Both the position numbers and the translations under genes were made by a program. This document shows positions 1 through 64,000 of a stretch of 64,000 nt of DNA, in pieces. This DNA is from Eubacteriales bacterium. GTDB taxonomy: Bacteria; Bacillota; Clostridia; Oscillospirales; CAG-272. The stretch spans positions 5,704 through 69,703 of the forward strand of contig JAZRAE010000029.1 in the NCBI GenBank assembly GCA_045634385.1, given 5' to 3'. The notes under the pieces were generated by a model that saw only the letters and a list, made by a program, of their open reading frames with translations, ran no database searches and had not been told where the DNA came from. How positions within the stretch are numbered: the first letter of the stretch is position 1; each line of letters begins with the position of its first letter.

Positions 1-60
1 AGAGGTGAGAACGAGCAAAAGGATTACTGATGCTAAGATCAATAAAGAAACCTTTTTCAT
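1..60 (-). CDS. N-terminal 20 codons of a secreted or membrane protein (gene runs off the left edge)
   Basis: ATG at 60..58 on the minus strand, with GGAG 9 nt upstream. Translates to MKKVSLLILASVILLLVLTS, a hydrophobic signal/TM segment. A TGTTATAAT extended -10 lies further upstream. Confidence 0.4.
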   Translation of the reverse strand, partial: MKKVSLLILASVILLLVLTS

Positions 61-499
61 TTTGTTTTCTCCTTTTTAATTTTTTTATGGTAATACTTCC
101 CATAGTATTTACCGCAATATATTATAACACAAGAAAATTGAAAGGTCTATAGTTTTTTGCTCTTAATTTTATTTTCATTAATACTGTCTATTTACTTTGT
201 ATTTTTTTGTGCATTATGCCCGTGCAAACTTCAATAATGAAGAAAAAAGTGCAAAAAAGCGGCATACAGGCGGTGTCGAGTCAGCGAAGCGGCCGACCAA
301 TGCAGAATTCAGAATGCTGAATTGAGTTTGCCTATGGCAAAGCGATACGTCACGTGTGTGGCGAGATGTATTACCCTAAAGAGAGAATGCGTATACCGCT
401 TACGGTATCTTGCGTTCCCCGTCATGTCGGCTTACAAATAGCAAATACTTTTGCTATGCTAACGCTATATGCGCCATAGCGTATTAAGGCGGGAAATGT

Positions 500-535
500 A
501 AAAAAAACAGACTTGCAAGAAAATCCTGCAAGTCT
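500..535 (-). terminator. Rho-independent terminator of the 967-aa lipoprotein gene
   Basis: Perfect 9-bp inverted repeat agacttgca/tgcaagtct (509-517/527-535). It is followed on the minus strand by a run of 7 T (complement of a501-a507). Confidence 0.75.
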
Positions 536-637
536 GCTCGGTAAAATGATATGAATTTTTATGCATCGAGTAATTACCACCCTTAGGTGCATGTTTGCCA
601 CATATCGCGTCGTTTTATGAGTAGCAAAGATAGATCA

Positions 638-3541
638 TCAATCGATGGAAAGTGTGATAGTTATATTACCGGGAGTGTTCCACGTGCCTATGCTGAACCG
701 GTAAGTCATCCCCTCGGTAACTTCAAGCGAGATCGTTTCAGTCAAGTATGCACTGGCATTTATACCCGTATTTTCTCCCCTATCGTTAAGCTCAAAGATG
801 TTGCCCCAGGAGTCTGCGCTCGGCCAGGTAATGGTGAATGTACCGGTCTTCTCGGCAGTAAATTTGTAGAACACCTTGCTTGAGGTGTTGGAATAGAGAG
901 TTATGCTCTCGGGTAGAGATTCAAGTATGTATGGATTTTTTTCAGTTCCATCAGGCTCTACATCCGGCGTTTGATTTTTACCGTCCTCGATGATGATATC
1001 TTCATCGGTGGGTACGAGTGTATAGTAAGTGCCATTGTTGTATATCGCACTCATCGTACCATCTGTAATCGTAAACTTTGGATCTGAGGTATTGGGAAGT
1101 TTATTACCCTTATAATAAACCTCAAACACTCCATCAACATAGGTGTAAGTAAAGGTTGTAACTCTGCCCTCGGGGTCAACGATGTTGATCGACGTGGAAT
1201 CAATGAGAACACGCACGTTGGTATTATAGGCGTTCAAGGTATTAAAGTTACCCTCAAGGCCGGTAAGAGTCGGGGAGGGATCAGGATCAGGCTCGGGATC
1301 TGTCGTGTCAGAACTGCCGCCTGCAGCTCGATACGAGATAGTGAACGTGTATTCACCCGCATCGCTAAGCCCACCGATATAAACAGAGATAGTATACGTA
1401 CCCGGGGTGAGATAAGCAGAGTCGCGGGAAATGAGCATGTTTTTAGAATCGTAGAAGTTGGCAAACATCATATCCGCACTAAACAAATACGTGCCCTCTT
1501 CAGTCACCTCAAGGGTATAAATGATAGCCTCTTTCTCAAGGTCAAAGTCGTTCAAAACCAAGGTGTGAGTTCCGATAGTAATTGAATTCACGGTAGGAAC
1601 TTCCGGATTAGCGTTACCACCATTTTCCCCGGAATATTCGGTTATTTCATAATAAATGTAAACAAATATTTCCTTTTCCGGCGAAGAAACATAGAATTTA
1701 TAGGTTTCTCCTTTTTTGAGTGAAACAGTATTTGTACCACCTTTAGGTAAATTTGTCTGTTTGTCAATGGCGTTAAAATCTGCCCAAGGGTTCTCTTCAC
1801 CGTCACTCCATGCACCGACGTAGCTGCCCGCAGGAACGGTAAAGGTGTAGTCGCCGTCAGAGGGGGCTGTAAATGTAACGTAATCTACCCACGAGTTGTT
1901 ATCGGTGATTTCAACCTTAATGGCATTCTCGGGAGTGGGGGTTGGATCATATGGTTTTGTCTCAGCTTCCTCGGCGATGACGGTAACCTCTTTTATAACA
2001 TCGCCCGCTATGATAGTTACTGTATAAGTGCCCGCAACTTTTACGTTGAAGATTGCAGATGACGTGATCGCATTAGAGAAGCAAATAACGTCAGCATATG
2101 GACAGAAAGCGATGAACTCATCACCAACGTAGCTAATTGAAGTGCCCTCCGGTTTAAAGTTACCAAGATAAAGATGGAACACCTTACCTACCGTGACGTT
2201 AATCGTACCGTTTATCATCTCGGTCCGATCGACATCCGCATAGATATCAAAGTCAGTAGGGATAAATTCGCTCTTGGGATGCTCGCTGACGTAATTCCTT
2301 ACACCCTCATTTTGTTTCACATCAAAGGTGTAGGTATCCGGGCGTGCATTAGCGCGCATTGTTATTTTGCCTGTTGCGGGATCATAGTTAAAGTCCTTGT
2401 CAACCTCATCCTCAAGGGAGTTAGTGTAACAATCACAGAGAACGTTAAGTTCACTCAGTGCGCCGCTGTCGGATATTGTAAAGGAAACTTTCACCTCATA
2501 ATAGTCCACATGAGGAGCTTCCCCTACAGCCGTGTTAAGATTTACGTATAAATAATTGAATGCAAAGAGGTATTTTCCATCCTCATATTTTGATGTAAAA
2601 TCGGAGGCATCTTTGCTTTTCGCAAGGGTATAAATCACATCAAGGAGATTCTCTGCTCCGTATGCATTCGCGAGTGTGGATACCGAATAATAGCATCCGA
2701 CAAGCTTATTTTGATTAGATGCAGCATCAAAAACTATACTACCCTCTTCTCCCTCGCTCGTCTGTCGATAAACACCAAAAACAGATCCGTCATCAAGAAG
2801 CTGATACCAGCTTTCCTGAGTGCTTGACACCTGATTGCCGTAGTTCTCAGACTGATTCTCTGCCTTGTAATACGATGCTCCATTACCAAGTACGTAGGTA
2901 AGCACCATATCATTATTAATATAGCCAAGTGCCGAGGAGCTATAATAGTTATAGTTGAGTGTTCCGCCGTTGATCTTATAGGAGTTAGAAACAACAATCG
3001 GAATAATAGAGTCTAGATTGGATATATCAACATCGCAAACTTTCTCTGCGCAGACTGTACATCTACCGAAGATATCTACCACGTGTACGTGTGCTTTACA
3101 AGAGTCACAAGAACCATCCGAGTCGGTGTCAAGATGGGGGGCGAGATCAGTACTTTCTCCCGTATGGGAGCATGTCGCCTCTCTCCAGTGGTGAGTCGCA
3201 TCGAAGTTCCAGTCATCTCTGTATGTGTGCGAGTGTCCTACTTCATATGCACACACGTCACACTTGCCGTCCTCATCCGTGTCGGAATGAGAATCTACGT
3301 CAGCCTTAAGAGATGTATGCTCACAGGTAGGAGCGTGCCAATGCTCCAAGGAGTTATACGACCACTTGTCACTAAAGGTGTGCTCGCAGGGGGTGTTGTT
3401 TCCCTCATTTTCACCATTTCCCTCATTATTATCAATATCCGTTTGACCGGAATTATCTAAATCACCCAAAAACGCACAGGAACTAAACAAGAATGCTATC
3501 GTTGCAAACAAGCAAAGCAACACCAGTACTCTTCTTTCCAT
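638..3541 (-). CDS. Large Cys/His-rich surface lipoprotein, paralog 1 (967 aa), function unknown
   Basis: Long ORF with a lipoprotein signal (LLCLFATIAFLFSSC). It has repeated CEHTFSDKWS..EHWHA.TCEH and D.D.DG.CD.C modules, several PPC-like signatures (VTFTAPSDGDYTFTVP, FYKFTAEKTGTFTITWP), and aligns by eye with 3830..7288 at both ends. Confidence 0.85.
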   Translation of the reverse strand: MERRVLVLLCLFATIAFLFSSCAFLGDLDNSGQTDIDNNEGNGENEGNNTPCEHTFSDKWSYNSLEHWHAPTCEHTSLKADVDSHSDTDEDGKCDVCAYEVGHSHTYRDDWNFDATHHWREATCSHTGESTDLAPHLDTDSDGSCDSCKAHVHVVDIFGRCTVCAEKVCDVDISNLDSIIPIVVSNSYKINGGTLNYNYYSSSALGYINNDMVLTYVLGNGASYYKAENQSENYGNQVSSTQESWYQLLDDGSVFGVYRQTSEGEEGSIVFDAASNQNKLVGCYYSVSTLANAYGAENLLDVIYTLAKSKDASDFTSKYEDGKYLFAFNYLYVNLNTAVGEAPHVDYYEVKVSFTISDSGALSELNVLCDCYTNSLEDEVDKDFNYDPATGKITMRANARPDTYTFDVKQNEGVRNYVSEHPKSEFIPTDFDIYADVDRTEMINGTINVTVGKVFHLYLGNFKPEGTSISYVGDEFIAFCPYADVICFSNAITSSAIFNVKVAGTYTVTIIAGDVIKEVTVIAEEAETKPYDPTPTPENAIKVEITDNNSWVDYVTFTAPSDGDYTFTVPAGSYVGAWSDGEENPWADFNAIDKQTNLPKGGTNTVSLKKGETYKFYVSSPEKEIFVYIYYEITEYSGENGGNANPEVPTVNSITIGTHTLVLNDFDLEKEAIIYTLEVTEEGTYLFSADMMFANFYDSKNMLISRDSAYLTPGTYTISVYIGGLSDAGEYTFTISYRAAGGSSDTTDPEPDPDPSPTLTGLEGNFNTLNAYNTNVRVLIDSTSINIVDPEGRVTTFTYTYVDGVFEVYYKGNKLPNTSDPKFTITDGTMSAIYNNGTYYTLVPTDEDIIIEDGKNQTPDVEPDGTEKNPYILESLPESITLYSNTSSKVFYKFTAEKTGTFTITWPSADSWGNIFELNDRGENTGINASAYLTETISLEVTEGMTYRFSIGTWNTPGNITITLSID

Positions 3542-3737
3542 AGTTAAGTGCCTCCAATCTATCTTTATACGTATTGCAAAATCATAATTTAAAAAATAAA
3601 AATACTACGGTATGTTATCATATATTATACAATATATTACAAATATTTTCAAGTGCAAAAGGCAAATATATATTTCTTTTTTGCATAATCGATGTCATTT
3701 TGCACTTAAACCGCATTTTTATTTCATTGATGTTGCA

Positions 3738-3770
3738 TAAAAATGCACCACCCCGTACGGAGTGGTGCAT
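3738..3770 (-). terminator. Rho-independent terminator of the 1152-aa lipoprotein gene
   Basis: Stem atgcaccacccc/ggagtggtgcat with loop gtac. It is followed on the minus strand by TTTTTA. Confidence 0.7.
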
Positions 3771-3829
3771 CTATGGTATTTTAGTTATACAGAGTTTTTA
3801 CTCGGTATGACGTTTTCGTTATTCGAGCC

Positions 3830-6800
3830 TTAAGCTACGGTGATTATGATAGTAACCTCGCCTGCAACTGCCCAAGTACCAAGGCTGAATCTGTAAGATG
3901 TGCCCTCGGTAATCTCGAAGGAGAAGGTTTCAGTCTCACATGCAGATGTATCATTTCCGGTATTTTCACCGTTTTCATTAAGCTCAAAGATATCTCCCCA
4001 AGAATCTGCGGTGGGCCAGGTAAAGGTAATTGTACCTGTCTGGGTTGCAGTGAAGATATAGAAAACTTTGTTAAATGTATCGGAGTTAAAGGTAATCGAC
4101 TCGGGAAGAATGCTAAGAACATAGGGGTCATCCTCTGTGCCGGAACCTGCATTTTCTGCTCCCTCTAACTCATAGCAAATGGTACACACACCGTCAACAT
4201 AGTTGTGGCCGAGTGCCTCTCCGTAGTAAGACCAGCAGTTGTAGCAATATGCGGGATCGGTACAGGTTGCGGGATCACCGGAATGATCAGGGGTGGTGAA
4301 TGTCTCACCGCATTCCATACACTCACCGCTCTCACCACAGCCGAGATACCAGTTGTAGTGACCTTCTGCATAGTATGTATATGATTCTACCTCTTCACAG
4401 ATGGTACATACAGCGTAATATTCGCCGTCCTCTGTACAGGTAGCGTATACATCCTTCTGAACGTCCCAATTGTGAGCGTAATAATAGTCGATTTCCTGCT
4501 CTTCGGTTGCTGTACAGCCTTCGTTGGTACAAGCTACCTTCTTAATACCGTTGGTCTGAGTCAGACAGTTTGCGGGAGTGATAATTTCTTCTTCACCCCA
4601 GAAAGCGTGTGCCTCAGAATCAATAGGAGTCTCTTCTGTGTAGTAGCTATAGCAGTAGATACACTCAAAAACAGCAACGCCGGGAGTTACACAAGTAGCA
4701 TTTACAAGCGCGTGATGATAGAAGGTATTTTCTTCGTACACGTGCTCGCAAACCTCGCCGCAAAGAGTACATACGCCATCTTCATACGCGTGCTCGCATC
4801 CGGACTCGCCATCTGAAGTAAGGGCGTAATAAGAACCGTTGTAATCAGCACTTGTGGGAACACCATTACCGTCGATTACAAGATTGCCTGCCAAAGGATT
4901 AAGCGCAACGCCATCCTCGCTATAAAGAGTAACAATACCGTTAACAATCTCATAGGTTGCTACGATAGAAGAATTTCCTGCCATAGGATGATCATAAATA
5001 AAGGTTACAGTATTGCCTTCAATAATTACGGTGAGAACCTGATTATCCCAATAATCAGTACCAAGGTAAGTGCCTTCAACAATACTTGTGGGCATATCAT
5101 CGTTAGCCTCTTCAACAACATATGTGTTACCGTTATATACAAAGGATGTGGGAACACCGTCAGAGTTAAGAGTTACACCGAGAATGTACTCACTCATTGC
5201 ATTGCCGTTAAGGAAAACGGTCATAACGCCGTCTGCAAATGTGTACTCGTAAACATTACCAGCCATGGTAACGGTGCTTGCATCTGTATCAATAACAAGA
5301 GTGCAGGTGCCGTAACCGGAACCGTAATATGTGCCGCCAACAACTTCGGATGCAGTACCGCCGTTATTGTCACCGCCTTCAACATCACCTGCGGTGTAGG
5401 TGTAGGAAATAAGCCACTCGCCCTTTGTAGTAGCAGCGATGAAGTATACGTATTCTTCACCCTCTGTAAGCTCTACAGTAACTGTTGCGCCAAATTCATT
5501 ATCATAGAAGCCAACCTCAGCGTCTGCCCACTGATTATACGCCTCAGCGGAATACCAACCAAGACCTGCAGGAACGGAGAAGACGTATGTACCTGAACCG
5601 GGAGCGGTGAATGTGTATTCATCAATGTAACCGTATGTATCGGTTGTTTCTACAACAAACTCGTCCTCACCGGCAACTATGTCGCCACTGCCTGATCCAT
5701 CCTCAACTACAATAGTGAAGGAGAAGGTCTTGCCGCCGAGAATGATCTCAACGGGATATGTACCGGCAGCGTAAGCATAAAGAGAAACGTTATTACCGTA
5801 ACCGAAGCCCCAGATGTTTTCATCAGCATTTACTACGAGAGAGTCAATGATGTATGCAACATTAGAATTTTCGGGAGTGCAGTTGCCAAAGTAAAGATCA
5901 ATGAAATCGCCAAGAGTGATGGTAATGGTGTCACCAAGCCCTACAGTACAATCCTCATCAACAAATACGTCAAAGTCTTCGGGAATAAAATCGGAAGCGG
6001 AATACTCTGCAACATAGGTTCTCTCACCCTCAGTCTGAGTTACTACGAAGGTGTATACATCTGCAACTGCAGTATCCTTCAAAGTAATTGTGTTTGTGTT
6101 CTGATCATAGGTGTAGTCCTGATCCCATTCGCTCTCAACAGAGTTGGTATAGCAATCACACTGAATATTAAGACCGGTAAGTGTACCCTTAGCGGAAACG
6201 GTGAAGCTAACTGCCACCTCATAGTAGTCAACGTGGTTACCCTCACCCATACCGGTGTCGGAATTTACATAAAGATAATTGTAAGAGAAGCTGTAAGTTC
6301 CGTTGTCATAGTTGTAGACATACTCGGAAGCTGAGGCACTCTGAGAAAGATCATAAAGAACCTTAAGAGTGTTCTCGGGACCATATGCATCTGCAAGAGT
6401 GGATATAGCGAAATAATAACCACCGATAAGCTCGCTGGTGGGATTATCGTCGATCATGAAGTCACTAAATTCACCTTCATATTCGGTACGGAATATACCC
6501 GATACGGTATCGTCCGCAAGAAGCTCGTACCAAGCCCACTGAGTCTGCTCTCCCTCATACTTGTAATGACCGTCAAAATCAACGCCCTCCTGAAGGCTAT
6601 AATAATGAGCCTTGTAGAAGGATGCTGCATTACCGAGAAGATAATCGATAGTCTGAGTGAATGCAGAAATGCTTTCCTGAGCAACGCTGGTACCAAGATA
6701 GTCGTTTATGATCTTACCACCTGTTACGTTGTTCTTACTTGCAAGAATGATAGGAAGAATAACTTCGATGTCGGTAACATCAGTATCGAATACCTGCTCA

Positions 6801-7288
6801 CCGCAAACGGTACACTTGCCGTAGATATCAACTGCGTGAACGTGTGCTGCGCAAACGTCACAGGAACCATCCTTAGCAGAGTCAATGTGTGCTGCAAGCT
6901 CGCCCTTCTCATCGGTGTGAGAACAGGTAGCGTCCTTCCAGTGGTAGTTTTCGTCAGAGGACCACGTCTCTGTCCATGTGTGAGTGTGACCGATTTCATA
7001 ATCACAAACGTCACACTTGCCGTTTTCGTCCGCATCGCTATGTGCTGCTACGCCGGACTTTTCTGTTGCATGCTCACATGTTGCCGCATGCCAGTGCTCG
7101 GTCGAGTTTGTCGACCATTTGTCACTGAATGTGTGCTCACAAGTCTCATTCTGATCTCCTTGATCCCCCTGAAGATTACCTCCTAAGATCCCCTCAAGAC
7201 CGGGAATAGCCGAAAGTGCATCACAAGAAGTACATACAAGAGCTACGATTGTAACAAGACAAAGGAGCAACAAAAATTTCCTTTTCAT
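3830..7288 (-). CDS. Large Cys/His-rich surface lipoprotein, paralog 2 (1152 aa), function unknown
   Basis: Lipoprotein signal (LLLCLVTIVALVCTSC). Shares the N-terminal CEHTFSDKWS..EHWHA.TCEH / D.D.(D/N)G.CDVC modules and the C-terminal module (GTEDDPYVLSILPESITF...FYIFTATQTGTITFTWP) with the 967-aa protein. It also carries an extra Cys-rich insert (H..W/F...ATCT..G....C..C repeats). Confidence 0.85.
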   Translation of the reverse strand: MKRKFLLLLCLVTIVALVCTSCDALSAIPGLEGILGGNLQGDQGDQNETCEHTFSDKWSTNSTEHWHAATCEHATEKSGVAAHSDADENGKCDVCDYEIGHTHTWTETWSSDENYHWKDATCSHTDEKGELAAHIDSAKDGSCDVCAAHVHAVDIYGKCTVCGEQVFDTDVTDIEVILPIILASKNNVTGGKIINDYLGTSVAQESISAFTQTIDYLLGNAASFYKAHYYSLQEGVDFDGHYKYEGEQTQWAWYELLADDTVSGIFRTEYEGEFSDFMIDDNPTSELIGGYYFAISTLADAYGPENTLKVLYDLSQSASASEYVYNYDNGTYSFSYNYLYVNSDTGMGEGNHVDYYEVAVSFTVSAKGTLTGLNIQCDCYTNSVESEWDQDYTYDQNTNTITLKDTAVADVYTFVVTQTEGERTYVAEYSASDFIPEDFDVFVDEDCTVGLGDTITITLGDFIDLYFGNCTPENSNVAYIIDSLVVNADENIWGFGYGNNVSLYAYAAGTYPVEIILGGKTFSFTIVVEDGSGSGDIVAGEDEFVVETTDTYGYIDEYTFTAPGSGTYVFSVPAGLGWYSAEAYNQWADAEVGFYDNEFGATVTVELTEGEEYVYFIAATTKGEWLISYTYTAGDVEGGDNNGGTASEVVGGTYYGSGYGTCTLVIDTDASTVTMAGNVYEYTFADGVMTVFLNGNAMSEYILGVTLNSDGVPTSFVYNGNTYVVEEANDDMPTSIVEGTYLGTDYWDNQVLTVIIEGNTVTFIYDHPMAGNSSIVATYEIVNGIVTLYSEDGVALNPLAGNLVIDGNGVPTSADYNGSYYALTSDGESGCEHAYEDGVCTLCGEVCEHVYEENTFYHHALVNATCVTPGVAVFECIYCYSYYTEETPIDSEAHAFWGEEEIITPANCLTQTNGIKKVACTNEGCTATEEQEIDYYYAHNWDVQKDVYATCTEDGEYYAVCTICEEVESYTYYAEGHYNWYLGCGESGECMECGETFTTPDHSGDPATCTDPAYCYNCWSYYGEALGHNYVDGVCTICYELEGAENAGSGTEDDPYVLSILPESITFNSDTFNKVFYIFTATQTGTITFTWPTADSWGDIFELNENGENTGNDTSACETETFSFEITEGTSYRFSLGTWAVAGEVTIIITVA

Positions 7289-7503
7289 TGTAAAAGGCCT
7301 CCTTATAAATTTTATTTCAATATTGGTTGAAATATCAAAAATAAATAGTGATGAATAAATATGCGCATTATATCGAATAAATAATCGTTAGTTTATACAA
7401 GCATTATAAACCTAAAGAAAGAAAAATTCAAGTAAAATCAGTATTTTACATTATTTTCGTAAGATCTGTTATTTACTCATCTGCTTGGAAAATAAATCTC
7501 CGT

Positions 7504-9081
7504 TCAATTTGTATAATATCCGCAAGCGAAGAGCCACTGGGAATCCTCATATGCGTCATATCTCGGCAAATGCTGCTCTGCCCAACCATTACCGTCGCTA
7601 AACAATTTTTGGCTAACACAATACTTCTGCAAGAAGTCCTTTAGCTCCTCGGTCACGGGGCATCTGCCCTCTATGGCAATATCGGCATATCCGCGCTGTC
7701 CGATATATCTTCTGTTGATGTGGCGACAGTCCGGCGTACACTTGGTGCAGTTATCCTCAATGGCACAAACGCCTCCGTTGGATGCAGCACACGGACAAGT
7801 ACCCAAGCAGAAGTATGCGCCGACCTTTTCTCCACTTCCCTGCGTCAGTCGGTCAAAGCCCTCAATAAATAGTTTGTAGTTCTCCGTACCGCCCGAAAGT
7901 GTAAGATTCTTATTTCCTGCATACTCGATTTCATTAAAAGCGGCGTCGATAAACTGAGTGGGAATGCTGATATTAGCATAGATAATAGGTCCCCATCCTC
8001 CGTACTCGGCGTACGTCTCCCGGTCGAAGACATGATAATAGCCATCATCGGGATTAAGCTTGAAGTACTGCTGATCAAATACGTTTTTGCCATCGATTTT
8101 TACCGAAGCAATATTATACTTTGAATCCCCATATTTTGACCTGTCGGCTGCAAGATATGAGCTATATCTGTCATACCAATCATTAAATGGGGCACCGTTG
8201 GGAATATACTCGGGATAAACGAAGTCAGAAGTAATCCAATCATAGGAGTATCCGCCCTCATAGGTGATTACAAAGTCAACGTTAGTAGGATAGGTAGCAT
8301 CCTTTCCCTCAAGAAGGATAGCAAAGGTGTAAACGTTACCGATAAATGCCTGATCTATCTCAACCACATGCTTGAAGTTAGTGGTATATCCGCTTGATGC
8401 ACCGCCACCGTCAATACGTTTTTCTCTGACCTTATACGCAAAGCTTCCTGCGTAAATATCAACGAAGGGATTATACATACCTGCGGATACGTCCATAATA
8501 GATTCTATACAATATGTACCGGGCTTTGTAGGCTCAAACTCGTAGAAGATCTCCTGAGCATCCATTGTAACTTTTGCCCTATAGACTCCGGGACCGGAAA
8601 GAGGAATACACTTATAAACATCAGTTCCGTCACCAAAAGTAGGATTAATTGTCATAAGCTCTATAACAACGTTTCTTGAATCATTATCCGCTTTGTAAAT
8701 ATTTGGGTTATATGTGTAGTTTGAAGGAAGGTTAATAAGCGTAACGGAATACTCACCGTCGAGCTCGTAACACTCTGCCTTACCGTCACTCGCGAGAGTA
8801 ACTGTACTATAGCTCTTCCCATCGGTCCATCTGACCTTTACAGCGAGAGAATCATCGGAAACCTCGGGGGGCGTGTACGGTTTTCCGTTAAGCATTACGG
8901 TTGCGATAAACGGTTCACCGCGCTCAACGGTACTGTCATTACCGTTGTTTTCGTTTCCGTTATTCTGATCTTCGGTTTCTTCACCATCAGGATCATCAAC
9001 AGGAGCGTTGTACTCACCACAGCCAAAGATCGAGAAAATGAAGATAAAAATCAAAAGGAGGAAAAGTATTCTGTTTTTCAT
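7504..9081 (-). CDS. Lipoprotein (525 aa), last gene of the MoxR/VWA operon, function unknown
   Basis: Signal plus lipobox (IFIFSIFGC). Has a PPC-like signature (FYEFEPTKPGTYCIES) and a Cys-rich C-terminus ending CPVTEELKDFL...WLFACGYY. Its start overlaps the stop of the upstream VWA gene by 4 nt. Confidence 0.85.
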   Translation of the reverse strand: MKNRILFLLLIFIFIFSIFGCGEYNAPVDDPDGEETEDQNNGNENNGNDSTVERGEPFIATVMLNGKPYTPPEVSDDSLAVKVRWTDGKSYSTVTLASDGKAECYELDGEYSVTLINLPSNYTYNPNIYKADNDSRNVVIELMTINPTFGDGTDVYKCIPLSGPGVYRAKVTMDAQEIFYEFEPTKPGTYCIESIMDVSAGMYNPFVDIYAGSFAYKVREKRIDGGGASSGYTTNFKHVVEIDQAFIGNVYTFAILLEGKDATYPTNVDFVITYEGGYSYDWITSDFVYPEYIPNGAPFNDWYDRYSSYLAADRSKYGDSKYNIASVKIDGKNVFDQQYFKLNPDDGYYHVFDRETYAEYGGWGPIIYANISIPTQFIDAAFNEIEYAGNKNLTLSGGTENYKLFIEGFDRLTQGSGEKVGAYFCLGTCPCAASNGGVCAIEDNCTKCTPDCRHINRRYIGQRGYADIAIEGRCPVTEELKDFLQKYCVSQKLFSDGNGWAEQHLPRYDAYEDSQWLFACGYYTN

Positions 9082-11774
9082 TTTTTTACCTCCTTTGTTT
9101 TTTTCTTAAATAGACTCACAATGTCCGCCCACTTAAGCTTTCTGATAACTGTATCTACGACATAGATAACGGCAGCCACAGCAAGGAAAGGAACTGTGAA
9201 TCGAAGTATATAGGTCGCAATTTTATTTTCGTCGACCTCAAGCTTAATCTCATCGTCATCAAACACATTGCCGTTATTTCTCATAAACGCGTGTATAGGA
9301 GCCGGAGACGAATTCTTAAAGCTGTCATACTCGGGTGAGTATGAAATGGTGTGAACCGTTCTCGACGAATAAGATTTTGTCAGAAGCTCATAGGTAGTAT
9401 CAATAACATACTTGCCCTGCTGTCCTGTTTCAATCTTAAAGAAATATCGATATGAATCAAAGGTGAGTTTCTCTTTTATCTCACTTCCGTCAGGGAAGGT
9501 TACGGTGACTGTAACACGTGCATCGGGGTTAAGCGATGCGGGAATTATCTCAATATGCGAGCTGACACCGTCAAAATCAACGTTCAAGGTATAGGGATAA
9601 TCTATCTTAGTTTCGGGAATATTTGTCTTTGCGACATTCTCAAGGAAGTGCATGCCTTCCCCATCTGTCCAATCGGATACCCAAGCTCCGCCAAGCGTCG
9701 TTGTTAGTGTCGCTACCCTACCGTTTCCATATGACCAATATGCGTAAAGCGGCACTTGAACTACCCTTCCGCTCGGCTTTGTATAATCAACGTCAAGTAC
9801 GGTTTCGGCACTTGCCTTTACTTTAGCAAAAACGTATCCGTATATATCCGGAACGTAAGCCATGCCAAAGAGAACGTCATCGCCGGGCTTTTTAACGTTT
9901 ACCGTTGTTTTACCCGTGATCTCGGCAGCATTTACATCATCTGCAACCTCACCAAGCACAAGGCTCTCGAGATCGCTCGAGCGCTCACAGAAGTAGTAAT
10001 TTCCCTCTCCCGCAAGAGCAATAGCGCGCATGGTGTTTATACCGTCGGTCTCTTTGTTTCCTGTATTCAAGGTAGATACGGTTATGTTGTTGGCACGCAA
10101 AACCTCTGCTTCAGCAAAAGGATCGTCCTCAAGCACTTCACCGCCCTCAAATGACATACCGTCGGAAATGAGCATAACCTGCTTTTCGCTAAAGCTCATA
10201 GGTATCATCAATTCACCTGCCGCTTTGAGAGCCGCGCCGATCATAGTACCTTGAGTAACGTCAAGCCTTGATACCGCGCCAAGAGCCTTTGCAATATTCT
10301 CGGGACTTGCCTCCTGCGGTTGAGCAAGGTGATATACCTCACCGGAGAAATTGATAATTGCGAAGTAATCCGTCTCATCAAGAAGACCGAGCAGATAGGT
10401 TGCGGAAAGCTTTGCCATTACAAAGTAGTCGGCATTTCTGAACTCCATACTGCGCGAGCTGTCTATAACGAGAGTATATAGCTTGGGATCTGCATCATCA
10501 TCGTCAAATTTAACCGGGAGCATATCCTCAAGAGTATCAAGGGTTGAATCATCCTTGTTCTGTATCTGCGTATTTCCCGCAGTGATAAGGCTCTTACCAA
10601 ACACGGATACAACGGTATCGAGCGACTCAATGAATGTATCCGCACTGTTGACCGTTCTAACATCAACACCCGATATGATTATCTCATCGTATTTACAAAG
10701 ATCCTCAACCGTGAAGGGAACGTCAAACGTTGAGGGTTTGGGATTAGGGTTAGAAATAGTCGGTGTAGGATCCTTTGGCTTTACGTAAGCATCAACGATC
10801 GCATCATCTCCCCATATGTCTTTAACATATTCGATATCTAAAGCGGACGAGGTGACAAGAAGAATCGATACGGTCTCGCTGACAGATTGAGTCAAGGAGA
10901 TGCTGTTGTTGTAATCCGAACTATCATCTTCGGTGTGTACGGAAACCGTATAATCATTTTCACCCGCCTCAGTAGTGTCGAGATCGAGGTTAACAATATT
11001 AAAGCCTACGGTAAGTTCAGCGGTTTTTTCAGTATATTTCTCACCATTCTTCATCAAGGTGAGAATCACATTTGTTTTTTGTGTGGATTCAAGAAGCACG
11101 TCAAGAGTGGTCTCTTTTCCAACGTAGGTAGAGGAATTAAAATCAACCGAAGAAATCTGTACTTCGGGCTTGCCTTCCTCAAGATTTGAGTCAACGTATA
11201 CGGTATCAACGTACACGTCACGCGCCTTTAGATCCTCAACTACTCTGACAAGCTCTTTATTTTCATCAGGATCGGTAGACATACCGTCCGTAATGATTAC
11301 GATACGCTTTATTGAACTTTCTCCAAATAAAGAGTCAGCATAACGCAACGCAGATGCAATATTTGTTGCACTGCCGTTAACCTTATTATTCTTCACAGTG
11401 CTTATGCGTTCTCCAAGCTGGGTGTGAAGCCTGTAGTTTTTACCAAAGGTTATAACGCCCATTTCCGAATTTCTCGGAAGCTCATCCTGAACCTCTGCAA
11501 TATACTCGTCGACAAGGTCGAGCTTATCATTCATAGAGTAGGAAACATCGGCAAGAACGTAAAGCTCGGTCTCGGTTATTACGGTAACGTTAGACATACC
11601 TGCCGCGGCAAGTACAACGAGAACGACAATAACCGCGTGAAGCACTAATGCGACGGTTGATGCACGTGATTTATTCTCCTTGCGAATAGCTATGAAGTAA
11701 GGCACGAGAACAAGTGCCAGCATAGGGATAAGAAGGATAAGCAGTAATGGATTATCGAAGTTGATATTTATCAT
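9078..11774 (-). CDS. BatA-N-terminal domain / double von Willebrand factor A domain membrane protein (898 aa)
   Basis: N-terminal hydrophobic PLLLILLIPMLALVLVPYF segment typical of the aerotolerance-regulator N-terminal domain. Two VWA cores with MIDAS DxSxS motifs (DVSYSM, DSSRSM) and ITDG/ISDG strands. C-terminal TM segment. Confidence 0.85.
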   Translation of the reverse strand: MININFDNPLLLILLIPMLALVLVPYFIAIRKENKSRASTVALVLHAVIVVLVVLAAAGMSNVTVITETELYVLADVSYSMNDKLDLVDEYIAEVQDELPRNSEMGVITFGKNYRLHTQLGERISTVKNNKVNGSATNIASALRYADSLFGESSIKRIVIITDGMSTDPDENKELVRVVEDLKARDVYVDTVYVDSNLEEGKPEVQISSVDFNSSTYVGKETTLDVLLESTQKTNVILTLMKNGEKYTEKTAELTVGFNIVNLDLDTTEAGENDYTVSVHTEDDSSDYNNSISLTQSVSETVSILLVTSSALDIEYVKDIWGDDAIVDAYVKPKDPTPTISNPNPKPSTFDVPFTVEDLCKYDEIIISGVDVRTVNSADTFIESLDTVVSVFGKSLITAGNTQIQNKDDSTLDTLEDMLPVKFDDDDADPKLYTLVIDSSRSMEFRNADYFVMAKLSATYLLGLLDETDYFAIINFSGEVYHLAQPQEASPENIAKALGAVSRLDVTQGTMIGAALKAAGELMIPMSFSEKQVMLISDGMSFEGGEVLEDDPFAEAEVLRANNITVSTLNTGNKETDGINTMRAIALAGEGNYYFCERSSDLESLVLGEVADDVNAAEITGKTTVNVKKPGDDVLFGMAYVPDIYGYVFAKVKASAETVLDVDYTKPSGRVVQVPLYAYWSYGNGRVATLTTTLGGAWVSDWTDGEGMHFLENVAKTNIPETKIDYPYTLNVDFDGVSSHIEIIPASLNPDARVTVTVTFPDGSEIKEKLTFDSYRYFFKIETGQQGKYVIDTTYELLTKSYSSRTVHTISYSPEYDSFKNSSPAPIHAFMRNNGNVFDDDEIKLEVDENKIATYILRFTVPFLAVAAVIYVVDTVIRKLKWADIVSLFKKKTKEVKK

Positions 11775-13635
11775 AACAATACACCATCCATTCTGCCGTG
11801 AATAATAACGCCGCGAGAATAAACAGAAGCGTCATAGGATCATATATTCCATCGCTTCCTTCCTCCTTTGCCTCACCTTGTATGCTGATAGAATCAGCCG
11901 TGGTTTCGGTATGACGCTCCTCTTTAGGCACAGAGGAGTAAATATAATACGGAGGTCTTTCAGCACCGGAGATATCAACGGTTATTTTGTATTCTCCTAC
12001 TTCTGAAAGTTCAAACTCACTGACTGCACCCGTAGTATCGGTATAAATGACCTCTCCCTTAGGTGTCTCAACGCGGATGCTGTTACATCCGGATATTACG
12101 TTAATTTGTGCGGTATCACCGCAGTAGTAATCTGTTTTCTCAATAACCTCGGGGAAGGAGTAATCAAGAAGATTTCCAAGCATTGCGAGGTAATCGAGCG
12201 AAAGTGCTATATCAGAATCGTGAAGGCTGAACGAGAATACAACCTCACGGTTTCCAAAATCATTGACACCCGTAAAGACAACGGGATTGCCCTTATAACT
12301 GTAAAGCGTGGTAAAGTCGGCGTAAAGACCGTATTTGATATATTTGGCAATATAGATGTCGTTGCCTATCATACCTTCGGTCAGCTTGCGCACTATGCTG
12401 GCGGTGGAAGATGTGAGCGTGATCTTATCCGCGCTCTCAAGAATAACCTCACCCTGAACGCTGAAACCGCTACCTTCCACATTTGCATTTGTACCGATAA
12501 ACCATACCGAGCCATCCTTAGGAAGTGACGATGGATTATAAGAGTCAAATATATAGAGAGAGTAACCACTTATCGTTTTATCCTCATTCAATAAGCGCAC
12601 TTCTTCTTTTTTGTAATCCTCTGTTGACATTACTGCAATATTGGCTGTGCTAACGGATTCAATTGCACTCTTAATAAGGAAAGGGGTGTCGCTGATAAGA
12701 ATTGCATTGTACGCATTCTCGCTCTCTACGTCATATACGGTCACACTGTTGTCATCGGAGTAAGCATCTTCACTCTTGATCACAACACTTAGCGAATAAA
12801 ATTCGGAAATCTCAACCGTAAAGTTAAAGGCTGTACGGGTATTGTTAAGAGCCTGCACCTTTGTGGAAGACGCAGATTCTGAAACGTTGTCAAAATATAG
12901 TTCAACGTCAACGAGTCTGTCCGCACCGTAGGAGACAACGTAACCGCTTACGGTAACGGTATTTTTGCCCGTCTTGATATATGTAACATCCTCAACGGAA
13001 ACATTATTTTCGCTACGCGAAACGTTGATTATCTCTACGTTTTCCGCAGTATCGTATTCGGTATCGGTAACGAGATAAACTTTGGTAGACGGATTTTCGT
13101 CAAAATACCCCTGCGCCTCACCTATTGCTTTGGTATAATCAATTGTACCGCCAAAGCATTCGAGTGCAGAAAGTCTGTCAGATATGCGATCCTTTTTGTC
13201 TGTCTTCTCGAGAACCACCTCTGTTGTACCGCCGACAAGAATCAAGGTATAAGTGCTTCCGTCCTTTGATTCATCAACGATATCAAGGATCTCGCCTTTA
13301 GCAAGATCAAAACGGCTGACACCGTTCTCTTCCATATTCATACTTGCGGAACCATCGAGAATAAAGCAATATTCATGCGCAGCACCGGGCAGAGTAACAA
13401 TGGGATGAGCAACTGCCATAGAAAGCGTGAATACGAGAAGAAGTTGAAGTATAAGGCTGATTATACCGGTTATCCTTGAGAGTGGGTTTCTTCTCTTCAA
13501 AAACCTCTCACTAAGTCGCCAAAGATAAGTTGAAGCAATCGTCTGCTCCGTATATCTGTTTTTGATAAGGTATACGATAATAAGGATCGGGATACCTATG
13601 AGGCCGAGAAGACCTATGGGATAAAGAAACGTCAT
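11752..13635 (-). CDS. BatA-N-terminal domain / VWA domain membrane protein (627 aa)
   Basis: Starts MTFLYPIGLLGLIGIPILIIVYLIK (BatA-type N-terminus). Has a VWA MIDAS motif (LDGSASM) and a C-terminal TM. Overlaps both neighbouring genes. Confidence 0.8.
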   Translation of the reverse strand: MTFLYPIGLLGLIGIPILIIVYLIKNRYTEQTIASTYLWRLSERFLKRRNPLSRITGIISLILQLLLVFTLSMAVAHPIVTLPGAAHEYCFILDGSASMNMEENGVSRFDLAKGEILDIVDESKDGSTYTLILVGGTTEVVLEKTDKKDRISDRLSALECFGGTIDYTKAIGEAQGYFDENPSTKVYLVTDTEYDTAENVEIINVSRSENNVSVEDVTYIKTGKNTVTVSGYVVSYGADRLVDVELYFDNVSESASSTKVQALNNTRTAFNFTVEISEFYSLSVVIKSEDAYSDDNSVTVYDVESENAYNAILISDTPFLIKSAIESVSTANIAVMSTEDYKKEEVRLLNEDKTISGYSLYIFDSYNPSSLPKDGSVWFIGTNANVEGSGFSVQGEVILESADKITLTSSTASIVRKLTEGMIGNDIYIAKYIKYGLYADFTTLYSYKGNPVVFTGVNDFGNREVVFSFSLHDSDIALSLDYLAMLGNLLDYSFPEVIEKTDYYCGDTAQINVISGCNSIRVETPKGEVIYTDTTGAVSEFELSEVGEYKITVDISGAERPPYYIYSSVPKEERHTETTADSISIQGEAKEEGSDGIYDPMTLLFILAALLFTAEWMVYCYDKYQLR

Positions 13636-14522
13636 TTCACTACCCCCTGCTCCTCGAGCTTACCGAAGAGTATCTCGCCAATATCGTCCTCCGCGGATGC
13701 GAGAAGATAATTCGCGCCGCGTGAGAAGCAATAGTTACGTATCCTGTCGGTAGCATAAGCGAGTGCCGCCTTGTACGCCTTTAGGATATCTCTGTCGATA
13801 TTCTTTTTATAAGTTTTTTCAAAATTCTCTGAGTCAAATAAGTGCATTTTACCCGTAATCTGAGGAGTAAGCTCCTCACCGGATAAGATCTGTATACAAA
13901 ATACGTCGCGCTTCTTGTTGACGAGGTGATCTATAGCGGTCTCAAAGTCGTTATCTGTCAAGAAGTCGGAAATTATGACCGACATACCGTCACCCATACC
14001 AACAACGGACGGAAGTATCGCCTCACTTATGTAGCTGTCACCGTCGAATTCTATTTCATTGAATTTGCCCACTCTGTTAAAGAAGGACTCCTTACCCACC
14101 GTCGGTGGAATAAGCTCTGTCACTTCCCTATCCTTGATAACGTAAACGGACACTCTGTCCATCTCGTTGACTGCCATATACGTAAGAGCTGCCGCAAGGC
14201 GAACTGCCTGCTCTGCCTTTTCTCCCTTTCCGTAATCCATAGAACGGCTGGCATCGATATATATTCTCGTGTGCATCTGTCTTTCGTCAAGAAACAGCTT
14301 AAGATAAAGCTGATCAAAACGAGCAAAAGAATTCCAATCGATCTTGGTTATATCGTCACCCGGCATATAATCACGGTAATCAGCAAATTCGCAAGAAGAA
14401 CCAAACGAGCCGTATTTGCTCTGTTTATTGCCGCCAAACATTCCGGCAACGTTGTTCTTGAGAAGTGTCTCAAGGATATCAAGCCTTGAGAGAAACTCTT
14501 CGTTGATTACATATTTTTTCAT
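13632..14522 (-). CDS. DUF58 domain protein (MoxR partner)
   Basis: Motif DYRDYMPGDDITKIDWNSFAR followed by a VWA-like IDASRSM. Located immediately downstream of the MoxR ATPase, which is the canonical arrangement. Confidence 0.9.
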   Translation of the reverse strand: MKKYVINEEFLSRLDILETLLKNNVAGMFGGNKQSKYGSFGSSCEFADYRDYMPGDDITKIDWNSFARFDQLYLKLFLDERQMHTRIYIDASRSMDYGKGEKAEQAVRLAAALTYMAVNEMDRVSVYVIKDREVTELIPPTVGKESFFNRVGKFNEIEFDGDSYISEAILPSVVGMGDGMSVIISDFLTDNDFETAIDHLVNKKRDVFCIQILSGEELTPQITGKMHLFDSENFEKTYKKNIDRDILKAYKAALAYATDRIRNYCFSRGANYLLASAEDDIGEILFGKLEEQGVVK

Positions 14523-15506
14523 TTAGGGCTTTTTAGTTTCCTTTACAAGCATTTCAATTACGTCATCCGTGTTAAGCTTATCGTTGATCGCGGCATAGTT
14601 TACCTTAACTCTATGGCGAAGAACGGGGCCTGCCAAAGCATCGATATCAGCGTAGGATACGTTGTAATTACCGTGCATAAGCGCACGCACCTTAGCAGCG
14701 GTGATAAGGGCCTGAGCAGCACGGGGAGATGCACCATACTTTACGTACTTGACGGCTGTAGCAGACGCACCGTCGACCTCGGGGTGAGTCGCGGAAACAA
14801 GGTTTACCGCATACTCAAGCACATCGTCAATGATCGGAACGCTTGCCGCAAGCTTACGCATGCCGAGGATGGTCTCGCCGTCCATAACAGTCTCTGCGGT
14901 CTCAAGCATAGTTGCCTGTGTCATGGTGACGATGTTTTTAAGCTCCTCTGTGCCGGGGAACTTCATTATGAGCTTAAACATAAATCTGTCCATCTGAGCT
15001 TCGGGAAGCGGATATGTACCATCCTGCTCAATGGGGTTCTCAGTAGCCATTACAAAGAAGGGCTCTGCTATAGCGTGAGTTGCTCTGCCGATAGTTACCT
15101 TGTGCTCCTGCATTACCTCAAGCATCGCAGACTGAGTCTTGGGAGTTGCACGGTTGATCTCGTCCGCAAGTACGAGGTTGGCAAATATAGGACCTCTGCG
15201 GAAGACGGTGCGCATATTTCCGTCCTTATCCTTTTGAATGATGTTCGTACCCGTCACGTCGGAGGGCATGAGGTCAGGGGTGAACTGAATTCTTGAGAAA
15301 GGAAGTCCAAGAGTACGGCTAAGGGAACGAACAAGTCTGGTCTTACCTACTCCGGGAACACCCTCAAGAAGCACGTTACCGCCCGAAATGATGGCAATGA
15401 TTATATTTTCGATAACCTCTTCGTTACCGACGACGTCTTTTGCAAGCTCCGCCTTAATGCTCGCAATTCTCGCACTGAAGCTCTTTGCGTTTTCCATATT
15501 TTCCAT
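14523..15506 (-). CDS. MoxR-family AAA+ ATPase
   Basis: Walker A LLEGVPGVGKT, Walker B LADEINRA, and the conserved RIQFTPDLMPSDVTG segment. The 327-aa length is typical of the AAA_3/MoxR family. Confidence 0.95.
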   Translation of the reverse strand: MENMENAKSFSARIASIKAELAKDVVGNEEVIENIIIAIISGGNVLLEGVPGVGKTRLVRSLSRTLGLPFSRIQFTPDLMPSDVTGTNIIQKDKDGNMRTVFRRGPIFANLVLADEINRATPKTQSAMLEVMQEHKVTIGRATHAIAEPFFVMATENPIEQDGTYPLPEAQMDRFMFKLIMKFPGTEELKNIVTMTQATMLETAETVMDGETILGMRKLAASVPIIDDVLEYAVNLVSATHPEVDGASATAVKYVKYGASPRAAQALITAAKVRALMHGNYNVSYADIDALAGPVLRHRVKVNYAAINDKLNTDDVIEMLVKETKKP

Positions 15507-15520
15507 TTATGTGTCCTCAC

Positions 15521-16936
15521 TTAATTATTTTCATTTTCAGCCGTACCGCCGAAGAGCTTACCGAAGTAATCTTCCGCCGCATCGGAAATTTTGTCCGACG
15601 TCTTGCCGTCGGTGATCTGTTCGTTTGCCTTGGCGAAATACTCGTTAAGGAGCTCACCGTAAGGCCTATATGTATTGGTATCGGGGTCATAGACCAAGTC
15701 ATTGCTGCCGTAGATAACGTCACCCGTGCCAAGTCCGCCCGAGCCTATGGTATTTTCAGGATCGTCAACCGGAGGATCTACGAAGGGATTATTTTCTGTC
15801 GATGGATCGCGAAGATCGATGTCCGTATCCGGATCAGCCGCTACAAGATCGTCCTCGGTTATTCCAAAAAGACTGCAAAGCTTATTGATAACGACGTTTA
15901 TCGTAGATCTGTTGACGTTCTGCACGATAATTTCACTTGAGATTTTTTTGCCAGCATCAGCGAACTCATCAGCAATATTTCCCGAGCCGTCCTTCAGCTC
16001 CGCACTCAATCCCTTGAAAATGACGTATATGGGATCATCCGAGCGAACACCCGAGGAGGCGAGATATGAATTGAACTCATCCGCAACAAAATTGGCATCA
16101 TCGTAGCTCACATTATCAAGAGACTCACCAAGTGTTTCAAGTGCGTTTTTCGTACCGGAGCCGGAAAGCTCTCCGAGAGCTTTAGAAAGGCTGAGGATAT
16201 TCTCATTTGAGCTTTGAGCGAAGGTAACCGAAAGTGCCTCTGCAGAATTCGCCTTTGCCAATGACTTATTGATTTCAATAACCGTTGTTATGGCCTTTGC
16301 CTTCATTTCGGAAAGATAACTCGACTCTTCAACAAAATCCAGCAAACTGTTAAGTTCATCGAGAGTTTCACTTTTAAGGTTTTCATTTGTATATGAATTT
16401 TCCACAATCGTGATAATCTCTGCGAGAGCGGTTATTATCCATTGCTTATCAAACTCATCTATTGGAGTCTCACCGCTGCCCGCCTTTACCGGAAGTATCC
16501 AAGCTCCAAAAAAGCAGCCAAGTGAAATAAAGAAGACAAGAAGTCCTGCAATAAGAGGCTTTGACTTAATCATTTTCTTCTGTTGGTTGCCAAGACGCTC
16601 GTCGGCATCTTCGCGCTGTAATGCAGCAAATCCGCCCTCGTCATGACGAAGCTCTATCATCGTGCTGACTTTTTCATTAAGCGAATAGACCGAATCTAAC
16701 CGTTTGGCAAGCCTCCTTTCGGATGGCATAAGAATAAAGTACAATATAAACGAGATCGGTATCGCTACACCGCCCAATAAGAAGTAGTAAAGAAGTTCAG
16801 CCTCTTTTCCCGAAAGTTTAGACACAAGCATCATCACCGCAAGAGCAACGACGGATGAGCCTATTCCAAGCAAAAGCGAGGCGAACACAGCTTGACGTCT
16901 CACCCTACTTTTAAATTTATAAAAGCTATTAAACAT
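15521..16936 (-). CDS. Polytopic membrane protein, first gene of the MoxR/VWA operon (about 471 aa from the ATG at 16936)
   Basis: The ORF track extends to 17032. The ATG at 16936 (MFNSFYKF...) has an AAAGGAAG RBS and lies downstream of the predicted promoter. Has N-terminal TM helices, one central TM, then a helical and D/P-rich C-terminal part. Confidence 0.7.
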   Translation of the reverse strand: MFNSFYKFKSRVRRQAVFASLLLGIGSSVVALAVMMLVSKLSGKEAELLYYFLLGGVAIPISFILYFILMPSERRLAKRLDSVYSLNEKVSTMIELRHDEGGFAALQREDADERLGNQQKKMIKSKPLIAGLLVFFISLGCFFGAWILPVKAGSGETPIDEFDKQWIITALAEIITIVENSYTNENLKSETLDELNSLLDFVEESSYLSEMKAKAITTVIEINKSLAKANSAEALSVTFAQSSNENILSLSKALGELSGSGTKNALETLGESLDNVSYDDANFVADEFNSYLASSGVRSDDPIYVIFKGLSAELKDGSGNIADEFADAGKKISSEIIVQNVNRSTINVVINKLCSLFGITEDDLVAADPDTDIDLRDPSTENNPFVDPPVDDPENTIGSGGLGTGDVIYGSNDLVYDPDTNTYRPYGELLNEYFAKANEQITDGKTSDKISDAAEDYFGKLFGGTAENENN

Positions 16937-16982
16937 TTTCTTCCTTTCATTTTCGCGCATAAAAATAAAAAATTTACACCTC

Positions 16983-17011
16983 ATTGTATCATACATACCC
17001 ATTTTTGTCAA
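16983..17011 (-). promoter_or_regulatory. Sigma-A type promoter of the MoxR/VWA operon
   Basis: Minus-strand TTGACA (17011..17006), 17-nt spacer, TACAAT (16988..16983). Confidence 0.55.
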
Positions 17012-17128
17012 GTAAAACGGGAGTTTTAACAAAAGAAGTGCAAATTTTTAGAGATTATGCCGTATTTTGTTTATTTTAAAGGTAAATAATTTGTATTTTA
17101 AAACGAAGAGATGTTAACAAGGTTTTTC

Positions 17129-17686
17129 TCATAGTTCCAAAACGAGTAAGGCTCTGAGATTATCCGCCGCCATTTCTGCGCTTTCATATCCACCGTCTAC
17201 GAGAATAACAGCACCGTAGACCATAGAGAGAATCTTGAATACAATAGCAGATGGATCATCGATTCCCTTCTGTTCGGCATATTGTTCTGCGGCAACCGAA
17301 ATGGGACGGTCAAACTCACGCAGCGGTCCCCGTCCACCCTTATCAAGTGTCGAGGTTGCGGATATCACCGTACGGAAATTTCCGTTCGCAATCCAAAATC
17401 GCAAGCCCGCAACAGCAAGCTCGGTAAGTAGCGCTTTTGAATCCCGGGCAAAAATCTCAAAGATCTGTCCCGAAAGTAATGTCCATCCGTCTACAACATA
17501 CTTTATAACCGCGCCAATCAACTCGTCCTTATCCTTGAAATGGCGATAAGGCGCAGCGCAGGATACACCTGCGTCCTGTGCAACACGGCGAAGTGAAAAA
17601 TCGCTGACTCCATGAGTCTCAAGCTCTTTAAGCCCCGAAAAGAGAAGTCTTGATCTGACGTTGTCCGGAGTAAAGTTATCTTCCAT
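17129..17686 (-). CDS. TetR/AcrR-family transcriptional regulator
   Basis: N-terminal HTH (FSLRRVAQDAGVSCAAPYRHFKDKDELI). The start was chosen at MEDNFTPDN, which has an AAAGGA RBS; the ORF track start at 17752 lacks one. Confidence 0.85.
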   Translation of the reverse strand: MEDNFTPDNVRSRLLFSGLKELETHGVSDFSLRRVAQDAGVSCAAPYRHFKDKDELIGAVIKYVVDGWTLLSGQIFEIFARDSKALLTELAVAGLRFWIANGNFRTVISATSTLDKGGRGPLREFDRPISVAAEQYAEQKGIDDPSAIVFKILSMVYGAVILVDGGYESAEMAADNLRALLVLEL

Positions 17687-17770
17687 CGTTATATTCCTTT
17701 CGGTTAACAGTATTAACATCAACATATTATCACATTTTTCTCTACATTTCAAGTACTTTTCCGAAAAGAC

Positions 17771-17798
17771 TTGACTTTTTTTTCATTTGGTGTATAAT
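17771..17798 (+). promoter_or_regulatory. Promoter of the aromatic amino-acid supraoperon
   Basis: TTGACT (17771-17776), 16-nt spacer, TATAAT (17793-17798). Confidence 0.55.
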
Positions 17799-17813
17799 AT
17801 TGATATAAGCAAA

Positions 17814-17828
17814 GTTAACATTGTTAAC
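17814..17828. promoter_or_regulatory. Perfect 15-bp palindrome GTTAACA-T-TGTTAAC (candidate operator)
   Basis: Seen directly in sequence. Lies between the -10 and the RBS of the first aro-operon gene, in the divergent region shared with the TetR gene. Confidence 0.45.
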
Positions 17829-17842
17829 ATCGTGGAGGCTAT

Positions 17843-19051
17843 ATGGTGAATGAAGTGATGTACAAGCTCGGTTCTCAACGATCCGAAATCAGAGAACTTT
17901 TCGAGTACGGTAAGAAGAGGAAAGAAGAACTTGGCGAGGAGAATGTGTTTGATTTTTCGCTCGGCAATCCGAGTGTTCCTTGTCCCGAAAGAGTAACGAA
18001 AGCATTGTCCAAGCTTATAAATACCGAGAGCGCAGTCATACTTCACGGCTATACCTCAGCACAGGGAGATGCGGACGTAAGAGATGTAATCGCACGCGAG
18101 CTCTCGCACATTTACAGCTTCGAGGTTTCAAAGGACAATCTGTACATGACCGTCGGTGCGGCAGCGGCTCTTACTTGTACCTTAAACGCTGTAGTTTCTC
18201 CGGGCGAAGAAGTGATCTTACTTGCTCCTTATTTCCCCGAATACAAAGTATTTGCAGAAAAAGCGGGAGCGAATGTCAAGGTAGTTTTGTGTCAGGAAGA
18301 AAACTTCTTTCCAAATCCGGATACAATATCCGATGCAATAAATGAAAAGACCGCGGCAATCATCATAAATTCACCCAACAACCCCACAGGTGCGGTCTAT
18401 CCCGAGGAGTGCATAAAAGCCATCTCATCCGTGCTCATGGCAAAGTCAAAGGAATATGGCAAGGATATTTATCTGATTGCGGACGAGCCTTACAGAGAGC
18501 TTGTCTACGACAGTTCGGAAGTCCCCTTTATTCCACATTATTATAATAACACCATTGTTTGCTATTCTTACAGTAAATCTTTGTCAATACCGGGAGAGAG
18601 AATAGGCTACGTCTTGGTAAGTCCAAGGGCAAATGAAAGCCGGAAGATATATGCCGCCATATGCGGAGCAGGTCGTTCACTCGGCTATGTATGTGCGCCT
18701 TCTCTTCTGCAAAAAATGTTACCTGAATGTATTGGCTTAACATCCGATTTAACCATTTATGATACAAATAGACAACTTTTGTTGACAAAACTTATAGAAT
18801 ACGGATTCGAAGTTGTTAAACCGCAAGGCGCATTCTATTTATTCGTTAAGTCTCCTATAGAGGATGCAAAGGCGTTTTCGGAATTGGCGAAGAAGTTTGA
18901 AATTCTTATTGTGGCAAGTGACAGTTTCGGATATCCCGGATACGCAAGGATATCCTACTGCGTAAAAACCGAACAGATAGAAAAGTCCCTGCCCGCCTTC
19001 AAATCATTGGCATACAGCCTTGGACTTTCGGAGAAGAAATATGAAAAATAA
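17843..19051 (+). CDS. Class I/II pyridoxal-phosphate aminotransferase (aspartate/aromatic type)
   Basis: NSPNNPTG motif and the PLP-lysine motif SYSKSLSIPGERIGY. GGAGG RBS 7 nt upstream. Confidence 0.9.
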   Translation: MVNEVMYKLGSQRSEIRELFEYGKKRKEELGEENVFDFSLGNPSVPCPERVTKALSKLINTESAVILHGYTSAQGDADVRDVIARELSHIYSFEVSKDNLYMTVGAAAALTCTLNAVVSPGEEVILLAPYFPEYKVFAEKAGANVKVVLCQEENFFPNPDTISDAINEKTAAIIINSPNNPTGAVYPEECIKAISSVLMAKSKEYGKDIYLIADEPYRELVYDSSEVPFIPHYYNNTIVCYSYSKSLSIPGERIGYVLVSPRANESRKIYAAICGAGRSLGYVCAPSLLQKMLPECIGLTSDLTIYDTNRQLLLTKLIEYGFEVVKPQGAFYLFVKSPIEDAKAFSELAKKFEILIVASDSFGYPGYARISYCVKTEQIEKSLPAFKSLAYSLGLSEKKYEK

Positions 19052-20129
19052 ACTAACAATTGCAAGAGAAAAAATAAACGAGATCGACAATGAGATGCGT
19101 AAGCTTTTTATTCAAAGGCTCGAGGCATCCGAATTAGTCGCAGAATACAAAAAGGAGAACGGCCTTGAAATCCTCGATCCAATAAGAGAGGCTGAGGTTA
19201 TAAGACGCAATTCTGAGGCTGTGGAAAACAACGTATACAGAGAATACTACGTCAACTTTCAAAAGAATACAATGTCCTTGTCTCGTGCCTATCAAGCAAG
19301 ACTTTTAACGGGTATGAAGGTTGCTTATTCGGGTACTGAAGGAGCATACGCCCATCTTGCCTCGCTTAAGCTCTTTCCCACCGCGCAGGCTATTGGCTAC
19401 GGTAGCTTCGATGAGGCTTATTCGGCTGTTGAAAACGGAGAATGTGACGTTGCTGTACTCCCTATAGAAAACAGTTACAATGGTGATGTCGGTCAGGTGA
19501 GTGATTTGATGTTCTCCGGTCCCTTATACGTCAATACCGTAACAGAGCTTGCAATATCTCATGATCTGCTCGCGCCAAAAGGTACAAAAATCGAGGATAT
19601 AAAAACGGTAATTAGCCATCCGCAGGCTCTCGGTCAATGTCACGGGTTTATATTAAAAAACAAATATGCGGAAATGGAATTTGTTAATACAGCCTTGGCG
19701 GCAAAATATGTCAAGGAGCTGAACGATGGTAAATCTGCCGCTATAGCAAGTGCAGATGCAGCAGAGATATTTGGGCTTGAAGTTCTTGCAACAAATGTCA
19801 ATGAGTCACGAAGCAACACGACAAGATTTGCAGTATTTTCACGCTCAGAGAACAGGAACTCCATCACAGATAAGCGCGTACATACGATTCTTCTCTTCAC
19901 CGTACGCCATGAAGCCGGTGCACTTGCTAAAGCACTTGACGTTATTGCAAAATACGGCTTCAATATGGGCGCACTACGCTCTCGTCCTATGAAAGAACTC
20001 TTATGGCAGTATTACTTCTACGTTGAAACAGAAGGCAATCTTGATAGCGCAGAAGGCAAAAAAATGATGGAAGAGCTAAAACAATACTGCGACAGACTCA
20101 AAACCGTAGGTTCATACACAGTGATATAA
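19041..20129 (+). CDS. pheA: Bifunctional chorismate mutase / prephenate dehydratase
   Basis: N-terminal CM helix pattern (REKINEIDNEMRKLFIQRLE), PDT domain (VAYSGTEGAYAHLA, NTTRFAVFS), and a C-terminal ACT domain. Start taken at MKNKL, which has a GGAGA RBS. Confidence 0.9.
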   Translation: MKNKLTIAREKINEIDNEMRKLFIQRLEASELVAEYKKENGLEILDPIREAEVIRRNSEAVENNVYREYYVNFQKNTMSLSRAYQARLLTGMKVAYSGTEGAYAHLASLKLFPTAQAIGYGSFDEAYSAVENGECDVAVLPIENSYNGDVGQVSDLMFSGPLYVNTVTELAISHDLLAPKGTKIEDIKTVISHPQALGQCHGFILKNKYAEMEFVNTALAAKYVKELNDGKSAAIASADAAEIFGLEVLATNVNESRSNTTRFAVFSRSENRNSITDKRVHTILLFTVRHEAGALAKALDVIAKYGFNMGALRSRPMKELLWQYYFYVETEGNLDSAEGKKMMEELKQYCDRLKTVGSYTVI

Positions 20130-20193
20130 TCCTTAATGAACCTTGGATATCATAATCCAATACATCTAAATTCTAACGAATACGGAGTTTAAT

Positions 20194-21222
20194 ATGACTG
20201 TTTTAAATATGAATCTCGGTGAGAATTCCTATCCTATAAATATCGGTAAGGGGATTCTTGAAAGAGTAAGTGAATATTTTAATCTTGACAGAAAGGTGTT
20301 CATAATAACGGATTCCGGAGTACCGCGTAAATATGCGGAAAAGGTTGATAAATTATGCAAGAATTCAACCATTTTAACAGTTGCGGAAGGTGAAAGATCA
20401 AAGAGTATATCCACGCTCGAAAAAGTACTCACAGAAATGAGTAACGCCGAACTTGGAAGATCAGACTGTATAGTTGCAGTCGGTGGCGGAGTTGTCGGAG
20501 ACCTTGCGGGTTTTGCCGCCTCAATATATATGAGAGGCATTGATTTTTATAATATACCGACCACCTTGCTCTCTCAAGTCGATTCATCTATAGGCGGTAA
20601 GACAGCAATAAATCTTGGCGGAATAAAGAATATTGTCGGATCATTCAAGCAACCTAAAGCTGTTCTTATTGACCCGGATGTTCTTACCACATTGCCTAAA
20701 AGGCAGATGAGAAACGGTCTTTGCGAGGCGATTAAAATGGCTGCAACATGCAACGAAAAGCTATTTGAAAAGCTCGAGTTGCTTGATGAAGAAGACATAT
20801 ACAATAATATAGAAGAAATAATCGTCGAAGCACTCAAAATTAAGAAGGCTGTAGTCGAAGAGGATGAGCGTGAGTTAGGCTTGCGCAAAATACTGAACTT
20901 CGGTCACACACTTGGCCACGGAATAGAAGCTAACAAGGATCTGTTTGAACTCTATCACGGAGAGTGCGTTTCACTCGGCATGATACCGGTAAGCTTTGGC
21001 GATGCAAAAAACAGAATAGAGTCACTGCTTAAAAAAGTCGGACTTCCGACCGTCTACTCCGGAAATATAAATTCAGCACTCACCTTTGTTGCGCACGATA
21101 AAAAGTGTTCCTCGTACGTGTTATCCATCGTTGTGTGTGAAAAAATAGGAACTTGTAAAATTCACTCCTTAAGCGTAAATGATTTTAAAGATTTGGTTTT
21201 AAATCACTATAATTGTATATAA
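20194..21222 (+). CDS. aroB: 3-dehydroquinate synthase
   Basis: GGGVVGDLAGFAAS and PTTLLSQVDSSIGGKTAIN motifs. Confidence 0.92.
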   Translation: MTVLNMNLGENSYPINIGKGILERVSEYFNLDRKVFIITDSGVPRKYAEKVDKLCKNSTILTVAEGERSKSISTLEKVLTEMSNAELGRSDCIVAVGGGVVGDLAGFAASIYMRGIDFYNIPTTLLSQVDSSIGGKTAINLGGIKNIVGSFKQPKAVLIDPDVLTTLPKRQMRNGLCEAIKMAATCNEKLFEKLELLDEEDIYNNIEEIIVEALKIKKAVVEEDERELGLRKILNFGHTLGHGIEANKDLFELYHGECVSLGMIPVSFGDAKNRIESLLKKVGLPTVYSGNINSALTFVAHDKKCSSYVLSIVVCEKIGTCKIHSLSVNDFKDLVLNHYNCI

Positions 21223-21255
21223 TTATTTACAAATAATGTATTATAGAGGATATAT

Positions 21256-22347
21256 ATGAAAAATTCATTTGGAAATAACATTTCAATAACACTGTTCGGA
21301 GAAAGTCACGGAGAAATGATCGGCGCAGTGCTTGACGGTATCCCCTCAGGCGTGAAGATAGATAGAGAAGCGATAAAAAGAGAGATGAACAAAAGGCGTC
21401 CTCAGGGTGAAATATCGACCTCGCGCAAAGAAGAGGATGAAGTGAAAATCGTGAGCGGTGTAATGAATGACGTATCGGTAGGTACTCCAATCACATTACT
21501 TATTCAAAATGCAAATGTTATAAGCAAAGACTATTCTTCACTTATAGATATGCCGCGTCCGTCACACGCAGACTTTACTGCTTCGGTTAAATACAAAGGC
21601 TATCAGGACTACAGAGGCGGCGGACATTTCTCAGGCAGACTCACATCACCTATCGTTGCTGCGGGAGCCATAGTCGAAGAAATGCTGAAAGAAAAAGGAA
21701 TCCTCATAGGAACGCATATAAAAAAATTGCACGGAGTCTTGGACAGAGATTTCCAAGATTACAAAGAAGATATCATCTCACTTTCCGAAAAATCATTCCC
21801 CGTTCTTGATCAGACAAGTGAAGATAATATGTTAAACGAAATACTGAACGCCTCAAAAATGGGAGATAGCGTAGGCGGTATACTCGAGTGTGCCGTCGTC
21901 GGGCTCGAGTCAGGTATTGGCGAGCCCTGGTTTGACTCGCTCGAAGGTACGCTTTCGCATATACTTTTCTCCATTCCCGGTGTAAAGGGCGTTGAGTTTG
22001 GACTCGGATTTGGCTTTGCCGATAAATATGGCAGTGAAGCAAACGATCCATTCCGTACCGATGGTGAAAAAATATTCACTTCAACTAATCATAGCGGTGG
22101 CATAAACGGTGGTATTAGCAACGGTATGCCGATAATCTTCCGCGTGGCGATAAGACCTACTCCATCGATTTTCAAAGAGCAAGAAACCGTTAGTCTTTCA
22201 AAAATGGAAAACACCACACTGAAAATCAACGGTAGACACGATCCTGCCATAATTCACAGAGCAAGAGCAGTAGTTGATGCAGTCACCGCAATAGCTATAG
22301 CGGATGCTCTTGCAAGCTTACACGGTACATCCTACCTCGGAGGGTAA
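21256..22347 (+). CDS. aroC: Chorismate synthase
   Basis: N-terminal FGESHG motif and GGGHFSGR motif. 363 aa. Confidence 0.95.
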   Translation: MKNSFGNNISITLFGESHGEMIGAVLDGIPSGVKIDREAIKREMNKRRPQGEISTSRKEEDEVKIVSGVMNDVSVGTPITLLIQNANVISKDYSSLIDMPRPSHADFTASVKYKGYQDYRGGGHFSGRLTSPIVAAGAIVEEMLKEKGILIGTHIKKLHGVLDRDFQDYKEDIISLSEKSFPVLDQTSEDNMLNEILNASKMGDSVGGILECAVVGLESGIGEPWFDSLEGTLSHILFSIPGVKGVEFGLGFGFADKYGSEANDPFRTDGEKIFTSTNHSGGINGGISNGMPIIFRVAIRPTPSIFKEQETVSLSKMENTTLKINGRHDPAIIHRARAVVDAVTAIAIADALASLHGTSYLGG

Positions 22348-22348
22348 T

Positions 22349-23587
22349 ATGAAATACGGTCTTATAGGAGAGAAACTCAGCCACAGCTTCTCAAAGGAAG
22401 TTCATGCTATGCTCTCCGATTACGATTATGAGTTATGCGAGATAGCGATTGGTGACCTTGACACGTTTTTGCGTAATAAATGTTTTAAGGCTATAAACGT
22501 CACTATTCCCTACAAGGAAAAGGTTATCCCCTATCTTAGCTATATAAGTGACGAAGCAAGATTAATAGGCTCCGTAAATACGATAGTCAACCGTGACGGA
22601 AAGCTTTACGGATATAATACAGACTTTCTCGGTATGGTAGCATTGATAAACAAAATGCGCCTTTCTCTTGCGGGTAAAAAAACAGTGATACTCGGTACGG
22701 GCGGAACATCAAAAACCGCATCGGCAGTTGCAAAAAGTCTCGGTGCAAATCCGATACTAACCGTAAGCCGCACGAAAAAAGAAAATTCTATTGACTATAA
22801 CGAGCTGGTAGAAAAACATCACGATGCAGAAATTATAATCAATACAACTCCCGTTGGTATGTACCCAGATAATTTCTCTGCTCCAATCGATATTTCCCCC
22901 TTCAAAAAACTTGAGGGTGTTATCGATACTATATACAACCCGATAAGAACGCGTCTTGTTATAGATGCACTTGAGAGAGGAATCAAGGCAGAGGGCGGAC
23001 TTTACATGCTCGTCGCCCAGGCTGTATATGCATCCGAGATATTTTTAGGTAAAAGCTATACAACGGAAAAGCTTAATAAAATCTTCAAAAGAATAAGACG
23101 CAAAAAAGAAAATATAGTACTCATCGGAATGCCAGCATCGGGTAAAACAACGGTTGCTAATCTAATTGCAAATGAACTGAGACGAAATATGTTAGATACC
23201 GATCAAATGATAATGTCAGAACGCAAGAGAAGCATCTCGGAAATCTTTGAATCCGAGGGCGAAGCTGTATTTAGAGAATATGAAGCAGAAGAAATTATGA
23301 AAGTCAGTTTAAAGAATAATACAGTAATCGCAACCGGTGGCGGCGCGATACTCAAGAGGGATAACGTTCGTATTCTAAAGCAAAACGGAGTTCTCTTCTT
23401 TATCGACAGACCATATGAAAAGCTTGTGCCAACCATTGACAGGCCCCTGTCGTCAAGCGTCGACGCTATCAAGAAAAGATACGACGAGCGCTATAATATA
23501 TATTTAAACTCTGCAGACGTAATTATTGATGCAGACGATACACCGATAAATATTGCAAAAAAAATTATGGGAGCGTTTTACAAATGA
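22349..23587 (+). CDS. aroE/aroK: Fused shikimate dehydrogenase / shikimate kinase
   Basis: The N-terminal half has the GLIGEKLSHSFS and GTGGTSK (AroE) motifs. The C-terminal half has Walker A GMPASGKTT and GGG (AroK). Start at MKYGL with a GGAGGG RBS. Confidence 0.9.
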   Translation: MKYGLIGEKLSHSFSKEVHAMLSDYDYELCEIAIGDLDTFLRNKCFKAINVTIPYKEKVIPYLSYISDEARLIGSVNTIVNRDGKLYGYNTDFLGMVALINKMRLSLAGKKTVILGTGGTSKTASAVAKSLGANPILTVSRTKKENSIDYNELVEKHHDAEIIINTTPVGMYPDNFSAPIDISPFKKLEGVIDTIYNPIRTRLVIDALERGIKAEGGLYMLVAQAVYASEIFLGKSYTTEKLNKIFKRIRRKKENIVLIGMPASGKTTVANLIANELRRNMLDTDQMIMSERKRSISEIFESEGEAVFREYEAEEIMKVSLKNNTVIATGGGAILKRDNVRILKQNGVLFFIDRPYEKLVPTIDRPLSSSVDAIKKRYDERYNIYLNSADVIIDADDTPINIAKKIMGAFYK

Positions 23588-24018
23588 CAAAGCTATATTA
23601 CGTCCTCAACGGTCCGAATATAAATATGCTCGGTATACGAGAGCCGGAGCATTACGGCAAAGATGACTACAAAGCACTCGTAACGTCGGTCAAAGAGACC
23701 GCGAAGAAGCTTGGCGTTAAGGTCAAAATTTATCAATCAAATCACGAAGGTGATCTCGTAGATAAAATACAAGAAGCATACTTTAAGGGTGCCGCGGGTA
23801 TCGTAATCAATCCCGGAGCATACACACACACGAGCATTGCTCTTCTCGATGCGGTAAAGTCTACCAAACTGCCAACCATAGAAGTACACATCTCAAAGGT
23901 TGAAGATCGTGAAGAATTCAGGCAGGTCAGCTACGTCGGCCTTGCAGCCGAGAAGAGAATAACCGGTCGCGGCATCCAAGGATATAGTGAAGCTCTTGAA
24001 TATCTTTATAATAATTAA
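23584..24018 (+). CDS. aroQ: Type II 3-dehydroquinate dehydratase
   Basis: LNGPNINMLGIREPEHYG and INPGAYTHTSIAL motifs. 144 aa. Confidence 0.95.
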   Translation: MTKLYYVLNGPNINMLGIREPEHYGKDDYKALVTSVKETAKKLGVKVKIYQSNHEGDLVDKIQEAYFKGAAGIVINPGAYTHTSIALLDAVKSTKLPTIEVHISKVEDREEFRQVSYVGLAAEKRITGRGIQGYSEALEYLYNN

Positions 24019-24087
24019 CTTCGATTTTTGACAATAATTATTTACATATAAAGCATATTCGCCCACTTTAAGACAAGGAAAACAACA

Positions 24088-25305
24088 ATGAATGTAAAAA
24101 TACACAAGGGTAAATCGCAAGGTTCTGTCAAAGCTCCTCCTTCAAAATCAATGGCCCACAGAATGCTTATCTCAGCGGCATTGGCCGAAGGAGAGAGTAC
24201 CATATCGGGGATATCCGAATGTGAAGACGTTTTGGCAACTATCAAATGTTTAAAAGCACTTGGTGCACAGATAGTACAAAAAGGGGATGTTGTTACGGTT
24301 AGCGGAGTAAATATGAAAACCGCCTCCCCACGTTCCGCATTAGATTGCAATGAAAGCGGCAGTACATTAAGATTTCTATTACCTATTGCGCTTCTATCCG
24401 GAAAAAACACACTCTTTATCGGTGCAAACGGTCTGATGCGAAGACCTATGCACGTATACGAGCAACTTTGCAAACAGAAAAAACTCTCTTACAACTCTGA
24501 TGGTGAAAGCATTGTCGTTCGCGGTCCAATTGCCGCAGGAGAATACGAAGTAGTAGGAAATGTGAGCAGCCAGTTTATCAGTGGCCTAATCTTTGCCCTG
24601 CCCTTACTTCCGACTGACAGTAAAATTAAAATTATTCCTCCAATAGAAAGCAAATCCTATATTGATCTCACTATAGAAGCACTCGCGCTATTTGGTGTTA
24701 GCATTAGATGGGTGGATGAAACAACACTATTTATCAAAGGAGGACAAAAATACCTGCCTTCAAACCTCAATGTCGAAGGAGATTATTCGGGTGCGGCGTT
24801 TATAGACGCGCTGAATTTATTTGGATCAAATGTAACTGTTACAAGTCTTAATCCAAATAGCACTCAAGGTGATAAGGTATATAAGACGCTCTTTGATATG
24901 ATTAAGAAAGGCGTTCCAACCATACATATCGGTAACTGCCCCGATCTTGGTCCTATCCTTTTTGCAGCGGCCGCAGCAAAACATGGTGCGGTCTTTACAG
25001 GTACTAAAAGGCTCAAGATCAAAGAAAGCGACAGAGCAGCCGCAATGGCGGAAGAATTATCAAAATTCGGCGTATCGGTTACCGTATACGATGATAAGGT
25101 TGTGGTCTATCCCGCAACATTCCACGCACCGACCGAGTCGCTCTCGGGACATAACGATCACAGAATAGTAATGGCTTTGTCAATTTTATTGACACTCACG
25201 GGCGGCGAAATCACGGGTGCTGATGCAATAAACAAGAGCTATCCTTCATTTTTCGAGGATCTTAGAGCGCTCGGTGTTGAGGTAGAAGAATATGAACCTA
25301 ACTAA
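24088..25305 (+). CDS. aroA: 3-phosphoshikimate 1-carboxyvinyltransferase (EPSP synthase)
   Basis: PPSKSMAHR, NESGSTLRFLLP and DHRIVMA motifs. Confidence 0.93.
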   Translation: MNVKIHKGKSQGSVKAPPSKSMAHRMLISAALAEGESTISGISECEDVLATIKCLKALGAQIVQKGDVVTVSGVNMKTASPRSALDCNESGSTLRFLLPIALLSGKNTLFIGANGLMRRPMHVYEQLCKQKKLSYNSDGESIVVRGPIAAGEYEVVGNVSSQFISGLIFALPLLPTDSKIKIIPPIESKSYIDLTIEALALFGVSIRWVDETTLFIKGGQKYLPSNLNVEGDYSGAAFIDALNLFGSNVTVTSLNPNSTQGDKVYKTLFDMIKKGVPTIHIGNCPDLGPILFAAAAAKHGAVFTGTKRLKIKESDRAAAMAEELSKFGVSVTVYDDKVVVYPATFHAPTESLSGHNDHRIVMALSILLTLTGGEITGADAINKSYPSFFEDLRALGVEVEEYEPN

Positions 25306-26155
25306 AGATACAAAAATACTCATAATAGGTCTCGGTGTAATAGGCGGTGGATATGCAGCTGCACTTACCGAAAAGGGGTATTCGGTAGGATGTATAACCA
25401 AGGAGCAGAAGGATATTGATTATGCTCTTGAAAGAAATATGATCAAATTTGGCACAACAAAGGTTGATCCCTCGATTATTCAAGCGGCAGATCTTATCAT
25501 TTTTGCACTTTACCCGACTGTTTTTATCGAATGGATAGGAAAATATCAGCATCTTTTTAAGCCAAACACTCTAATAACTGACGTATCCGGTGTAAAAAGT
25601 ACCGTTGTTGACAAAATACAAAGTATGTTGCGTGACGACGTAGAATTTATATCTGCTCATCCGATGGCAGGACGTGAAAGAAGCGGTGTGGAATTCTCCG
25701 ATCCTGAAGTTTTCAAAGGTGCAAACTATATTGTTACCCCAACAGAAAAAAACACCGATGTAGCCATCTCCGTATGTAAGCAACTCGGTGAGATACTTGG
25801 GTTTGCAAGAATAAGCACCTTATCTCCCGAGGAACACGATGAAATGATAGCCTTTCTCTCTCAGCTTACGCACTGTATCGCGGTTGCTCTTATGACCTGC
25901 AACGAAGCCGAAGGACTTGAAAAATATACAGGTGACTCTTTCCGTGATCTGACAAGAATAGCTAAGATAAACGATGCGATGTGGAGTGAACTGTTCTTGA
26001 TGAATAAGAATGCTTTGATTAAGGAGATGGATGCGTTTATAAGCGAGGTTGATAAAATGAAGGAAATGATTATTTCCGGAGATCGAGAAGCCTTGCGTGA
26101 AATGATGCGAAGATCTACAAGCAGACGTTCTCTCTTTGACAAACCTACGAAATAA
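25292..26155 (+). CDS. tyrA: Prephenate dehydrogenase
   Basis: Rossmann motif IIGLGVIGGG and the HPMAGRERSG motif. Confidence 0.9.
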   Translation: MNLTKDTKILIIGLGVIGGGYAAALTEKGYSVGCITKEQKDIDYALERNMIKFGTTKVDPSIIQAADLIIFALYPTVFIEWIGKYQHLFKPNTLITDVSGVKSTVVDKIQSMLRDDVEFISAHPMAGRERSGVEFSDPEVFKGANYIVTPTEKNTDVAISVCKQLGEILGFARISTLSPEEHDEMIAFLSQLTHCIAVALMTCNEAEGLEKYTGDSFRDLTRIAKINDAMWSELFLMNKNALIKEMDAFISEVDKMKEMIISGDREALREMMRRSTSRRSLFDKPTK

Positions 26156-26215
26156 TACCGAAAAATGTAATAAAACAAAGAATTTTACACATGATAAACC
26201 AAAAGGACGGTAAAT

Positions 26216-27253
26216 ATGGAAAAGAATTTAACCTTCTACAGAAAGTTGCCAATCCCTAAGGAAATTAAAGCCGAGTTTCCTATTTCCAAGGAGCTCGCAG
26301 ACTTAAGACAAAAGCAGCTCGACGAGATGAAAGATATATTTGAGGGCAGATCAAACAGATTGCTACTCGTTATAGGCCCCTGCTCTGCCGACGCAGAAAA
26401 ACCCGTGCTTGACTACATATCACGTTTAAGAACCGTGCAGGACAAGGTCAAGGATAAGGTTATGATCATACCGAGAGTATACACCAACAAGCCGAGAACC
26501 ACGGGTGAAGGCTACAAAGGTATGCTCCATCAGCCCGATCCCAACGCAGCGCCCGATCTTCTCAAGGGAATCGTTGCGATAAGACAGCTCCACCTCAAGA
26601 CTCTCTCAGAGACAGGATTCTGCCCCGCCGACGAAATGCTATACCCCGAGAACTACAGATATCTCTCAGATATACTCGGATACGTTGCCATTGGAGCTCG
26701 CTCATCCGAAAACCAACAGCATAGACTCGTATCAAGCGGTATCGACGTTCCCGTCGGTATGAAGAACCCAACGGGTGGTGACATCTCGGTTATGATGAAC
26801 TCCATCAAGGCAGCACAATCAAGCCATACCTTCCTCTACAGAGGCTGGGAGGTAGAAAGTAAGGGCAATCCCCTCTGTCACGCAATACTCCGTGGCTACG
26901 TGGACAAGCGCGGTCAGTCCCATCCTAACTATCACTTCGAGGACCTGTACTCTCTTTGGGAGACCTATCAGGCATCCGGTCTTCAGAATCCCGCGGTGAT
27001 CGTAGATACCAACCACGCAAATTCCGGAAAGAAATATCTCGAGCAACCGAGAATCGCAAAGGAAATACTCCACAGCGCGAGATACTCTCCCGAAGTTCGC
27101 TCCATAGTCAAGGGACTCATGATAGAGAGCTATATCGAGGACGGTGCGCAGAAGATTTCCGACTGTGAGATCTACGGCAAGTCGATTACCGACCCCTGTC
27201 TCGGGTGGGAAAAGACGGAAAAACTTATATACGATATCGCAGACGCACTTTAA
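26216..27253 (+). CDS. aroG: 3-deoxy-7-phosphoheptulonate (DAHP) synthase, class I
   Basis: IGPCSADAEK and NKPRTTGEGYKGML motifs. 345 aa. Confidence 0.9.
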   Translation: MEKNLTFYRKLPIPKEIKAEFPISKELADLRQKQLDEMKDIFEGRSNRLLLVIGPCSADAEKPVLDYISRLRTVQDKVKDKVMIIPRVYTNKPRTTGEGYKGMLHQPDPNAAPDLLKGIVAIRQLHLKTLSETGFCPADEMLYPENYRYLSDILGYVAIGARSSENQQHRLVSSGIDVPVGMKNPTGGDISVMMNSIKAAQSSHTFLYRGWEVESKGNPLCHAILRGYVDKRGQSHPNYHFEDLYSLWETYQASGLQNPAVIVDTNHANSGKKYLEQPRIAKEILHSARYSPEVRSIVKGLMIESYIEDGAQKISDCEIYGKSITDPCLGWEKTEKLIYDIADAL

Positions 27254-27260
27254 GATTAAC

Positions 27261-27304
27261 AAAGGAACAATGTCAGTTTTTTTGCTGTTTTGTTCCTTTT
27301 TTTG
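27261..27304 (+). terminator. Terminator of the aro supraoperon
   Basis: Arms aaaggaacaa (27261-27270) and ttgttccttt (27290-27299), followed by a T-run. Confidence 0.65.
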
Positions 27305-27398
27305 TTAGTGTGCGATCAATCGGTTAATTGACATATGTTGTATAAATGCTCATATAAAATGAATAAGTTGTAAATTATGAATTAAGTTGTGTACAACC

Positions 27399-27427
27399 TT
27401 GACTTTTTCATTTAAAAGTGTTAATAT
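27399..27427 (+). promoter_or_regulatory. Promoter of the thioredoxin-lipoprotein gene pair
   Basis: TTGACT (27399-27404), 17-nt spacer, TAATAT (27422-27427). AAGTTGT direct repeats and an imperfect palindrome overlap the -35. Confidence 0.5.
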
Positions 27428-27481
27428 ATATGATGGCTTAATTTAATCTAACGCGTATATTATTTTTAAAGGAGCAAATAT

Positions 27482-30400
27482 ATGAATTTCAGAAAACTGA
27501 TCTCGCTTCTCCTTTGTCTCATACTTACCATCAGCTGCGTGCTTCCGCTCGTTGCTTGTGGCGGCAAAGACAATGGCGATGATGACGAGAACGACACCCC
27601 CGGCGGCACTGTTGTCGGCGGAAATGGAAACGGCGGCAGCACAACCAATAGTGAAACCGAATATACCGTCAAGGTAGTTACTGTCGGCGGAATGCCTCTC
27701 GAGGGCGTTATGGTGTATATCCATAACGGTGACGGATATAGCATTTGTACCGCACCCCAGGAGACCGATGAAAACGGTACTGCTAAATTTACTCTTAAGA
27801 CGTCTAACGATTACTCCGTGCAAGTAGACGGCGCACCAAAGGGTTACAAAGTAAGAGAAGGTATGACTAAGGATGACAGATACACCCTTACCGCACCCGA
27901 TACCGTAATCACCCTTTCCTCTGCACCTATCACAACCGGAGGATTTGCAAACTCATACGAGCTCGGCGACGTTATGTACGATTTCACTCTCACTGACGTG
28001 AACGGTGAACAGTACAAGCTCTCTGATATGCTTAAGACCAAGGATATGGTTATGCTTAACTTCTGGTATGAGGGCTGTTCGAACTGTGCGTATGAGTTCC
28101 CCTATATCAACAACGTATACAAGAACTACAAGGATGATATCGAGATCCTTGCCATTAACGACTACTCAACAGATACAGTTGACAGTGTTAAGGGTTACAG
28201 CGACTATCTCGTAAACTATTGGGGTACTCTTGACCAGGGTGACGAGCTTGCGATGCCTCTGTTCAAGGTTGGTAATGAAGCAAGTGATCTCACTCTCTCC
28301 AAATTCCCCAGTGAGGGTTACCCCACAACCGTTATCATCGACAGATACGGCGTTATCTGTATGATCGAGGTCGGTGCAGTGCTTGGCGACTCCAAGTGGA
28401 AGAACGTGTTTGACTTCTTCGTGGGCGATGACTACAAGCAGACTCTCATCACCGACAACTCCATCCTCAATCCTCAGATCGAGCCCACCGTTAAGTGGGA
28501 TGATGACTCCGCAGAGGAGATTGCAAACGCATTCAACAGCGGTGACATCACGGTAACATACGGCCCTGAGACCAGTGAAAAGGATGCTAAGTATGCTTGG
28601 CCCTTCATCGTTGACACCTACAACGGTGAGACCGTAGTACGTCCCTCCAACACCGGTATTGATAATTCCTACGCTATTCTTTACGCAGAGGTTTCACTCA
28701 AGCCCGGTCAGGCAATTATCTTCGATTACTTCGCATCAACTCAGAATGACGATTACGGCACTGACGTGCTTTACATTCTCGTTGACGGCAAGGATATTTA
28801 TTCTATCGCAGGTGTGGGCGATAAGTACGAGACATGCTGTACTTACGTTGATCCCCGTAAGCCTACCGAGGCAAATAAGGACGAGGTTGCAACCTACACT
28901 GTAGCCTTTGCATTTTACAAGGACAATGTTGAGTCTGCAGGTGACGACACAGTTTATCTCAAAAATCTTCGTGTTGCTGATAAGGAAGACATTCCCGTTA
29001 AGACATATATCTTCCGTTATGCTGCAACAGATCTCAACGAGACAAAGGATGGCTTCAATTCTTACGTGAACGTTTACCTTGCTCCCGATGGATACTACAG
29101 AGTCGGTGATCCTTCGCTTGGTAATAACGCACCTCTTCTTCTTGCTAACCACTTAAGCTACACTCAGTTCGACGGTGAAAAGACCATTTCCGAGAGAGTA
29201 TACGAAAACTACGAGCTTATGGTTGGCGACAAGAATATGTTCAACAACTGGGTAACCTACGGCAATGCTGCGGCGAACTCCCAGATGTACTACTACACTC
29301 CCGTAACCGAGGAGCTCCGTACCATGCTCATGGCTTACTGCGAGACCTACAGACGTGTCGTTGGTAAGGCAGCAAGCGAGAACCTCTGGCTCCAGCTCTG
29401 CGTATACTACGATGCATACGGCGTTGACGAGAACGGCGATCCCGCAAAGCATCTCGAGGATCCCATCAAGGGTCTTACCGCATTCTCCGCATTTGACGTA
29501 GAGATCTCCAACGAGAATCCTACTACTCAGGGCGATATCGTAGCAAGCGCTGAGGTTACTTACAACAGAGTTATTATGCCTCGTGGTTACCTTTATAAGT
29601 TCGTTCCCACCGTATCCGGTGTATACCGTGTAACCTCTAAGAGTGATCAAGAGGTAAACGGCTGGATCTTCACAGGTACAAGTGAGGAGTGGGCTGAAAA
29701 CGAAGGTGACAGAACCATTCTCACAAGTGACGAGGTTGCTGAGCGTTACACTCCCGAGCTTCTCATCGGTCCCGATGAAAACGGCAAGTATCATATCGAT
29801 ACCACTAACGTTTCTCTCGTCGCATATATGGAAGCAGGCAAGGCGTACTACATCGACATCGCATACTACGACGTATACGGAGTAGGTACCTTCACCTTTG
29901 ATATAACATGGGTAGGCACAAGCTTCGGTCATTTCATCCAGGCATCCCCCGGACCTATCACCTATATTGAGTCCGCAGGCGGCGGTATGGGCCAGCTTAT
30001 AGCCGGCGGTATCGACGTCGACTTCAAGACTGTAGACGGCGTTGAATACGCATATCAAGTGCTTGAAAGAGATGCAAACGGTAATGTAACCAAGTGGGGC
30101 GAAAAGATCTACGCAGATTTCTTCTATCCCACAACACTCTTCCAGACACAGTCTATTGAAGCTCTTATTAAGGCAAACGCATTTAACTATACTATAACAG
30201 AACGCGACAGAGAGGCTCTCATACTTCTCGACAGCATCAAGCTTGACGGTAAGGCGGCACTTATCGAAAAGTGGATCGCAGAAGAGACTGTAGCTGACGA
30301 GGCTGCAGGTGAGGCTAAGTGGGTTGAGCTTAATCTCGACACAGTAGTTAAAGACGGATACGATGGAATATATGCCGACGGCTACAGCGTTGAGCAGATT

Positions 30401-31075
30401 GATCTTGCCAACTACGTAATTGCAGAAGGCACATACGCACTCAAGGCTGAGTGGGGCACAGAGCTTCTCACTACCTACATCTGGAACAAGTACGAAATGG
30501 ATAAGGTTATCCGCGGTGAGTTCAGCGAGGACGAAACCAAGGCTAACGAGCAGAGTGCTTTCCTCCAAGAGGTAAACGCAAGCTTCGATGATAAGTGGAT
30601 CAACTATTATCAGATGAATGACGTTGTTCAGGGCAAGTTCCATAATAAAGACAACAGGACCGATAAGGATAAAAAAGCCCAGGAATACCTTGCTTACCTT
30701 GAAGAAAACGGTAAAGATGCACTTAAGGATTACTGGGATGCAGAATTCGACTCCATTGTTCCCGCTGAGGATGAAAACGTATCTGATATCTCCGAGTGGA
30801 GATACAACTACTTCTGGAACTACTACCAGATGGAGGACGTTCAGGCAGGCATCTTCCACGGAAAGGTTGATGACTATACAGAAGTAATTCTCACATACGT
30901 TGAAAAAATGGATGACGGATCTACTAATCCAGAGCGTCAGGGATGTGTAGAGGTTACAAGAGAACTCGCAGAAATTCTTGATACCCTCATTGCAAGAGAG
31001 GTATTTGAGGATGTACAAAACGGTTGGCTCAAGTTCTGCTTCTACTATGACCTTCTCGGTGATTTTGCAGAGTAA
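27482..31075 (+). CDS. Giant lipoprotein (1197 aa) with a prealbumin-like fold domain, a TlpA/ResA-like thioredoxin domain (CSNC) and a large uncharacterised C-terminal region
   Basis: Signal plus lipobox (VLPLVACGG). The segment FTLTDVNGEQYKLSD...MVMLNFWYEGCSNCAYEFPY...YPTTVIIDRYG matches the redoxin/TlpA pattern. Has a PPC-like signature (YKFVPTVSGVYRVTS) and two copies of a PVTEEL...W-L-x2-C-x-YY module. Confidence 0.85.
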   Translation: MNFRKLISLLLCLILTISCVLPLVACGGKDNGDDDENDTPGGTVVGGNGNGGSTTNSETEYTVKVVTVGGMPLEGVMVYIHNGDGYSICTAPQETDENGTAKFTLKTSNDYSVQVDGAPKGYKVREGMTKDDRYTLTAPDTVITLSSAPITTGGFANSYELGDVMYDFTLTDVNGEQYKLSDMLKTKDMVMLNFWYEGCSNCAYEFPYINNVYKNYKDDIEILAINDYSTDTVDSVKGYSDYLVNYWGTLDQGDELAMPLFKVGNEASDLTLSKFPSEGYPTTVIIDRYGVICMIEVGAVLGDSKWKNVFDFFVGDDYKQTLITDNSILNPQIEPTVKWDDDSAEEIANAFNSGDITVTYGPETSEKDAKYAWPFIVDTYNGETVVRPSNTGIDNSYAILYAEVSLKPGQAIIFDYFASTQNDDYGTDVLYILVDGKDIYSIAGVGDKYETCCTYVDPRKPTEANKDEVATYTVAFAFYKDNVESAGDDTVYLKNLRVADKEDIPVKTYIFRYAATDLNETKDGFNSYVNVYLAPDGYYRVGDPSLGNNAPLLLANHLSYTQFDGEKTISERVYENYELMVGDKNMFNNWVTYGNAAANSQMYYYTPVTEELRTMLMAYCETYRRVVGKAASENLWLQLCVYYDAYGVDENGDPAKHLEDPIKGLTAFSAFDVEISNENPTTQGDIVASAEVTYNRVIMPRGYLYKFVPTVSGVYRVTSKSDQEVNGWIFTGTSEEWAENEGDRTILTSDEVAERYTPELLIGPDENGKYHIDTTNVSLVAYMEAGKAYYIDIAYYDVYGVGTFTFDITWVGTSFGHFIQASPGPITYIESAGGGMGQLIAGGIDVDFKTVDGVEYAYQVLERDANGNVTKWGEKIYADFFYPTTLFQTQSIEALIKANAFNYTITERDREALILLDSIKLDGKAALIEKWIAEETVADEAAGEAKWVELNLDTVVKDGYDGIYADGYSVEQIDLANYVIAEGTYALKAEWGTELLTTYIWNKYEMDKVIRGEFSEDETKANEQSAFLQEVNASFDDKWINYYQMNDVVQGKFHNKDNRTDKDKKAQEYLAYLEENGKDALKDYWDAEFDSIVPAEDENVSDISEWRYNYFWNYYQMEDVQAGIFHGKVDDYTEVILTYVEKMDDGSTNPERQGCVEVTRELAEILDTLIAREVFEDVQNGWLKFCFYYDLLGDFAE

Positions 31076-31089
31076 TAAGGAGATTTACA

Positions 31090-31788
31090 ATGAATTTTAA
31101 GAAACTTCTTTCAATAATTCTCGTTTGTTGTATGCTTATGGCGGTGCTTTCCTTCACCGCCTGCGGCAACAAGGATAACGACAATGATAAAACAAATGAA
31201 AACGACGGTACAGGCGATAACAATCAGGGTGAAAACAATGGTAATAAGACCTATACATTAACCGTTTTCGATAAAGAAAACAATCCTATCGAAGGTGTTA
31301 AGCTCGTTATCACTGATGAAAAGAGCTACAAGACTGTTGTTACCGGTGCAGACGGCAGAGCAAGCACAGAGCTTCCCGATACTAAGGTAAGCGTTATGAT
31401 AACCTCAGTTCCCTCCGGTTACGAAAAACCCGAAAAGATTTCCGGTGTATATCACGCTGTAATTCCGGAAGGTATGTTAGGAATTACCTTTTTCCTTGAT
31501 AAAGAAGCAAGCAACACAGTAAATTACACCGTAAAGGTTGTTGACCAGTTCGGTAATGCCGTTGAAGGAATGCAGATTCAGCTCTGCCCCGACGGAGTTT
31601 GTCTTGCAGATCAGTTTATAACCGATGCTAACGGTGAGATCAGCAAGGAAATGACTCCCAAAAATTCGATTGATGTAAAGCTTTACGATCTTGACGGCTA
31701 TACCCTTCCGATTGTAAATGAATACGGATATCACGCAGTAATTAATTCCGGTGAGACCGAGATTACAATCACAGTAACAAGAAACTGA
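31090..31788 (+). CDS. Lipoprotein with two prealbumin-like (Cna-B/carboxypeptidase-regulatory-like) domains
   Basis: Lipobox LSFTACGN. Two repeats of the pattern YT(L/V).V.D..(N/G)N..EG....(I/L). 14 nt downstream of the 1197-aa gene. Confidence 0.8.
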   Translation: MNFKKLLSIILVCCMLMAVLSFTACGNKDNDNDKTNENDGTGDNNQGENNGNKTYTLTVFDKENNPIEGVKLVITDEKSYKTVVTGADGRASTELPDTKVSVMITSVPSGYEKPEKISGVYHAVIPEGMLGITFFLDKEASNTVNYTVKVVDQFGNAVEGMQIQLCPDGVCLADQFITDANGEISKEMTPKNSIDVKLYDLDGYTLPIVNEYGYHAVINSGETEITITVTRN

Positions 31789-31800
31789 ATCAAATAATTT

Positions 31801-31834
31801 ACGCCCCGAGGACGATGCCTCGGGGCGTTTTTTA
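31801..31834 (+). terminator. Strong Rho-independent terminator (possibly serving both convergent units)
   Basis: 11-bp GC-rich stem acgccccgagg/cctcggggcgt followed by TTTTTT. Confidence 0.85.
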
Positions 31835-31854
31835 TGCTCTATAGATTGATAATC

Positions 31855-33414
31855 TTACTGTGCGTTTGACATAGCCGCCATAACAAGAATCATTAAAGTA
31901 TCATAGTCAAGTTCTGTAGGTTGGAAGGAATATATCTTGCCGTTTGGATCTACTATAATCGTAATAGGATAGGTTCCTGTACCACCAAGACTCTTGTAGA
32001 AATATTCGCCCATAGACGCATTTCCTTCAGCTATGAGACGATCTACGCCAAAGAGAATTTTGCTATCGGGGAAATGCTCCTCGATATACTCATCCGACTC
32101 TTCCTTTTGGTCAAATGTATGTATTGCAACAACGTCAACAACACCCTCGAGGTCGGTAGCTATCTGATCAAAATACGGAAGCTCCTTGATACATCCGGGA
32201 CACCAAACGCCCCAGAAGTTAACGACTGTAACCTTGCCTTTATTACCTGCGAGATTGAAGGATTCGGCATACTCGCCTTCTCCGTTATAAATCGGAATTT
32301 CAAACGAAGGACACATGTCACCTTCCTTATAAACCACCAAGGTGTCATCGACACTACTATCAAAGAAATTACAATAAATAAGCGCACTTACAAGAACCGA
32401 AACCATAAGTACAGCAGCAATAATTCTTGTGATCAATCGGCGTTTTGCTAACTTTTGATTACTTTTTTCGGTATTTTCTATACAGATTTGTTTTTCTTCA
32501 TCCGTCATATCAGGTGTTACCGGTGCGATTTCGTCAGGCGGTAAAATCACCTTTCCGCCGCGCCACGAGATAGCTTTTGTCGGACAGACACCGACACATT
32601 CACCGCAATTGATACACTCGTGATCACCAACCTCATGAATGTCCATTTTGCACTTTGAGATACAAAGTCCACAATCAACACACTTAGGTTTTTCAAGCTT
32701 TATTCCGAGAATTGAAAACTTGTTGAAAAGACCGTACAGCGCACCAAGAGGACAAATGAATCTGCAGAAGACTCTGAAGATAAACACCGAGCCGACTATA
32801 ACGCTGACAGCGATTGCAAACTTCCAAGTAAACAGCGGACCAAGTCTTGCAAGTTCGCCCGCATTCACCTTGTTTGAAAGAAGACCAAAGGCACCTTCAA
32901 TAGTTCCTGCAGGACATACGTACTTACAGAATCCGGGAAGCGGAACGTTGCGAAGTCCGTAAAGGACGGGAACGATCACAACAAGGAAGATAAGAAGAAT
33001 GTACTTGAAGTAAGAGAGTATTCTTGTAAAACGATTTTTCTTAAGTTTAGGAGTCTTTATCTTGTAAAGCAGCTCCTGAATAAGTCCAAACGGACAGAGG
33101 AAGCCACAGATCAATCTGCCAAGGAGAATTCCGTACAGTACTATTATGCCGAAAACGTAGTACGGTGTTCTCTTCTCCGATACACCAAGTGCATTCTGCA
33201 GCGATCCAAGCGGACAAGCTCCGGTTGCGCCGGGACATGAGTAGCAATTAAGTCCGGGTGTACAAATATTTTTGAGAGGTCCTGTGTAGATTTTTCCATT
33301 AACAAAGCCCTTTATGTTAGCGTTGAAAAGCAACGCAAAATACAGTTGAATAAGCTTGCGCTTTGAAGGAACAAGCCCCTTTAGTTTTGTCAAAATTCTA
33401 TTCATTTTATCCAA
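31855..33414 (-). CDS. NapH/NosR-like membrane polyferredoxin fused to a C-terminal TlpA-like thioredoxin domain (519 aa)
   Basis: CX3CP-type motifs (CGFLCP, CKYVCP, CRFICP, plus CYSCP). Two ferredoxin motifs (CVDCGLCISKC, CINCGECVGVCP), then a TM helix, then a redoxin domain (VTVVNFWGVWCPGCIKELPYF...YPITIIVDPNG). Confidence 0.85.
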   Translation of the reverse strand: MDKMNRILTKLKGLVPSKRKLIQLYFALLFNANIKGFVNGKIYTGPLKNICTPGLNCYSCPGATGACPLGSLQNALGVSEKRTPYYVFGIIVLYGILLGRLICGFLCPFGLIQELLYKIKTPKLKKNRFTRILSYFKYILLIFLVVIVPVLYGLRNVPLPGFCKYVCPAGTIEGAFGLLSNKVNAGELARLGPLFTWKFAIAVSVIVGSVFIFRVFCRFICPLGALYGLFNKFSILGIKLEKPKCVDCGLCISKCKMDIHEVGDHECINCGECVGVCPTKAISWRGGKVILPPDEIAPVTPDMTDEEKQICIENTEKSNQKLAKRRLITRIIAAVLMVSVLVSALIYCNFFDSSVDDTLVVYKEGDMCPSFEIPIYNGEGEYAESFNLAGNKGKVTVVNFWGVWCPGCIKELPYFDQIATDLEGVVDVVAIHTFDQKEESDEYIEEHFPDSKILFGVDRLIAEGNASMGEYFYKSLGGTGTYPITIIVDPNGKIYSFQPTELDYDTLMILVMAAMSNAQ

Positions 33415-34234
33415 GTCCTATACATTCGGTACAAATTTTTATCGCCTTGTTAAGCACGTCTGCCATGCCGCCGTTTGCTACACCGATTGCGATGAAAACT
33501 ATAGCACAGCCTACAAATGCGATCCTGATGCCGAGAGTTATCGGCTTTTCATTTTCCTTTAAAAACCCGTATGCCTTTACTATCAAAGAGGATGGCTGCT
33601 CGGGAATAAACCCTGATATTCCGTTAGCCTTAATAGCCTCTTTAAGAAGCTCATATTCCCTGTTATATGAGAGATCACGAATAACAACATATATCACCTC
33701 AAAAACAATCATAGGAGACAAAAATGCGAGGTAAACAAGCATACCGTGTAAAATTTCGGCGTTATATTCACCGCTGACTGCCGGGAAATTAGCAGGGTTG
33801 AGAAGATAAATAAGGGGAAGTATCGCACTAACTGCAATAACGGAACATCTAACGCAAACGAGTATTTTGCGAAGCTTTCTTTCCTTTTCTATTTTGAGAG
33901 AAAGTTCTGCATCAATCTCGGAGATATTCACTCTTTCTGAAAACTTCTTAACCAACACGGACGGGGTGCGCTCGCCTTTAAGTTTAGGCTGATCCAAAGG
34001 TAGCAAGATTGAAAGTGCCCCGCCAATGATAACAATTGAAATTGTGACGTATACCCACGCTGCGATTTTTGAGAAAGCCACGCCTATGCTCTCACGCGTA
34101 AATGGGCTCTGTCCACTCTTGTATATGGAGTAGCATGAACTTATAAATAGGATACCGACAAGCACAAGCATCAGAGAAATAGCTATGCCAAAGCCAAGGT
34201 GTATCCGCTTTTTGTTTTTCTCGGAAATATTCAC
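33407..34234 (-). CDS. Polytopic membrane protein (275 aa) ending in a CxxC tail (..KICTECIGLG)
   Basis: Several TM segments. A CxxC motif lies six residues from the stop. Its stop overlaps the start of the polyferredoxin gene by 8 nt. The tail resembles, from my recollection, the small Clostridial CD1871A-type CXXC proteins found next to 4Fe-4S proteins; this is unverified. Confidence 0.75.
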   Translation of the reverse strand: MNISEKNKKRIHLGFGIAISLMLVLVGILFISSCYSIYKSGQSPFTRESIGVAFSKIAAWVYVTISIVIIGGALSILLPLDQPKLKGERTPSVLVKKFSERVNISEIDAELSLKIEKERKLRKILVCVRCSVIAVSAILPLIYLLNPANFPAVSGEYNAEILHGMLVYLAFLSPMIVFEVIYVVIRDLSYNREYELLKEAIKANGISGFIPEQPSSLIVKAYGFLKENEKPITLGIRIAFVGCAIVFIAIGVANGGMADVLNKAIKICTECIGLG

Positions 34235-34658
34235 TTTTCTATTCCTTTCGGATCAATTACATTTTTACACTTTAGTATAACACATCAAAACGAGAAAGTC
34301 AAGCTATCGATGTATGATGTCCTACGTGATAAAAGCGTAAGTTTACTACACGTTTTCTGTCTTGAATACCATATCTTATGGAAAAGGAAAATATTTGACA
34401 AAATACATTTTATTGTATATTTTTAACCTTTTTTTCGTAACTTTTCCCGTAGTTAGTGAAAATGTACTGTATAAATTTTACAAAATAAAACAATTTTGTT
34501 TTCTTTTTTTCTACATTTTTAATAGATATTTTCGCGAATAATTTAAAATAATGTGAATTATATTGCTTTTTTGCCCGCGATGTGATAAAATAGATAAGCG
34601 TGTCTTATATACACGCGTACATTAACGCAGAATAATAAAAGAAAGGCAAAACCGAAAC

Positions 34659-37600
34659 ATGAAAACAAAAGGAATCACAAAGGTTTCATCGAGAATCTTG
34701 ATGGCTCTTTTAGCTGTAGTGATGGTCTTCACCTTTGCTGCCTCAAGTCTTGGGACTACGGTCTCAGCAGAAGATGGCGTGTTCAAGAAGAACGACTCGA
34801 TCTACACAGACTATAAGAGTTATCTCGACGGCTCTGTGGTACAAGCATTACCAAAGAACGTCGACGAAAATGAAACCATCTCGGTGATAGTCAAGCTTGA
34901 CACACCGACTCTGATGGATGCGTATAACAAGACGGACAAGTCAATGTCCTTCGCGGAGTACGTAAACACAGAGGAAGCTCAGGAAATCAGAGCCGATATA
35001 CAGTCCGAGAAGGAGAAATACCTCATTGCTCTTACAAGAAGCGGTATTTCATACGAAACCGGCTGTGACTATGCGAATGTCCTCGCAGGCTTTGAAGTCC
35101 TTTACACAGCAAAAAACTTTGAAAACGCTTGTGAATCTCTCCCCAATGGTGCAACTGCCATCGTCGGTGAGGTATACAATGTATCCGAAACTAAGCTTGT
35201 TGAGAACAAGATAGACGTCTACGAAGAAACCGGAATCTTCGATAGTTCGGACTTTATGATCAATGGTCAGAAGTATTCGGGAAGCGGAATGGTAGTAGCG
35301 GTACTTGATACCGGTCTTGACTATACTCACCCCGCATTTGACCCTGCAAGACTTGATAAGTCTAATCTCACACTCACCAAGGATAAGGTCGCAAATCACG
35401 TAAGTAATACCACCGCGGCATCGAGAGTTCCCGGGCTTACCGCTGATGACGTATACATAAATGAGAAGGTTCCCTTCGCATTCGACTACGCAGACAACGA
35501 CTCCGACGTGTACTCTCTTCACAACAATCACGGTACCCACGTTTCGGGCGTTATCGTCGGACACGACGACACCATCATAGGCGTTGCACCCGATGCACAG
35601 CTCGTTTCGATGAAGATATTCTCCGACGTTCAGGATTCTGCACGTGCATCTTGGATTCTCGCGGCACTTGAGGACTGTGTAGAGCTTGGTGTTGACGTAA
35701 TCAACATGTCGCTCGGTACAGCCTGTGGCTTTAGCCGTGAGACCGACGAGGAGCAGATGTCCGGTGTCTACGATGACATCAGAGCACTCGGTATCAGCCT
35801 TGTAGTTGCGGCATCTAACAGCTTCAACTCAGCATACGGCTCGGAGAAGAACGGTAACCTCGGTCTTACATCCAACCCTGATACCTCGACAGTAGGTTCT
35901 CCTTCTACCTATAACGGTGCGCTCTCTGTAGCATCCATCAACGGTACAAAGACACCCTACATTCTCGACTCCAAGGGCACTATTATATACTTTGTTGAGT
36001 CTTCGGACAGCGCGGGTGAAGAAAAGTACTTCTTCGATGAGCTGCTCGGTACGGATCTAAGTGAAACCGAACTTGAATACGTACTCATCCCCGGTGTAGG
36101 TAATCCGTCCGACTATGACGGCATAAACGTCAAGGGTAAAATAGCTCTTGTACGTAGAGGTACAAACACCTTTGAGGAAAAAGCCAAGGCTGCAGAGGCG
36201 GCAGGTGCAAAGGCTCTTATTGTATATAACAATACCTCCGGTGATATCCGAATGAACGTAGGTATAGTATCTATTCCCGTATGTTCGGTAAGCCAGGACG
36301 ACGGTGAAATGCTCGCGGCAGCAAAGACCGGCACTCTCAAGATCAGCAAGTCGCAGTCTTCCGGTCCTTTTATGTCCGACTTCTCATCCTGGGGCCCCTC
36401 TCCCTCTCTTCAGATCAAGCCCGAGATAACCGCTCACGGCGGTAATATTCTCTCTGCTGTAACAGGTCACGGCTATGACAGACTTTCCGGTACTTCTATG
36501 GCTTGTCCTAATATGGCGGGTGCGATTGCGCTTATGCGTCAGTACGTTATCACCAATTTCGAGTCAAGAATCAAGAACGAGAGCGGTGTTATCGACTACG
36601 TTGAAGTAAATTCCATCGTCAACAGACTCCTTATGTCTACTGCCGATATAGTTAACAATAAAAACGGCCTTCCCTACGCCGTAAGAAAGCAGGGCGCGGG
36701 TCTTGCAAACCTCGACGATGCAGTAGCAACGGGTGCTTACATCCTCACCTACGACAGACTCACCGGCTCGGTAATGGATAAGTCCAAGATTGAGCTCGGC
36801 GACGACCCTAACAAAACAGGCGTATATACTCTCAAATTTACGATAGACAATTTCGGTAATTCTGCACTTTCATATGATATATCAGCAAATGTTATGACCG
36901 AGGGTGTAAGTGAAACCCCCACCTATCAGGGTGAAACCGTTGTTTCCGAAGAAGGATATCTTCTCGAGGGAGCACGCGTTGAGATCACATCGACAAACGG
37001 CGGATCACTCAGTGGCAAAACCGTTACCGTCGAAGCAGGTAAGAAATGCGACGTTATCATCACCATCACTCTCGGTGAGGATGACAAGGCATATCTCGAC
37101 TCTTCCTTCGAAAACGGTATGTATATTGAAGGATTCGTAACCCTTACCGCCAAGGAAGAGGGCTCCGTTGATCTTAACGTACCTTATCTTGCATTCTACG
37201 GCAACTGGTATCAAGCTCCCCTCTTTGACCTTGATTATTTCGAGACCAACAGAGACGAGCTCGACGACTCTATTGCAACTCTCGATAAAACTCTGCCCGA
37301 CGCATATGCTACACGTCCTATCGGCGGTATCTCCGACGACTACGTTAGCTACCTCGGCTCATTCTACTTTGTACAGAATCCCAAGAACAAGATAATCTCC
37401 GCATCCAGAGATTACATCGCACTCTCCAACAATGACGGCACGATAAGATCACTCCGCTTCGTTTGGGGAGGTATGCTCCGTAACTCGGAGAAGATCGTTA
37501 TAACCATAACCGATGATGCAACGGGTGAGGTCATCTTCGAAAGGGTAGAAACCTCTATCCGTAAATCATACGGTGACGGCGGATCATACATTTATCCCGC

Positions 37601-40600
37601 AAACATTGAGATAGAGTTTGATACCGCGGACTACAACCTTAAGAATAATTCCACCTATACTGTTAAGCTTCAAGGCTACCTCAATTATGACGACGGTACA
37701 GGTGTAAATAAGACGCCCGAGGAGAACCTCAAGAGCACTTTTGAGTTCCCCCTCACAATAGACTTTGAAGCTCCCTCTCTTACAGGCTGTGAATTCTACA
37801 CAGAGTATGATAAGGATGCTAAGAAAACCCGTCTTTATGCTAAGATGGCGGTATATGATAACCACTATGCAATGGGTATGCAGATCGGTTACGTAGGACT
37901 TGGTGAGTATGTTGACGAGAGCACCGGCGAAATGGTAAACGGCAATATGCTCTACCCCTTCGAGACCTATATGACACCCATCTACTCGGTACACAACGGC
38001 ACGACCTACGTGACATATGAGCTTACCGACTACATATACGACATAAAGCAGAATTCTTATAACAAAAACACATTTGCAGTTTCTCTTTACGACTATGCTA
38101 TCAACGAGGCTACCTACGAGATAGAGCTCCCTGACGATTTCGCAGAGCTGTATCTTGAAGAGTCCGATATAACCCTTAACCCCAACGAGGTATACACAAT
38201 CACCACCAACGTGTATCCCGAAAGCGAGTGGGATGAGCTTCTCGAGTATTCTTACTCCGGAGACGCTATCCGTATCGTAAACAACAAGATCGTTGCGGTT
38301 AAGTCCGGTAAGAGCTCGGTATTTATCTACGATCCCAAAACGCAGAAGGAAGTGACGATGTCCGTCACGGTAAGAGCCCCCGGTGATGAGGGATACAAAG
38401 AGGTAACTAAACCCGTAGCAGACGTATTCAAGCTCGAAGGATATGATACACTGAACGCATTCTACTTCTTATCTAACGATGACAGAGATATCGGTGTAAC
38501 AGGTGATAATATTCTCTTTAACGGTGAAAACTATTCACTCTCATTCTTCCCCTCGGAATCGGTTCGTATCAACTACAAGCTCGACGCATACTTCCCGGAT
38601 GATACAACCGTGGAGTTCATCTCAAGTAACGAGAGTATTGTGACGGTTGATCAAAACGGTGTTATCGTAGCTCTGGACGAAGGCTATACCTCTATCACCG
38701 TCAGAGTTCTTCAAAACGGAAAACCGACCTATACGGCAAAGACTATCTCGATAGAGGTCAAGGATCCCTACGTAAGAACCGGTCCGACGCTTAATAATTA
38801 CTACGGTGCGGGCCATATGAACTCCGGAAACGTTGAGATTCCGGAAGATATGCTCTTTACCCAGATCGGTCAGTACGCATTCTCAAACTACGACTATATA
38901 CCCAAAACCGAAGAGGAAATCCTCGCAGATCCCGAATCCAATGATTCTACGAAGATTACCTACATAGGTAACGACGATATCAAGAGAGTTGTAATCCCCG
39001 AAGGCATCAAAACTATCGGTGCGTATGCATTTGCAAATCTTACCGCACTTGAAGAAGTTGTCCTTCCCTCAACCCTTGAGGCTATCGAATACGGTGCGTT
39101 CTTCAACTGTATAAACCTTAAGACAGTAAAAGGACTTGAGCACGTAAAGCTCATTAACCAGAACGCATTTGCAAACTGTAATATTTCGAACGACCTCTCG
39201 CTTGACAGCATCCACGCTATCGGTGATTACGCGTTCGCAAACAACAGAAGTCTTAAATCCATAAAGTTCCCCTCTACACTCAGCTCTATCGGTGCTTACG
39301 CATTTATGAGCAATATGTCTCTTACAAACTTTGACGTTTCAAACTGCGGCACTATTAAATACGGTCCTTACGTATTTATGAACTGTCGTTCCCTTGAGAC
39401 GATCACTATGAATACAAACGTTATTCCTGCAGGAGCTTTCTACAGCTGTCTTAAACTTAAGACGGTAAACATCGGCTCGACCGTGTCTTACATCGGTGAG
39501 TATGCATTCACCGATACCGCTATAACGGAATTTACGGTTGCAAGCGGAAACCAGACCTATTACCCCTCGGCAAACAACGGTTATCTCCTCTCTGCCGACG
39601 GCACAACACTTCTTATCGTAGCTCCCGGTTTTGAGGGTGAGTTCAGCCTTACCGGTGTTACAGAGATAGGCGTTGGTGCATTCGCGGGAAATAAAAAGGT
39701 TACGTCCGTTTATATGCCCGATGTGACAGTAGTTAACGATTACGCATTTTCAGAGTGTACAAATCTTACTGATATCACACTCGGAGATCTTGCTGCAATT
39801 GGAAAGTATTCCTTCTTCTTAACATCTATAACATCCCTTCCCTCTCTTAGCGGAGTAGACTTTATCGGCGACTATGCCTTTGCCTTTACTCTCATAACCG
39901 AGGTTAGCATAGATGACAATAAGATTATCGGCGAGGGTGCATTCTGCGAGTGTACCGAGCTTAAGAAGGTCACTATAGGTAATGATGTTGTAATCGGAAA
40001 GAGCGCGTTCCTTCGTGGTACAACCACAGACGACCCGAGAAATCCCGGAAACTACCTCAACCTTGGCAATAAAGCCGTTGAAGATTTCGAAAGTGGCTTC
40101 TACCGTTATGACTATCTCTCTAAGCTCACAAGCCTTACTATCGGTAATAATGCGGATATAGGCGAGGCTGCATTTATGGGTGCAACCTATCTTACCAAAG
40201 TGAGCCTTGGCGATGGAGCACTCATTGGAAGAATGGCGTTCTACAACTGCCGTGCACTCTATGACATTGACCTGTCCGGAGCAAAGAAAATCGGCAATAT
40301 GGCGTTCTCCGGTGATAACACCTACGCGTTCATAGACGCCGCAGGCACGGATTACGCCGTACGCGACAACGCATATGTGCTCGTATACTTCAACCCGATA
40401 TTCACCTATGTGGATCTCTCATCCTGTGAGGTTATCGAGGATCAGGCATTCATCTACTGCAAAAAACTCAAAGAGGTTAAGCTCGGTGATAAGATAACCG
40501 AAATTCCTCATATGGCGTTTGCAAACTGCGATTCTCTTACTACTGTAAACCTTGATAATGTGGTTACACTCGGCTATGCAGCATTCGGTGAAGCAAACCT

Positions 40601-42923
40601 TACTTCGGCAAATCTCTCAAAGGCAGAAAACATTGGTGACTATGCCTTCACTTACTGTGAAAACCTTAATAACGTTATTCTTAATCCCATAGGCTCAAAC
40701 ATTGGTGAGGGTGCGTTCTCTTACTGCTCGTCCCTTAACAATATCCACCACCTCAACAAGGTGCGTGATATGAAGAACTATGCATTCGCGTATACTGATA
40801 TCATCGATATCAACCTTGAATGTGCGATATCCGTCGGTGACTTTGCCTTCATTAAAGAGGCAATAACTCCCGTAAACCTTAAGCTTGGCGAGAATATTGT
40901 TACCCTCGGTGACAACCCCTTCGCTCTGTGCGAAATCGGTCCGTTCTATACCGTAGTGGAGGAAATTTGGAATGGTCACGTTGTCAAGAGCGAATATCTC
41001 TACACATACGACATCAACAACTACGTCAAGATAATCAACGGTTCTATTTACTGTGTAGTGCCCAACGGTCTTGAGCTCACCACATACGTAGGTCTTGATT
41101 ACGAAGGCAATAGTCTTGATAAGGATGACGTTAAGCTTGACGAGAGTACGGTAAGAGTATCTGCAATGGCGTTTGCCGGTGCGGATATTACAAGAATAAC
41201 TCTCCCCCATTCCTTGAGATCTATCGGTCATAAGGCATTCTATCAATGCGATAATCTGCAGATAGTAATATTCGAGAGCTATGAAGCTCCCGTTCTTGAG
41301 GAAGAATTCGATCAGGCTCTTTACGATGCATTCACTAACATTCCTTGCAAGGGTGACTACGAATTCACCTATTGGGAGGACACAAACGGTGATGGAAGAC
41401 TTGACACCCAACTTCCCGTCACCTACTCAGGTCTTGGAATAATCCCCTATTATATGTGGAATATGTCCTCGACAAAATATAACAACATCTTCTACGGTGC
41501 TACCTTTGTTGATTACATCGGTAACAAAAATTACAGTAATATGGGCAATCTCATTATGGTTGCTCCATCAAACGGTGTATACTACGACACCTTCATACTC
41601 GATCAGTACTTCGGATCTAAGATTTCCGGTGCGGTTGCTGCGGATGACGTTACACTTTCCGCTATGGCTGCGATTAACGCTCTGCCGGAGAGAGTAACGC
41701 TCGATGACGAGCATCTCGTTATAGCTGCAAGAAATGCGTATAACCAGATCAGCAGCGTAGAACAGCAGGCACTCGTTACCGAGTATCTGCAGAAGCTCGT
41801 TACTGCCGAAAACCTAATTAAGGCGTACAAGAATTCCGGTACAACCGATACTCCCGTGATTGAAGATCCCACCGTGGATACCAAAGATCCCACCAAGACC
41901 GCACTCATAGTTCTCTCAGTAGTTGAGGCGGTAGAGATCGTCGGACTTGCTACAGCGGCAATCGTATGGTTCTATCTCAGAAGAAGAAAGCAAATGAGAG
42001 ATAATCTTGCACTCCAAGGCAGTCTTACCAGAGTAACGGTTAAGAAGCCAAAAAGCGAGATAACCGAAAAGGTAGAAACCGAAGAGGAGATTGAAGCAAG
42101 ACTCAAGGAGTACGAAAAACGTGCTGAAGAAGCCAACGTAAAGCACGAAAGAAACAGAAAGATTAGAAATATCGTTATTTATGTTCTTCTCTTTGCCCTT
42201 TGCCTTGGCTGTGTTGCGTTTATAACCACAAAATGCAGTAAGGACAACTCTCCTTACGCAGGCTACGGCGATGAGGGATACGGTGTCAGCATTAAGTTTG
42301 ATGCTAACGGCGGTATGTTCACCACCAACACCTCGGTACTTGTAGATACCTACAGTCTTGACTCCCTTTCCACATCCGATGACGGAAATAAACTCATATC
42401 TCTTCTCGATCCGAGTGACTCCAAAAGAGGTACTCAGGCATACCTTGCTGCGAAGGTAGGTTATCACCTCGCCGGCTGGTACAGAGTGAGAACCGAAATC
42501 ACCGATGATGGAGGCAACATAATAGGCTATAGCTATAGCGGTAAGTGGAATTTCGACGGTGATATGTATTCTATCCCTGCTGACAGAAACTACAACCCCT
42601 CAAAGCCCGTACTTACACTCTATGCGGCGTGGGTACCCGATCTTGTCTGCGAATTCTATTCGGTAGGCGAAGACGGAACATTAACCTTAATCGAAACAAA
42701 GGAAATCAATCCTGTGGAAAGCACAGAGATAACTCTGCCTGCTTATGATGCAGAAAACGGTGCATACGAGATCGGAGGCTACTTATACGATCTCTATTAC
42801 AACGAGTATTGCACCGGTGAGAAAATCGATGGCACTTCTATAACTCATACAGGTATCTTTAGCGTTGAAACCGCTACCGTTGAGAACCCTGTAATGAAGA
42901 TATATTGCAAGCCCATTGACTAA
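34659..42923 (+). CDS. Giant cell-surface subtilisin-like (S8) protease with PA insert, Big_2 domains, a long BspA-type leucine-rich-repeat region, two TM segments and a C-terminal Listeria/Bacteroides-repeat module (2754 aa)
   Basis: Type I signal peptide (..TVSA-ED). Catalytic triad codons: Asp217 (35307, VLDTG), His294 (35538, HGTHV), Ser613 (36495, SGTSMACP). PA-like insert (KGKIALVRRGTNTFEEKAKAAEAAGAKALIVYNN). LRR_5-type repeats (VVIPEGIKTIGAYAFANLTALEEVVLPSTLEAIEYGAF...). GG.F and LAGWY motifs near the end. Confidence 0.9.
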   Translation: MKTKGITKVSSRILMALLAVVMVFTFAASSLGTTVSAEDGVFKKNDSIYTDYKSYLDGSVVQALPKNVDENETISVIVKLDTPTLMDAYNKTDKSMSFAEYVNTEEAQEIRADIQSEKEKYLIALTRSGISYETGCDYANVLAGFEVLYTAKNFENACESLPNGATAIVGEVYNVSETKLVENKIDVYEETGIFDSSDFMINGQKYSGSGMVVAVLDTGLDYTHPAFDPARLDKSNLTLTKDKVANHVSNTTAASRVPGLTADDVYINEKVPFAFDYADNDSDVYSLHNNHGTHVSGVIVGHDDTIIGVAPDAQLVSMKIFSDVQDSARASWILAALEDCVELGVDVINMSLGTACGFSRETDEEQMSGVYDDIRALGISLVVAASNSFNSAYGSEKNGNLGLTSNPDTSTVGSPSTYNGALSVASINGTKTPYILDSKGTIIYFVESSDSAGEEKYFFDELLGTDLSETELEYVLIPGVGNPSDYDGINVKGKIALVRRGTNTFEEKAKAAEAAGAKALIVYNNTSGDIRMNVGIVSIPVCSVSQDDGEMLAAAKTGTLKISKSQSSGPFMSDFSSWGPSPSLQIKPEITAHGGNILSAVTGHGYDRLSGTSMACPNMAGAIALMRQYVITNFESRIKNESGVIDYVEVNSIVNRLLMSTADIVNNKNGLPYAVRKQGAGLANLDDAVATGAYILTYDRLTGSVMDKSKIELGDDPNKTGVYTLKFTIDNFGNSALSYDISANVMTEGVSETPTYQGETVVSEEGYLLEGARVEITSTNGGSLSGKTVTVEAGKKCDVIITITLGEDDKAYLDSSFENGMYIEGFVTLTAKEEGSVDLNVPYLAFYGNWYQAPLFDLDYFETNRDELDDSIATLDKTLPDAYATRPIGGISDDYVSYLGSFYFVQNPKNKIISASRDYIALSNNDGTIRSLRFVWGGMLRNSEKIVITITDDATGEVIFERVETSIRKSYGDGGSYIYPANIEIEFDTADYNLKNNSTYTVKLQGYLNYDDGTGVNKTPEENLKSTFEFPLTIDFEAPSLTGCEFYTEYDKDAKKTRLYAKMAVYDNHYAMGMQIGYVGLGEYVDESTGEMVNGNMLYPFETYMTPIYSVHNGTTYVTYELTDYIYDIKQNSYNKNTFAVSLYDYAINEATYEIELPDDFAELYLEESDITLNPNEVYTITTNVYPESEWDELLEYSYSGDAIRIVNNKIVAVKSGKSSVFIYDPKTQKEVTMSVTVRAPGDEGYKEVTKPVADVFKLEGYDTLNAFYFLSNDDRDIGVTGDNILFNGENYSLSFFPSESVRINYKLDAYFPDDTTVEFISSNESIVTVDQNGVIVALDEGYTSITVRVLQNGKPTYTAKTISIEVKDPYVRTGPTLNNYYGAGHMNSGNVEIPEDMLFTQIGQYAFSNYDYIPKTEEEILADPESNDSTKITYIGNDDIKRVVIPEGIKTIGAYAFANLTALEEVVLPSTLEAIEYGAFFNCINLKTVKGLEHVKLINQNAFANCNISNDLSLDSIHAIGDYAFANNRSLKSIKFPSTLSSIGAYAFMSNMSLTNFDVSNCGTIKYGPYVFMNCRSLETITMNTNVIPAGAFYSCLKLKTVNIGSTVSYIGEYAFTDTAITEFTVASGNQTYYPSANNGYLLSADGTTLLIVAPGFEGEFSLTGVTEIGVGAFAGNKKVTSVYMPDVTVVNDYAFSECTNLTDITLGDLAAIGKYSFFLTSITSLPSLSGVDFIGDYAFAFTLITEVSIDDNKIIGEGAFCECTELKKVTIGNDVVIGKSAFLRGTTTDDPRNPGNYLNLGNKAVEDFESGFYRYDYLSKLTSLTIGNNADIGEAAFMGATYLTKVSLGDGALIGRMAFYNCRALYDIDLSGAKKIGNMAFSGDNTYAFIDAAGTDYAVRDNAYVLVYFNPIFTYVDLSSCEVIEDQAFIYCKKLKEVKLGDKITEIPHMAFANCDSLTTVNLDNVVTLGYAAFGEANLTSANLSKAENIGDYAFTYCENLNNVILNPIGSNIGEGAFSYCSSLNNIHHLNKVRDMKNYAFAYTDIIDINLECAISVGDFAFIKEAITPVNLKLGENIVTLGDNPFALCEIGPFYTVVEEIWNGHVVKSEYLYTYDINNYVKIINGSIYCVVPNGLELTTYVGLDYEGNSLDKDDVKLDESTVRVSAMAFAGADITRITLPHSLRSIGHKAFYQCDNLQIVIFESYEAPVLEEEFDQALYDAFTNIPCKGDYEFTYWEDTNGDGRLDTQLPVTYSGLGIIPYYMWNMSSTKYNNIFYGATFVDYIGNKNYSNMGNLIMVAPSNGVYYDTFILDQYFGSKISGAVAADDVTLSAMAAINALPERVTLDDEHLVIAARNAYNQISSVEQQALVTEYLQKLVTAENLIKAYKNSGTTDTPVIEDPTVDTKDPTKTALIVLSVVEAVEIVGLATAAIVWFYLRRRKQMRDNLALQGSLTRVTVKKPKSEITEKVETEEEIEARLKEYEKRAEEANVKHERNRKIRNIVIYVLLFALCLGCVAFITTKCSKDNSPYAGYGDEGYGVSIKFDANGGMFTTNTSVLVDTYSLDSLSTSDDGNKLISLLDPSDSKRGTQAYLAAKVGYHLAGWYRVRTEITDDGGNIIGYSYSGKWNFDGDMYSIPADRNYNPSKPVLTLYAAWVPDLVCEFYSVGEDGTLTLIETKEINPVESTEITLPAYDAENGAYEIGGYLYDLYYNEYCTGEKIDGTSITHTGIFSVETATVENPVMKIYCKPID
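38800..41290 (+). other. BspA-type leucine-rich repeat region inside the giant protease ORF
   Basis: Dozens of approximately 23-aa units of the form I.IP.(S/G)V..IG..AF..C..L. Boundaries are approximate. Confidence 0.7.
41994..42923 (+). other. C-terminal module of the giant ORF that looks like a formerly independent lipoprotein gene
   Basis: TM1 (ALIVLSVVEAVEIVGLATAAIVWFYL) plus the stop-transfer RRRKQ is followed directly by an in-frame Met (41994). Next come a charged linker and a signal-peptide-like segment with a lipobox (IVIYVLLFALCLGC), then a Listeria/Bacteroides-repeat domain. Confidence 0.5.
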
Positions 42924-42938
42924 GGAGAAGGAGAAAAA

Positions 42939-45900
42939 ATGAAAAAAAGAATAATTTGCTTGCTCCTGTGCGTGGCTATGTGCTTTTCGACATCTCTGAC
43001 GCTAACAGGATGCACATCCGGTAATTCCGGAGCAGAAGCTTTCGTTATAATGACGGAAAATCTGGACGGACTCTTTAATCCATTCTTCTCAACGTCGGCA
43101 AATGACGGAACTATCGTTGCAATGACTCAGATCGGTATGCTTTCCTCCAAGCTTAACGAGGAGGGCGAGGTAGACGTGGCATTCGGTGAAAACGAATCCA
43201 CGGTTACCCTCGACTTTGAACAAAGTGAGCTTAACGCAAACAATGAAACCGTCTATACCTTCGTCCTTAAGAACGGTATTAAATATTCGGACGGTCATCC
43301 TCTCACCATGGAGGACGTACTGTTCAACCTCTACGTTTACCTTGACCCCGTATATACAGGCTCTGCTACGATCTATTCGACTGATATCAAGGGTCTGGCT
43401 GCGTACAGAAACCAGTCGCTCGGAGCTGACAGCGACAACAACAGCGAGGACACCATCAATCAGACCGCTGCGAGCAGAGCTTCACAGCGAATAATGACCC
43501 TCGTACAGCTCTACTGGGACACTAACAAGAAGCTCAACGGTTCGGCGGCTTCTACAAATAACGTAAGCTACGCACAGATGGTCGAGGCCATCAAAGCGTA
43601 CAATATTCAGGCTGATCTCGGTTATCTCTCTGCAGTAGCAACTTCCGATAAGCACTCCGAGATAACATATCAGTACCTGCTCGACGACTACGAGCTTGCA
43701 CTCAAGTATTTCCGTGAGGAGCTTGAGAGTGACTTCAAGAATGCCAAGGATGCTTACACCGAGTCTCCCTACAAGGAACATCCGGAGTTTAAAGACGAGG
43801 TATTCTGCTTCATGTTTGCCGAGGGCTTCATCACCCCCGAGTATGAGAAGATCCCCGGAACAAACAAGGATGACAAGTCCAAGATCAAAGGCTTCCATTA
43901 CAATTACAACAACGACACCATAACCACTAAAGAAGCAGCTATCGAAAAGGTATATAACGATACCGTAACTCAGGGACTTGATATGATCCTTCTTTACTGG
44001 GCAACTGCATCCAAGCTCTCTACCGACTTTACGGCAAAGGCTAAAGAAGTTATACTCCGTGAAAGTGCGATCGGCGGTCTTATCGTTCCCAACATTGAGG
44101 GTATCGTATCTCTCGGTCACACCACGGGCGTTGAGGTTGTTACAGTTAACGGAACAGAGTACAAGGTTGCACACGATCACGACGAGAACGGTGCACCCAC
44201 CAAGGAAGATGAGTACGATGTGCTTCAGATCACCATCAACGGTGTCGATCCCAAAGCAATATGGAACTTTGCCTTCTCGGTTGCTCCCCAGCACTACTAC
44301 GGTAAGGGCAGCTCGGTTGGCGTAGATATCGCAAACAATCAGTTCGGTGTTGAATTCTCGTCTTTCGACTATATGAGAGACGTACTTCAGACTCCCGACA
44401 ACAACAAATTGCCTATGGGAGCAGGAGCGTATAAGGTAACTGACCGTTCCGGCAGTGACAATCCCGACAGAAACGATTTCTTCAGCAACAACATCGTTTA
44501 CTTCAAGGCTAATACTTATTTTGAAACTGTCGGTAAGGGTATAAACAATCCCAAGATCGATAAAGTTCGTTACCAGGTAATCAGTGCTTCCAACGCCTTG
44601 GCTGCACTTGAAGAAGGCAGCGTACACTACATCACGCCCCAATATTCAAAAGACAACTACACCAAGATAGCAGAGCTTGAAAAGAAGAATTTTGAAAGTC
44701 TTCTTACAGATCAGCTCGGTTACGGTTATATCGGTATCAACGCCTCTAAGGTAACAAATATCAATATCCGTAAGGCTATTATGGCAGCGATGAACACCAC
44801 TCTTGCGCTCGACTACTATGCAAGTGGAACTGCATCACAAATCTACTGGCCTATGTCCAAGGTATCTTGGGCTTATCCCAAGGGCTCGGGTGATAACATC
44901 ACCAACGATAAGGGATATCCTCAGCCCGGCGGAACCTTTATTGAGGCAGATGCCGAGGAAGCAATCCTCAGCTATATGCAGGCGGCAGGCGTAAGTGCAG
45001 GTCACCCTGACCTCTCCATAACCTTCACCATTGCAGGCTCTAACCTCAATGACCATCCCACCTATAAGACCTTCAGAGATGCGGCAGAGCTGCTCAACAA
45101 ACTCGGTTGGGACGTAACGGTTGAGCCCGATACTCAGGCACTCACCAAGCTCGCTACAGGTTCTCTTGAAGTGTGGGCGGCAGCGTGGGGCTCTACTATC
45201 GACCCCGACCTTTACCAGGTTTACCACAAGAATTCTACCGCTACCTCCACCCTTGCCTGGGGCTATCCTCACATAAAGGCTGCGGGAAGCGAGGAAGAAA
45301 AACAGATCCTCAACAATTTGTCGGAAAAGATTGAAGCTGCCCGTGAGACTACGGACAGAACAACACGTTCCGCACTCTATAAGGAAGCTATGGGTCTTAT
45401 CCTCGACCTTGCGATCGAGCTTCCCGTATATCAGCGTTCTACGGTTTACGTATACAATACCGACATCATCAATCCCGACTCTGTACCTGACGTTGTCAAC
45501 CCCTACTCCTCTCCCCTTGACAGAATCTGGGAGCTTGAGTTCGCGGAGGGCGCGTTTAGCGGCGGGAACAGTATTGACATAGGCGCTTTTTTCGGTATTT
45601 TCGCAGGAATACTGGCTGTAGCATCTGTTATACTTGCCGCCGTTTACGTAAGCAAGAAGCAGGCTGAAAAATCTCCTATGCTTGCCTACGCAGTAACACT
45701 CTCCGATATTGAAGTGGGTAACGTGAGAATTCCCGGTCAGCCGAAGCTGAAAAAACAATCTAAAGCTAAAGTTTCTACAGAAGATAACACAAGCGATGAA
45801 ATCAGCGACGAAGCTGACTGCACGGAAAAAAACGAAGAAACAGAAAATATTACGCAAACAACTGACCCTATAGTTACTGCGGAAGACGTAGATACCACAG

Positions 45901-45950
45901 ATAACATGGAAACAGAAGAAAAAACCGAGGAAGGAGAAGAAATATGTTAA
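42939..45950 (+). CDS. ABC transporter substrate-binding lipoprotein, peptide/nickel (family 5, OppA/DppA-like), enlarged (1003 aa) with a C-terminal TM anchor and acidic tail
   Basis: Lipobox LTLTGC. Family-5 SBP features (IKYSDGHPLTMEDVLFN, GAGAYKV, LGYGYIGIN). C-terminal TM IGAFFGIFAGILAVASVILAAVYV followed by a D/E/T-rich tail. RBS AAGGAGAAGGAG lies 15 nt after the protease stop. Confidence 0.85.
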   Translation: MKKRIICLLLCVAMCFSTSLTLTGCTSGNSGAEAFVIMTENLDGLFNPFFSTSANDGTIVAMTQIGMLSSKLNEEGEVDVAFGENESTVTLDFEQSELNANNETVYTFVLKNGIKYSDGHPLTMEDVLFNLYVYLDPVYTGSATIYSTDIKGLAAYRNQSLGADSDNNSEDTINQTAASRASQRIMTLVQLYWDTNKKLNGSAASTNNVSYAQMVEAIKAYNIQADLGYLSAVATSDKHSEITYQYLLDDYELALKYFREELESDFKNAKDAYTESPYKEHPEFKDEVFCFMFAEGFITPEYEKIPGTNKDDKSKIKGFHYNYNNDTITTKEAAIEKVYNDTVTQGLDMILLYWATASKLSTDFTAKAKEVILRESAIGGLIVPNIEGIVSLGHTTGVEVVTVNGTEYKVAHDHDENGAPTKEDEYDVLQITINGVDPKAIWNFAFSVAPQHYYGKGSSVGVDIANNQFGVEFSSFDYMRDVLQTPDNNKLPMGAGAYKVTDRSGSDNPDRNDFFSNNIVYFKANTYFETVGKGINNPKIDKVRYQVISASNALAALEEGSVHYITPQYSKDNYTKIAELEKKNFESLLTDQLGYGYIGINASKVTNINIRKAIMAAMNTTLALDYYASGTASQIYWPMSKVSWAYPKGSGDNITNDKGYPQPGGTFIEADAEEAILSYMQAAGVSAGHPDLSITFTIAGSNLNDHPTYKTFRDAAELLNKLGWDVTVEPDTQALTKLATGSLEVWAAAWGSTIDPDLYQVYHKNSTATSTLAWGYPHIKAAGSEEEKQILNNLSEKIEAARETTDRTTRSALYKEAMGLILDLAIELPVYQRSTVYVYNTDIINPDSVPDVVNPYSSPLDRIWELEFAEGAFSGGNSIDIGAFFGIFAGILAVASVILAAVYVSKKQAEKSPMLAYAVTLSDIEVGNVRIPGQPKLKKQSKAKVSTEDNTSDEISDEADCTEKNEETENITQTTDPIVTAEDVDTTDNMETEEKTEEGEEIC

Positions 45951-46933
45951 AATACATACTTAAACGAATTGCGCTATCGATACTCATTCTTATTGGCGTA
46001 TCACTCATAATCTACTTCCTCATCAGACTCATGCCCGTTGACTTCATTCAAAACAAGGTCAATGCAATGAACCAATCCAATACCGTACCTGCCGACGCGG
46101 TCGAAAAGCTTTATGAAATGTACGGTCTTGACAACAGTGGCTTCAAGGGTATTGTAAAGGGTTACTTCAACTGGCTTGGTGCACTTGCTAAGCTTGATCT
46201 CGGTAAGAGCTTTGTTGACTATGCTCCCGTTTCCGAGGTTATTGCAAAAAATATGGGTATATCCTTTGCAGTTGCTCTTATTGCTACCGTATTTGAGTTT
46301 ATGATCGCGATCCCTCTCGGAATTACTGCGGCAACTCACCAATATTCGTTCCGTGACTATCTTGTTACCGTACTTGCAATGATAGGCATTTCCCTGCCCT
46401 CATTCTTCTTCGGACAGATGTTAAAGAACGTATTTGCACTCGAGCTCGGTTGGTTCCCGAGCCAGGGTACACTTTCCGGTTCAGGCTCGGCAACGGGTCT
46501 GGCACTTATCCCCGATTACTTAGCTCATATGTTCCTTCCCATTCTCACGGTCGTAATACTCAGTATCGGTCCGAGAATGAGAATGACAAGAACGAATATG
46601 CTCGAGGTTATGAACTCCGACTATATCCGTACCGCGAGAGCTAAGGGTCTTACCGAAACCAAGGTTATTTACAAGCACGCATTCCGTAACACGCTCATTC
46701 CTCTTGTTACTACTCTCGCAGGACTTCTGCCCTCGCTCTTCTCAGGTGCTATCATCACAGAGCAGGTATTCGGCCTCGACGGTATCGGTAACATAGCGCT
46801 CAACCGAATGATGCAGGGTGATATCCCCTTCATTATGGGTTACAACATGTTCCTTGCTATGCTTTCCGTTCTCGGTGTGCTTCTTTCTGACCTTATGTAC
46901 GTAATAGTTGACCCGAGAGTCAAGCTTGATTAA
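45944..46933 (+). CDS. ABC transporter permease (OppB/DppB-like)
   Basis: Starts MLKYILKRI. Contains the EAA-loop segment DYIRTARAKGL.E..V..KHAFRN. 329 aa. Overlaps the SBP stop. Confidence 0.92.
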   Translation: MLKYILKRIALSILILIGVSLIIYFLIRLMPVDFIQNKVNAMNQSNTVPADAVEKLYEMYGLDNSGFKGIVKGYFNWLGALAKLDLGKSFVDYAPVSEVIAKNMGISFAVALIATVFEFMIAIPLGITAATHQYSFRDYLVTVLAMIGISLPSFFFGQMLKNVFALELGWFPSQGTLSGSGSATGLALIPDYLAHMFLPILTVVILSIGPRMRMTRTNMLEVMNSDYIRTARAKGLTETKVIYKHAFRNTLIPLVTTLAGLLPSLFSGAIITEQVFGLDGIGNIALNRMMQGDIPFIMGYNMFLAMLSVLGVLLSDLMYVIVDPRVKLD

Positions 46934-46942
46934 GGAGGACTT

Positions 46943-48361
46943 ATGGAAGATAAAAACATTTCTATGAATGAAGAAAATACCGAAGTCCTCATTACAGGCG
47001 AGACAGCAGAGGCAGTTGAGATTAATAATGAAACTGTAGCAGAGGTTGAAGCTACCGAAGCAGAAGCAACCGAAGATGTAGCAGAGGTTGAAACTACCGA
47101 AGCAGAGGTAACCGAAGATGTAGCAGAGGTTGAAACTACCGAAGCAGAGGTAACCGAAGCTGTTGCAGAGGTTGAAACTACCGAAGCAGAAGCAACCGAA
47201 GATGTAGCAGAGGTTGAAACTACCGAAGCAGAGGTAACCGAAGCTGTTGCAGAGGTTGAAACTACCGAAGCGGAGGTAACTGAAGATGTTGCAGAGGTTG
47301 AAACTACCGAAGCAAAAGCAACCGAGGCTGTAGCCGAGAATGAAGAAGAGGCAAAAGATACCGAAGTTCCTCTCGATAGAAACATCAAGCTTATGTCCCC
47401 CATGCAGATGGTCATCCGTCGTTTCTTCCGCTCCAAGCTCTCTATCGTAGGTTTAATAATGATCGTATCCCTCTTCCTCTTTAGCTTCTTTGGTCCTCTC
47501 GTTTACACGAGATGGGGCGAGATTGAGCTTGACGAGTCAGGTACCGTTTCCTACACTACACAAGAGATCGAGGTAGTTAATCCCGACGGCACAATCACCA
47601 TCATTAAGCAGACCGTTGAGAGACAGGAGAAGGATAACTACCTTGCTCCCCCCTCAAAGGATCACTTGCTCGGTACGGATGAGCAGGGCTATGACGTATT
47701 CACAAGACTTATGTACGGCGGTAGAATTTCCCTATCGGTAAGCTTTATCGCGGTATTTGTAATCACCGTCCTCGGTGTTATACTCGGCGGTATAGCAGGC
47801 TACTTTGGCGGTGTGATAGATAATCTCATAATGAGAATATGCGACGTACTCATGTGTCTGCCCGGTATTCCGATCCTTCTTATCATCAGTACACTTCTTG
47901 AGGCGGCACAGGTTGACGCAAAGTACAGAATTTACTGGCTTATGGTTTACCTTACCCTGTTCTCTTGGCCCGGCACGGCACGTCTTGTACGCGGACAGAT
48001 ACTTTCTCTGCGCGAGCAGGAGTATATGGTTGCGGCAGAGGCTATGGGTTACTCCACCGCATGAAAGATATTCAAGCATCTCGTTCCCAACGTTATGCCC
48101 CAGCTCATAGTACAGATGACACTCAGCCTTGGTAGTATGATTCTCTACGAGGCTACCCTTTCCTACCTCAACATGGGTGTTAAAGCACCTTACGCTGCTT
48201 GGGGTACTATGATTAACATCATTTCCACTAATACCGATATTCTCCAGAACAACTTCAACGTATGGGGTGCGCCCGGTATTTGTATAGTAATCGCAGTTTT
48301 GGGCTTCAATTTCGTCGGTGACGGTCTTAGAGATGCCCTTGACCCGAAGAGTAGGAGGTAA
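46943..48361 (+). pseudogene. OppC/DppC-like ABC permease interrupted by one in-frame TGA (48062..48064); carries an N-terminal acidic repeat extension
   Basis: ORFs 46943..48064 and 48095..48361 are in the same frame. Reading through gives ..EQEYMVAAEAMGYSTA*KIFKHLVPNVMPQLIVQMTLSLG.., one continuous conserved EAA-loop/TM5 region of this permease family. Confidence 0.8.
47039..47332 (+). repeat. Seven tandem copies of a 42-nt repeat encoding AEVETTEAEVTEDV-type acidic 14-mers
   Basis: Unit boundaries counted directly: 47039, 47081, 47123, 47165, 47207, 47249, 47291. There are only a few substitutions between units. Confidence 0.95.
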
Positions 48362-48364
48362 TTT

Positions 48365-49744
48365 ATGAGTCTTATTGATAAAATCAAATCAATGACGGGC
48401 AAAACGGAAAATACCGATGCTCCAAAGTCAAAGAATTACCTCACAGGTAAGGAAATACGCGCGATTGCCAAGGAAAACTCAAAAATAATGTTCAGACTTG
48501 AGAAATACAAGTACCGCAAGGCAGAAGAGTCTGAATTTACCACAAAGATGAAGGATGACAGAAATATCCTTGAGATCGACAATCTTAACACCTACTTCTT
48601 TACCGATCAAGGTATTGTTAAGGCGGTAAACGGTGTATCCTTCAACATTCCCAAGAATACCACCGTCGGTATCGTAGGCGAGTCCGGATGCGGTAAATCC
48701 GTAACGAGTATGTCTGTAATGAGACTTCTCCAGGGTCCCCAGGGACAGATATACTCGGGTAGCATTCGCTTCAAGGCTTACGACTACAAGCGTGACGAAA
48801 ACGGAAATCCCATTCCCAAGCTCGTTACCGATGAGAACGGTGATTACATCTACACAGAGCTTCTCGACAAAAAGGGACGCGTGAAGATGAATAGACGAGG
48901 AGAGGCACTCTACGTTCCTATGCAGGAGCATGACGAAAAGGGCCGCCCCGTATTTGAGACCGAGGAAAAGGTCTACGATATCGCAAAAATGCCTATGAGA
49001 GAAATCCACCGCATAAGAGGAAAGCAGATCTCGATGATCTTCCAGGAGCCTATGACTTCTCTTAACCCCATTTTCACCATTGGTGAACAGCTTGATGAGG
49101 TAACCTTCATCCATACTCCGGGTGCTACCAAGGAGATGGCAAAGGAGCGCTCACTTGAAATGCTTGAGCTTGTAGGTATTGCAATGCCCGAGAGAGTGTA
49201 CAATTCATTCCCTCACGAGCTTTCCGGCGGTATGCGTCAGAGAGTTATGATCTCAATGGCGCTTGCGTGTGACCCCAGACTCATTATCGCAGACGAGCCC
49301 ACAACGGCTCTTGACGTTACGATCCAAGCACAGATACTTGACCTTCTGCGCGATCTTAAGGATAGAATCGACGGATCTATAATGCTTATTACCCACGACC
49401 TCGGTATAATTGCCGAGATGGCGGACTACGTTGTAGTAATGTACGCAGGACGTGTTATTGAGCAGGGTACGGTTCAGGAGATCTTCCACGATCCGAAGCA
49501 CCCCTACACAATAGGTCTTCAGAAGTCGAAGCCCACAATGCGCTCAGGCGCAGAGTCGGACACACTCTTTAACATTCCCGGTAACGTTCCAAACCCTGTA
49601 AATATGCCTAACCACTGCTTCTTCAAGGAAAGATGCTCGATGTGTAAGGAAAAATGCTCGGGTGATTACCCCTGCATGGTACAGGTAAGTCCCACACACT
49701 ACGTTGCTTGTCACTTATATGGAGAGGAGGAGAACAATGGCTGA
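48365..49744 (+). CDS. ABC transporter ATP-binding protein (OppD/DppD-like) with an N-terminal extension and an internal insertion
   Basis: Walker A GESGCGKS, signature LSGGMRQR, Walker B LIIADEPTTALD, and a C-terminal oligopeptide-type Cys-rich tail. An extra segment lies between IRFKA and IRGKQISMIFQEP. Confidence 0.92.
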   Translation: MSLIDKIKSMTGKTENTDAPKSKNYLTGKEIRAIAKENSKIMFRLEKYKYRKAEESEFTTKMKDDRNILEIDNLNTYFFTDQGIVKAVNGVSFNIPKNTTVGIVGESGCGKSVTSMSVMRLLQGPQGQIYSGSIRFKAYDYKRDENGNPIPKLVTDENGDYIYTELLDKKGRVKMNRRGEALYVPMQEHDEKGRPVFETEEKVYDIAKMPMREIHRIRGKQISMIFQEPMTSLNPIFTIGEQLDEVTFIHTPGATKEMAKERSLEMLELVGIAMPERVYNSFPHELSGGMRQRVMISMALACDPRLIIADEPTTALDVTIQAQILDLLRDLKDRIDGSIMLITHDLGIIAEMADYVVVMYAGRVIEQGTVQEIFHDPKHPYTIGLQKSKPTMRSGAESDTLFNIPGNVPNPVNMPNHCFFKERCSMCKEKCSGDYPCMVQVSPTHYVACHLYGEEENNG

Positions 49745-50834
49745 AAACGAAATACTCGAAAACGTCGAAGTGGTTGAAACTTACGACGATGAGTCTATAA
49801 TGGCGGCGCATCTTGAGGCAAAAGAGGCCGAGAAACAAGCTGATTTTGAAAAGCCCTTTGACTCCGAGGCTCTGCTTGAGGTAAGACACCTCAGAAAGTG
49901 CTTCCCTATCAAAAAATCCATCACGGGTAAGACCTTGCAGGAGCTTATAGCAGTTGATGATATATCATTTAAGCTCAATCCGGGTGAGACTCTTGGTATA
50001 GTTGGTGAGTCAGGATGCGGTAAAACCACAATGGGTAGAACCATCCTTAAACTCCACCAGCCCTCCGGCGGTCAGATCATCTTTGACGGCAAGGACATAA
50101 CAAGCTACACCAACAAGGAAATGAGAGATATCCGTACTAAGATGCAGATTATCTTCCAGGATCCCTACTCATCCCTTCCTCCCCGTAGCACGGTCGGTGA
50201 TATCATCTCCGAGCCTGTCCTCGTACACGGTATCGTACCCAAAGAGCAGGTGAAGGATTACGTACTCGATCTTATGGAAAAATGCGGTCTTCGTGACTAC
50301 TACTACGAGAGATATCCCCACGAGTTCTCGGGCGGTCAGAGACAGAGAATCTGTATCGCAAGAGCACTCTCGGTAAATCCTCAGCTTGTAGTATGTGACG
50401 AGCCTGTTTCCGCTCTTGACGTTTCTATCCAAGCGCAGATAATTAATCTTTTGAAGAGCCTGCAGAAGTCTATGAACCTTACCTATCTCTTCATATCCCA
50501 TGACCTTTCCGTAGTTAAGTTTATATCGGATAAGATCGGTGTTATGTACCTCGGATCTATGGTTGAGTTCGGTAACAAAAAGGATATCTTCGACAATCCT
50601 CTGCATCCCTATACCCAGGCGCTCTTCTCGGCTATCCCTGAGCCTAACCCCGACGTCAAGATGAACAGAATTGTACTTAAGGGTGATATTCCCTCCCCTG
50701 CAAATCCTCCCAAGGGCTGTCGTTTCCATACGAGATGCCCTCACGCAACCGAAAAGTGTAAGCACGTGCCTCCGGCATATAGAGAGTTGGAGCCCGGTCA
50801 CTTCGCGGCTTGTCACCTTCTTAACGAGGAATAA
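49737..50834 (+). CDS. ABC transporter ATP-binding protein (OppF/DppF-like) with an acidic N-terminal extension
   Basis: Walker A GESGCGKTT, signature FSGGQRQR, Walker B LVVCDEPVSALD. Start at MAENEI with a GGAGAGGAGG RBS. Confidence 0.92.
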   Translation: MAENEILENVEVVETYDDESIMAAHLEAKEAEKQADFEKPFDSEALLEVRHLRKCFPIKKSITGKTLQELIAVDDISFKLNPGETLGIVGESGCGKTTMGRTILKLHQPSGGQIIFDGKDITSYTNKEMRDIRTKMQIIFQDPYSSLPPRSTVGDIISEPVLVHGIVPKEQVKDYVLDLMEKCGLRDYYYERYPHEFSGGQRQRICIARALSVNPQLVVCDEPVSALDVSIQAQIINLLKSLQKSMNLTYLFISHDLSVVKFISDKIGVMYLGSMVEFGNKKDIFDNPLHPYTQALFSAIPEPNPDVKMNRIVLKGDIPSPANPPKGCRFHTRCPHATEKCKHVPPAYRELEPGHFAACHLLNEE

Positions 50835-50837
50835 AAA

Positions 50838-51089
50838 ATGGCAAATAAAAAACAAAAAAAGCCTAAGGTCAAATATATCGACGATGGAAGAACCATCGCG
50901 GATATGTCAGCCTTCGGCACGGTTGACAAACGCTACACAGGTCCTAAGGGCGGTTTCAAAGCCTCCTTGCAGACCTATTGGAACGCGGTAAAATTGATGT
51001 TCGTGCCTATGATGGTCACGATAGGAATTATTAGTCTTGCATTCCTCATTATGTGGTTAATGTTAACTTTAGGTTACAAAACAAACTAA
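50838..51089 (+). CDS. Small basic single-TM protein (83 aa), last gene of the transporter operon
   Basis: Starts 3 nt after the oppF-like stop. Lys-rich N-terminus and a C-terminal TM (MFVPMMVTIGIISLAFLIMWLMLTL). No family recognised. Confidence 0.55.
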   Translation: MANKKQKKPKVKYIDDGRTIADMSAFGTVDKRYTGPKGGFKASLQTYWNAVKLMFVPMMVTIGIISLAFLIMWLMLTLGYKTN

Positions 51090-51094
51090 AAATT

Positions 51095-51132
51095 TCCCCT
51101 GCACGGTGGTTAAGCCTTGCAGGGGATTTTTT
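51095..51132 (+). terminator. Terminator of the protease/Opp operon
   Basis: Stem cccctgca/tgcagggg followed by ATTTTTT. Confidence 0.8.
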
Positions 51133-51134
51133 AA

Positions 51135-51284
51135 AGTTGTATTTCTCACGGCGTGAGAAGCTATATTTTTCATACAAAAAAATTATATTACGCCGAATGG
51201 CGCAGTTATATTGTTGCTAACCGCAAAAGTTATATTATGCAAAATGTCACAGTTATATTTTCTCGCGGTGTGAGCAGTTGTTTT
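51135..51284. repeat. Seven-unit 22-25-nt periodic array with the constant word AGTTATATT and variable, mostly palindromic fillers
   Basis: Word starts at 51135 (agttgtatt), 51159 (agctatatt), 51181 (aattatatt), 51204, 51228, 51251 (agttatatt) and 51276 (agttgtttt). Fillers include tctcac-ggc-gtgaga, cgcc-gaat-ggcg, ttgc-taacc-gcaa and ctc-gcggtgt-gag. Confidence 0.8.
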
Positions 51285-51296
51285 GAAACGCTATTG

Positions 51297-52109
51297 TCAT
51301 TTTAAAACATCGAGATTACGTTCTACTGTCTTTCTGCCGCGCCAAGCGAATGCTCGGCGAAGAAATGTCTGCTTATCCATAGAGTCGAGCAGCTCACGCG
51401 TCAACCGGGGAATTCTCTCGCGGTGAAAGAACTCTATCGGAGTAATCACGGGCTCGCGGTTGTATGGGCAGACACTTTGGCATATGTCACATCCCCACGC
51501 GGTGTTATACTTTCGCATAAGCGCGATTTCCTCCTGTGTAAGCTCCCCCTTACGCTGGGTTATTGCGCTCAGGCAGTCGATTCCATCTCCTCTTAAAATT
51601 CCGGTAGGACAGGACCTTTTGCAAGCACCGCAGTGCATACAACCTCCAACCTCGCGAGGCAAGATAGCACCCAACAATTCCGGCTCAATATCGGTAACCA
51701 CGTCACCAATAAAAACGTATGAACCGTACTTTTCGTTGATTATCAGACCATTGTCACCGACAACGCCGAGTCCCGCATGCAGGGCAGCCCCGACCTCATC
51801 TATCGGACTATGATCGCCGTACCCCTTTGCGGATATATCCGGATTACCTTCGCGCAGGGCTTTTATAAGACCGTCAGCACACTCTCTTAAAGCTAAATGA
51901 TAATCAAGTGAGGCTGCATAACGCGAGATATTCACCGTCTCACCCGTATAATATGGGAGAAGGTAAATTATAACACTACGCGGCGTGAAGTTCTCTCGCT
52001 CCATAATACCGGGGTTTATCTGTCTGCAATCCGTATAAGAGAGTACCGCATAGTATTCTATACCCAAAGAGGCAAAAAATCTATCTAAAACAGTTTTCAT
52101 TTTATTCAC
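51297..52109 (-). CDS. queG: Epoxyqueuosine reductase-like 4Fe-4S protein (short QueG/DUF1730 type)
   Basis: Two ferredoxin-type motifs (CMHCGACKRSCP, CDICQSVCPYN) downstream of a DUF1730-like N-terminal half. This family assignment is from memory. Confidence 0.6.
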   Translation of the reverse strand: MNKMKTVLDRFFASLGIEYYAVLSYTDCRQINPGIMERENFTPRSVIIYLLPYYTGETVNISRYAASLDYHLALRECADGLIKALREGNPDISAKGYGDHSPIDEVGAALHAGLGVVGDNGLIINEKYGSYVFIGDVVTDIEPELLGAILPREVGGCMHCGACKRSCPTGILRGDGIDCLSAITQRKGELTQEEIALMRKYNTAWGCDICQSVCPYNREPVITPIEFFHRERIPRLTRELLDSMDKQTFLRRAFAWRGRKTVERNLDVLK

Positions 52110-52282
52110 TCCAAGTTTAGTACATATATTCTATCACACCAAACACGAAAAAGCAATACATACATACTTTTTCGCATATTGACTTTGCGCGCGTTTTGAT
52201 ATATAATATATTTAGCGAAATGTTTTTATAGCTAAATTTTACGCATTTTTTTGCTATATGTAATTCAAAAAATGGAGGTCTT

Positions 52283-52999
52283 ATGTTTAAGCTCAACGAA
52301 GGACTACTCGCGTATTTATTTCCCGACGGAATGCATCCTTTAATTTTCTTTGGGTCGCTTTTCATCGTTCTGCTATGCGCTTATTTCCTCGGCAGCATTA
52401 ACTCTGCTATACTGATTTCAAAGCTGGTATACAAAGAGGACATTCGCACCAAAGGATCGGGTAACGGCGGTATGACAAATATGCTCCGTTCATTTGGAAG
52501 CAAAGCGGCGCTTCTAACTCTCGCGGGTGATCTCGGAAAAACCGCATTATCGATTTTTATTACCGGACTCATATTCGGCTTCTACTATTCCGCGGGAATT
52601 TCCAATAATAGCTTCTGCTACGTTGCAGGTCTTTTGGCAGTCATAGGACACATTTTTCCCGTATATTACGAATTTAAGGGTGGAAAGGGTGTGTTGGTAA
52701 CCTCTACAATGGCTCTCATTCTAACACCCATACCATTCTTAATGCTGTTTTTGCTGTTTGTTGTTATTTTCTGTATGTCACACTACGTTTCACTCGGTTC
52801 TGTATGTGTTGCCGTACTCTACCCCGTTGTACTTCACGGATACTTCGCAGTTGCTTTCGAGCGTCCCATGGATGGACTGATCGCTCTGTCGAGCATACTT
52901 ATCGCTTGTCTCATCGTGTGGTGTCATAGAGAAAATCTACAGAGAATCAGCAACAGAACAGAAAGAAAGACATATTTAAGAAAGAAAAAAGATGATTAA
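52283..52999 (+). CDS. plsY: Glycerol-3-phosphate acyltransferase PlsY
   Basis: YFLGSINSAILISKL..EDIRTKGSGNGGMTN motif, FKGGKGV motif, and multiple TM segments. Confidence 0.88.
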   Translation: MFKLNEGLLAYLFPDGMHPLIFFGSLFIVLLCAYFLGSINSAILISKLVYKEDIRTKGSGNGGMTNMLRSFGSKAALLTLAGDLGKTALSIFITGLIFGFYYSAGISNNSFCYVAGLLAVIGHIFPVYYEFKGGKGVLVTSTMALILTPIPFLMLFLLFVVIFCMSHYVSLGSVCVAVLYPVVLHGYFAVAFERPMDGLIALSSILIACLIVWCHRENLQRISNRTERKTYLRKKKDD

Positions 53000-54164
53000 A
53001 ACAGAAGCTTTTGTTGAAATAGTAAAACTATCATTCGACAAGGAAGTAATAAAGAAACTTGTATTTTCACGTCCCAAGTGTTCTGAGATCTCTAAAGTTT
53101 CAGCAAGACTTGTATCTCACAGAGGAAGGCGTATGCTTGCCTTTGAATACAGCTTACCGGGTAACACCGTGTCACATAAGAATATAGGTGAAGCGGAGAT
53201 AAGCTCTATTCTTGATGAATTGTTAAGCGAATACTCACAGGCTAATCTTATAACCACCACTGGTGACGTAGAATGGAAATTGTCTAAATCCGGCAAAGAG
53301 GCTTTGCTTGGAGCTGAAAAGCTGAAAAACAAGTTGCAATTCGAAACGGTAGGGTTCGAAGCGGCTATAGAAGCTCTTGACAATAAGAAAAACTATCTAC
53401 TCGTCGGCAATGAGGAATTTCTCATTAAGCTCGGTATAAGCGACAAAAACGGACGTGTACACGATAAACGTCAGGGCAAATTCAGACAAATTTGTCGCTT
53501 CCTTGAGATTTTAGAAGACACGTATCACGAGCTCCCAAAAGATGGAGATATTACCATATATGATCTCTGTTGCGGAAAGAGCTACTTGAGCTTTGCAGTA
53601 TACTACTATCTTACGGAGAAAAAAGGCAGAAAGGTTAAGATGCTTGGCATCGACCTTAAGCGCGACTGTATCAATTGGTGTGCAAGCCTTGCTTCATCAC
53701 TCGGCTACGTAGGTATGACATTTGTTACGGATGATGTAAGAAACACACCCAAGGGTGTGACTCCGGATATGGTTATCTCGCTACATGCGTGCGATGTAGC
53801 AACCGATATAGTTATAAACAGAGCAGTTGAGCTTGGCACAAAGGTTATCTTATCAACTCCTTGCTGTCACAGGCATATTAACGATAAGATAAGTGCAAAG
53901 AACCTGTCATTTGTGACAGACTACCCACACTTAAGAAATAAAATCGGTGATGTGCTTACCGATGCAATAAGGGTTGCAAGACTCGAATCCGAGGGCTATA
54001 CCGTAGCTGCACTTGAACTTGTCGACCCGGATGATACACCTAAAAACACACTCATCAAAGCAATAAAAAAAGGCTATCCGAGCAAAGAAAAAAAGGAGAG
54101 ATACGATATGATACTCGACTTTGTTCTTTGTGAGAAAAAGGATGAATACCTAAAGGATATTTAA
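52992..54164 (+). CDS. Class I SAM-dependent methyltransferase (substrate unknown)
   Basis: Motif I-like IYDLCCGKSYLSF and downstream LHACDVATD. The N-terminal approximately 170 aa are uncharacterised. Confidence 0.7.
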   Translation: MIKTEAFVEIVKLSFDKEVIKKLVFSRPKCSEISKVSARLVSHRGRRMLAFEYSLPGNTVSHKNIGEAEISSILDELLSEYSQANLITTTGDVEWKLSKSGKEALLGAEKLKNKLQFETVGFEAAIEALDNKKNYLLVGNEEFLIKLGISDKNGRVHDKRQGKFRQICRFLEILEDTYHELPKDGDITIYDLCCGKSYLSFAVYYYLTEKKGRKVKMLGIDLKRDCINWCASLASSLGYVGMTFVTDDVRNTPKGVTPDMVISLHACDVATDIVINRAVELGTKVILSTPCCHRHINDKISAKNLSFVTDYPHLRNKIGDVLTDAIRVARLESEGYTVAALELVDPDDTPKNTLIKAIKKGYPSKEKKERYDMILDFVLCEKKDEYLKDI

Positions 54165-54175
54165 CGGATCAAGAT

Positions 54176-54613
54176 ATGATTTACAGAGCAAATAACGATG
54201 CCGAAACTGAACAAATCGGTAAAAAACTTGCAGAAAAGCTAACAAAACTTAACATAAAACGTGCATATATAGCTATGCAAGGCGAAATGGGCGTTGGCAA
54301 AACAGTCTTTACCAGAGGCTTTGTTTCACACTTTGGACGAGCAAACGTAAAAAGTCCAACGTATACTATAGTCAATGAATACAAGGTTGGAGGAGTAAAA
54401 ATCTACCACTTCGACCTATACAGAATATCCGACTCAGACGACCTTGAGAGCATTGGATACCACGAGTACGTGGAGTCAGATGCATACTCAATAGTTGAGT
54501 GGAGCGAGAGAGTGCCCGAGTATATCCCCGAGGATGCCTTAACCGTCACAATATCAAGAGTTGCTGACAACGAGTCGGCGAGGAATATAAGCATCACAGG
54601 AGGCATGATATGA
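54176..54613 (+). CDS. tsaE: tRNA t6A37 biosynthesis ATPase TsaE
   Basis: GEMGVGKTVFTRG P-loop, SPTYTIVNEY and HFDLYR motifs. Confidence 0.92.
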   Translation: MIYRANNDAETEQIGKKLAEKLTKLNIKRAYIAMQGEMGVGKTVFTRGFVSHFGRANVKSPTYTIVNEYKVGGVKIYHFDLYRISDSDDLESIGYHEYVESDAYSIVEWSERVPEYIPEDALTVTISRVADNESARNISITGGMI

Positions 54614-55338
54614 TCATACTTGCTTTTGACAGTACGGCAAAGGCTGCATCTGTTGCAGTGTGCGAAGATGAAAAGCTTCTTGCCCTCTACAATATTGACA
54701 ACGGCCTGACGCAGAGCGAGTTGCTTTTGCCTATGGCAGAAAATATGCTAAAGTGCCTTAATCTCACATTTGACGATATAGGACTTCTCGCCTGTGCGGT
54801 TGGTCCGGGCTCATTTACAGGTGTCAGAATCGGCGTGGCTCTCGTCAAGGGAATTGCATTTGGCAAGAATATTCCCTGCGTTTCGGTATCGACTCTCGAC
54901 GAGTTGGCTGAGAATCTCAGGGGACTTGACGGAATCATCGTTCCCTGTATGGATGCGCGCCGCGCTCAGGTGTACACCGCAACGTATAAGGGCGAAAACG
55001 GAGAGCTGACAAAGCTTACCGAGGATCGCGCAATTGCAATCAACGAGCTTGCGAACGAACTGCGTGAATACGATGGCACACCGATATATCTCTCCGGTGA
55101 TGGCTATGACGTTGCAAAGCGCGGACTCGAAGCGGTGGGTATCAAGGTTAACTTAACGCCTCAGCTCCTTATCACCGAGAACGCCTATTCAATAGCTCTT
55201 ATTGCTAAGAAAAAATACGATGCCGGTGAATACGGCTCGGATCTTGATATTGCTCCAACTTATCTGCGTATGCCACAGGCAGAGCGCGAGAGACTCGAAA
55301 GAATTGCCAAAGAAAAAGAAGAAAACATAAATAAGTGA
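54610..55338 (+). CDS. tsaB: tRNA t6A37 biosynthesis protein TsaB
   Basis: ILAFDST and GPGSFTGVRIGVA motifs. Overlaps the tsaE stop. Confidence 0.9.
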   Translation: MIILAFDSTAKAASVAVCEDEKLLALYNIDNGLTQSELLLPMAENMLKCLNLTFDDIGLLACAVGPGSFTGVRIGVALVKGIAFGKNIPCVSVSTLDELAENLRGLDGIIVPCMDARRAQVYTATYKGENGELTKLTEDRAIAINELANELREYDGTPIYLSGDGYDVAKRGLEAVGIKVNLTPQLLITENAYSIALIAKKKYDAGEYGSDLDIAPTYLRMPQAERERLERIAKEKEENINK

Positions 55339-55348
55339 GGATACAAAA

Positions 55349-55795
55349 ATGAGGAAAATATATATAGGAGCAGACAGCGCAGGATATACCCTGAAAACGG
55401 AGGTTATTCCCTACCTCGAGGAAAAAGGATACGAGGTCATCGACTGCGGCACAAACAGTACTGCATCCTGCCATTATCCCCTATTTGCAAATGCAGTTTG
55501 TGAAAATGTAAAGGATGATCTTGAAGGTTCTTTCGGTATTCTTATCTGCGGTACAGGTATTGGTATGTCGATGTGTGCAAATAAGCACAAGGGCATCCGT
55601 GCGGCACTTTGCTCGGACACCTATTCGGCAAAAATGACAAGACTTCACAATGATGCCAACGTTCTTTGCATCGGTGCAAGAGTTATCGGCTCATGTCTTG
55701 CACTCGACATCATTGACTCCTTCCTTGCGCATCCTTTTGAGGGAGGCAGACACGCGACAAGAGTGGATATGATGATGGAGATTGAAAAGCAGTAA
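55349..55795 (+). CDS. rpiB: Ribose-5-phosphate isomerase B
   Basis: ICGTGIGMSMCANKHKGIRAA motif. 148 aa. Confidence 0.93.
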   Translation: MRKIYIGADSAGYTLKTEVIPYLEEKGYEVIDCGTNSTASCHYPLFANAVCENVKDDLEGSFGILICGTGIGMSMCANKHKGIRAALCSDTYSAKMTRLHNDANVLCIGARVIGSCLALDIIDSFLAHPFEGGRHATRVDMMMEIEKQ

Positions 55796-55908
55796 TTTTC
55801 TTTAATTACACAAAACAATACAGAGCGGTTAGCACAGTGTTAAAAACGATGTGTTTGCCGCTCTATTTTATTTATATGCAAATAATTGTTGTCAAATAAA
55901 CTTATTTA

Positions 55909-56616
55909 TCAGAAATTATCCGAAATGATTTCTTTCAAAGTATTATCACTTAATATCAACTTGCCGTATTCAGAAAGCACTTGAATAGGAAGATCGGATA
56001 TTCTCTGTGCAAATTCAATCAAGGCTACTACCTGTGAAATTCCATCGGTTATTTCCTCATCTATGCTTATGTAATATCTGCCCGATTCATCGGAGTAAAG
56101 CTCGCACTCTACTCCTTCACGGTATATCGCATTCGCCGCACGAATGAGGTTCTCTCTCGAATCAAAGCGATAAATTCCTCGCCTTTTTTCCATTGTCGTA
56201 AGCCCGTCAACACTATTGAGCATACCTCTGTCGCGCGATGTGAGACCTGTGAGTTTGGTGACAAAAATTTCGCACTCGCCGCTCGGCATCGGATATAGCT
56301 GAACAAGTATCTTCTCGTTCGTGACAGAAAATCCACACTCATCCCCGGAAAGAGTAAGTATATCTCTCACAACCTGTTTTATCTCTGTTCTGCTAAACTC
56401 ACTTTTTGTAGTATCTATTCCATAATTCACGCACTCTTCGGCTGAAAGTATCACCTTCAGCTTCGTATCATTAATATTCAAAAAATTCAATATTTCTACC
56501 TCTATCTTTAATAACCTATATCCATTGTACTCCTTTTTGCCGTCAAATGATACAAGTAAATGATGTGTTCTCTTCCTTATTTTTCTTTTTTTCTTTGTTT
56601 TAAACTTTTTCTTCAT
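55909..56616 (-). CDS. mecA: Adaptor protein MecA (true start probably an internal TTG near 56494)
   Basis: The C-terminus ..YYISIDEE...LIEFAQRISDLPIQVLSEYGKLILSDNTLKEII matches the MecA C-terminal domain pattern (..EEYGKLII...L..I). The Lys/Arg-rich first approximately 40 codons of the ORF look like spurious extension. Confidence 0.75.
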   Translation of the reverse strand: MKKKFKTKKKRKIRKRTHHLLVSFDGKKEYNGYRLLKIEVEILNFLNINDTKLKVILSAEECVNYGIDTTKSEFSRTEIKQVVRDILTLSGDECGFSVTNEKILVQLYPMPSGECEIFVTKLTGLTSRDRGMLNSVDGLTTMEKRRGIYRFDSRENLIRAANAIYREGVECELYSDESGRYYISIDEEITDGISQVVALIEFAQRISDLPIQVLSEYGKLILSDNTLKEIISDNF

Positions 56617-56699
56617 TTTTTAGAAAAAAGTGTTGATTTTAAAAACAAAATATGCTAAAATATATCACCGCAGGGATTTTTCCCTCTTTTTTTTAAAAC

Positions 56700-56769
56700 G
56701 GTGAGTTCGAGACCTTCCTCACCGTAGAGTGCTTTGCATTCTGACAAAAACAAAACTAAAGGAGAAAAA
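56700..56769 (+). ncRNA. Possible preQ1-class riboswitch leader of queT
   Basis: Hairpin cggtgag-UUCGAGACCUUC-ctcaccg, a second small hairpin, then an A-rich tail ACAAAAACAAAACUAAAGGAG that ends in the RBS. preQ1-I/II riboswitches are known to control QueT (COG4708) genes. The extra hairpin is atypical, so this is a tentative call. Confidence 0.4.
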
Positions 56770-57279
56770 ATGAAAAGAAACGCAAGAAGGGTTACCTCAT
56801 CAACCCGCTATCTGACACGCGGAGCGCTTATCGCGGCTCTGTACATCGGGCTGACCTACGTATCGACAATTTTTGGGCTTTCGAGCGGAGTTATTCAATT
56901 CCGTATTTCCGAAACTCTGTGTATTCTGCCGATATTTATGCCCGAAGCAATCCCCGGACTGTTCATCGGCTGCATTCTCTCGAATATAGTCAGCGGATGT
57001 GTTATATGGGATATCATATTTGGAAGTTTAGCCACACTCATAGGAGCAGTCGGTGCATATCTACTCCGAACTGTACCTGTGAAATTTAAATGGGTTGCAA
57101 CCTTACCTAACCTCGTATCAAATATGGTCATTGTACCGTTGGTTCTTATGTTTGCATACGGAGTCGAGGGTGGCTTCCTCATGCTTTCCTTATCCGTTGG
57201 AATTGGAGAGATTGTCTGCGGAGTTATAGGCGGAACAATACTATACTACTCAATAAAGGACTTGAGGATATTTAAATAA
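56770..57279 (+). CDS. queT: Queuosine-precursor transporter QueT
   Basis: Membrane protein of about 170 aa with the RISETLCILP motif. ATG at 56770 with GGAG 6 nt upstream; the ORF-track start at 56734 is a TTG inside the leader. Confidence 0.8.
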   Translation: MKRNARRVTSSTRYLTRGALIAALYIGLTYVSTIFGLSSGVIQFRISETLCILPIFMPEAIPGLFIGCILSNIVSGCVIWDIIFGSLATLIGAVGAYLLRTVPVKFKWVATLPNLVSNMVIVPLVLMFAYGVEGGFLMLSLSVGIGEIVCGVIGGTILYYSIKDLRIFK

Positions 57280-57294
57280 GCTAAATTAGATTTT

Positions 57295-57328
57295 GAGCAA
57301 GCTTGCCTTTGCAAGTTTGCTCTTTTTA
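57295..57328 (+). terminator. queT terminator
   Basis: Stem gagcaagcttgc/gcaagtttgctc (one G-U pair) followed by TTTTTA. Confidence 0.75.
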
Positions 57329-57694
57329 TATACAAAATTTAGAGTTATCCTTCTGAAAGTTACAATGGATACTTTCTTACTGCGTAAGTTTTATTTGGTG
57401 GCATAAGTTGAATTTTTGCATGACGAAAGAGTAAAAAAAGATTTTGCATTTGCGTTAGCGCGGTACACAGCCCACCTGTTTGTATAATATATACAAACCG
57501 CCGTCATGTTTTTTGCGATATATTGAAATTTTAGATGCTATTTTATGTAAAATGTTCAAAAAATGTATTGTATATTTTTTGTTTTTGTGTTAAACTACTA
57601 TAGTAATTCTATACAAATTTGTTGTCGGATGAAAAATCTTTAAGATAAATACGTACATTCAAAAAATCGGATAATCCGAAAAGGACGGAATGCT

Positions 57695-59107
57695 ATGTCA
57701 CGAAAATCGAAAGAGACAATTATTCAAGAGAGACTCGAGCAAATATCTCGTTGTCCTGTGGACCTCTTCAAAAAAATCAATCCAAGTGATGAGATATTTA
57801 AAAAAATCGAAGCTGCAGAGCAAGGGGACATCTCGCTCATCAAGGAGCTTTGCGCTCTGACCTATGAGACTTATATGCAGGATTGTGCAATGAACCAAGC
57901 TATGCTGTACTACGCAGAGCTCGGAAAGTCTCATGGTGATCTTGAGTGTACACTTACTCTAATTAGGTGTATAGAGAGATTCAACGAGAGATATGATCTG
58001 TTAGATAGCACGCTTTCCATCATTAACGGTAAAATAAGCGACAGTAATATAGAGAGGCTGATCACACGCACCTCTGTTCAGAGAATACTTGCCGAAGCCC
58101 GTCGCGGAGCAGACTATATCGAGCTTACCGAAAGGCTCTCAACTATGTACGACGAGTATGCAGCCTACGCGAGAATCTATCTTGCAAGCCGCAGACTCGC
58201 AGAAACAGGCAGTTATAATAAATCTAAAATTGATTCTCTCGCTGCAGCTCTTGATATACCAAGTATATTGACGCTCCCGGTATTCACCGGAAATCCGGGA
58301 GTAATACAAAAAATTGATCCCACCGATGTTAAGAAAGAGTGTGAGGCTATAAGCTTTGCGCTGTCTCTCATACATACCGATGAGTGGCAGGACTTTTGGC
58401 TTAAGACAATGTACGAATACTCACAGGTCTACCTTGGTTCAGATCTTTCTGTATTTGCTGTGGATATGCTAAATGCAATTTTAGGAAGATGTGAATATCC
58501 GGAGAAGAAGCTCCACGTTCTCGCAATCAAAAAGTATCTTGTTGATATAGGCAAACTCCAAGCAGATGAATATAAGCCCCTCTTGGAGGAATGTATATTC
58601 GACGGATTTGAGGTTAGTCTTACCAACGATGAGTTGCGTGATACAATGATAAAGGACGCTGTCTACACAGACAGCAAAGAAAAAAGACAAAAACTATGTT
58701 ATGCTATGAAGCTCGGCACAGAGATACTGCACACGAAAAACAGATATCTGATAAGAGCAGAATTAAACAATCATATGAAGCGCGGAACACGTCATATGTG
58801 GGATATCACTCTATCGATAAAAACAAACATCGATGCACAGCCGACTATAAACACCTGCAGAATTGGTGAAAGAAAAAATCAGGTGTGTCGCAACGGTATA
58901 AAACTCGAAAAAGAAAGAAAACTATCGCAGATGTTCTGTATGGGAGAGATCCATCTTGGCGAAAAAGCATATCCGCTCGAGTATGATTTGATCCTCGATA
59001 TTTCATACGTTAGCTCGACGAAATGCGAGTATTGCGAGGTGAAAATCAAGGATTATCACCGCGAGGGTGAACACCTTGTTTTAGACTCTACGATTATAAT
59101 ACACTAA
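57695..59107 (+). CDS. Hypothetical protein (470 aa), no recognisable domain
   Basis: Long ORF with a GGA-rich RBS region (aaaaggacggaatgct ATG). Predicted to be largely helical in the N-terminal two thirds. I could not assign a family. Confidence 0.7.
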   Translation: MSRKSKETIIQERLEQISRCPVDLFKKINPSDEIFKKIEAAEQGDISLIKELCALTYETYMQDCAMNQAMLYYAELGKSHGDLECTLTLIRCIERFNERYDLLDSTLSIINGKISDSNIERLITRTSVQRILAEARRGADYIELTERLSTMYDEYAAYARIYLASRRLAETGSYNKSKIDSLAAALDIPSILTLPVFTGNPGVIQKIDPTDVKKECEAISFALSLIHTDEWQDFWLKTMYEYSQVYLGSDLSVFAVDMLNAILGRCEYPEKKLHVLAIKKYLVDIGKLQADEYKPLLEECIFDGFEVSLTNDELRDTMIKDAVYTDSKEKRQKLCYAMKLGTEILHTKNRYLIRAELNNHMKRGTRHMWDITLSIKTNIDAQPTINTCRIGERKNQVCRNGIKLEKERKLSQMFCMGEIHLGEKAYPLEYDLILDISYVSSTKCEYCEVKIKDYHREGEHLVLDSTIIIH

Positions 59108-59110
59108 TAT

Positions 59111-59162
59111 AAAAACGCTTACACAGAGCAAAGTCAGCTCATATTGTGTAAGCGTTTTTTGT
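59111..59162. terminator. Bidirectional terminator between the 470-aa gene and nfnB
   Basis: 15-nt arms aaaaacgcttacaca / tgtgtaagcgttttt, with an A-run on one side and a T-run on the other. Confidence 0.8.
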
Positions 59163-59221
59163 TTTTATTTAACACTAAAAATGCAATTAATGTTCATTAT
59201 TATAACATAAAAATGACAACT

Positions 59222-60631
59222 TTAGTTATCTAAATACTTATGAATAGATTCCGCAGCGAGCTTGCCCGCGCCCATCGCTGAGATGACCGTTGCAGCGCCT
59301 GTAACGGCATCACCTCCGGCATACACACCCCTGCGGCTGGTTAGAGCATCCTCGGAAATGATTATTCCGCCCCATCTGTTTACCTCAAGTCCCTCTGTAG
59401 TATCCTTAATAAGAGGATTGGGTGATGTGCCTATAGACATGATCACTGTATCAACGTCAATTATATGTTCACTGTTCGCAATTTCAACCGGTCTGCGTCT
59501 GCCTCTCTCATCCGGTTCACCAAGCTCCATACGGATACATTTCATACCCGTAACAAAGCCGTTTTTAGGGTCACGAGGATCGCTCGGATTGTTGTATCCA
59601 AGGATCTCGGTAGGGTTGTTTAGAAGCATAAACTCGATGCCCTCTTCAATAGCGTGCTCGACTTCCTCGTGTCTTGCAGGGAGCTCTTCCATAGAACGGC
59701 GGTAGACTATGTATACCTTTTCAGCACCAAGTCGTAGAGCTGTTCTTGCGGCATCCATGGCAACGTTTCCGCCGCCGACAACTGCAACCTTGCCCCCCTG
59801 CATAATGGGGGTATCGCTTCCCTCTCTGTAAGCTTTCATAAGATTTGAACGGGTGAGGAACTCATTGGCAGAATATACGCCCTTAAGACTCTCTCCCGGA
59901 ATACCCATAAAGTTTGGAAGTCCTGCGCCTGAGCCTATGAATACAGCCTCAAAGCCCATCTCAAAAAGCTCGTCCACCGTAAGTGTCTTTCCTATGATAA
60001 CGTTGGTAAGTATTTCAACACCCATGGACTTAAGACTCTCAACCTCTTTAGCCACTATGGATTTAGGCAGACGGAACTCGGGTATACCGTAGACAAGAAC
60101 ACCGCCCGCTGTGTGGAGTGCTTCAAAGACGGTAACAGAATAACCAAGACGCGCGAGATCACCTGCACAAGTAAGTCCGGAGGGACCGGAGCCTACGATT
60201 GCAACCTTGTGACCGTTGCTCTTTGCTACCTTGGGTGCTTCATCACTATGTGTGTTATGCCAATCGGCAACAAAACGCTCAAGTCTGCCTATACCGACGG
60301 GCTCGCCCTTGATACCTCTGACACACTTTGACTCGCATTGAGTTTCCTGCGGACAAACTCTGCCGCAAACTGCAGGAAGTGATGAACTCTCGCTGATTAT
60401 CTTGTACGCGCCCTCAAAGTCAAGTTCGCGTATCTTATCTATAAATTCGGGTATGTGAATTTTTACAGGACAGCCTGCAACACAGGGCATTGTCTTACAT
60501 CCGAGGCATCTTGCCGCCTCGTCTATTGCCTGCTCTTCTGTATAACCGAGGGCAACCTCGGAGAAAACCTTGCCGCGCTCTATAGGATCAAGAGTAGGCA
60601 TAGGATTCTTTTTGGGTGACATATTAGCCAT
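59222..60631 (-). CDS. nfnB: NADPH-dependent glutamate synthase small-subunit-like oxidoreductase (NfnB type)
   Basis: N-terminal Fe-S motifs (CLGCKTMPCVAGCP, CGRVCP). FAD/NAD Rossmann motifs (VAIVGSGPSGLTCAG, VAVVGGGNVAMD). Pairs with the upstream NfnA-like gene. Confidence 0.8.
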   Translation of the reverse strand: MANMSPKKNPMPTLDPIERGKVFSEVALGYTEEQAIDEAARCLGCKTMPCVAGCPVKIHIPEFIDKIRELDFEGAYKIISESSSLPAVCGRVCPQETQCESKCVRGIKGEPVGIGRLERFVADWHNTHSDEAPKVAKSNGHKVAIVGSGPSGLTCAGDLARLGYSVTVFEALHTAGGVLVYGIPEFRLPKSIVAKEVESLKSMGVEILTNVIIGKTLTVDELFEMGFEAVFIGSGAGLPNFMGIPGESLKGVYSANEFLTRSNLMKAYREGSDTPIMQGGKVAVVGGGNVAMDAARTALRLGAEKVYIVYRRSMEELPARHEEVEHAIEEGIEFMLLNNPTEILGYNNPSDPRDPKNGFVTGMKCIRMELGEPDERGRRRPVEIANSEHIIDVDTVIMSIGTSPNPLIKDTTEGLEVNRWGGIIISEDALTSRRGVYAGGDAVTGAATVISAMGAGKLAAESIHKYLDN

Positions 60632-61487
60632 CGTTCTCTACCCCCTTGTTAAACAAATTACAAGCCGATTCATAAGCATGACGTTCAAAGTCGCGGTACA
60701 TATTTCCGCGAGAGATCGCCTCATCAAAGTCGACCTCGTAGCCGTTAAAATCAGGGCCGTCAACGCAGGCAAATTTGGTTACGCGCTTGCCGTCAACGTT
60801 GAGTGTAAGTCTGCATCCGCCGCACATTCCCGTGCCATCGATCATTATTGGGTTCATAGATACATCGCAAGGAATACCCGTGGGGCGTGTAGCTTCTGTG
60901 ACAAATTTCATCATAATAAGAGGACCGATCGTGATCACCTTGTCAAAGCCTCTTCCATTTTTAAACATCTCGGAAAGAGGAAGACAAACGTTACCCTGCC
61001 TGCCGTAAGAACCGTCGTCCGTCATAACAATAAGCTCGTCGGATGCCGCTCGGAATTCATCCTCAAGAATGACCAGGTCGGAGGATCTGAAGCCGATTAT
61101 CGAGGTCACCGAACAGCCAAGGCTCTTTAACTTTTCTGCTACGGGCAAAGCAATAGCGCAGCCAACACCGCCGCCAACGATGCAGACGTTCTTAAGCCCC
61201 TCGGTATGAGTTGGCACACCAAGAGGTCCTGCAAAGTCGGAGAGTGAGTCGCCCTCGTTCATCTCGGCAAGCTTCTTAGTCGTCGCTCCAACGGTCTGGA
61301 AGATTATTCTGACAGTGCCTGCCTCCCTGTCATAACCTGCAACGGTGAGGGGAATTCTCTCGCCTTCACTGTCTGTGCGGAGAATAATAAACTGCCCCGC
61401 CTCCGCCTTCCTTGCAACCAAGGGAGCCTTTATATCCATAAGAGTCACGTAAGGATTAAGGACTCTTTTCGTTACTATTTCGTACAT
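60624..61487 (-). CDS. nfnA: Sulfide/dihydroorotate dehydrogenase-like FAD/NAD-binding subunit (NfnA type)
   Basis: MYEIVTKRVLNP...GQFIILR FAD-binding barrel, GGGVGCA NAD motif, and a C-terminal 2Fe-2S Cys cluster (CGGC...C). Overlaps the nfnB start by 8 nt. Confidence 0.8.
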   Translation of the reverse strand: MYEIVTKRVLNPYVTLMDIKAPLVARKAEAGQFIILRTDSEGERIPLTVAGYDREAGTVRIIFQTVGATTKKLAEMNEGDSLSDFAGPLGVPTHTEGLKNVCIVGGGVGCAIALPVAEKLKSLGCSVTSIIGFRSSDLVILEDEFRAASDELIVMTDDGSYGRQGNVCLPLSEMFKNGRGFDKVITIGPLIMMKFVTEATRPTGIPCDVSMNPIMIDGTGMCGGCRLTLNVDGKRVTKFACVDGPDFNGYEVDFDEAISRGNMYRDFERHAYESACNLFNKGVENDG

Positions 61488-61518
61488 GATTTCTCCTAAA
61501 ATATTTTTTATTTATATC

Positions 61519-61547
61519 ATTCTATCACACTACTCCGTATTTTTCAA
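61519..61547 (-). promoter_or_regulatory. nfnAB promoter
   Basis: Minus-strand TTGAAA (61547..61542), 17-nt spacer, TAGAAT (61524..61519) preceded by TG. Confidence 0.5.
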
Positions 61548-61580
61548 GATGCAGAATGTTTTTTCTGCAAAATGCAAACA

Positions 61581-61750
61581 GGACGACTTGATTTCTCAAA
61601 TCGCCCTATAAATGAATTGAGCCGTTGGCTCATGAATTGATGCTATGCATCATGAATTGACGGCAGAGCCGTCATGAATTGCCTACGGCATTATGCGTTC
61701 CTCACTCTGTTAAGGAACGCATAGCTTCGCCAATACAGTCAACATGAAGT
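61581..61750 (-). repeat. Inter-cassette module copy A (31-nt box 61720-61750, hairpin array 61611-61719, conserved hairpin 61581-61607)
   Basis: The box catagcttcgccaatacagtcaacatgaagt and the hairpin ggacgacttgatttctcaaatcgccct are shared with copies B and C. Confidence 0.85.
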
Positions 61751-61764
61751 AAAGATATGTCTGT

Positions 61765-62547
61765 TTATTTTCCAAAGCAACAGTTTACAAAATCAATACC
61801 CAGCTGAGTCAACTCAATACGATATTTTCTCATTTTTATTTCGCTGTCGGTACTATTTGTTTTTAACATATAATCATATAACCAATGCGTTTTAAATTGA
61901 TCATAATCATAATTTAGTTCCAAAACATTACCATTTTTTATCATTAATCCTAATCGCCCGAGATTCTCTATTGTTTCGGTTAAAAGCAACTCTTCTTGAT
62001 AGTCAAACTGCTTTGAACCATTTTTGATATCCAATAAAACATAAATACATGGTGTAATAGATTTATCTACATGTTGGGCGTATATTTCGCAACAGGGAAA
62101 TGTTTGGTTGCCTTTAAACAATTCCAAGAACTTAACATCCAATGGTGAAAGTTGCTTTATTATTTCAGGAAATGCCGGATGAACTTTATCAGCATAATCG
62201 ATGTTGCAAGAGGATGCAATAAGTTCGGCAAACATTTCCCTAAACGCTTCTTCTTCAATATAAAATTTACTTGCTTCTATCGCAGGCCCTACTATTCGCA
62301 TTTTAGGTTCTTGCAATTTTTCGTTTGGAATAGTATCAATCTTTTCATACATCTTTTTCTTATAATCAACAAGATATACTTCTCGTTTTATAGCTTGTTT
62401 TTGTCCCCAATATCCAAGCCACCCCATCACACCATCTACAAACAAACCTAAGTTATCACCGATGCTTTTTGAGGTTGGTCTCACAAGGTCTTGAGCAACA
62501 TCTTTACCTACTTCCACCATTGCCGTGGCAACTTTATCTTCAATCAT
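61765..62547 (-). CDS. Abi-alpha (DUF4393)-like protein, 260 aa
   Basis: The segment ..IVGPAIEASKFYIEEEAFREMFAELIASS....KVHPAFPEIIKQLSPLDVKFL.. matches my recollection of the Abi_alpha/DUF4393 core (HPAF.EIIKQLSP.DA). AT-rich gene with its own TGATATAAT promoter. Confidence 0.6.
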   Translation of the reverse strand: MIEDKVATAMVEVGKDVAQDLVRPTSKSIGDNLGLFVDGVMGWLGYWGQKQAIKREVYLVDYKKKMYEKIDTIPNEKLQEPKMRIVGPAIEASKFYIEEEAFREMFAELIASSCNIDYADKVHPAFPEIIKQLSPLDVKFLELFKGNQTFPCCEIYAQHVDKSITPCIYVLLDIKNGSKQFDYQEELLLTETIENLGRLGLMIKNGNVLELNYDYDQFKTHWLYDYMLKTNSTDSEIKMRKYRIELTQLGIDFVNCCFGK

Positions 62548-62587
62548 TTGATTTTCACCTCAAAATGTTTATTTTTTACTATAGTAT

Positions 62588-62616
62588 ATTATATCACACC
62601 AAAGCAAAAAAGTAAA
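62588..62616 (-). promoter_or_regulatory. Promoter of the Abi-alpha-like cassette
   Basis: Minus-strand TTTACT (62616..62611), 17-nt spacer, TGaTATAAT (TATAAT at 62593..62588). Confidence 0.5.
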
Positions 62617-62721
62617 GAGCGATTTGATTTCTCAAACCGCCCTTGGTGTTTTTTTTTAGTTTTTTAGAATTTCTTATCTCGCAGGATGTTCATGGCTTCG
62701 GCAATACAGGCAACATGAAGT
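62616..62721 (-). repeat. Inter-cassette module copy B (hairpin 62616-62643, box region 62667-62721)
   Basis: Direct alignment with copy C over approximately 55 nt (gaa(t/c)ttcttatctcgcaggatgttcat(g/a)gcttcg(g/c)caatacag(g/t)caacatgaagt), plus the hairpin. Confidence 0.9.
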
Positions 62722-62733
62722 ATTATTCAATCG

Positions 62734-63588
62734 TTACAATTCATCCTTACAATATCGCAAGAGCTCCTTAGCTAAGCGACAGAACGATTCGCTTTTCTTA
62801 TGTACTTCTCCATTGGAATCTAAATACTCACTGCAAAATTCCATATAATAACAAAGCTTTATTCTATTGTCAGATATAACACTAATAGGCGAGTCTATCT
62901 TGATAAGTTCTTTTTTTCTCCAAAGATTTCGGTCAATGTAAATACCTTTATCATCATGATAAGAATTGTTCGCAATTTGCTCTAATGACTCAAATGAGAA
63001 GTATATTCCAAGATATTTTGTATTTCGATCAGATAAAAACTTTATGAGTTCTGCAAAATCAACTTGCTTAAAGCATCTTTTACCCAATTCATTCCAATAC
63101 CAAAGATATATTAGCAGTTGTTTCTGAGCCAAAAATTCTATCAATCCAAATAAGCCTTCTTTTTCCCAAAAACCGCTGATTGTGTATGTCTTATACCTAA
63201 TTTTCGGTTGTTCGCAATAAGTAATTGCCTGATCGAATAACTGTGACGAGGGAGAATAATCTATATCAATCTGGGCGAACTTTTTGATTTTTCCACATTC
63301 CGTGCATTGGGAAACAAGCTCAACATATTGAAAATCATCAGACTCTTTTCGTGTCTTATAGTCAAATCTTATCTTAAAGAAATCGTTTTTACAGGAACAT
63401 TTTCGCTTGCTTGGATATTCTTCCTGAATTAAATCATACCAATAATCTTTGCTATCAAGAATAAAATATGATTTGTCAGAACGGGATGTAAGAATACCTA
63501 CATTTTCATCACGTATATATCTAATTTGAAATTCATCTTCTCCAGTAGATGATATGATTTCCTTTGATATTTTTCTTTCATCAAGCAT
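62734..63588 (-). CDS. Hypothetical protein, 284 aa (cassette gene, possible zinc-ribbon CxC...CxxC)
   Basis: AT-rich ORF containing CSCKNDFF...QCTECGK. No family recognised. Confidence 0.7.
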   Translation of the reverse strand: MLDERKISKEIISSTGEDEFQIRYIRDENVGILTSRSDKSYFILDSKDYWYDLIQEEYPSKRKCSCKNDFFKIRFDYKTRKESDDFQYVELVSQCTECGKIKKFAQIDIDYSPSSQLFDQAITYCEQPKIRYKTYTISGFWEKEGLFGLIEFLAQKQLLIYLWYWNELGKRCFKQVDFAELIKFLSDRNTKYLGIYFSFESLEQIANNSYHDDKGIYIDRNLWRKKELIKIDSPISVISDNRIKLCYYMEFCSEYLDSNGEVHKKSESFCRLAKELLRYCKDEL

Positions 63589-63620
63589 GACACAATTCCT
63601 TTCTAATATTCTTTGCTTTT

Positions 63621-63650
63621 ATTATACCACACCGCACATAAAAAAGTCAA
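63621..63650 (-). promoter_or_regulatory. Promoter of the 284-aa cassette gene
   Basis: Minus-strand TTGACT (63650..63645), 18-nt spacer, TGgTATAAT (TATAAT at 63626..63621). The -35 abuts the conserved hairpin. Confidence 0.5.
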
Positions 63651-63750
63651 GGACGGCTTGATTTCTCAAACCGCCCTGTGTTTTTGTATTTTTTAGAACT
63701 TCTTATCTCGCAGGATGTTCATAGCTTCGCCAATACAGTCAACATGAAGT
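63651..63750 (-). repeat. Inter-cassette module copy C (hairpin 63651-63676, box region 63696-63750)
   Basis: Same elements as copies A and B. The box ends 1 nt from the stop codon of the upstream gene. Confidence 0.9.
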
Positions 63751-63751
63751 G

Positions 63752-64000
63752 TTATTTTCTTTTAATGTGCCATTCATCTTTTTTGCTATTGCGTTCTGCA
63801 ATAAATCCACAAGGCAAGGCTGATAGTTTTGAAAGAGTTTTATCCAATTTTAAAATCTCTCCTAAAGAAACAACTCTTGCTTCGCTTGTAGCATGAGATT
63901 TACCACATAAAAATTGCCACATTCCATCATCTGCATCATGAGATACATATAAAATCGGCATATTATCTTCAAGAATATGACAGCATGTAATAACAGCAGT
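63752..64000 (-). CDS. DUF2185-like protein, C-terminal part (ORF open to the right window edge)
   Basis: No stop codon upstream of the first Met within the window (..TAVITCCHILEDNMPILYVSHDADDGMWQFLCG..). The DDGMWQFLCG motif resembles the DSGW.F..G core I associate with DUF2185 (immunity-type) proteins. Confidence 0.5.
   Translation of the reverse strand, partial: TAVITCCHILEDNMPILYVSHDADDGMWQFLCGKSHATSEARVVSLGEILKLDKTLSKLSALPCGFIAERNSKKDEWHIKRK

Follow-up and report, generated by a model that had tools for sequence, protein, structure and literature searches.

What do MoxR-type ATPase operons do, and on which proteins do they act? To our knowledge, the job of this operon class has gone unexplained for 25 years. 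The locus described here lies in a 64,000-nt stretch of Eubacteriales DNA (the window), and its lipoproteins are candidate clients for such an operon. We propose, tentatively and with a probability of roughly 45%, that its six-gene cassette has a Bat/MRP-type MoxR core and forms, in gut Firmicutes, a fixed module spanning the envelope, in which the cytoplasmic ATPase powers a MIDAS complex that faces outward and serves surface lipoproteins.

Architecture of the cassette

Six co-directional ORFs occupy the minus strand from 16936 to 7504, in the order g1–MoxR–DUF58–BatA–VWA2–g6 (Table 1), with successive junctions of +14, 0, −4, −23, and −4 nt. The promoter in front of them matches the consensus at 11 of 12 positions and is the top-scoring promoter-like site within 17.7 kb. 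An earlier note had described six tightly packed or overlapping minus-strand genes behind one promoter and had identified them as a Bat-like MoxR–DUF58–VWA–VWA operon; the junctions and the promoter match bear out the first statement, and Pfam domains the second. Because the promoter sits 47 nt 5′ of the ATG at 16936, g1 was taken to be 471 aa long, as it is in the NCBI gene call (P0121). An alternative 503-aa ORF starting at TTG was rejected as the first protein on the basis of the promoter position. A TetR-family gene next to the cassette was found in close relatives only (4/57 loci plus L001 and L002).

Table 1. Features of the locus (positions in the window)
Feature	Positions	Strand	Description
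TetR-family regulator	17129–17686	−	Directly upstream of cassette, same strand
Sigma-70-type promoter	16983–17011	−	TTGACA-17 nt (extended TG)-TACAAT
g1 membrane protein	15521–16936	−	471 aa; family without a name
MoxR AAA+ ATPase	14523–15506	−	AAA_3/MRP type, predicted cytoplasmic; Pfam AAA_3 (4.5e-61) and AAA_lid_2
DUF58 protein	13632–14522	−	VWA-like; Pfam DUF58 (1.7e-32)
BatA-type protein	11752–13635	−	627 aa; Pfam BatA_N (3.6e-11), VWA_2 (1e-12)
VWA2	9078–11774	−	898 aa; two VWA domains (Pfam)
g6 lipoprotein	7504–9081	−	525 aa; signal peptide and lipobox Cys21
Spacer, g6 to 1152-aa gene	7289–7503	−	215 nt, AT-rich
Giant lipoprotein	3830–7288	−	1152 aa; N-terminal Cys/His and DxDxDG repeats
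Intrinsic terminator	3739–3769	−	13-bp GC-rich stem, then U5
967-aa lipoprotein	638–3541	−	Paralogue of 1152-aa lipoprotein, 42% identity
Extracytoplasmic thiol-redox module	27482–34234		Four genes, not adjoining cassette in the window
Redox gene 1	at 27482		AhpC/TSA lipoprotein (Trx-lipoprotein), 1197 aa; CSNC
Redox gene 2			Big_1 lipoprotein, 232 aa
Redox gene 3			NapH-like Fer4_5/[4Fe-4S] membrane protein, 519 aa; outward Trx domain, WCPGC
Redox gene 4			6-TM protein, 275 aa

The ATPase and VWA core

At the level of sequence, the ATPase motifs and all four MIDAS motifs of the cassette are intact. Walker A and Walker B of MoxR, whose nearest structure is 2R44 (E = 2e-69), are unchanged in 70/70 orthologues, and D90, S92, and S94 of the DUF58 DxSxS motif are retained in 72/72. 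The BatA MIDAS residues D94, S/T96, S98, and D191 are unchanged in all 75 orthologues, as are both DxSxS motifs and the downstream Asp residues of VWA2 in all 79. Some VWA2 orthologues carry a GATase1_like domain inserted between the VWA domains.

Topology rules and a mapped Borrelia BatA homologue suggest that MoxR and DUF58 are cytoplasmic, the latter because the topology analysis found no TM helix in it. By the same evidence, BatA and VWA2 would each have membrane helices at both termini and carry their MIDAS domains on the outer side of the membrane, and g1 would expose one conserved face to the cytoplasm and another to the outside. BatA is predicted to begin with a double-TM BatA_N region, to continue into a 519-aa acidic ectodomain that contains an outward MIDAS-bearing VWA domain, and to end in a TM anchor. 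For VWA2, the predicted layout is a double-TM N terminus, a 799-aa acidic ectodomain holding two VWA domains, each with a MIDAS, and a last TM helix followed by a C-terminal tail rich in K and R. The Borrelia burgdorferi homologue BB0173 (bb0170–bb0176), which adjoins a MoxR gene, is BatA-like, with three real TM helices and an experimentally periplasmic VWA domain (PMC5700661), which supports the topology that positive-inside analysis gives for the cassette.

A secondary Pfam match to bpMoxR (2.5e-16) and the known MoxR–vWA ternary conflict systems (PMC7159879) raise the idea of a conflict or anti-phage system. This reading, already disfavored, is very improbable: AAA_3 is the best-matching model by a wide margin, no PADLOC system proteins were matched except for generic weak AAA matches, and the VWA proteins are predicted to face outward and lack effector domains. 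Moreover, the cassette is single-copy, in a stable chromosomal context, and free of mobile-element signs.

The flanking partners g1 and g6

Neither Pfam nor NCBIfam contains a family that g1 matches above the cut-off, and no sequence match was obtained in the PDB. Positive-inside analysis gives three TM helices and an acidic 320-aa ectodomain, so the expectation of a leading 471-aa polytopic protein with a long helical ectodomain held. The likely arrangement is N-in, TM1, TM2, a cytoplasmic loop of ~52 aa, TM3, and the helical acidic ectodomain. Conservation is seen in the predicted loop (PSxxRLAKRLD..EKV.TM.EF..LQREDA) and in the motif that terminates the ectodomain (GGLGTGDxIYGSNDLxxDPxTNxYxxYG).

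At the other end, g6 is translationally coupled to VWA2, its start codon overlapping the VWA2 stop by 4 nt. Lipobox Cys21 is followed by an acidic linker, a prealbumin-like β-sandwich (residues 55–146), a jelly roll (147–282), and a C-terminal domain (283–525) with a 7-Cys knot. C520 is invariant (79/79) and survives even where the knot has been deleted. Searches of Pfam and NCBIfam returned no family for g6, and the confidently modeled C-terminal domain had no fold match in the PDB. Foldseek matched residues 150–276, within the jelly roll, to domains of the collagen-binding, PPC, and CPE C-terminal types (E ~1e-4 to 1e-3, TMt 0.47–0.60), which, with the signal peptide and lipobox Cys, agrees with the earlier description of a PPC-like lipoprotein.

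The earlier note had further claimed that g6 shares modules with three giant lipoproteins of the window. For the two downstream giants at 638–7288 this did not stand, as the best BLASTP values were not significant (E = 0.014 and 0.059) and HMMs of the g6 subdomains gave E ≥ 0.08. For the Trx-lipoprotein it did in part: the two proteins have in common a signal peptide and an N-terminal β-sandwich (HMM E = 3.6e-6) and a short motif, PVTEEL...WL..C.YY. A post hoc regular expression for this motif had three matches in the window versus none in 200 shuffles, and hhalign gave E = 2e-5 over 15 columns only. The notion of a single lipoprotein family with common modules is largely wrong; g6 is a family of its own, and across loci the downstream giants, variable in number, fall into at least three unrelated families.

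Conservation and the downstream lipoproteins

The census covered 80 species-level genomes holding a g6 homologue, all of them MAGs of uncultured gut bacteria in the classes Clostridia and Bacilli, with counts restricted to loci whose contig reached far enough. In these loci the six cassette genes invariably occur together and in the same order, with a large lipoprotein gene next: upstream of g6 we found VWA2 in 73/73, BatA in 69/69, DUF58 in 66/66, MoxR in 65/65, and g1 in 61/61 species loci, and downstream the lipoprotein in 67/67. The linkage thus extends beyond the source genome, contrary to the outcome named in the earlier note as its refutation. Synteny holds while identity drops as low as 32% (g6) and 22% (g1), and starting from distant g1 homologues recovered this cassette again. 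VWA2-to-g6 spacing is mainly −4 to +15 nt. The next ORF after g6 has a lipobox in 67/69 cases, and 58 of the 67 lipoproteins belong to the family of the window's 1152- and 967-aa proteins. Conservation falls from MoxR (74%) through DUF58 (63%), BatA/VWA2 (45%), and g6 (37%) to g1 (27%), with the giants at 28 to 34%, as would fit an engine that stays constant while its surface parts diversify.

In the window, no terminator was found in the spacer between g6 and the 1152-aa gene, which itself has no Pfam match. The spacer does hold promoter-like sites (7431–7403 and 7338–7309) and an AAGGAGG RBS, so that transcription could run on from the cassette, and the 1152-aa gene may in addition be served by a promoter of its own. 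The terminator beyond this gene (ΔG −23.7 kcal/mol, z −6.8) likely ends the transcription unit begun at 17011. As judged from this strong terminator and from its own promoter (3652–3624), the 967-aa gene, which also has its own terminator (539–505), is a transcription unit apart from the cassette.

The cassette might have no clients, being a self-contained Bat-like envelope module, general or stress-related, near which large lipoprotein genes cluster through shared regulation or surface-gene islands. The unrelated families and variable number of the lipoproteins fit this reading, as do the median gap after g6 of 99 nt, the promoter-like sites, and the independently transcribed 967-aa gene. We nevertheless consider it improbable, since the adjacency is kept in all 67 loci across Clostridia and Bacilli although all other flanking genes turn over, one gap in four spans 30 nt or less, and no terminator separates g6 from the 1152-aa gene.

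Alternatively, MoxR and DUF58 could be a pre-export cytoplasmic chaperone that holds or remodels giant lipoprotein precursors ahead of translocation, as MoxR1 does for RipA (PMC12067865), leaving the VWA proteins and g1 only to dock at the translocon. The cytoplasmic placement of MoxR and DUF58 in the topology analysis and the unusual size (644–2155 aa) and acidity of the candidate clients are in line with this. The signal peptides, however, are ordinary Sec-type lipoprotein signals, and the strict conservation of ~1,300 ectodomain residues carrying MIDAS domains and of extracellular g6 is left unexplained, which makes this reading quite doubtful.

Links to thiol-redox proteins

A different role is suggested by the thiol-redox module, whose CxxC motifs are intact. 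Its homologues abut the cassette in nine loci (L003, L007, L033, L071, L076, L078, L084, L085, and L087), and a Fer4_5-Trx, 6-TM, or AhpC/TSA homologue lies directly upstream of g1 in 7/57 species loci (~12%). In Bacilli-type loci these genes are co-directional with g1 at a gap of 11 to 12 nt; the same applies to L003 and L007. The complex could have an extracytoplasmic redox or “aerotolerance” role in strict anaerobes, of the kind originally suggested for the Bacteroides Bat proteins, partnering an outward thioredoxin pathway (the NapH-like Fe-S–Trx membrane protein and the AhpC/TSA lipoprotein) and keeping surface thiols or Cys/His metal sites reduced or loaded, both in g6 and in Cys/His-rich lipoproteins. 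Invariant C520, the C..Y.Y-containing motif common to g6 and the Trx-lipoprotein, and the Cys/His-rich giants point the same way, as do Tang's hypothesis of reducing-power export by Bat proteins (quoted in PMC3557215) and the oxidant sensitivity of Riemerella batA mutants (PMC11834572). On the other hand, the adjacency is confined to a minority of loci and the distance in the window is 10 to 17 kb; domain searches revealed no redox-active motif or cofactor site in MoxR, DUF58, the VWA proteins, or g1; Bacilli-type downstream lipoproteins are Cys/His-poor; and an oxidative-stress role of Bat was not reproduced in Leptospira (PMC3557215). We regard a redox role as unlikely but worth serious consideration, and it is compatible with a MIDAS platform serving clients.

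Proposed mechanism

In MoxR–VWA pairs, the two proteins work as chaperone and co-chaperone (PMC7159879), and two precedents, MoxR1–RipA and the bifidobacterial PFNA cluster (PMC12067865), connect a MoxR operon with a neighboring exported or surface protein. If the cassette does serve surface lipoproteins, a MoxR hexamer, with DUF58 as a cytoplasmic VWA-type cofactor, would act on g1 through its cytoplasmic loop and on the VWA proteins through their short loops and tails, and this action would assemble or switch an outward-facing MIDAS platform. MIDAS sites bind extended acidic peptides. The platform would bind acidic stretches in g6 and in the neighboring giants, which are themselves very acidic, and might thereby assemble, hold, or maintain them on the cell surface, with g6 as a constant extracellular subunit or adaptor and the giants as variable clients. 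We know of no mechanism that would let an AAA+ ATPase in the cytoplasm act on ectodomains. The diversity of downstream families argues against recognition of one specific fold. The promoter-like sites of the 1152-aa gene and the separate transcription of its paralogue were counted against the client mechanism, as was the absence of a phenotype in Leptospira bat mutants (PMC3557215).

Comparison with known systems

The cassette is a Bat/MRP-type MoxR operon that lacks BatC, BatD, and BatE and has new fixed partners. The BatI (aerotolerance) operon of Bacteroides fragilis and the MRP MoxR operons of Bacteroidota, Spirochaetes, and Francisella have the same order, MoxR (AAA_3), DUF58, BatA (BatA_N double-TM plus VWA), and a second membrane VWA protein, with intact MIDAS and VWA domains predicted outside the cytoplasmic membrane. 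The cassette differs in having neither the TPR/SH3 proteins (BatC and BatE) nor BatD, in the 3-TM g1 in front and lipoprotein g6 behind, two fixed partners that described Bat operons do not have, in VWA proteins that are two to three times larger and have C-terminal anchors, and in its monoderm hosts and ever-present giant lipoprotein gene. The Borrelia cluster belongs to a diderm spirochaete and has TPR/BatD-type partners but neither g1 nor g6, and adjacent giant lipoproteins are not reported.

Mycobacterial moxR1–Rv1480 (DUF58)–Rv1481 (VWA membrane protein) beside ripAB shares the MoxR–DUF58–membrane VWA core, with genes for exported envelope proteins conserved next to it, and MoxR1 is reported to be necessary for RipA export (PMC12067865). 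It has, however, one small VWA protein, a Tat-exported NlpC/P60 hydrolase as client, and no g6-like lipoprotein. The Bifidobacterium PFNA cluster (pkb2-fn3-MoxR-DUF58-tgm) likewise connects MoxR and DUF58, in a Gram-positive gut bacterium, with a membrane protein and with a large surface protein made of β-sandwich repeats, but its membrane partner is transglutaminase-like rather than BatA/VWA, its surface protein is FN3-type, and it includes a Ser/Thr kinase. RavA–ViaA, CoxD–CoxE, NorQ–NorD, and CbbQ–CbbO also pair an AAA+ MoxR protein with a MIDAS-bearing VWA partner, the working model being ATP-driven remodeling of a dedicated client. There, the client is a defined enzyme that, like the VWA partner, resides in the cytoplasm, whereas in the cassette three of four MIDAS domains are predicted to be extracytoplasmic, with lipoproteins as candidate clients.

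Organization of the cassette

The cassette comprises six genes in the order g1–MoxR–DUF58–BatA–VWA2–g6, where g1 encodes a membrane protein and g6 a 525-aa lipoprotein; its location and that of the neighboring features are listed in the table. The top promoter-like site within 17.7 kb, TTGACA-17(TG)-TACAAT, lies 47 nt upstream of the g1 ATG at 16936 and downstream of the TTG that opens a 503-aa ORF. This ATG is preceded by a AAAGGAAG ribosome-binding site. The 503-aa version of g1 was rejected because its TTG is upstream of the promoter. Since the promoter falls between the TTG and the ATG, we take g1 to be 471 aa long, which bears out the length proposed in the earlier note and agrees with the public gene call (P0121).

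No terminator was found between g6 and the gene for the 1152-aa lipoprotein; the 215-nt, AT-rich spacer contains promoter-like sites and a strong ribosome-binding site. The 967-aa paralogue that follows has a promoter and a terminator of its own, and Rfam detected no RNA families across the whole window. The gene immediately preceding the cassette promoter, in the same orientation, encodes a TetR-family regulator. Only close relatives retain it (homologous loci L001/L002, L010–L012, and L014 in other genomes), so that it is probably a lineage-specific regulator. The same upstream context, with the aromatic amino-acid biosynthesis genes, is seen in L001.

Features of the cassette and its surroundings
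Feature	Position	Strand	Description
967-aa lipoprotein	638–3541	−	Giant lipoprotein downstream of g6
Intrinsic terminator	3769–3739	−	Strong, with a U5 tail (dG −23.7 kcal/mol, z −6.8); follows the 1152-aa gene; absent from the consensus terminator scan's list
1152-aa lipoprotein	3830–7288	−	Giant lipoprotein downstream of g6
Cassette	16936–7504	−	Filled by six ORFs of the same direction; junctions +14, 0, −4, −23, −4 nt
Promoter-like site	17011–16983		TTGACA-17(TG)-TACAAT
TetR-family regulator	17129–17686	−	
Aromatic amino-acid biosynthesis run	17843–27253	+	Aminotransferase, chorismate mutase/prephenate dehydratase, EPSP synthase, prephenate dehydrogenase, DAHP synthase
Redox module	27482–34234		Four-gene extracytoplasmic thiol-redox set
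Redox gene, Trx-lipoprotein	27482		1197-aa AhpC/TSA lipoprotein, CSNC
Redox gene, Big_1 lipoprotein	31090		232-aa Big_1/CarboxypepD_reg lipoprotein
Redox gene, Fe-S fusion			NapH-like Fer4_5 + 2x[4Fe-4S] membrane protein fused to outward Trx domain (WCPGC)
Redox gene, 6-TM protein			275 aa, no family
Large surface proteins	34659–45950	+	2754-aa secreted protein, then 1003-aa SBP_bac_5 lipoprotein

The gene order is conserved across species

Six neighborhoods were entered via g6 or via remote g1 homologues with as little as 25% g1 identity; each reads g1–MoxR–DUF58–BatA–VWA2–g6, followed by a large protein without a Pfam family, and their outer flanks vary. A g6 profile scan using one genome per species gave 148 relatives; the best 80 loci, which were analyzed, are all in uncultured animal-gut MAGs. 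Carriers include Eubacteriales, Oscillospiraceae, Christensenellaceae, and Ca. Scatosoma among the Clostridia, and Erysipelotrichaceae, Anaeroplasma, and Coprobacillus among the Bacilli.

Counted over the loci whose contig had room for the gene in question, VWA2 is present upstream of g6 in 73/73, BatA in 69/69, DUF58 (directly downstream of moxR) in 66/66, MoxR in 65/65, and g1 in 61/61, and wherever there was room, the order is constant. The gene set is thus fixed, with g6 translationally coupled to VWA2 (spacing mostly −4 to +15 nt). The next gene after g6 encodes a member of the 1152/967-aa lipoprotein family in 58 of 67 loci and another large lipoprotein (834–1367 aa) in the other nine; a lipobox was found in 67 of the 69 next ORFs. 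Between g6 and this invariant lipoprotein gene, the median gap is 99 nt, and one-fourth of the loci have a gap of 30 nt or less. The link between the MoxR–VWA genes and the lipoproteins, which the earlier note had suggested from one genome, is therefore conserved outside it, with the upstream order kept in 61/61 to 73/73 loci and a large lipoprotein next in 67/67. Median identity to the window proteins is 74% for MoxR, 63% for DUF58, 45% for BatA and VWA2, 37% for g6, 28 to 34% for the giant lipoproteins, and 27% for g1.

Domains, motifs, and predicted topology of the MoxR–VWA core

The second gene encodes a MoxR of the AAA_3 (MRP) type (Pfam AAA_3, 4.5e-61), the nearest PDB chain and sole close match being 2R44 (2e-69). 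The product of the third gene, which directly abuts moxR with a 0-nt gap, matches DUF58 (1.7e-32), and that of the fourth combines BatA_N (PF07584; 3.6e-11, above the cut-off) with VWA_2. The 898-aa VWA2 contains two VWA domains (residues 69–196 and 435–605) and received no Pfam call for BatA_N. An NCBIfam scan of the cassette proteins gave nothing specific beyond Pfam, and sequence searches of the PDB with DUF58 and VWA2 returned nothing useful. The best 120 VWA2 homologues listed were all orthologues with at least 46% identity.

Hydropathy and the positive-inside rule predict no transmembrane (TM) helix in MoxR and DUF58, which would place both in the cytoplasm. BatA (627 aa) and VWA2, the latter with three TM helices, share a predicted layout consisting of a short outside N-terminus, TM1, a K/R-rich cytoplasmic loop, TM2, an acidic ectodomain (519 aa in BatA, 799 aa in VWA2), and, toward the C-terminus, a further TM helix and a basic tail. 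We infer these topologies by sequence rules. One precedent comes from experiment: the BatA-type VWA domain of Borrelia BB0173 has been mapped as outward (PMC5700661), in agreement with the BatA orientation derived here.

Motif conservation was scored over 70 to 79 orthologues from different species. Walker A (GxxGxGKT), Walker B (DE), and the downstream motifs of MoxR are invariant in 70/70 orthologues, and the MIDAS motif DxSxS is invariant in DUF58, BatA, and both VWA domains of VWA2; the downstream Asp is likewise invariant in the three membrane VWA domains. This motif set therefore suggests an ATPase that looks active, a single cytoplasmic MIDAS-like site, and three MIDAS sites predicted to be extracellular. 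A MoxR–vWA ternary system functioning in conflict or anti-phage defense is disfavored, as there is no PADLOC system match and there are no effector domains.

Two families without a Pfam or NCBIfam match: g1 and g6

The g1 protein is predicted, by the same hydropathy and charge rules, to have an inside N-terminus, two TM helices separated from a third by a 52-aa cytoplasmic loop (residues 71–122), and a 320-aa acidic ectodomain. Its 114 homologues diverge rapidly (median identity 27%), the best-kept parts being the cytoplasmic loop (..RLAKRLD..EKV.TM.EF..LQREDA) and an extracellular C-terminal stretch (GGLGTGDxIYGSNDLxxDPxTNxYxxYG). Nothing above the cut-off was found in Pfam, NCBIfam, or PADLOC, including a family-wide scan of 34 members at E ≤ 1, and the g1 profile gave nothing useful against PDB sequences. 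Sub-threshold matches to Pfam LPG_synthase_TM occur in 20 of the 34 members (residues ~17–148, best E 2e-6, alignment A2) and probably reflect TM-helix composition; the three-helix bundle of g1 may be distantly related to LPG_synthase_TM.

For g6, there are 385 homologues in a 90%-clustered collection and 764 clusters at 50% identity (E ≤ 1e-3), of which the best 150 are all 349 to 719 aa long. None carries a functional name, the source labels being “hypothetical protein” only. Pfam, NCBIfam, and PADLOC gave nothing above the cut-off, including for 31 members scanned at E ≤ 1, and a profile search of PDB sequences was equally uninformative. Lipobox Cys21 is kept in 78 of 79 g6 orthologues (79 species) and a lipobox regular expression matches 72 of 80 g6 proteins; with a signal peptide, a lipobox, and Cys at +1, g6 and the downstream giants are predicted lipoproteins.

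The AlphaFold model of g6 (pLDDT 78.6) comprises the lipoprotein signal, an acidic linker, two β domains, and a C-terminal domain. The first β domain forms a prealbumin-like sandwich and the second (residues 147–282; pLDDT 84–93) a jelly roll. For the latter, Foldseek returned 1nqd, 3jqw, 5sv5, and the C-terminal domains of CPE (E between about 1e-4 and 1e-3, TMt 0.47–0.60), which corresponds to the β jelly-roll fold of the ColG/ColH CBD and PPC domains. The description of g6 as “PPC-like” in the earlier note thus holds at the level of the fold but not of the sequence: a scan of 31 members at E ≤ 1 gave no match to Pfam PPC, and g6 has no peptidase domain (Pfam, NCBIfam) to which a PPC domain could form the secreted-peptidase C-terminus. 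The C-terminal 243 residues, modeled alone, gave a pLDDT of 85.2 and a pTM of 0.85; the best Foldseek match to the PDB had an E of 1.7, with none at E ≤ 1e-3. A 7-Cys knot (residues 425–452) is present in ~69 to 70 of 79 species and block-deleted in the remainder, whereas C520, H350, E386, N401, T477, E479, D496, Q515, W516, and other residues are invariant across all 79.

A Bacilli-type cassette was observed in L072, L073, L076, L078, L081, and L085 (about 4800–15400, locus coordinates). Its g6 lacks the 7-Cys knot, and the next gene encodes a Big_3 lipoprotein of 834 to 906 aa, followed by a further lipoprotein of 311 to 345 aa that consists only of the two N-terminal β domains of g6.

Shared modules among the surface proteins

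The 1152- and 967-aa lipoproteins are paralogues (42% identity, 2e-163). It had been proposed that g6 shares modules with these two giants and with the Trx-lipoprotein, and only the latter relationship was recovered. BLASTP and HMMs of the g6 subdomains showed no significant similarity between g6 and either giant, whereas the g6 signal peptide and sandwich match the N-terminus of the Trx-lipoprotein (E 3.6e-6); the sandwich also matches the 232-aa Big_1 lipoprotein (E 8e-7). The pattern VT.EL...WL..C.YY occurs once in g6, twice in the Trx-lipoprotein, and again in the independent L007 homologue, compared with none in 200 shuffles, and hhalign backs just its first 15 columns (E 2e-5, probability 77%). 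As the pattern was set post hoc, we regard it as a short motif in common rather than a proven domain.

The N-terminal ~150 residues of both giants consist of tandem ~50-residue Cys/His-rich repeats ending in DxDxDG-x-C-D-x-C, present in one to six or more copies in homologues (e.g., the 1068-aa protein of L004). These repeats match no Pfam family and resemble modules that bind metal (Zn or Ca). Very large surface proteins are unusually frequent in the window; the 2754-aa secreted protein is unrelated to the lipoproteins by BLAST.

A recurrent redox module

Within the redox module, the joining of Fe-S clusters with an outward Trx domain in one protein suggests a route, other than CcdA/DsbD, for exporting electrons from the cell. 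Homologues of the redox genes lie immediately upstream of g1 in at least 7 of 57 species loci, a lower bound because only ~2 kb beyond g1 is visible there. They are co-directional with g1 in Bacilli-type loci (11–12 nt gap) and divergent in three Clostridia loci; redox homologues adjoin g1 in L003 and L007 too. The link to the cassette is recurrent, not universal.

These observations bear on the main rival explanation, the old Bat hypothesis, according to which such a cassette supplies extracytoplasmic reducing power (PMC3557215; PMC11834572). The redox neighbors of g1 and the invariant cysteine of g6 lend it some support, and it is compatible with the MIDAS-platform model described below.

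A working model

In the most likely working model, MoxR and DUF58 would form a cytoplasmic motor whose action, relayed by g1 and by short cytoplasmic segments of the VWA proteins, would reach a MIDAS platform facing outward. The platform in turn would bind g6 as well as the giant lipoproteins, which are very acidic. The model draws on general knowledge of MoxR–VWA pairs and of MIDAS–peptide binding (PMC7159879), and on MoxR operons elsewhere that are tied to adjacent exported proteins (PMC12067865).

A more specific version is an “inside-out” surface machine of Gram-positive gut anaerobes. Here, a motor signal passing through g1 as a two-faced adaptor would switch the three extracellular MIDAS domains, which would then load, hold, or release the giant, diversifying lipoproteins. 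The C-terminal domain of g6 matches no known fold and has an invariant free cysteine; g6 would be a new thiol-dependent enzyme or adaptor, to which a dedicated outward Fe-S/thioredoxin path would deliver electrons in some lineages. We give all these steps jointly roughly one chance in four. If true, this reading would define, for the first time, a class of clients of Bat/MRP-type MoxR operons.

Significance and comparison with known systems

MRP/Bat-type MoxR–DUF58–VWA operons are widespread and tied to stress tolerance and virulence; to our knowledge, neither substrates nor a mechanism have been described for them since 1999. In this cassette, the extracellular partner g6 is fixed and a giant lipoprotein, itself exchangeable, is always adjacent. 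This yields concrete candidate clients and raises the topological puzzle of how an ATPase on the inside acts on MIDAS domains on the outside. In addition, g1 and g6 represent two sizeable protein families without a Pfam or NCBIfam match, one g6 domain combining a confident model with no PDB match, and the carriers are Clostridia and Bacilli of the animal gut that are abundant but uncultured, with a surface biology that has been little explored. We found no description of the cassette in the searchable literature.

CoxD/E, NorQ/D, and RavA/ViaA pair the ATPase with a cytoplasmic VWA partner and a nearby enzyme client. In the cassette, the TM-less DUF58 carries a MIDAS-like motif. The cassette differs from these systems in that lipoproteins are the only constant of its conserved neighborhood and there is no enzyme client. 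With Bat/MRP-type operons, it shares an AAA_3 MoxR with intact Walker A and B motifs, a DUF58 gene directly after moxR, a BatA with an N-terminal double-TM (aerotolerance-regulator) domain and a VWA domain with MIDAS, and a second, BatB-like membrane VWA protein. It differs from the Bat operon in lacking BatC, BatD, and BatE (no TPR, SH3, or BatD match in the six cassette proteins or in 34 g1 and 31 g6 family members at E ≤ 1) and in having g1, g6, and candidate lipoprotein clients. With four Bat features present and BatC, BatD, and BatE absent, the cassette is therefore best described as a Bat/MRP-type variant rather than a true Bat operon.

Follow-up and report, generated by a model that had tools for sequence, protein, structure and literature searches.

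The classic lactococcal model joins the cell-envelope proteinase PrtP, with its maturase PrtM, to the oligopeptide permease Opp, and in lactococci prtP and opp lie at separate loci. In the dpp operon of B. subtilis (dppA) and in opp-pepO of L. lactis, a peptidase gene is transcribed together with those of a peptide ABC transporter; both peptidases work inside the cell, once uptake has taken place. Surface hydrolases are paired with a dedicated importer in the PULs of Bacteroidota and of Gram-positive bacteria. The window (the whole 64,000-nt stretch of DNA analysed) probably carries a copy of an eight-part module that is conserved among uncultured gut Clostridia. This module is an undescribed, conserved variation on the pairing of a cell-envelope proteinase with Opp and is present in hundreds of uncultured gut Clostridia species (MAGs of Oscillospiraceae, Faecousia, Acutalibacteraceae and similar); literature searches found no experimental work on any module member.

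Like the lactococcal system, the module combines a large surface S8 subtilase, bearing a PA insert and Fn3-type domains, with an OppABCDF-type importer served by a lipoprotein family-5 binding protein. In contrast, its parts are tightly packed and syntenic at one locus, a B-repeat/beta-helix lipoprotein occupies the position of the PrsA/PrtM-like maturase that the module lacks, and the protease is anchored by a TM helix instead of LPXTG. The module further adds a BspA-type LRR region, a substrate-binding protein (SBP) that is longer by about 350 aa, extensions of OppD and OppF, and a subunit of 83 aa. The best solved relatives of the protease are C5a peptidase/ScpA and SpyCEP (PDB 7edd, 5xya, 1xf1 and 3eif), with E values from 2e-63 to 1e-47 over query residues 205–852, the catalytic/PA/Fn3 region; these streptococcal virulence factors are anchored by sortase, have a narrow substrate range and are not linked to an importer, whereas the module protease measures 2400 aa up to the point of fusion, carries an LRR_5 stalk and is held by a TM anchor. 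dppA and opp-pepO are precedents for a peptidase and an Opp/Dpp transporter in one operon, but the module enzyme would be a secreted, membrane-anchored endoprotease acting before uptake. The likeness to PULs is one of analogy only: in both, one locus encodes a depolymerase anchored at the surface, a surface binding protein and a transporter, but the module substrate would be protein and not glycan, the protein families differ, and no regulator gene lies within the conserved module. Among the solved Opp/Dpp importers compared (M. tuberculosis OppABCD 8j5q, DppABCD 8wd9 and the E. coli-type 8z21), 8j5q aligns with the module OppD along the complete NBD and through oligo_HPY at the C-terminus, where the Cys-rich motif is shared as well. 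The module departs from canonical importers in the basic N-terminal extension and variable insertion of OppD, a conserved N-terminal motif in OppF, an acidic N-terminal extension of OppC, a ~330-aa family-specific insertion in the SBP, and a conserved single-pass protein without homologue among known proteins.

Organisation of the locus

The genes run in the order S8 protease ORF, family-5 SBP, OppB, OppC, OppD, OppF and 83-aa membrane protein, with the following features:

34235-34658, + strand: upstream intergenic region, AT-rich, 424 nt (sequence, consensus scan)
34659-42923, + strand: fused ORF, 2754 aa, cell-envelope-type S8 protease plus N-terminal half of an accessory lipoprotein
35280-36701, + strand: S8 catalytic domain, aa 208–681, with PA insert, aa 482–552 (Pfam, E 4e-44 and 5e-17)
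36810-37190, + strand: fn3_5 domain, aa 718–844 (Pfam)
39015-41300, + strand: BspA-type LRR region, about aa 1453–2214 (Pfam LRR_5, 393.6 bits, 8 stretches)
41892-42227, + strand: protease C-terminal TM anchor, linker and second TM helix (hydropathy, lipoprotein alignment)
42228-42920, + strand: lipoprotein-derived ectodomain, aa 2524–2754, InlB B-repeat-like beta domains (alignment)
42924-42938, + strand: protease/SBP junction, 15 nt, with SBP RBS GGAGAAGGAGAA (sequence)
42939-45950, + strand: family-5 (cluster C) SBP lipoprotein, 1003 aa (Pfam SBP_bac_5)
43389-44390, + strand: family-specific SBP insertion, aa 151–484, mostly helical (model secondary structure)
45576-45947, + strand: SBP C-terminal TM helix and cytoplasmic tail
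45944-46933, + strand: OppB-type permease, 329 aa (Pfam BPD_transp_1, BPD_transp_1_N)
46943-48361, + strand: OppC-type permease, TGA-interrupted, 472 aa on read-through
47035-47338, + strand: 42-bp x 7.2 tandem repeat, OppC N-terminus (TRF score 482, 90% matches)
48365-49744, + strand: OppD-type ATPase, 459 aa (Pfam ABC_tran, oligo_HPY)
49737-50834, + strand: OppF-type ATPase, 365 aa
50838-51089, + strand: small membrane protein, 83 aa
51095-51132, + strand: intrinsic terminator at the module end (fold -24.7 kcal/mol, z = -5.08, then U run)
51297-52109, convergent: QueG-like gene, next after the module

An earlier note on this DNA had described a 15-nt protease/SBP spacing with a strong RBS, later junctions that overlap or leave at most 10 nt, and a sole convincing terminator at the module end. 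All three descriptions held: the protease TAA is followed by the 15 nt with GGAGAAGGAGAA and the SBP ATG at 42939; the later junctions were measured as a 7-nt overlap (SBP/OppB), a 9-nt gap (OppB/OppC), a 3-nt gap (OppC/OppD), an 8-nt overlap (OppD/OppF) and a 3-nt gap (OppF/83-aa gene); and no terminator comparable to 51095-51132 was found on the + strand inside the operon. This spacing suggests co-transcription of the protease and transporter genes, and an internal promoter may lie within the 8.3-kb protease gene. The upstream intergenic region contains the RBS of the protease gene and a promoter-like TTGACA-17-TATTTT at 34395-34423 (consensus scan), and gave neither an Rfam family nor a match to the CodY-box.

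The protease ORF and its lipoprotein partner

Pfam assigned Peptidase_S8 with an inserted PA, fn3_5, Big_2 and eight LRR_5 stretches to the 2754-aa ORF. A signal peptide (aa 1–37) and a pro-region precede the catalytic domain, whose triad D217/H291/S612 is complete by motifs. Ig-like stalk domains follow fn3_5, with Big_2 at aa 1315–1352, and the LRR region, put earlier at about 830 aa, came to a close figure of about 760 aa by motif count. The C-terminal TM anchor (aa 2412–2437, hydropathy) is separated by a 67-aa, Lys/Glu-rich cytoplasmic linker from a second TM helix (aa 2505–2523). This second helix is a former lipoprotein signal peptide with its lipobox lost (ITTKC), the lipobox Cys of standalone lipoproteins aligning at this site. 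The ORF had been read as a single S8 surface protease; its length and S8 domain stood, but by alignment it is a fusion of two ancestral genes, a protease of ~2400 aa and a lipoprotein that in most relatives is a separate gene of ~440 aa. The fused ORF lacks the beta-helix domain of ~190 aa with which the standalone lipoprotein ends. A standalone homologue (P0271) gave a predicted structure with pLDDT 93, in which domain-level Foldseek matched the InlB B-repeat (prob 0.92–0.93); Flg_new matches to the ectodomain fell under the Pfam threshold. Fusions were seen in the window clade and again, with unrelated linkers, in L023, L032/L035, L043 and L053, which suggests that the protease and the lipoprotein physically work together.

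The importer and its additions

The lipobox, C-terminal TM helix and acidic tail claimed for the SBP were all found, as LTGC (Cys25), aa 884–902 and 98 aa with 27% D+E, respectively. Within the tail, KSPMLAYAVTLSDIE forms a motif next to the membrane and the acidic end varies, and the final SBP codons (EEGEEIC) serve also as OppB RBS and start. The AlphaFold model (pLDDT 81) has a cluster-C core with AppA, OppA, DppA and NikA as top Foldseek matches, the best match of the core being the nonapeptide-binding AppA. Of 1.84 billion representative proteins, only 162 matched the helical insertion, and almost every match lay at the corresponding position of a large or partial protein. Against NCBIfam, the SBP scored 89 bits with the Opp4A equivalog, far under the cut-off of 650 bits, and it matched no known peptide-binding protein at equivalog level. 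The imported substrate would be peptides, though the ligands of cluster-C SBPs also include nickel, opines, sialic acid and oligosaccharides.

Pfam placed BPD_transp_1 and OppC_N in the module permeases, and the NCBIfam Opp-type permease matches of OppB were all under equivalog cut-offs. The earlier description of OppC was right about an N-terminus of seven acidic 14-aa units, encoded by the tandem repeat, but had not mentioned that the ORF is interrupted: within the EAA loop, a TGA in frame (48062-48064) divides it into 373 and 98 codons in the same frame, and the Pfam match covers model positions 1–94 before the TGA and 98–183 after it. The codon is Arg in 69/69 scorable relatives (AGA in L001). 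The TGA is either a recent nonsense mutation or a sequencing error, and the importer may be inactive in the window genome owing to this stop. As the 98 downstream codons are 96–100% identical to those of relatives, any inactivation would be very recent, or else the base would be wrong.

The OppD extension and insertion, the acidic OppF extension and the closing basic TM protein were present as claimed. OppD starts with 67 aa containing 24% K+R (48365-48565, relative to M. tuberculosis OppD, 8j5q_D) and has a net insertion of ~65 aa (48776-49003, query 138–213 against 11 residues of 8j5q_D); OppF starts with 45 aa containing 33% D+E (49737-49871). The 83-aa protein has a basic N-terminus, a YIDDGRTIADMS motif and one C-terminal TM helix, and matched nothing in Pfam, NCBIfam or PDB. 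Comparison with orthologs divided these decorations. Conserved were the SBP helical insertion (kept in all aligned relatives), the basic helix motif at the OppD N-terminus, the OppF motif YDDEA...KPFD and the small protein, with its YIDDGRTIADMS motif and TM helix, the motif being retained even in the distant L086. The remainder were strain- or clade-specific: the OppC repeats are unique to the window genome and absent in all aligned relatives, the SBP TM segment and tail occur in only 8/80 species-level loci, and relatives have the OppD insertion in full, in a short form or not at all. The proposal that low-complexity tails assemble or regulate the complex was not upheld by this distribution.

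The TGA at an invariant Arg, the strain-specific expansion of the 42-bp repeat, the variable acidic SBP tail and the missing lipoprotein beta-helix domain could together indicate a decaying pseudogene cluster in the window genome, with the decorations as neutral junk. This is improbable: every gene except OppC is intact, the codons past the TGA show the near identity given above, and the beta-helix loss is common to L001 and L010, whose OppC is intact.

Conservation of the linkage and its possible meaning

The linkage, whose loss from related genomes had been set as a refuting test, was surveyed in 80 species-level genomes and holds decisively. An S8 domain lies upstream on the same strand in 64/64 genomes whose upstream flank reaches 8.9 kb or more, protease or lipoprotein sequence in 76/76 loci with any usable flank, and OppB, C, D, F and the small protein follow in 58/58 loci with enough downstream flank. 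The gap ahead of the SBP is at most 66 nt in 75/79 loci (median 34 nt). Distant relatives with 34–43% SBP identity retain the linkage, and in L086 the order is permuted to lipoprotein, SBP, B, C, D, F, small protein and then, downstream, protease. Since the linkage survives permutation and 34% SBP identity, a direct functional dependence is suggested, and these comparisons support functional coupling of the protease and the Opp-type transporter, as the earlier idea of a proteolysis-coupled uptake machine had it. The large LRR_5 region, the immune-evasion proteases ScpA and SpyCEP among the closest solved relatives, and the origin of all members in animal-gut samples would also suit a protease acting mainly as an adhesin or host-interaction factor, linked through co-regulated surface roles and not feeding the transporter. 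Such a role is very unlikely, being hard to reconcile with a linkage this persistent, and the module sits amid the housekeeping genes QueG, PlsY, TsaE and TsaD, not in an island.

The module probably couples extracellular proteolysis to Opp/Dpp-type ABC import, most likely by digesting outside protein and importing the resulting peptides. Anchored in the membrane through its C-terminal helix, with the catalytic domain at the far end, the protease would cleave external proteins while the LRR/Ig stalk and the B-repeat/beta-helix lipoprotein position or scaffold it, and the LRR region may also serve in targeting, as proposed earlier; the giant SBP would bind the cleavage products and hand them to OppBC, with OppD and OppF driving import. 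The conserved N-terminal helices of OppD and OppF and the small membrane protein would be family-specific additions on the cytoplasmic side that may act as a subunit in regulation or assembly. The SBP is very strongly conserved across genera (~60% identity over 860 aa, against a median of 45% for the LRR region), its insertion is peculiar to the family and hardly occurs elsewhere, the cluster-C fold takes many ligand types, and an equivalog-level peptide-binder match is lacking. These points leave a modest chance, still on the unlikely side, that the module is coupled but imports a specific product class (glycopeptides from host or plant glycoproteins, cell-wall peptides or a processed signalling peptide), to which the large helical insertion would fit the SBP, and not a bulk protein digest. 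Against such a specific ligand, the conserved module contains no glycosidase, amidase or pheromone-regulator gene, the protease is of the generic CEP type, and the protein that the SBP core most resembles in fold binds oligopeptides.

Layout and conservation of the protease-importer locus

Seven consecutive ORFs on the + strand occupy positions 34659-51132 of the window, from a surface protease through a giant family-5 substrate-binding lipoprotein (SBP) and the OppBCDF subunits to a small membrane protein.

Features of the locus in the window, with Pfam domains in brackets
34659-42923, +, protease-lipoprotein ORF, 2754 aa (Peptidase_S8 with inserted PA, fn3_5, Big_2 and eight LRR_5 stretches)
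42939-45950, +, SBP ORF, 1003 aa (SBP_bac_5)
45944-46933, +, OppB (BPD_transp_1)
46943-48361, +, OppC (BPD_transp_1 and OppC_N)
48365-49744, +, OppD (ABC_tran and oligo_HPY)
49737-50834, +, OppF, starting at the ATG after GGAGAGGAGGAG (ABC_tran and oligo_HPY)
50838-51089, +, small protein, 83 aa (no domain)
51095-51132, +, terminator hairpin (-24.7 kcal/mol, z = -5.1), then a U run

The protease ORF is separated from the SBP ORF by 15 nt containing GGAGAAGGAGAA, the SBP and OppB ORFs overlap by 7 nt and those of OppD and OppF by 8 nt, and the remaining gaps are 9 nt (OppB-OppC), 3 nt (OppC-OppD) and 3 nt (OppF and the 83-aa ORF), so that the sequence bears out every gap and overlap described in the earlier note. 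The gene after the terminator is convergent; 5' of the module lies an AT-rich intergenic region of 424 nt with a promoter-like site, and the gene beyond it is divergent. The genes of the module are presumably co-transcribed. Terminator-like matches within the operon were considered as transcript boundaries and rejected, their stems being short and their T tails poor. An Rfam search over 33300-52300 for a leader RNA returned no family at E <= 1, and matches to the CodY box were found only at chance level, none of them in the leader.

When one genome per GTDB species was scanned for relatives of the SBP, at least 502 were found to encode one, and the best 80 were compared in detail. All of these 80 came from animal-gut metagenome-assembled genomes (MAGs) labelled Oscillospiraceae, Faecousia, Acutalibacteraceae, Clostridia and similar, and the closest species-level genomes were MAGs from roe-deer caecum, with 87-89% SBP identity; an exact-sequence search with the OppD gene gave no identical match. 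The coupling of protease and importer proposed in the earlier note required that their linkage be conserved, and this was found to be so when the window proteins were used in tblastn searches scored only in loci with enough flank. An S8 domain lay upstream on the same strand in 64/64 loci offering 8.9 kb of flank or more, protease or lipoprotein sequence lay upstream in 76/76 loci with at least 700 nt, and OppB, C, D, F and the small protein followed in all 58 of the 58 loci with enough downstream flank. The gap 5' of the SBP had a median of 34 nt and did not exceed 66 nt in 75/79 loci. Median identity to the window was 74% in OppB, 61% in the S8 domain and 60% in the SBP, and stood at 45% in both the LRR region and the small protein. 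More distant members, found via the helical insertion of the SBP, retained the association in altered forms: in locus L090 the order was protease (2370 aa), a 421-aa protein and the SBP; in L092 the SBP, B, C and D were preceded by a 535-aa protein and, before that, by the LRR end of a protease; and in L086 a 424-aa lipoprotein was followed by the SBP, B, C, D, F and an 83-aa protein, with an S8-PA-fn3_5-LRR_5 protease about 0.9 kb downstream. Since the linkage was kept down to 34% SBP identity and through a change of gene order, it provides strong evidence, at the level of gene context, that the protease and the transporter are functionally dependent on each other.

The surface proteins

The S8 catalytic domain of the protease was recognised by Peptidase_S8 (E 4e-44) at residues 208-681, with PA inserted at aa 482-552 and fn3_5 following at 718-844, and the Asp-His-Ser triad is intact (DTG at 217, HGTH at 291 and SGTSMA at 610). 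Its closest matches, over residues 205-852, were C5a peptidase (ScpA), SpyCEP and cell-envelope proteinase A (E 2e-63 to 1e-47). The protein thus has the intact-triad S8 domain, the PA inserted in it and the Fn3-type domain after it that define the cell-envelope proteinase (CEP)-type subtilases, and departs from that definition in its wall anchor. Cell-envelope proteinases have covalent or S-layer-type wall anchoring, in most characterised members through an LPXTG sortase signal; the LPXTG motif was searched for in the protease and is absent. The anchor is instead a hydrophobic helix in the membrane (aa 2412-2437) followed by RRRK, an ending shared with the standalone orthologues. The tandem LRR_5 repeats (393.6 bits, eight stretches) are those of BspA-type proteins. 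An unlikely rival view, suggested by the LRR stretches and the matches to C5a peptidase and SpyCEP, takes the protease mainly for an adhesin or host-interaction factor; the persistent linkage to an importer speaks against it.

The 2754-aa ORF is a fusion of a protease gene and a lipoprotein gene, a feature overlooked in the earlier note. Most relatives have two genes in its place: one for a protease of about 2400-2530 aa with a terminal TM helix and, after it, one for a product of about 420-500 aa that begins with a lipoprotein signal peptide. In the window, the protease TM helix is joined to a second one (aa 2505-2523) by a cytoplasmic linker of 67 aa, the fusion part being encoded at 41892-42920. 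The former signal peptide has become an internal TM helix in the fused ORFs and the lipobox Cys is gone; in the window its position aligns to ITTKC, where the lipobox is lost. The C-terminal domain of the lipoprotein, of about 190 aa, is missing in the window and in the relatives L001 and L010. Further fusions with unrelated Lys/Arg- and Glu-rich cytoplasmic linkers were found in loci of distant species (L023, L032/L035, L043 and L053; about 8000-9980), and this recurrence suggests that the two proteins may act together. The lipoprotein model (pLDDT 93) shows a beta-helix preceded by beta-rich domains that are similar to the InlB B-repeat, with no enzymatic fold evident. Searches of Pfam, NCBIfam and PDB sequences gave nothing above threshold: scores against PF09479 (Flg_new) were 9-17 bits, below the threshold of 27, and two relatives carry a precomputed match to PF05342 (M26 N-terminal). 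Foldseek with a single domain matched the InlB B-repeat structure 2y5p with a probability of 0.92-0.93 and an E of only 0.2-0.3, and with the whole chain it gave no match at E <= 0.001.

The SBP belongs to family 5/cluster C (SBP_bac_5, 89 bits against a cut-off of 32). Its model (pLDDT 81, pTM 0.76) comprises a cluster-C core, matched to the folds of AppA, OppA, DppA and NikA with a Foldseek probability of 1.00, and a well-predicted, mostly helical insertion. Among 1.84 billion representative proteins the insertion matched only 162, at the equivalent position and mostly in proteins of 800-1050 aa or fragments. The best Foldseek matches of the SBP were AppA with a nonapeptide, DppA, OppA and MppA; others were NikA, CntA, sialic-acid binders and an EDTA binder, all at 11-18% identity. 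As this fold family also takes non-peptide ligands, what the SBP binds cannot be read from its fold by itself. A less likely rival view is that a more specific class of ligand is imported. Peptide is nevertheless the putative ligand of the SBP and the importer, on the basis of the linked protease and the fold. The end of the SBP tail (EEGEEIC, window 45927-45950; EKGEEEC in relatives) is encoded by the ribosome-binding site and start codon of OppB, and translation signals, not the function of the protein, probably explain why it is conserved.

The importer and its additional elements

OppB and OppC types are both present with the expected domains, and oligo_HPY C-terminal domains together with ABC_tran were found by Pfam in both ATPases, in agreement with the domain definition of Opp/Dpp-type importers, except that OppC in the window carries an in-frame TGA. 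OppF scored above the cut-off of subfamily NF008453 (415 against 408 bits). Relative to the S. aureus-type Opp4 system, the SBP and OppB remained below the NCBIfam equivalog cut-offs for Opp4A (89.4 against 650 bits) and Opp4B (240.6 against 450 bits), respectively.

The TGA in OppC, also overlooked in the earlier note, lies at 48062-48064, within the EAA loop motif EAMGYSTxRKIFKHLVP, and divides the Pfam match into model positions 1-94 before it and 98-183 after it. OppC is intact in all relatives; the codon is AGA in the close relative L001 and encodes Arg in 69/69 scorable relatives. Recoding as Trp, Gly or Sec and programmed read-through were considered and discarded: TGA acts as a true stop in this genome, since OppD terminates on it where expected, none occurs in frame within the 2754-aa ORF, and the relatives have Arg. 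Because of that Arg, and because the 98 codons 3' of the TGA are still 96-100% identical to those of relatives, the TGA stems, on this comparison, either from a miscalled base or from a nonsense mutation of very recent date. A real stop should abolish the importer in this strain. Local decay of this copy of the module is a corresponding but unlikely rival reading, against which the preserved downstream codons count.

Conservation of elements of the module among relatives
SBP core of about 860 aa with insertion and lipobox: conserved (lipobox in 82/82)
SBP C-terminal TM helix and tail: only 8/80 species-level loci, distal acidic part variable
OppC acidic N-terminus: variable everywhere
OppC 42-bp x 7.2 repeat: unique to the window
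OppD N-terminal motif YL(S/T)GKEIRAIAK...LEKYK.RK..ESEF: conserved in all, still recognisable in L086
OppD internal insertion: full, shortened or absent
OppF N-terminal motif YDDEA...KPFD: conserved in most
Small protein motif KKKKEK..YIDDGRTIADMS and TM helix: conserved, (F/Y)(V/I)DDGRTI kept in L086

Compared with the solved M. tuberculosis OppD, the window protein has an N-terminal extension of 67 aa and an insertion of 76 residues replacing 11. The small protein matched nothing above threshold in Pfam, NCBIfam or PDB sequence searches. The earlier note had allowed that the extensions might be strain-specific junk, which does not hold for the conserved OppD, OppF and small-protein motifs; the low-complexity tails to which it gave a possible part in assembly or regulation are not the conserved ones, the OppC repeat being confined to the window and the SBP tail to the eight loci. 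In L086, OppB (12810-14150, 446 aa) and OppF (16545-17957, 470 aa) are both far longer than in the window; the subunit that carries extra sequence therefore varies between lineages of the family.

Proposed function and neighbouring genes

The best-supported interpretation is that the module combines a membrane-anchored CEP-type protease with a specialised Opp-type importer for which it makes ligands, the lipoprotein (with a predicted scaffolding role) and the small membrane subunit being conserved accessory parts. It resembles in function the generally known lactococcal PrtP/Opp system, from which it differs in forming one conserved locus, in its TM anchor and in having no PrsA-type maturase, and to which it adds an LRR stalk, the giant SBP, the ATPase extensions and an extra subunit. 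Tentatively, the eight products (protease, B-repeat lipoprotein, giant SBP, OppBCDF and small subunit) might form one physical assembly from surface to cytoplasm, in which peptides would pass directly from the protease to the SBP, while gating or assembly of the transporter would fall to the conserved cytoplasmic elements, which are the basic helix of OppD, the OppF motif and the small protein's DDGRT motif. This rather doubtful proposal draws on possible traces of contact, namely the recurrent fusions, the one-clade TM helix of the SBP with its conserved juxtamembrane motif, and a linkage that survived reordering.

To our knowledge, the use of protein as a nitrogen and carbon source by Gram-positive gut anaerobes is poorly defined outside lactic acid bacteria, and no description of this gene cluster was found in the literature searched. 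The module, found in uncultured Clostridia from the guts of ruminants and other animals (those 502 or more species-level genomes), belongs to the core genome, adjoins housekeeping genes and defines a testable unit akin to a protein-utilisation locus. It adds new parts to a much-studied class of transporters (an SBP with a private helical domain, conserved ATPase extensions and an 83-aa subunit), and may bear on how protein is broken down in rumen and hindgut, and hence on the nitrogen efficiency of livestock. Should the parts assemble physically, it would exemplify substrate channelling from a surface hydrolase to an ABC importer.

Redox genes with an extracytoplasmic look adjoin the module at 27482-34234.

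Redox and associated genes beside the module
27482-31075, AhpC/TSA-Big_1 protein, 1197 aa
31090-31788, Big_1/CarboxypepD_reg protein, 232 aa
31855-33414, -, Fer4_5 and AhpC/TSA protein, 519 aa
33407-34234, -, protein with a CD1871A-type CXXC C-terminus, 275 aa

Similar genes lie beside the module in two other loci, upstream in L001 (1-1426) and downstream and inverted in L005 (17289-21393), and a link to the folding or redox care of surface proteins is possible. Elsewhere in the window, three large ORFs on the - strand at 638-9081 (967, 1152 and 525 aa) had no Pfam match at E <= 1e-4, and a Bat-like operon at 9078-15506 (-) encodes BatA/VWA proteins (627 and 898 aa) together with a DUF58 protein and a MoxR-type AAA ATPase (AAA_3). 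At 62001-64000, where the window ends, GC content is 0.336, against about 0.42-0.47 elsewhere, and the GC skew is strongly negative.

Follow-up and report, generated by a model that had tools for sequence, protein, structure and literature searches.

A solo arm of a hairpin-ladder repeat family in the predicted 3' UTR of an Abi_alpha cassette

The BIME/REP elements of enterobacteria and the BOX elements of pneumococci are extragenic, multi-copy, modular repeats that combine palindromic units with linker motifs in variable module number; they often reside in 3' UTRs and are able to fold in mRNA. The Correia/NEMIS elements of Neisseria are small inverted-repeat elements of transcribed intergenic DNA that can bring promoters and fold in mRNA, and DGR targets need a hairpin whose shape, not sequence, matters. 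The ORFs carried by 23S rRNA intervening sequences (IVS), which are RNase III-excised, stem-bounded elements of unknown function, encode PF05635 proteins (PMC4990558). IVS elements carrying a PF05635 gene are regarded as selfish, and Xanthomonas S23p, a protein of the family, forms a toroidal pentamer (PMC4990558); the family also shows a resemblance to Avd, an accessory protein of DGRs (PMC10053308). The hairpin array analyzed here belongs to a family of repeats, the hairpin ladders, that by analogy appears to act most like a hybrid of an IVS and a mosaic extragenic repeat (BIME/REP, BOX, Correia), but that departs from each of these on its defining tests.

The array is located in a 64-kb stretch of DNA from an Eubacteriales bacterium, referred to at its full length as the window. 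On the plus strand (positions 61612-61690), four ATGAATTG linkers with a spacing of 20, 20 and 22 nt alternate with four perfect mini-palindromes closed by TG...CA, in the order ATGAATTG-AGCCgttGGCTC-ATGAATTG-ATGCtatGCATC-ATGAATTG-ACGGCagaGCCGTC-ATGAATTG-CCtacGG-CA, followed by a 10-bp stem, ATGCGTTCCT...AGGAACGCAT. Each hairpin is built by an inter-linker segment together with the TG of one linker and a CA that ends on the first base of the next linker, and all inter-linker segments of the window (4/4) are TG...CA-closed mini-palindromes. ATGAATTG starts at 61612, 61632, 61652 and 61674 and occurs elsewhere in the 64-kb window at about chance frequency, and TCATGAATTGA is exact at 61630 and 61650, with one mismatch at 61672. 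The parts of the array are as follows:

61612-61619, 61632-61639, 61652-61659 and 61674-61681, minus strand: four constant linkers, ATGAATTG in plus-strand orientation and CAAUUCAU in the minus-strand transcript (from the sequence and the family profile, 61608-61693)
61618-61632, minus strand: mini-hairpin of AGCC/GGCT type, TGAGCC-gtt-GGCTCA (from folding; conserved in loci L009, L122 and L132)
61638-61652, minus strand: mini-hairpin of ATGC/GCAT type, TGATGC-tat-GCATCA (from folding; homologues in L009, L121 and L132)
61658-61674, minus strand: mini-hairpin of ACGGC/GCCGT type, TGACGGC-aga-GCCGTCA (from folding; homologues in L009, L122 and L132)
61680-61690, minus strand: mini-hairpin of GCC/GGC type, TGCC-tac-GGCA (from folding; four homologous modules)
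61693-61722, minus strand: 10-bp stem ATGCGTTCCT/AGGAACGCAT, straddling the stop codon of a cotJC remnant (from folding and comparison with L009)

The mini-hairpin array with constant linker and variable palindromes, first described in a sequence-only reading of this DNA, is real: sequence and ViennaRNA folds agree on it, the latter predicting exactly the described hairpins on both strands. The constant linkers are present as described, and one more precedes the first hairpin, which brings their total to four. The minus-strand RNA fold has a free energy of -77.2 kcal/mol (z = -7.5), with 0 of 200 shuffles as stable, and the plus-strand DNA fold has z = -4.8. The stems had been taken to covary within the window; they are instead different types drawn from a small shared repertoire, not single-site substitutions. 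AGCC/GGCT is the most frequent hairpin type of the family (55 units), and the GCC/GGC hairpin has an invariant stem and a different loop across four homologous modules.

The family was delineated by scanning one genome per species for TCATGAATTG-N9-13-TCATGAATTG (20 specified bases). The linker pair was present at at least 120 loci, compared with about 5 estimated by chance; further copies, expected by the sequence-only reading, do exist, and the array is not unique. Among the matches listed, ~85 belong to MAGs of Clostridia, Eubacteriales, Oscillospiraceae, Ruminococcus, Christensenellaceae and Acutalibacteraceae from animal and human guts, with several genomes holding 2-3 loci each. Cyanobacterial, Ferruginibacter and other matches are unrelated repeat families that share the 10-mer by chance and were set aside. 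The main arrangement in the Clostridial loci is '>>>><<<<', four ATGAATTG followed by three or four CAATTCAT within ~160-190 nt, and the repeat unit is a constant AT-rich linker joined to a GC-rich perfect mini-palindrome closed by TG...CA. A complete copy consists of four linker-hairpin units followed by three or four units of complementary linker and hairpin. The canonical element starts with the palindrome GAGTTTGC-aaa-GCAAACTC or GATTTCATC-nnn-GATGAAATC; in 4/32 aligned copies this first palindrome is replaced by the terminator hairpin of the upstream gene, and in others by another palindrome. The first arm carries four linkers, each joined to a hairpin, in the order GCC, AAATC, AGCC and CAC; the CAC hairpin is followed by CATTAAAGG and then by the complementary linkers, with three further hairpins between them. 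The linker-palindrome pattern is far beyond chance at the family level: 76% of 526 inter-linker segments from related loci form end-anchored stems of at least 4 bp, compared with 15.5% of shuffled ones, and 69 distinct inner arms occur among these 526 segments.

A family profile built from 32 canonical copies and searched with nhmmer matches the window at 61608-61693 only (E = 7e-5 on the plus strand, 1.7e-4 on the minus strand). The 9-mer TGAATTGAG, whose recurrence at 318-326 had been pointed out, is present there, but the profile finds no second copy of the array. Membership of the family was judged by linkers, taken as at least three ATGAATTG (at most one mismatch) at 17-24-nt spacing, by TG...CA-closed hairpins with 3-4-nt loops, by a profile match, by a second arm and by a PF05635 neighbor. 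The window array has the linker number and spacing, the hairpins and the profile match, and lacks the second arm and the PF05635 neighbor. Near the array, a CAATTCAT cluster is absent from the plus strand, so the reverse-complementary second arm is missing and the array constitutes a solo arm. The identity and anatomy of the window feature as a partial member, or solo arm, of the hairpin-ladder family are well supported. With E values of up to 10 allowed, Rfam 15 yielded only chance-level matches for the window region; nine family loci had no match at the gathering score, and our literature search found no description of such hairpin arrays, only background on IVS and Avd. For the inverted logic pointed out in the sequence-only reading, BIME and BOX mosaic repeats and IVS stems are partial precedents. 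The hairpin-ladder family is an apparently undescribed form of structured extragenic repeat, widespread in uncultured gut Clostridia.

At least six linker types were seen, each with its reverse complement in the second arm and with the same architecture: ATGAATTG/CAATTCAT, TCGATATG/CATATCGA, GCTAAAT/ATTTAGC, ACTTCAC/GTGAAGT, TGAAATA/TATTTCA and AGTGATA/TATCACT. Six independent linkers, each matched by its complement, amount to covariation at the level of whole helices. Reading the linker as a mini-ORF (ATG AAT TGA) was ruled out, as other linker types lack a start or stop codon. Minimum-free-energy folds and the RNAalifold consensus pair the first linker with the last and the fourth with the fifth, while the mini-hairpins branch off between the linker helices; these nested helices with branching hairpins give the ladder its name. 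Seven hairpin pairs of the canonical alignment have compensatory changes. An iteron- or centromere-like array, in which a protein would recognize the constant TCATGAATTGA on duplex DNA every two helical turns, would explain the 20-22 bp period (about two helical turns), the constant part of 8-11 bp, and the presence of four direct units with an inverted set nearby, like transposon ends or plasmid parC sites. It leaves unexplained, however, why the spacers are always palindromic with compensatory change and why six unrelated linkers share one architecture and have complementary arms; since, in addition, no DNA-binding gene recurs nearby except the one described next, we consider duplex recognition very improbable.

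The only recurrent neighbor family is a ~118-aa protein matching PF05635 (23S_rRNA_IVP, E = 1e-25); clustering of neighboring ORFs gave IVP only, with no transposase, recombinase or other DNA-binding gene recurring beside the arrays. All eight IVP genes of the first locus set touch a ladder: five are positioned ~16-17 nt downstream of it, and three (L084, L034 and L108) are located between two arms, with CATTAAGG and CCTTAATG as an inner flanking pair. To guard against ascertainment bias, three homologues (P0128, P0153 and P0193; 66-69% identity, different neighborhoods) were picked by protein similarity alone, and 3/3 have a ATGAATTG/CAATTCAT ladder as their 5' leader. A ladder is found beside or around 11 of the 11 IVP genes examined, with L134 containing a second forward-arm copy after the gene; many ladders have no IVP gene, and ORF-less copies and solo arms are common. 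The ladder could be the ligand of a pentameric IVP/Avd-like protein, with one arm (four linkers, five hairpins) wrapping one ring, the IVP gene autoregulated through its leader, and UTR solo arms, that of the window included, serving as trans sites that tie other transcripts, in the window those of defence and immunity cassettes, to IVP. We hold this scenario to be doubtful. If it is true, the enigmatic proteins of the 23S IVS would have a function, and the ladders would constitute a new kind of repeat-RNA/protein system.

Most complete ladders carry a predicted consensus sigma-A-type promoter: TTGnnn-N17-TAnnnT is present in 21/32 canonical copies, 19 of these 21 with a TG extension, and 4/32 copies begin right after a terminator instead of a promoter. 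A fixed distance of 20-22 nt separates the end of the ladder promoter from the first linker, and the promoter spacers are unrelated in sequence; at the usual promoter spacing, the transcription start would fall within the first palindrome and leave the first hairpin incomplete in the RNA. No terminator follows the complete ladders, and an RBS and start codon often occur ~5-20 nt downstream. In canonical ladders, conservation of linkers and stems goes along with loops that are saturated with change. Identity between copies of one genome is 75-87%, compared with a mean of 84% between species; because within-genome copies are no more alike than those of different species, they are best seen as old copies under constraint, and the comparison of copy identities gave no sign of recent intragenomic spread. 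Viral contigs yielded three matches, near chance, which argues that the element is not phage-borne.

These observations bear on a rival reading that we find possible, if unlikely. It treats the ladder as a selfish or neutral palindromic DNA repeat, made of IVS- or MITE-like remnants possibly mobilized with the IVP gene, in which intrastrand template switching (quasipalindrome correction) keeps the palindromes perfect, slippage alters the unit number, and the window copy is functionless. Canonical stems are 98.4% Watson-Crick, with 2 G.T and 5 A.C pairs; as G.T is no commoner than A.C, RNA is no better a fit than palindromes maintained at the DNA level or by template-switch correction. Relative to nearby terminators, arms are found in either orientation, and non-complementary solo arms adjoin one another (e.g., ACTTCAC beside CAATTCAT). 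The IVP gene sits between two arms like cargo between terminal inverted repeats, and 23S IVS elements with a gene of this family are considered selfish (PMC4990558). Against a DNA repeat stand a search around complete elements that found neither evident target-site duplications nor empty sites, within-genome copies no closer than between-species ones, promoter hexamers conserved on either side of randomized spacers, and viral-contig matches at chance level.

The surroundings of the window copy place it in a module that recurs between cassettes. The genes of this region all lie on the minus strand, and the module follows each of the Imm33-like fragment (copy C), the 284-aa gene (copy B) and Abi_alpha (copy A). 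In transcription order, the locus comprises:

63752-63961, minus strand: gene fragment with a weak Imm33 match, the first gene
63640-63756, minus strand: module copy C, composition as in B, no array (from module comparison)
62734-63588, minus strand: 284-aa gene, the second gene
62606-62727, minus strand: module copy B, with cotJC remnant (variant ...GEAMNILRDKKF*), terminator and promoter, no array (from module comparison)
61765-62547, minus strand: Abi_alpha cassette gene (PF14337, E = 5.7e-44), the third gene
~61578-61750, minus strand: module copy A, with the hairpin array (from module comparison)
61702-61749, minus strand: 3'-end remnant of cotJC (Mn-catalase), LHVDCIGEAMRSLTE, the first module part (from the cotJC end of a relative, REIVHYQRFGEAMRSLTE)
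61578-61609, minus strand: intrinsic-terminator hairpin GGGCGATTTGA-GAAA-TCAAGTCGTCC, immediately 3' to the array in the transcript (from pattern scan)
61519-61547, minus strand: promoter TTGAAA-N17-TAGAAT with TG extension, of the PyrK-like/GltD-like operon (from pattern scan)
60624-61487 and 59222-60631, minus strand: PyrK-like/GltD-like oxidoreductase operon, the last genes

On the minus strand, a module is composed of a short ORF remnant, an intrinsic terminator and an extended -10 promoter that serves the following gene. The terminator reads GGGCGrTTTGA-GAAA-TCAArTCGyyC followed by Ts; the pattern scan found it at 61609-61578 and 62644-62615, and B, C and the relatives have it in conserved form, with G.U pairs when read on the minus strand. 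The 5' arm of the 10-bp stem codes for ...MRS on this strand, upstream of the remnant's stop codon (61704-61702), and the array occupies the interval between that stop codon and the module terminator. It therefore belongs to a 3' UTR supplied by the module and not to the Abi gene, and the window arm is located in the predicted 3' UTR of the Abi_alpha cassette. The sequence-only reading had put the array in the 3' region of the Abi-alpha-like gene; it is outside the Abi_alpha ORF, after the cotJC-remnant stop, and in relatives it follows other genes. The block had also been proposed to replace ~25 nt of modules B and C, whereas ~113 nt stand in place of ~44 nt.

A relative (L122 and L123, = GCA_017453245.1), with a PyrK-like protein 93% identical to that of the window, has cotJA-cotJB-cotJC ending in ...REIVHYQRFGEAMRSLTE*, then four single-gene cassettes, then the same PyrK-like operon. 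A module copy follows every gene in this relative, every module has a hairpin array, and different relatives hold different cassettes in the interval between cotJC and the PyrK-like operon. Such an arrangement would fit a cassette recombination site, in which the array folds in single-stranded DNA as attC does and a recombinase inserts cassettes downstream of cotJC. Integron attC sites, however, provide an imperfect inverted repeat 3' of every cassette, whereas modules B and C of the window have no array. Most family members are found outside cassette arrays, beside housekeeping genes; no recombinase recurs near the arrays, no integron integrase was seen in the syntenic loci, and the R/L-box and extrahelical-base anatomy is missing. 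We regard a recombination site as improbable.

Homologous arrays are present in L009, L121, L122/L123, L128 and L132. In L009, the array follows an intact Mn-catalase gene (Pfam Mn_catalase match), the peptide ...GEAMRSLTE* is kept with differing codons, and the 10-bp stem is retained although both partners have changed in four of its pairs. L132 (640-900) has the same arm with the unit order of the window, and the metagenome contig L121 has the same arm with two units only; the arrays of L009, L121 and L132 are also solo arms. Other modules of the relatives contain CAATTCAT arrays of ACGGC, GGC, GCAC, AGCC and ATGC hairpins in other orders, and some have an ACTTCAC array in addition to or instead of the CAATTCAT array. 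Homologous modules thus carry 0, 2 or 4 units from a small hairpin repertoire. Such changes of whole units in number and order are as expected from recombination or slippage between identical 8-11-nt linkers, and a polymorphic unit number is also what the selfish-repeat reading would predict. In the relatives, the arrays follow native cotJC, DUF3885 and unrelated cassette genes. This diversity bears on the idea that the tandem repeats, adjoining an abortive-infection gene, are Type III toxin-antitoxin-like RNAs that neutralize the neighboring Abi protein. Type III antitoxins are ~34-45-nt repeats upstream of a ToxN/AbiQ-family toxin, whereas the window repeats are 20-22 nt long and downstream of Abi_alpha, which is not a ToxN/AbiQ-family endoribonuclease. 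The comparative data contradict this explanation, which is hardly credible.

An mRNA-sense alignment of four related sequences (window A, L009, L132 and L121) is available for a strand-specific comparison. Standard pairs occupy 96.9% of its cells, compared with 28-43% when the partners are slid, and seven pairs are changed on both sides, so pairing is kept in homologous loci, as the sequence-only reading had anticipated. Changes on one side only number five across the array hairpins and the stop-codon stem (helices 1-5), and every one of them yields G.U on the mRNA-sense strand, including those in the ATGC/GCAT hairpin of L009, L121 and L132. Because G.U on the mRNA strand corresponds to A.C on the other, this pattern favors an RNA structure for the window copy. 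It also speaks against a DNA-level repeat. The pairing pattern of these four sequences is suggestive rather than conclusive.

Taken together, we read the window array as a four-unit solo arm of the hairpin-ladder family that probably works as folded RNA, as a structural or ligand-binding module of the 3' UTR, with a probability of roughly 0.55; the function is inferred. The minus-strand transcript would display very stable mini-hairpins on constant CAAUUCAU linkers just before the terminator. There, the array could protect or process the transcript, or it could present a series of sites to the IVP protein associated with the family or to complementary AUGAAUUG arms. The identical 8-11-nt linkers may recombine or slip against one another, whereby units would be gained, lost and reshuffled. 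A six-frame search of the 64-kb window for the IVP signature motif (as in SIGANIHE) gave no match; with neither a complementary arm nor an IVP gene in the window, ladder pairing or IVP binding would need to act in trans. The finding that modules B and C work without an array counts against an array function. Among the roles originally proposed, a structured 3' UTR fits the window copy best, and the footprint of a hairpin-targeting or template-switching enzyme has no direct support.

Set against the known systems, the ladder resembles the 23S rRNA IVS in having, at L084, L034 and L108, a small PF05635 four-helix-bundle gene with complementary termini that fold into a long transcript stem. It also shares with the IVS of Coxiella, Leptospira and others an unexplained, possibly selfish status (PMC4990558). 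The two differ in location, as ladders are found in intergenic regions, 5' leaders and 3' UTRs instead of rRNA, and in stem architecture: the IVS stem is a continuous 28-bp duplex, whereas the ladder has four 7-8-bp linker helices with mini-hairpins extruded between them. The window copy, located between protein-coding genes, has neither the IVP ORF nor the second arm. With BIME/REP and BOX, the ladder shares extragenic, multi-copy modularity and palindromic units with defined linkers. REP and BOX, however, conserve the palindrome, an imperfect one in REP/BIME, whereas the ladder conserves the linker and lets the palindromes vary; REP units alternate in orientation, whereas those of a ladder arm all point the same way. 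No RAYT-type transposase is found among the ladder neighbors, and a promoter is part of most complete ladders, again unlike REP. Correia/NEMIS elements are similar in being small inverted-repeat intergenic elements with a promoter and mRNA stems, but the ladder lacks Correia-type terminal inverted repeats and the TA target duplication, and its copies look ancient. The likeness to DGRs lies in the resemblance of PF05635 to Avd (PMC10053308) and in the importance of hairpin shape at DGR targets; unlike in DGRs, no reverse transcriptase and no template/variable repeat pair was seen in the ladder loci, which contain many hairpins instead of one.

If the folded-RNA reading holds, many uncultured gut Clostridia would carry a conserved, promoter-equipped, modular nucleic-acid structure that is absent from databases. 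Its architecture is unusual, with constant, mutually pairing linkers and hairpins that are free to vary while remaining palindromic. Annotation of the arrays is advisable, as they are mistakable for CRISPR-like repeats, Type III antitoxins or assembly artefacts, and they populate the UTRs and inter-cassette modules of defence and immunity arrays. The association with PF05635 bears on two old puzzles, the role of the 23S IVS ORFs and the ligands of Avd-like proteins outside DGRs, for which the ladder would be a defined candidate RNA or DNA ligand of IVP/Avd-like proteins.

Ladders, the hairpin-ladder repeats in which constant linkers separate variable mini-palindromes, also occur with other linker pairs in the same architecture (TCGATATG, GCTAAAT, ACTTCAC, TGAAATA, AGTGATA). 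They often stand in tandem with a ATGAATTG-type element, from which they are separated by the conserved spacer GGCATCTAAATCGTTCAC...TATAAT.

Ladders with other linker pairs (L-numbers, loci from other genomes)
L022:4487-4659 and 1977-2100, two ladders
L037:5104-5250, ladder
L053:1390-1530, ladder
L096:2756-2927, ladder
L110:7295-7466, ladder
L114:4120-4290, ladder
L116:1298-1457, ladder

Two sets of matches to the 10-mer used in the genome scan belong to unrelated repeat families: those in cyanobacterial MAGs (L016, L020, L031, L036, L040, L048 and others) consist of a larger inverted repeat that contains the palindrome GGGGCAATTCATGAATTGCCCC, and those in Ferruginibacter (L005, L026) are TTCATGAATTGCCTCGGGC units in tandem.

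Within the window, the recurrence of TGAATTGAG at 318-326, described by the sequence-only reading as lying beside another hairpin cluster, was confirmed. It falls in a hairpin-rich intergenic stretch (290-540): TTTGCC-tat-GGCAAA and a number of further palindromes come after it, and a terminator-like hairpin near 500-540 closes the stretch. No match to the family profile built from 32 canonical ladders was found in 290-540, which may be a decayed ladder element or else unrelated to ladders. Elsewhere in the window, a 42-nt tandem repeat (47030-47338; 126-nt super-period, ~7 copies, 90-93% identity) lies within ORF 46943-48064, where it codes for an acidic repeat rich in E, T, A and V.

The IVP gene (PF05635, Avd-like) of L134 has a complete ladder as its 5' leader, and a second, near-identical forward arm lies directly downstream of the gene (1873-1938), which thus has a forward arm on either side, the two in direct orientation. 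In L135-L143, all of one lineage, an RNase H gene starts 10 nt after the ladder-led IVP gene, with RNase J adjoining; these neighbours may be coincidental, or may hint at a nucleic-acid-processing link.

Single-gene cassettes cluster in a hot spot between cotJC and a PyrK-like operon (window 61488-64000; L122/L123, from the relative GCA_017453245.1, 860-6000; L128, L131, L132). Across the window and relatives, the cassette genes include Abi_alpha, DUF3885, weak matches to Imm33 and Tox-REase-9, and unknowns. Every cassette has after it a duplicated remnant of the cotJC 3' end, then a terminator and an extended -10 promoter of its own. Relatives with ~92-93% identical PyrK-like proteins differ in cassette content. 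The layout is integron-like, but no integrase was seen in the syntenic loci.

Downstream of the module terminator lie more arrays of mini-hairpins, these with (G)ATGAAATC(C) as the linker. Another repeated motif, rich in GC and of the form ...CCTCATCCACCAC-nnn-GTGGTCCCCCTTCTCC-nnnn-GGAGAAGG..., adjoins hairpin arrays in several genomes.

Further arrays and GC-rich motifs
L009:340-520, minus strand, (G)ATGAAATC(C) array
L122:2620-2700, (G)ATGAAATC(C) array
L122:1420-1600, 2700-2780, 3500-3590 and 5530-5590, GC-rich motif
L003:6990-7040, GC-rich motif
L015:7240-7300, GC-rich motif
Flanks of L006 and L075, GC-rich motif

Intergenic DNA in this lineage seems generally to feature arrays of the linker-plus-palindrome kind.
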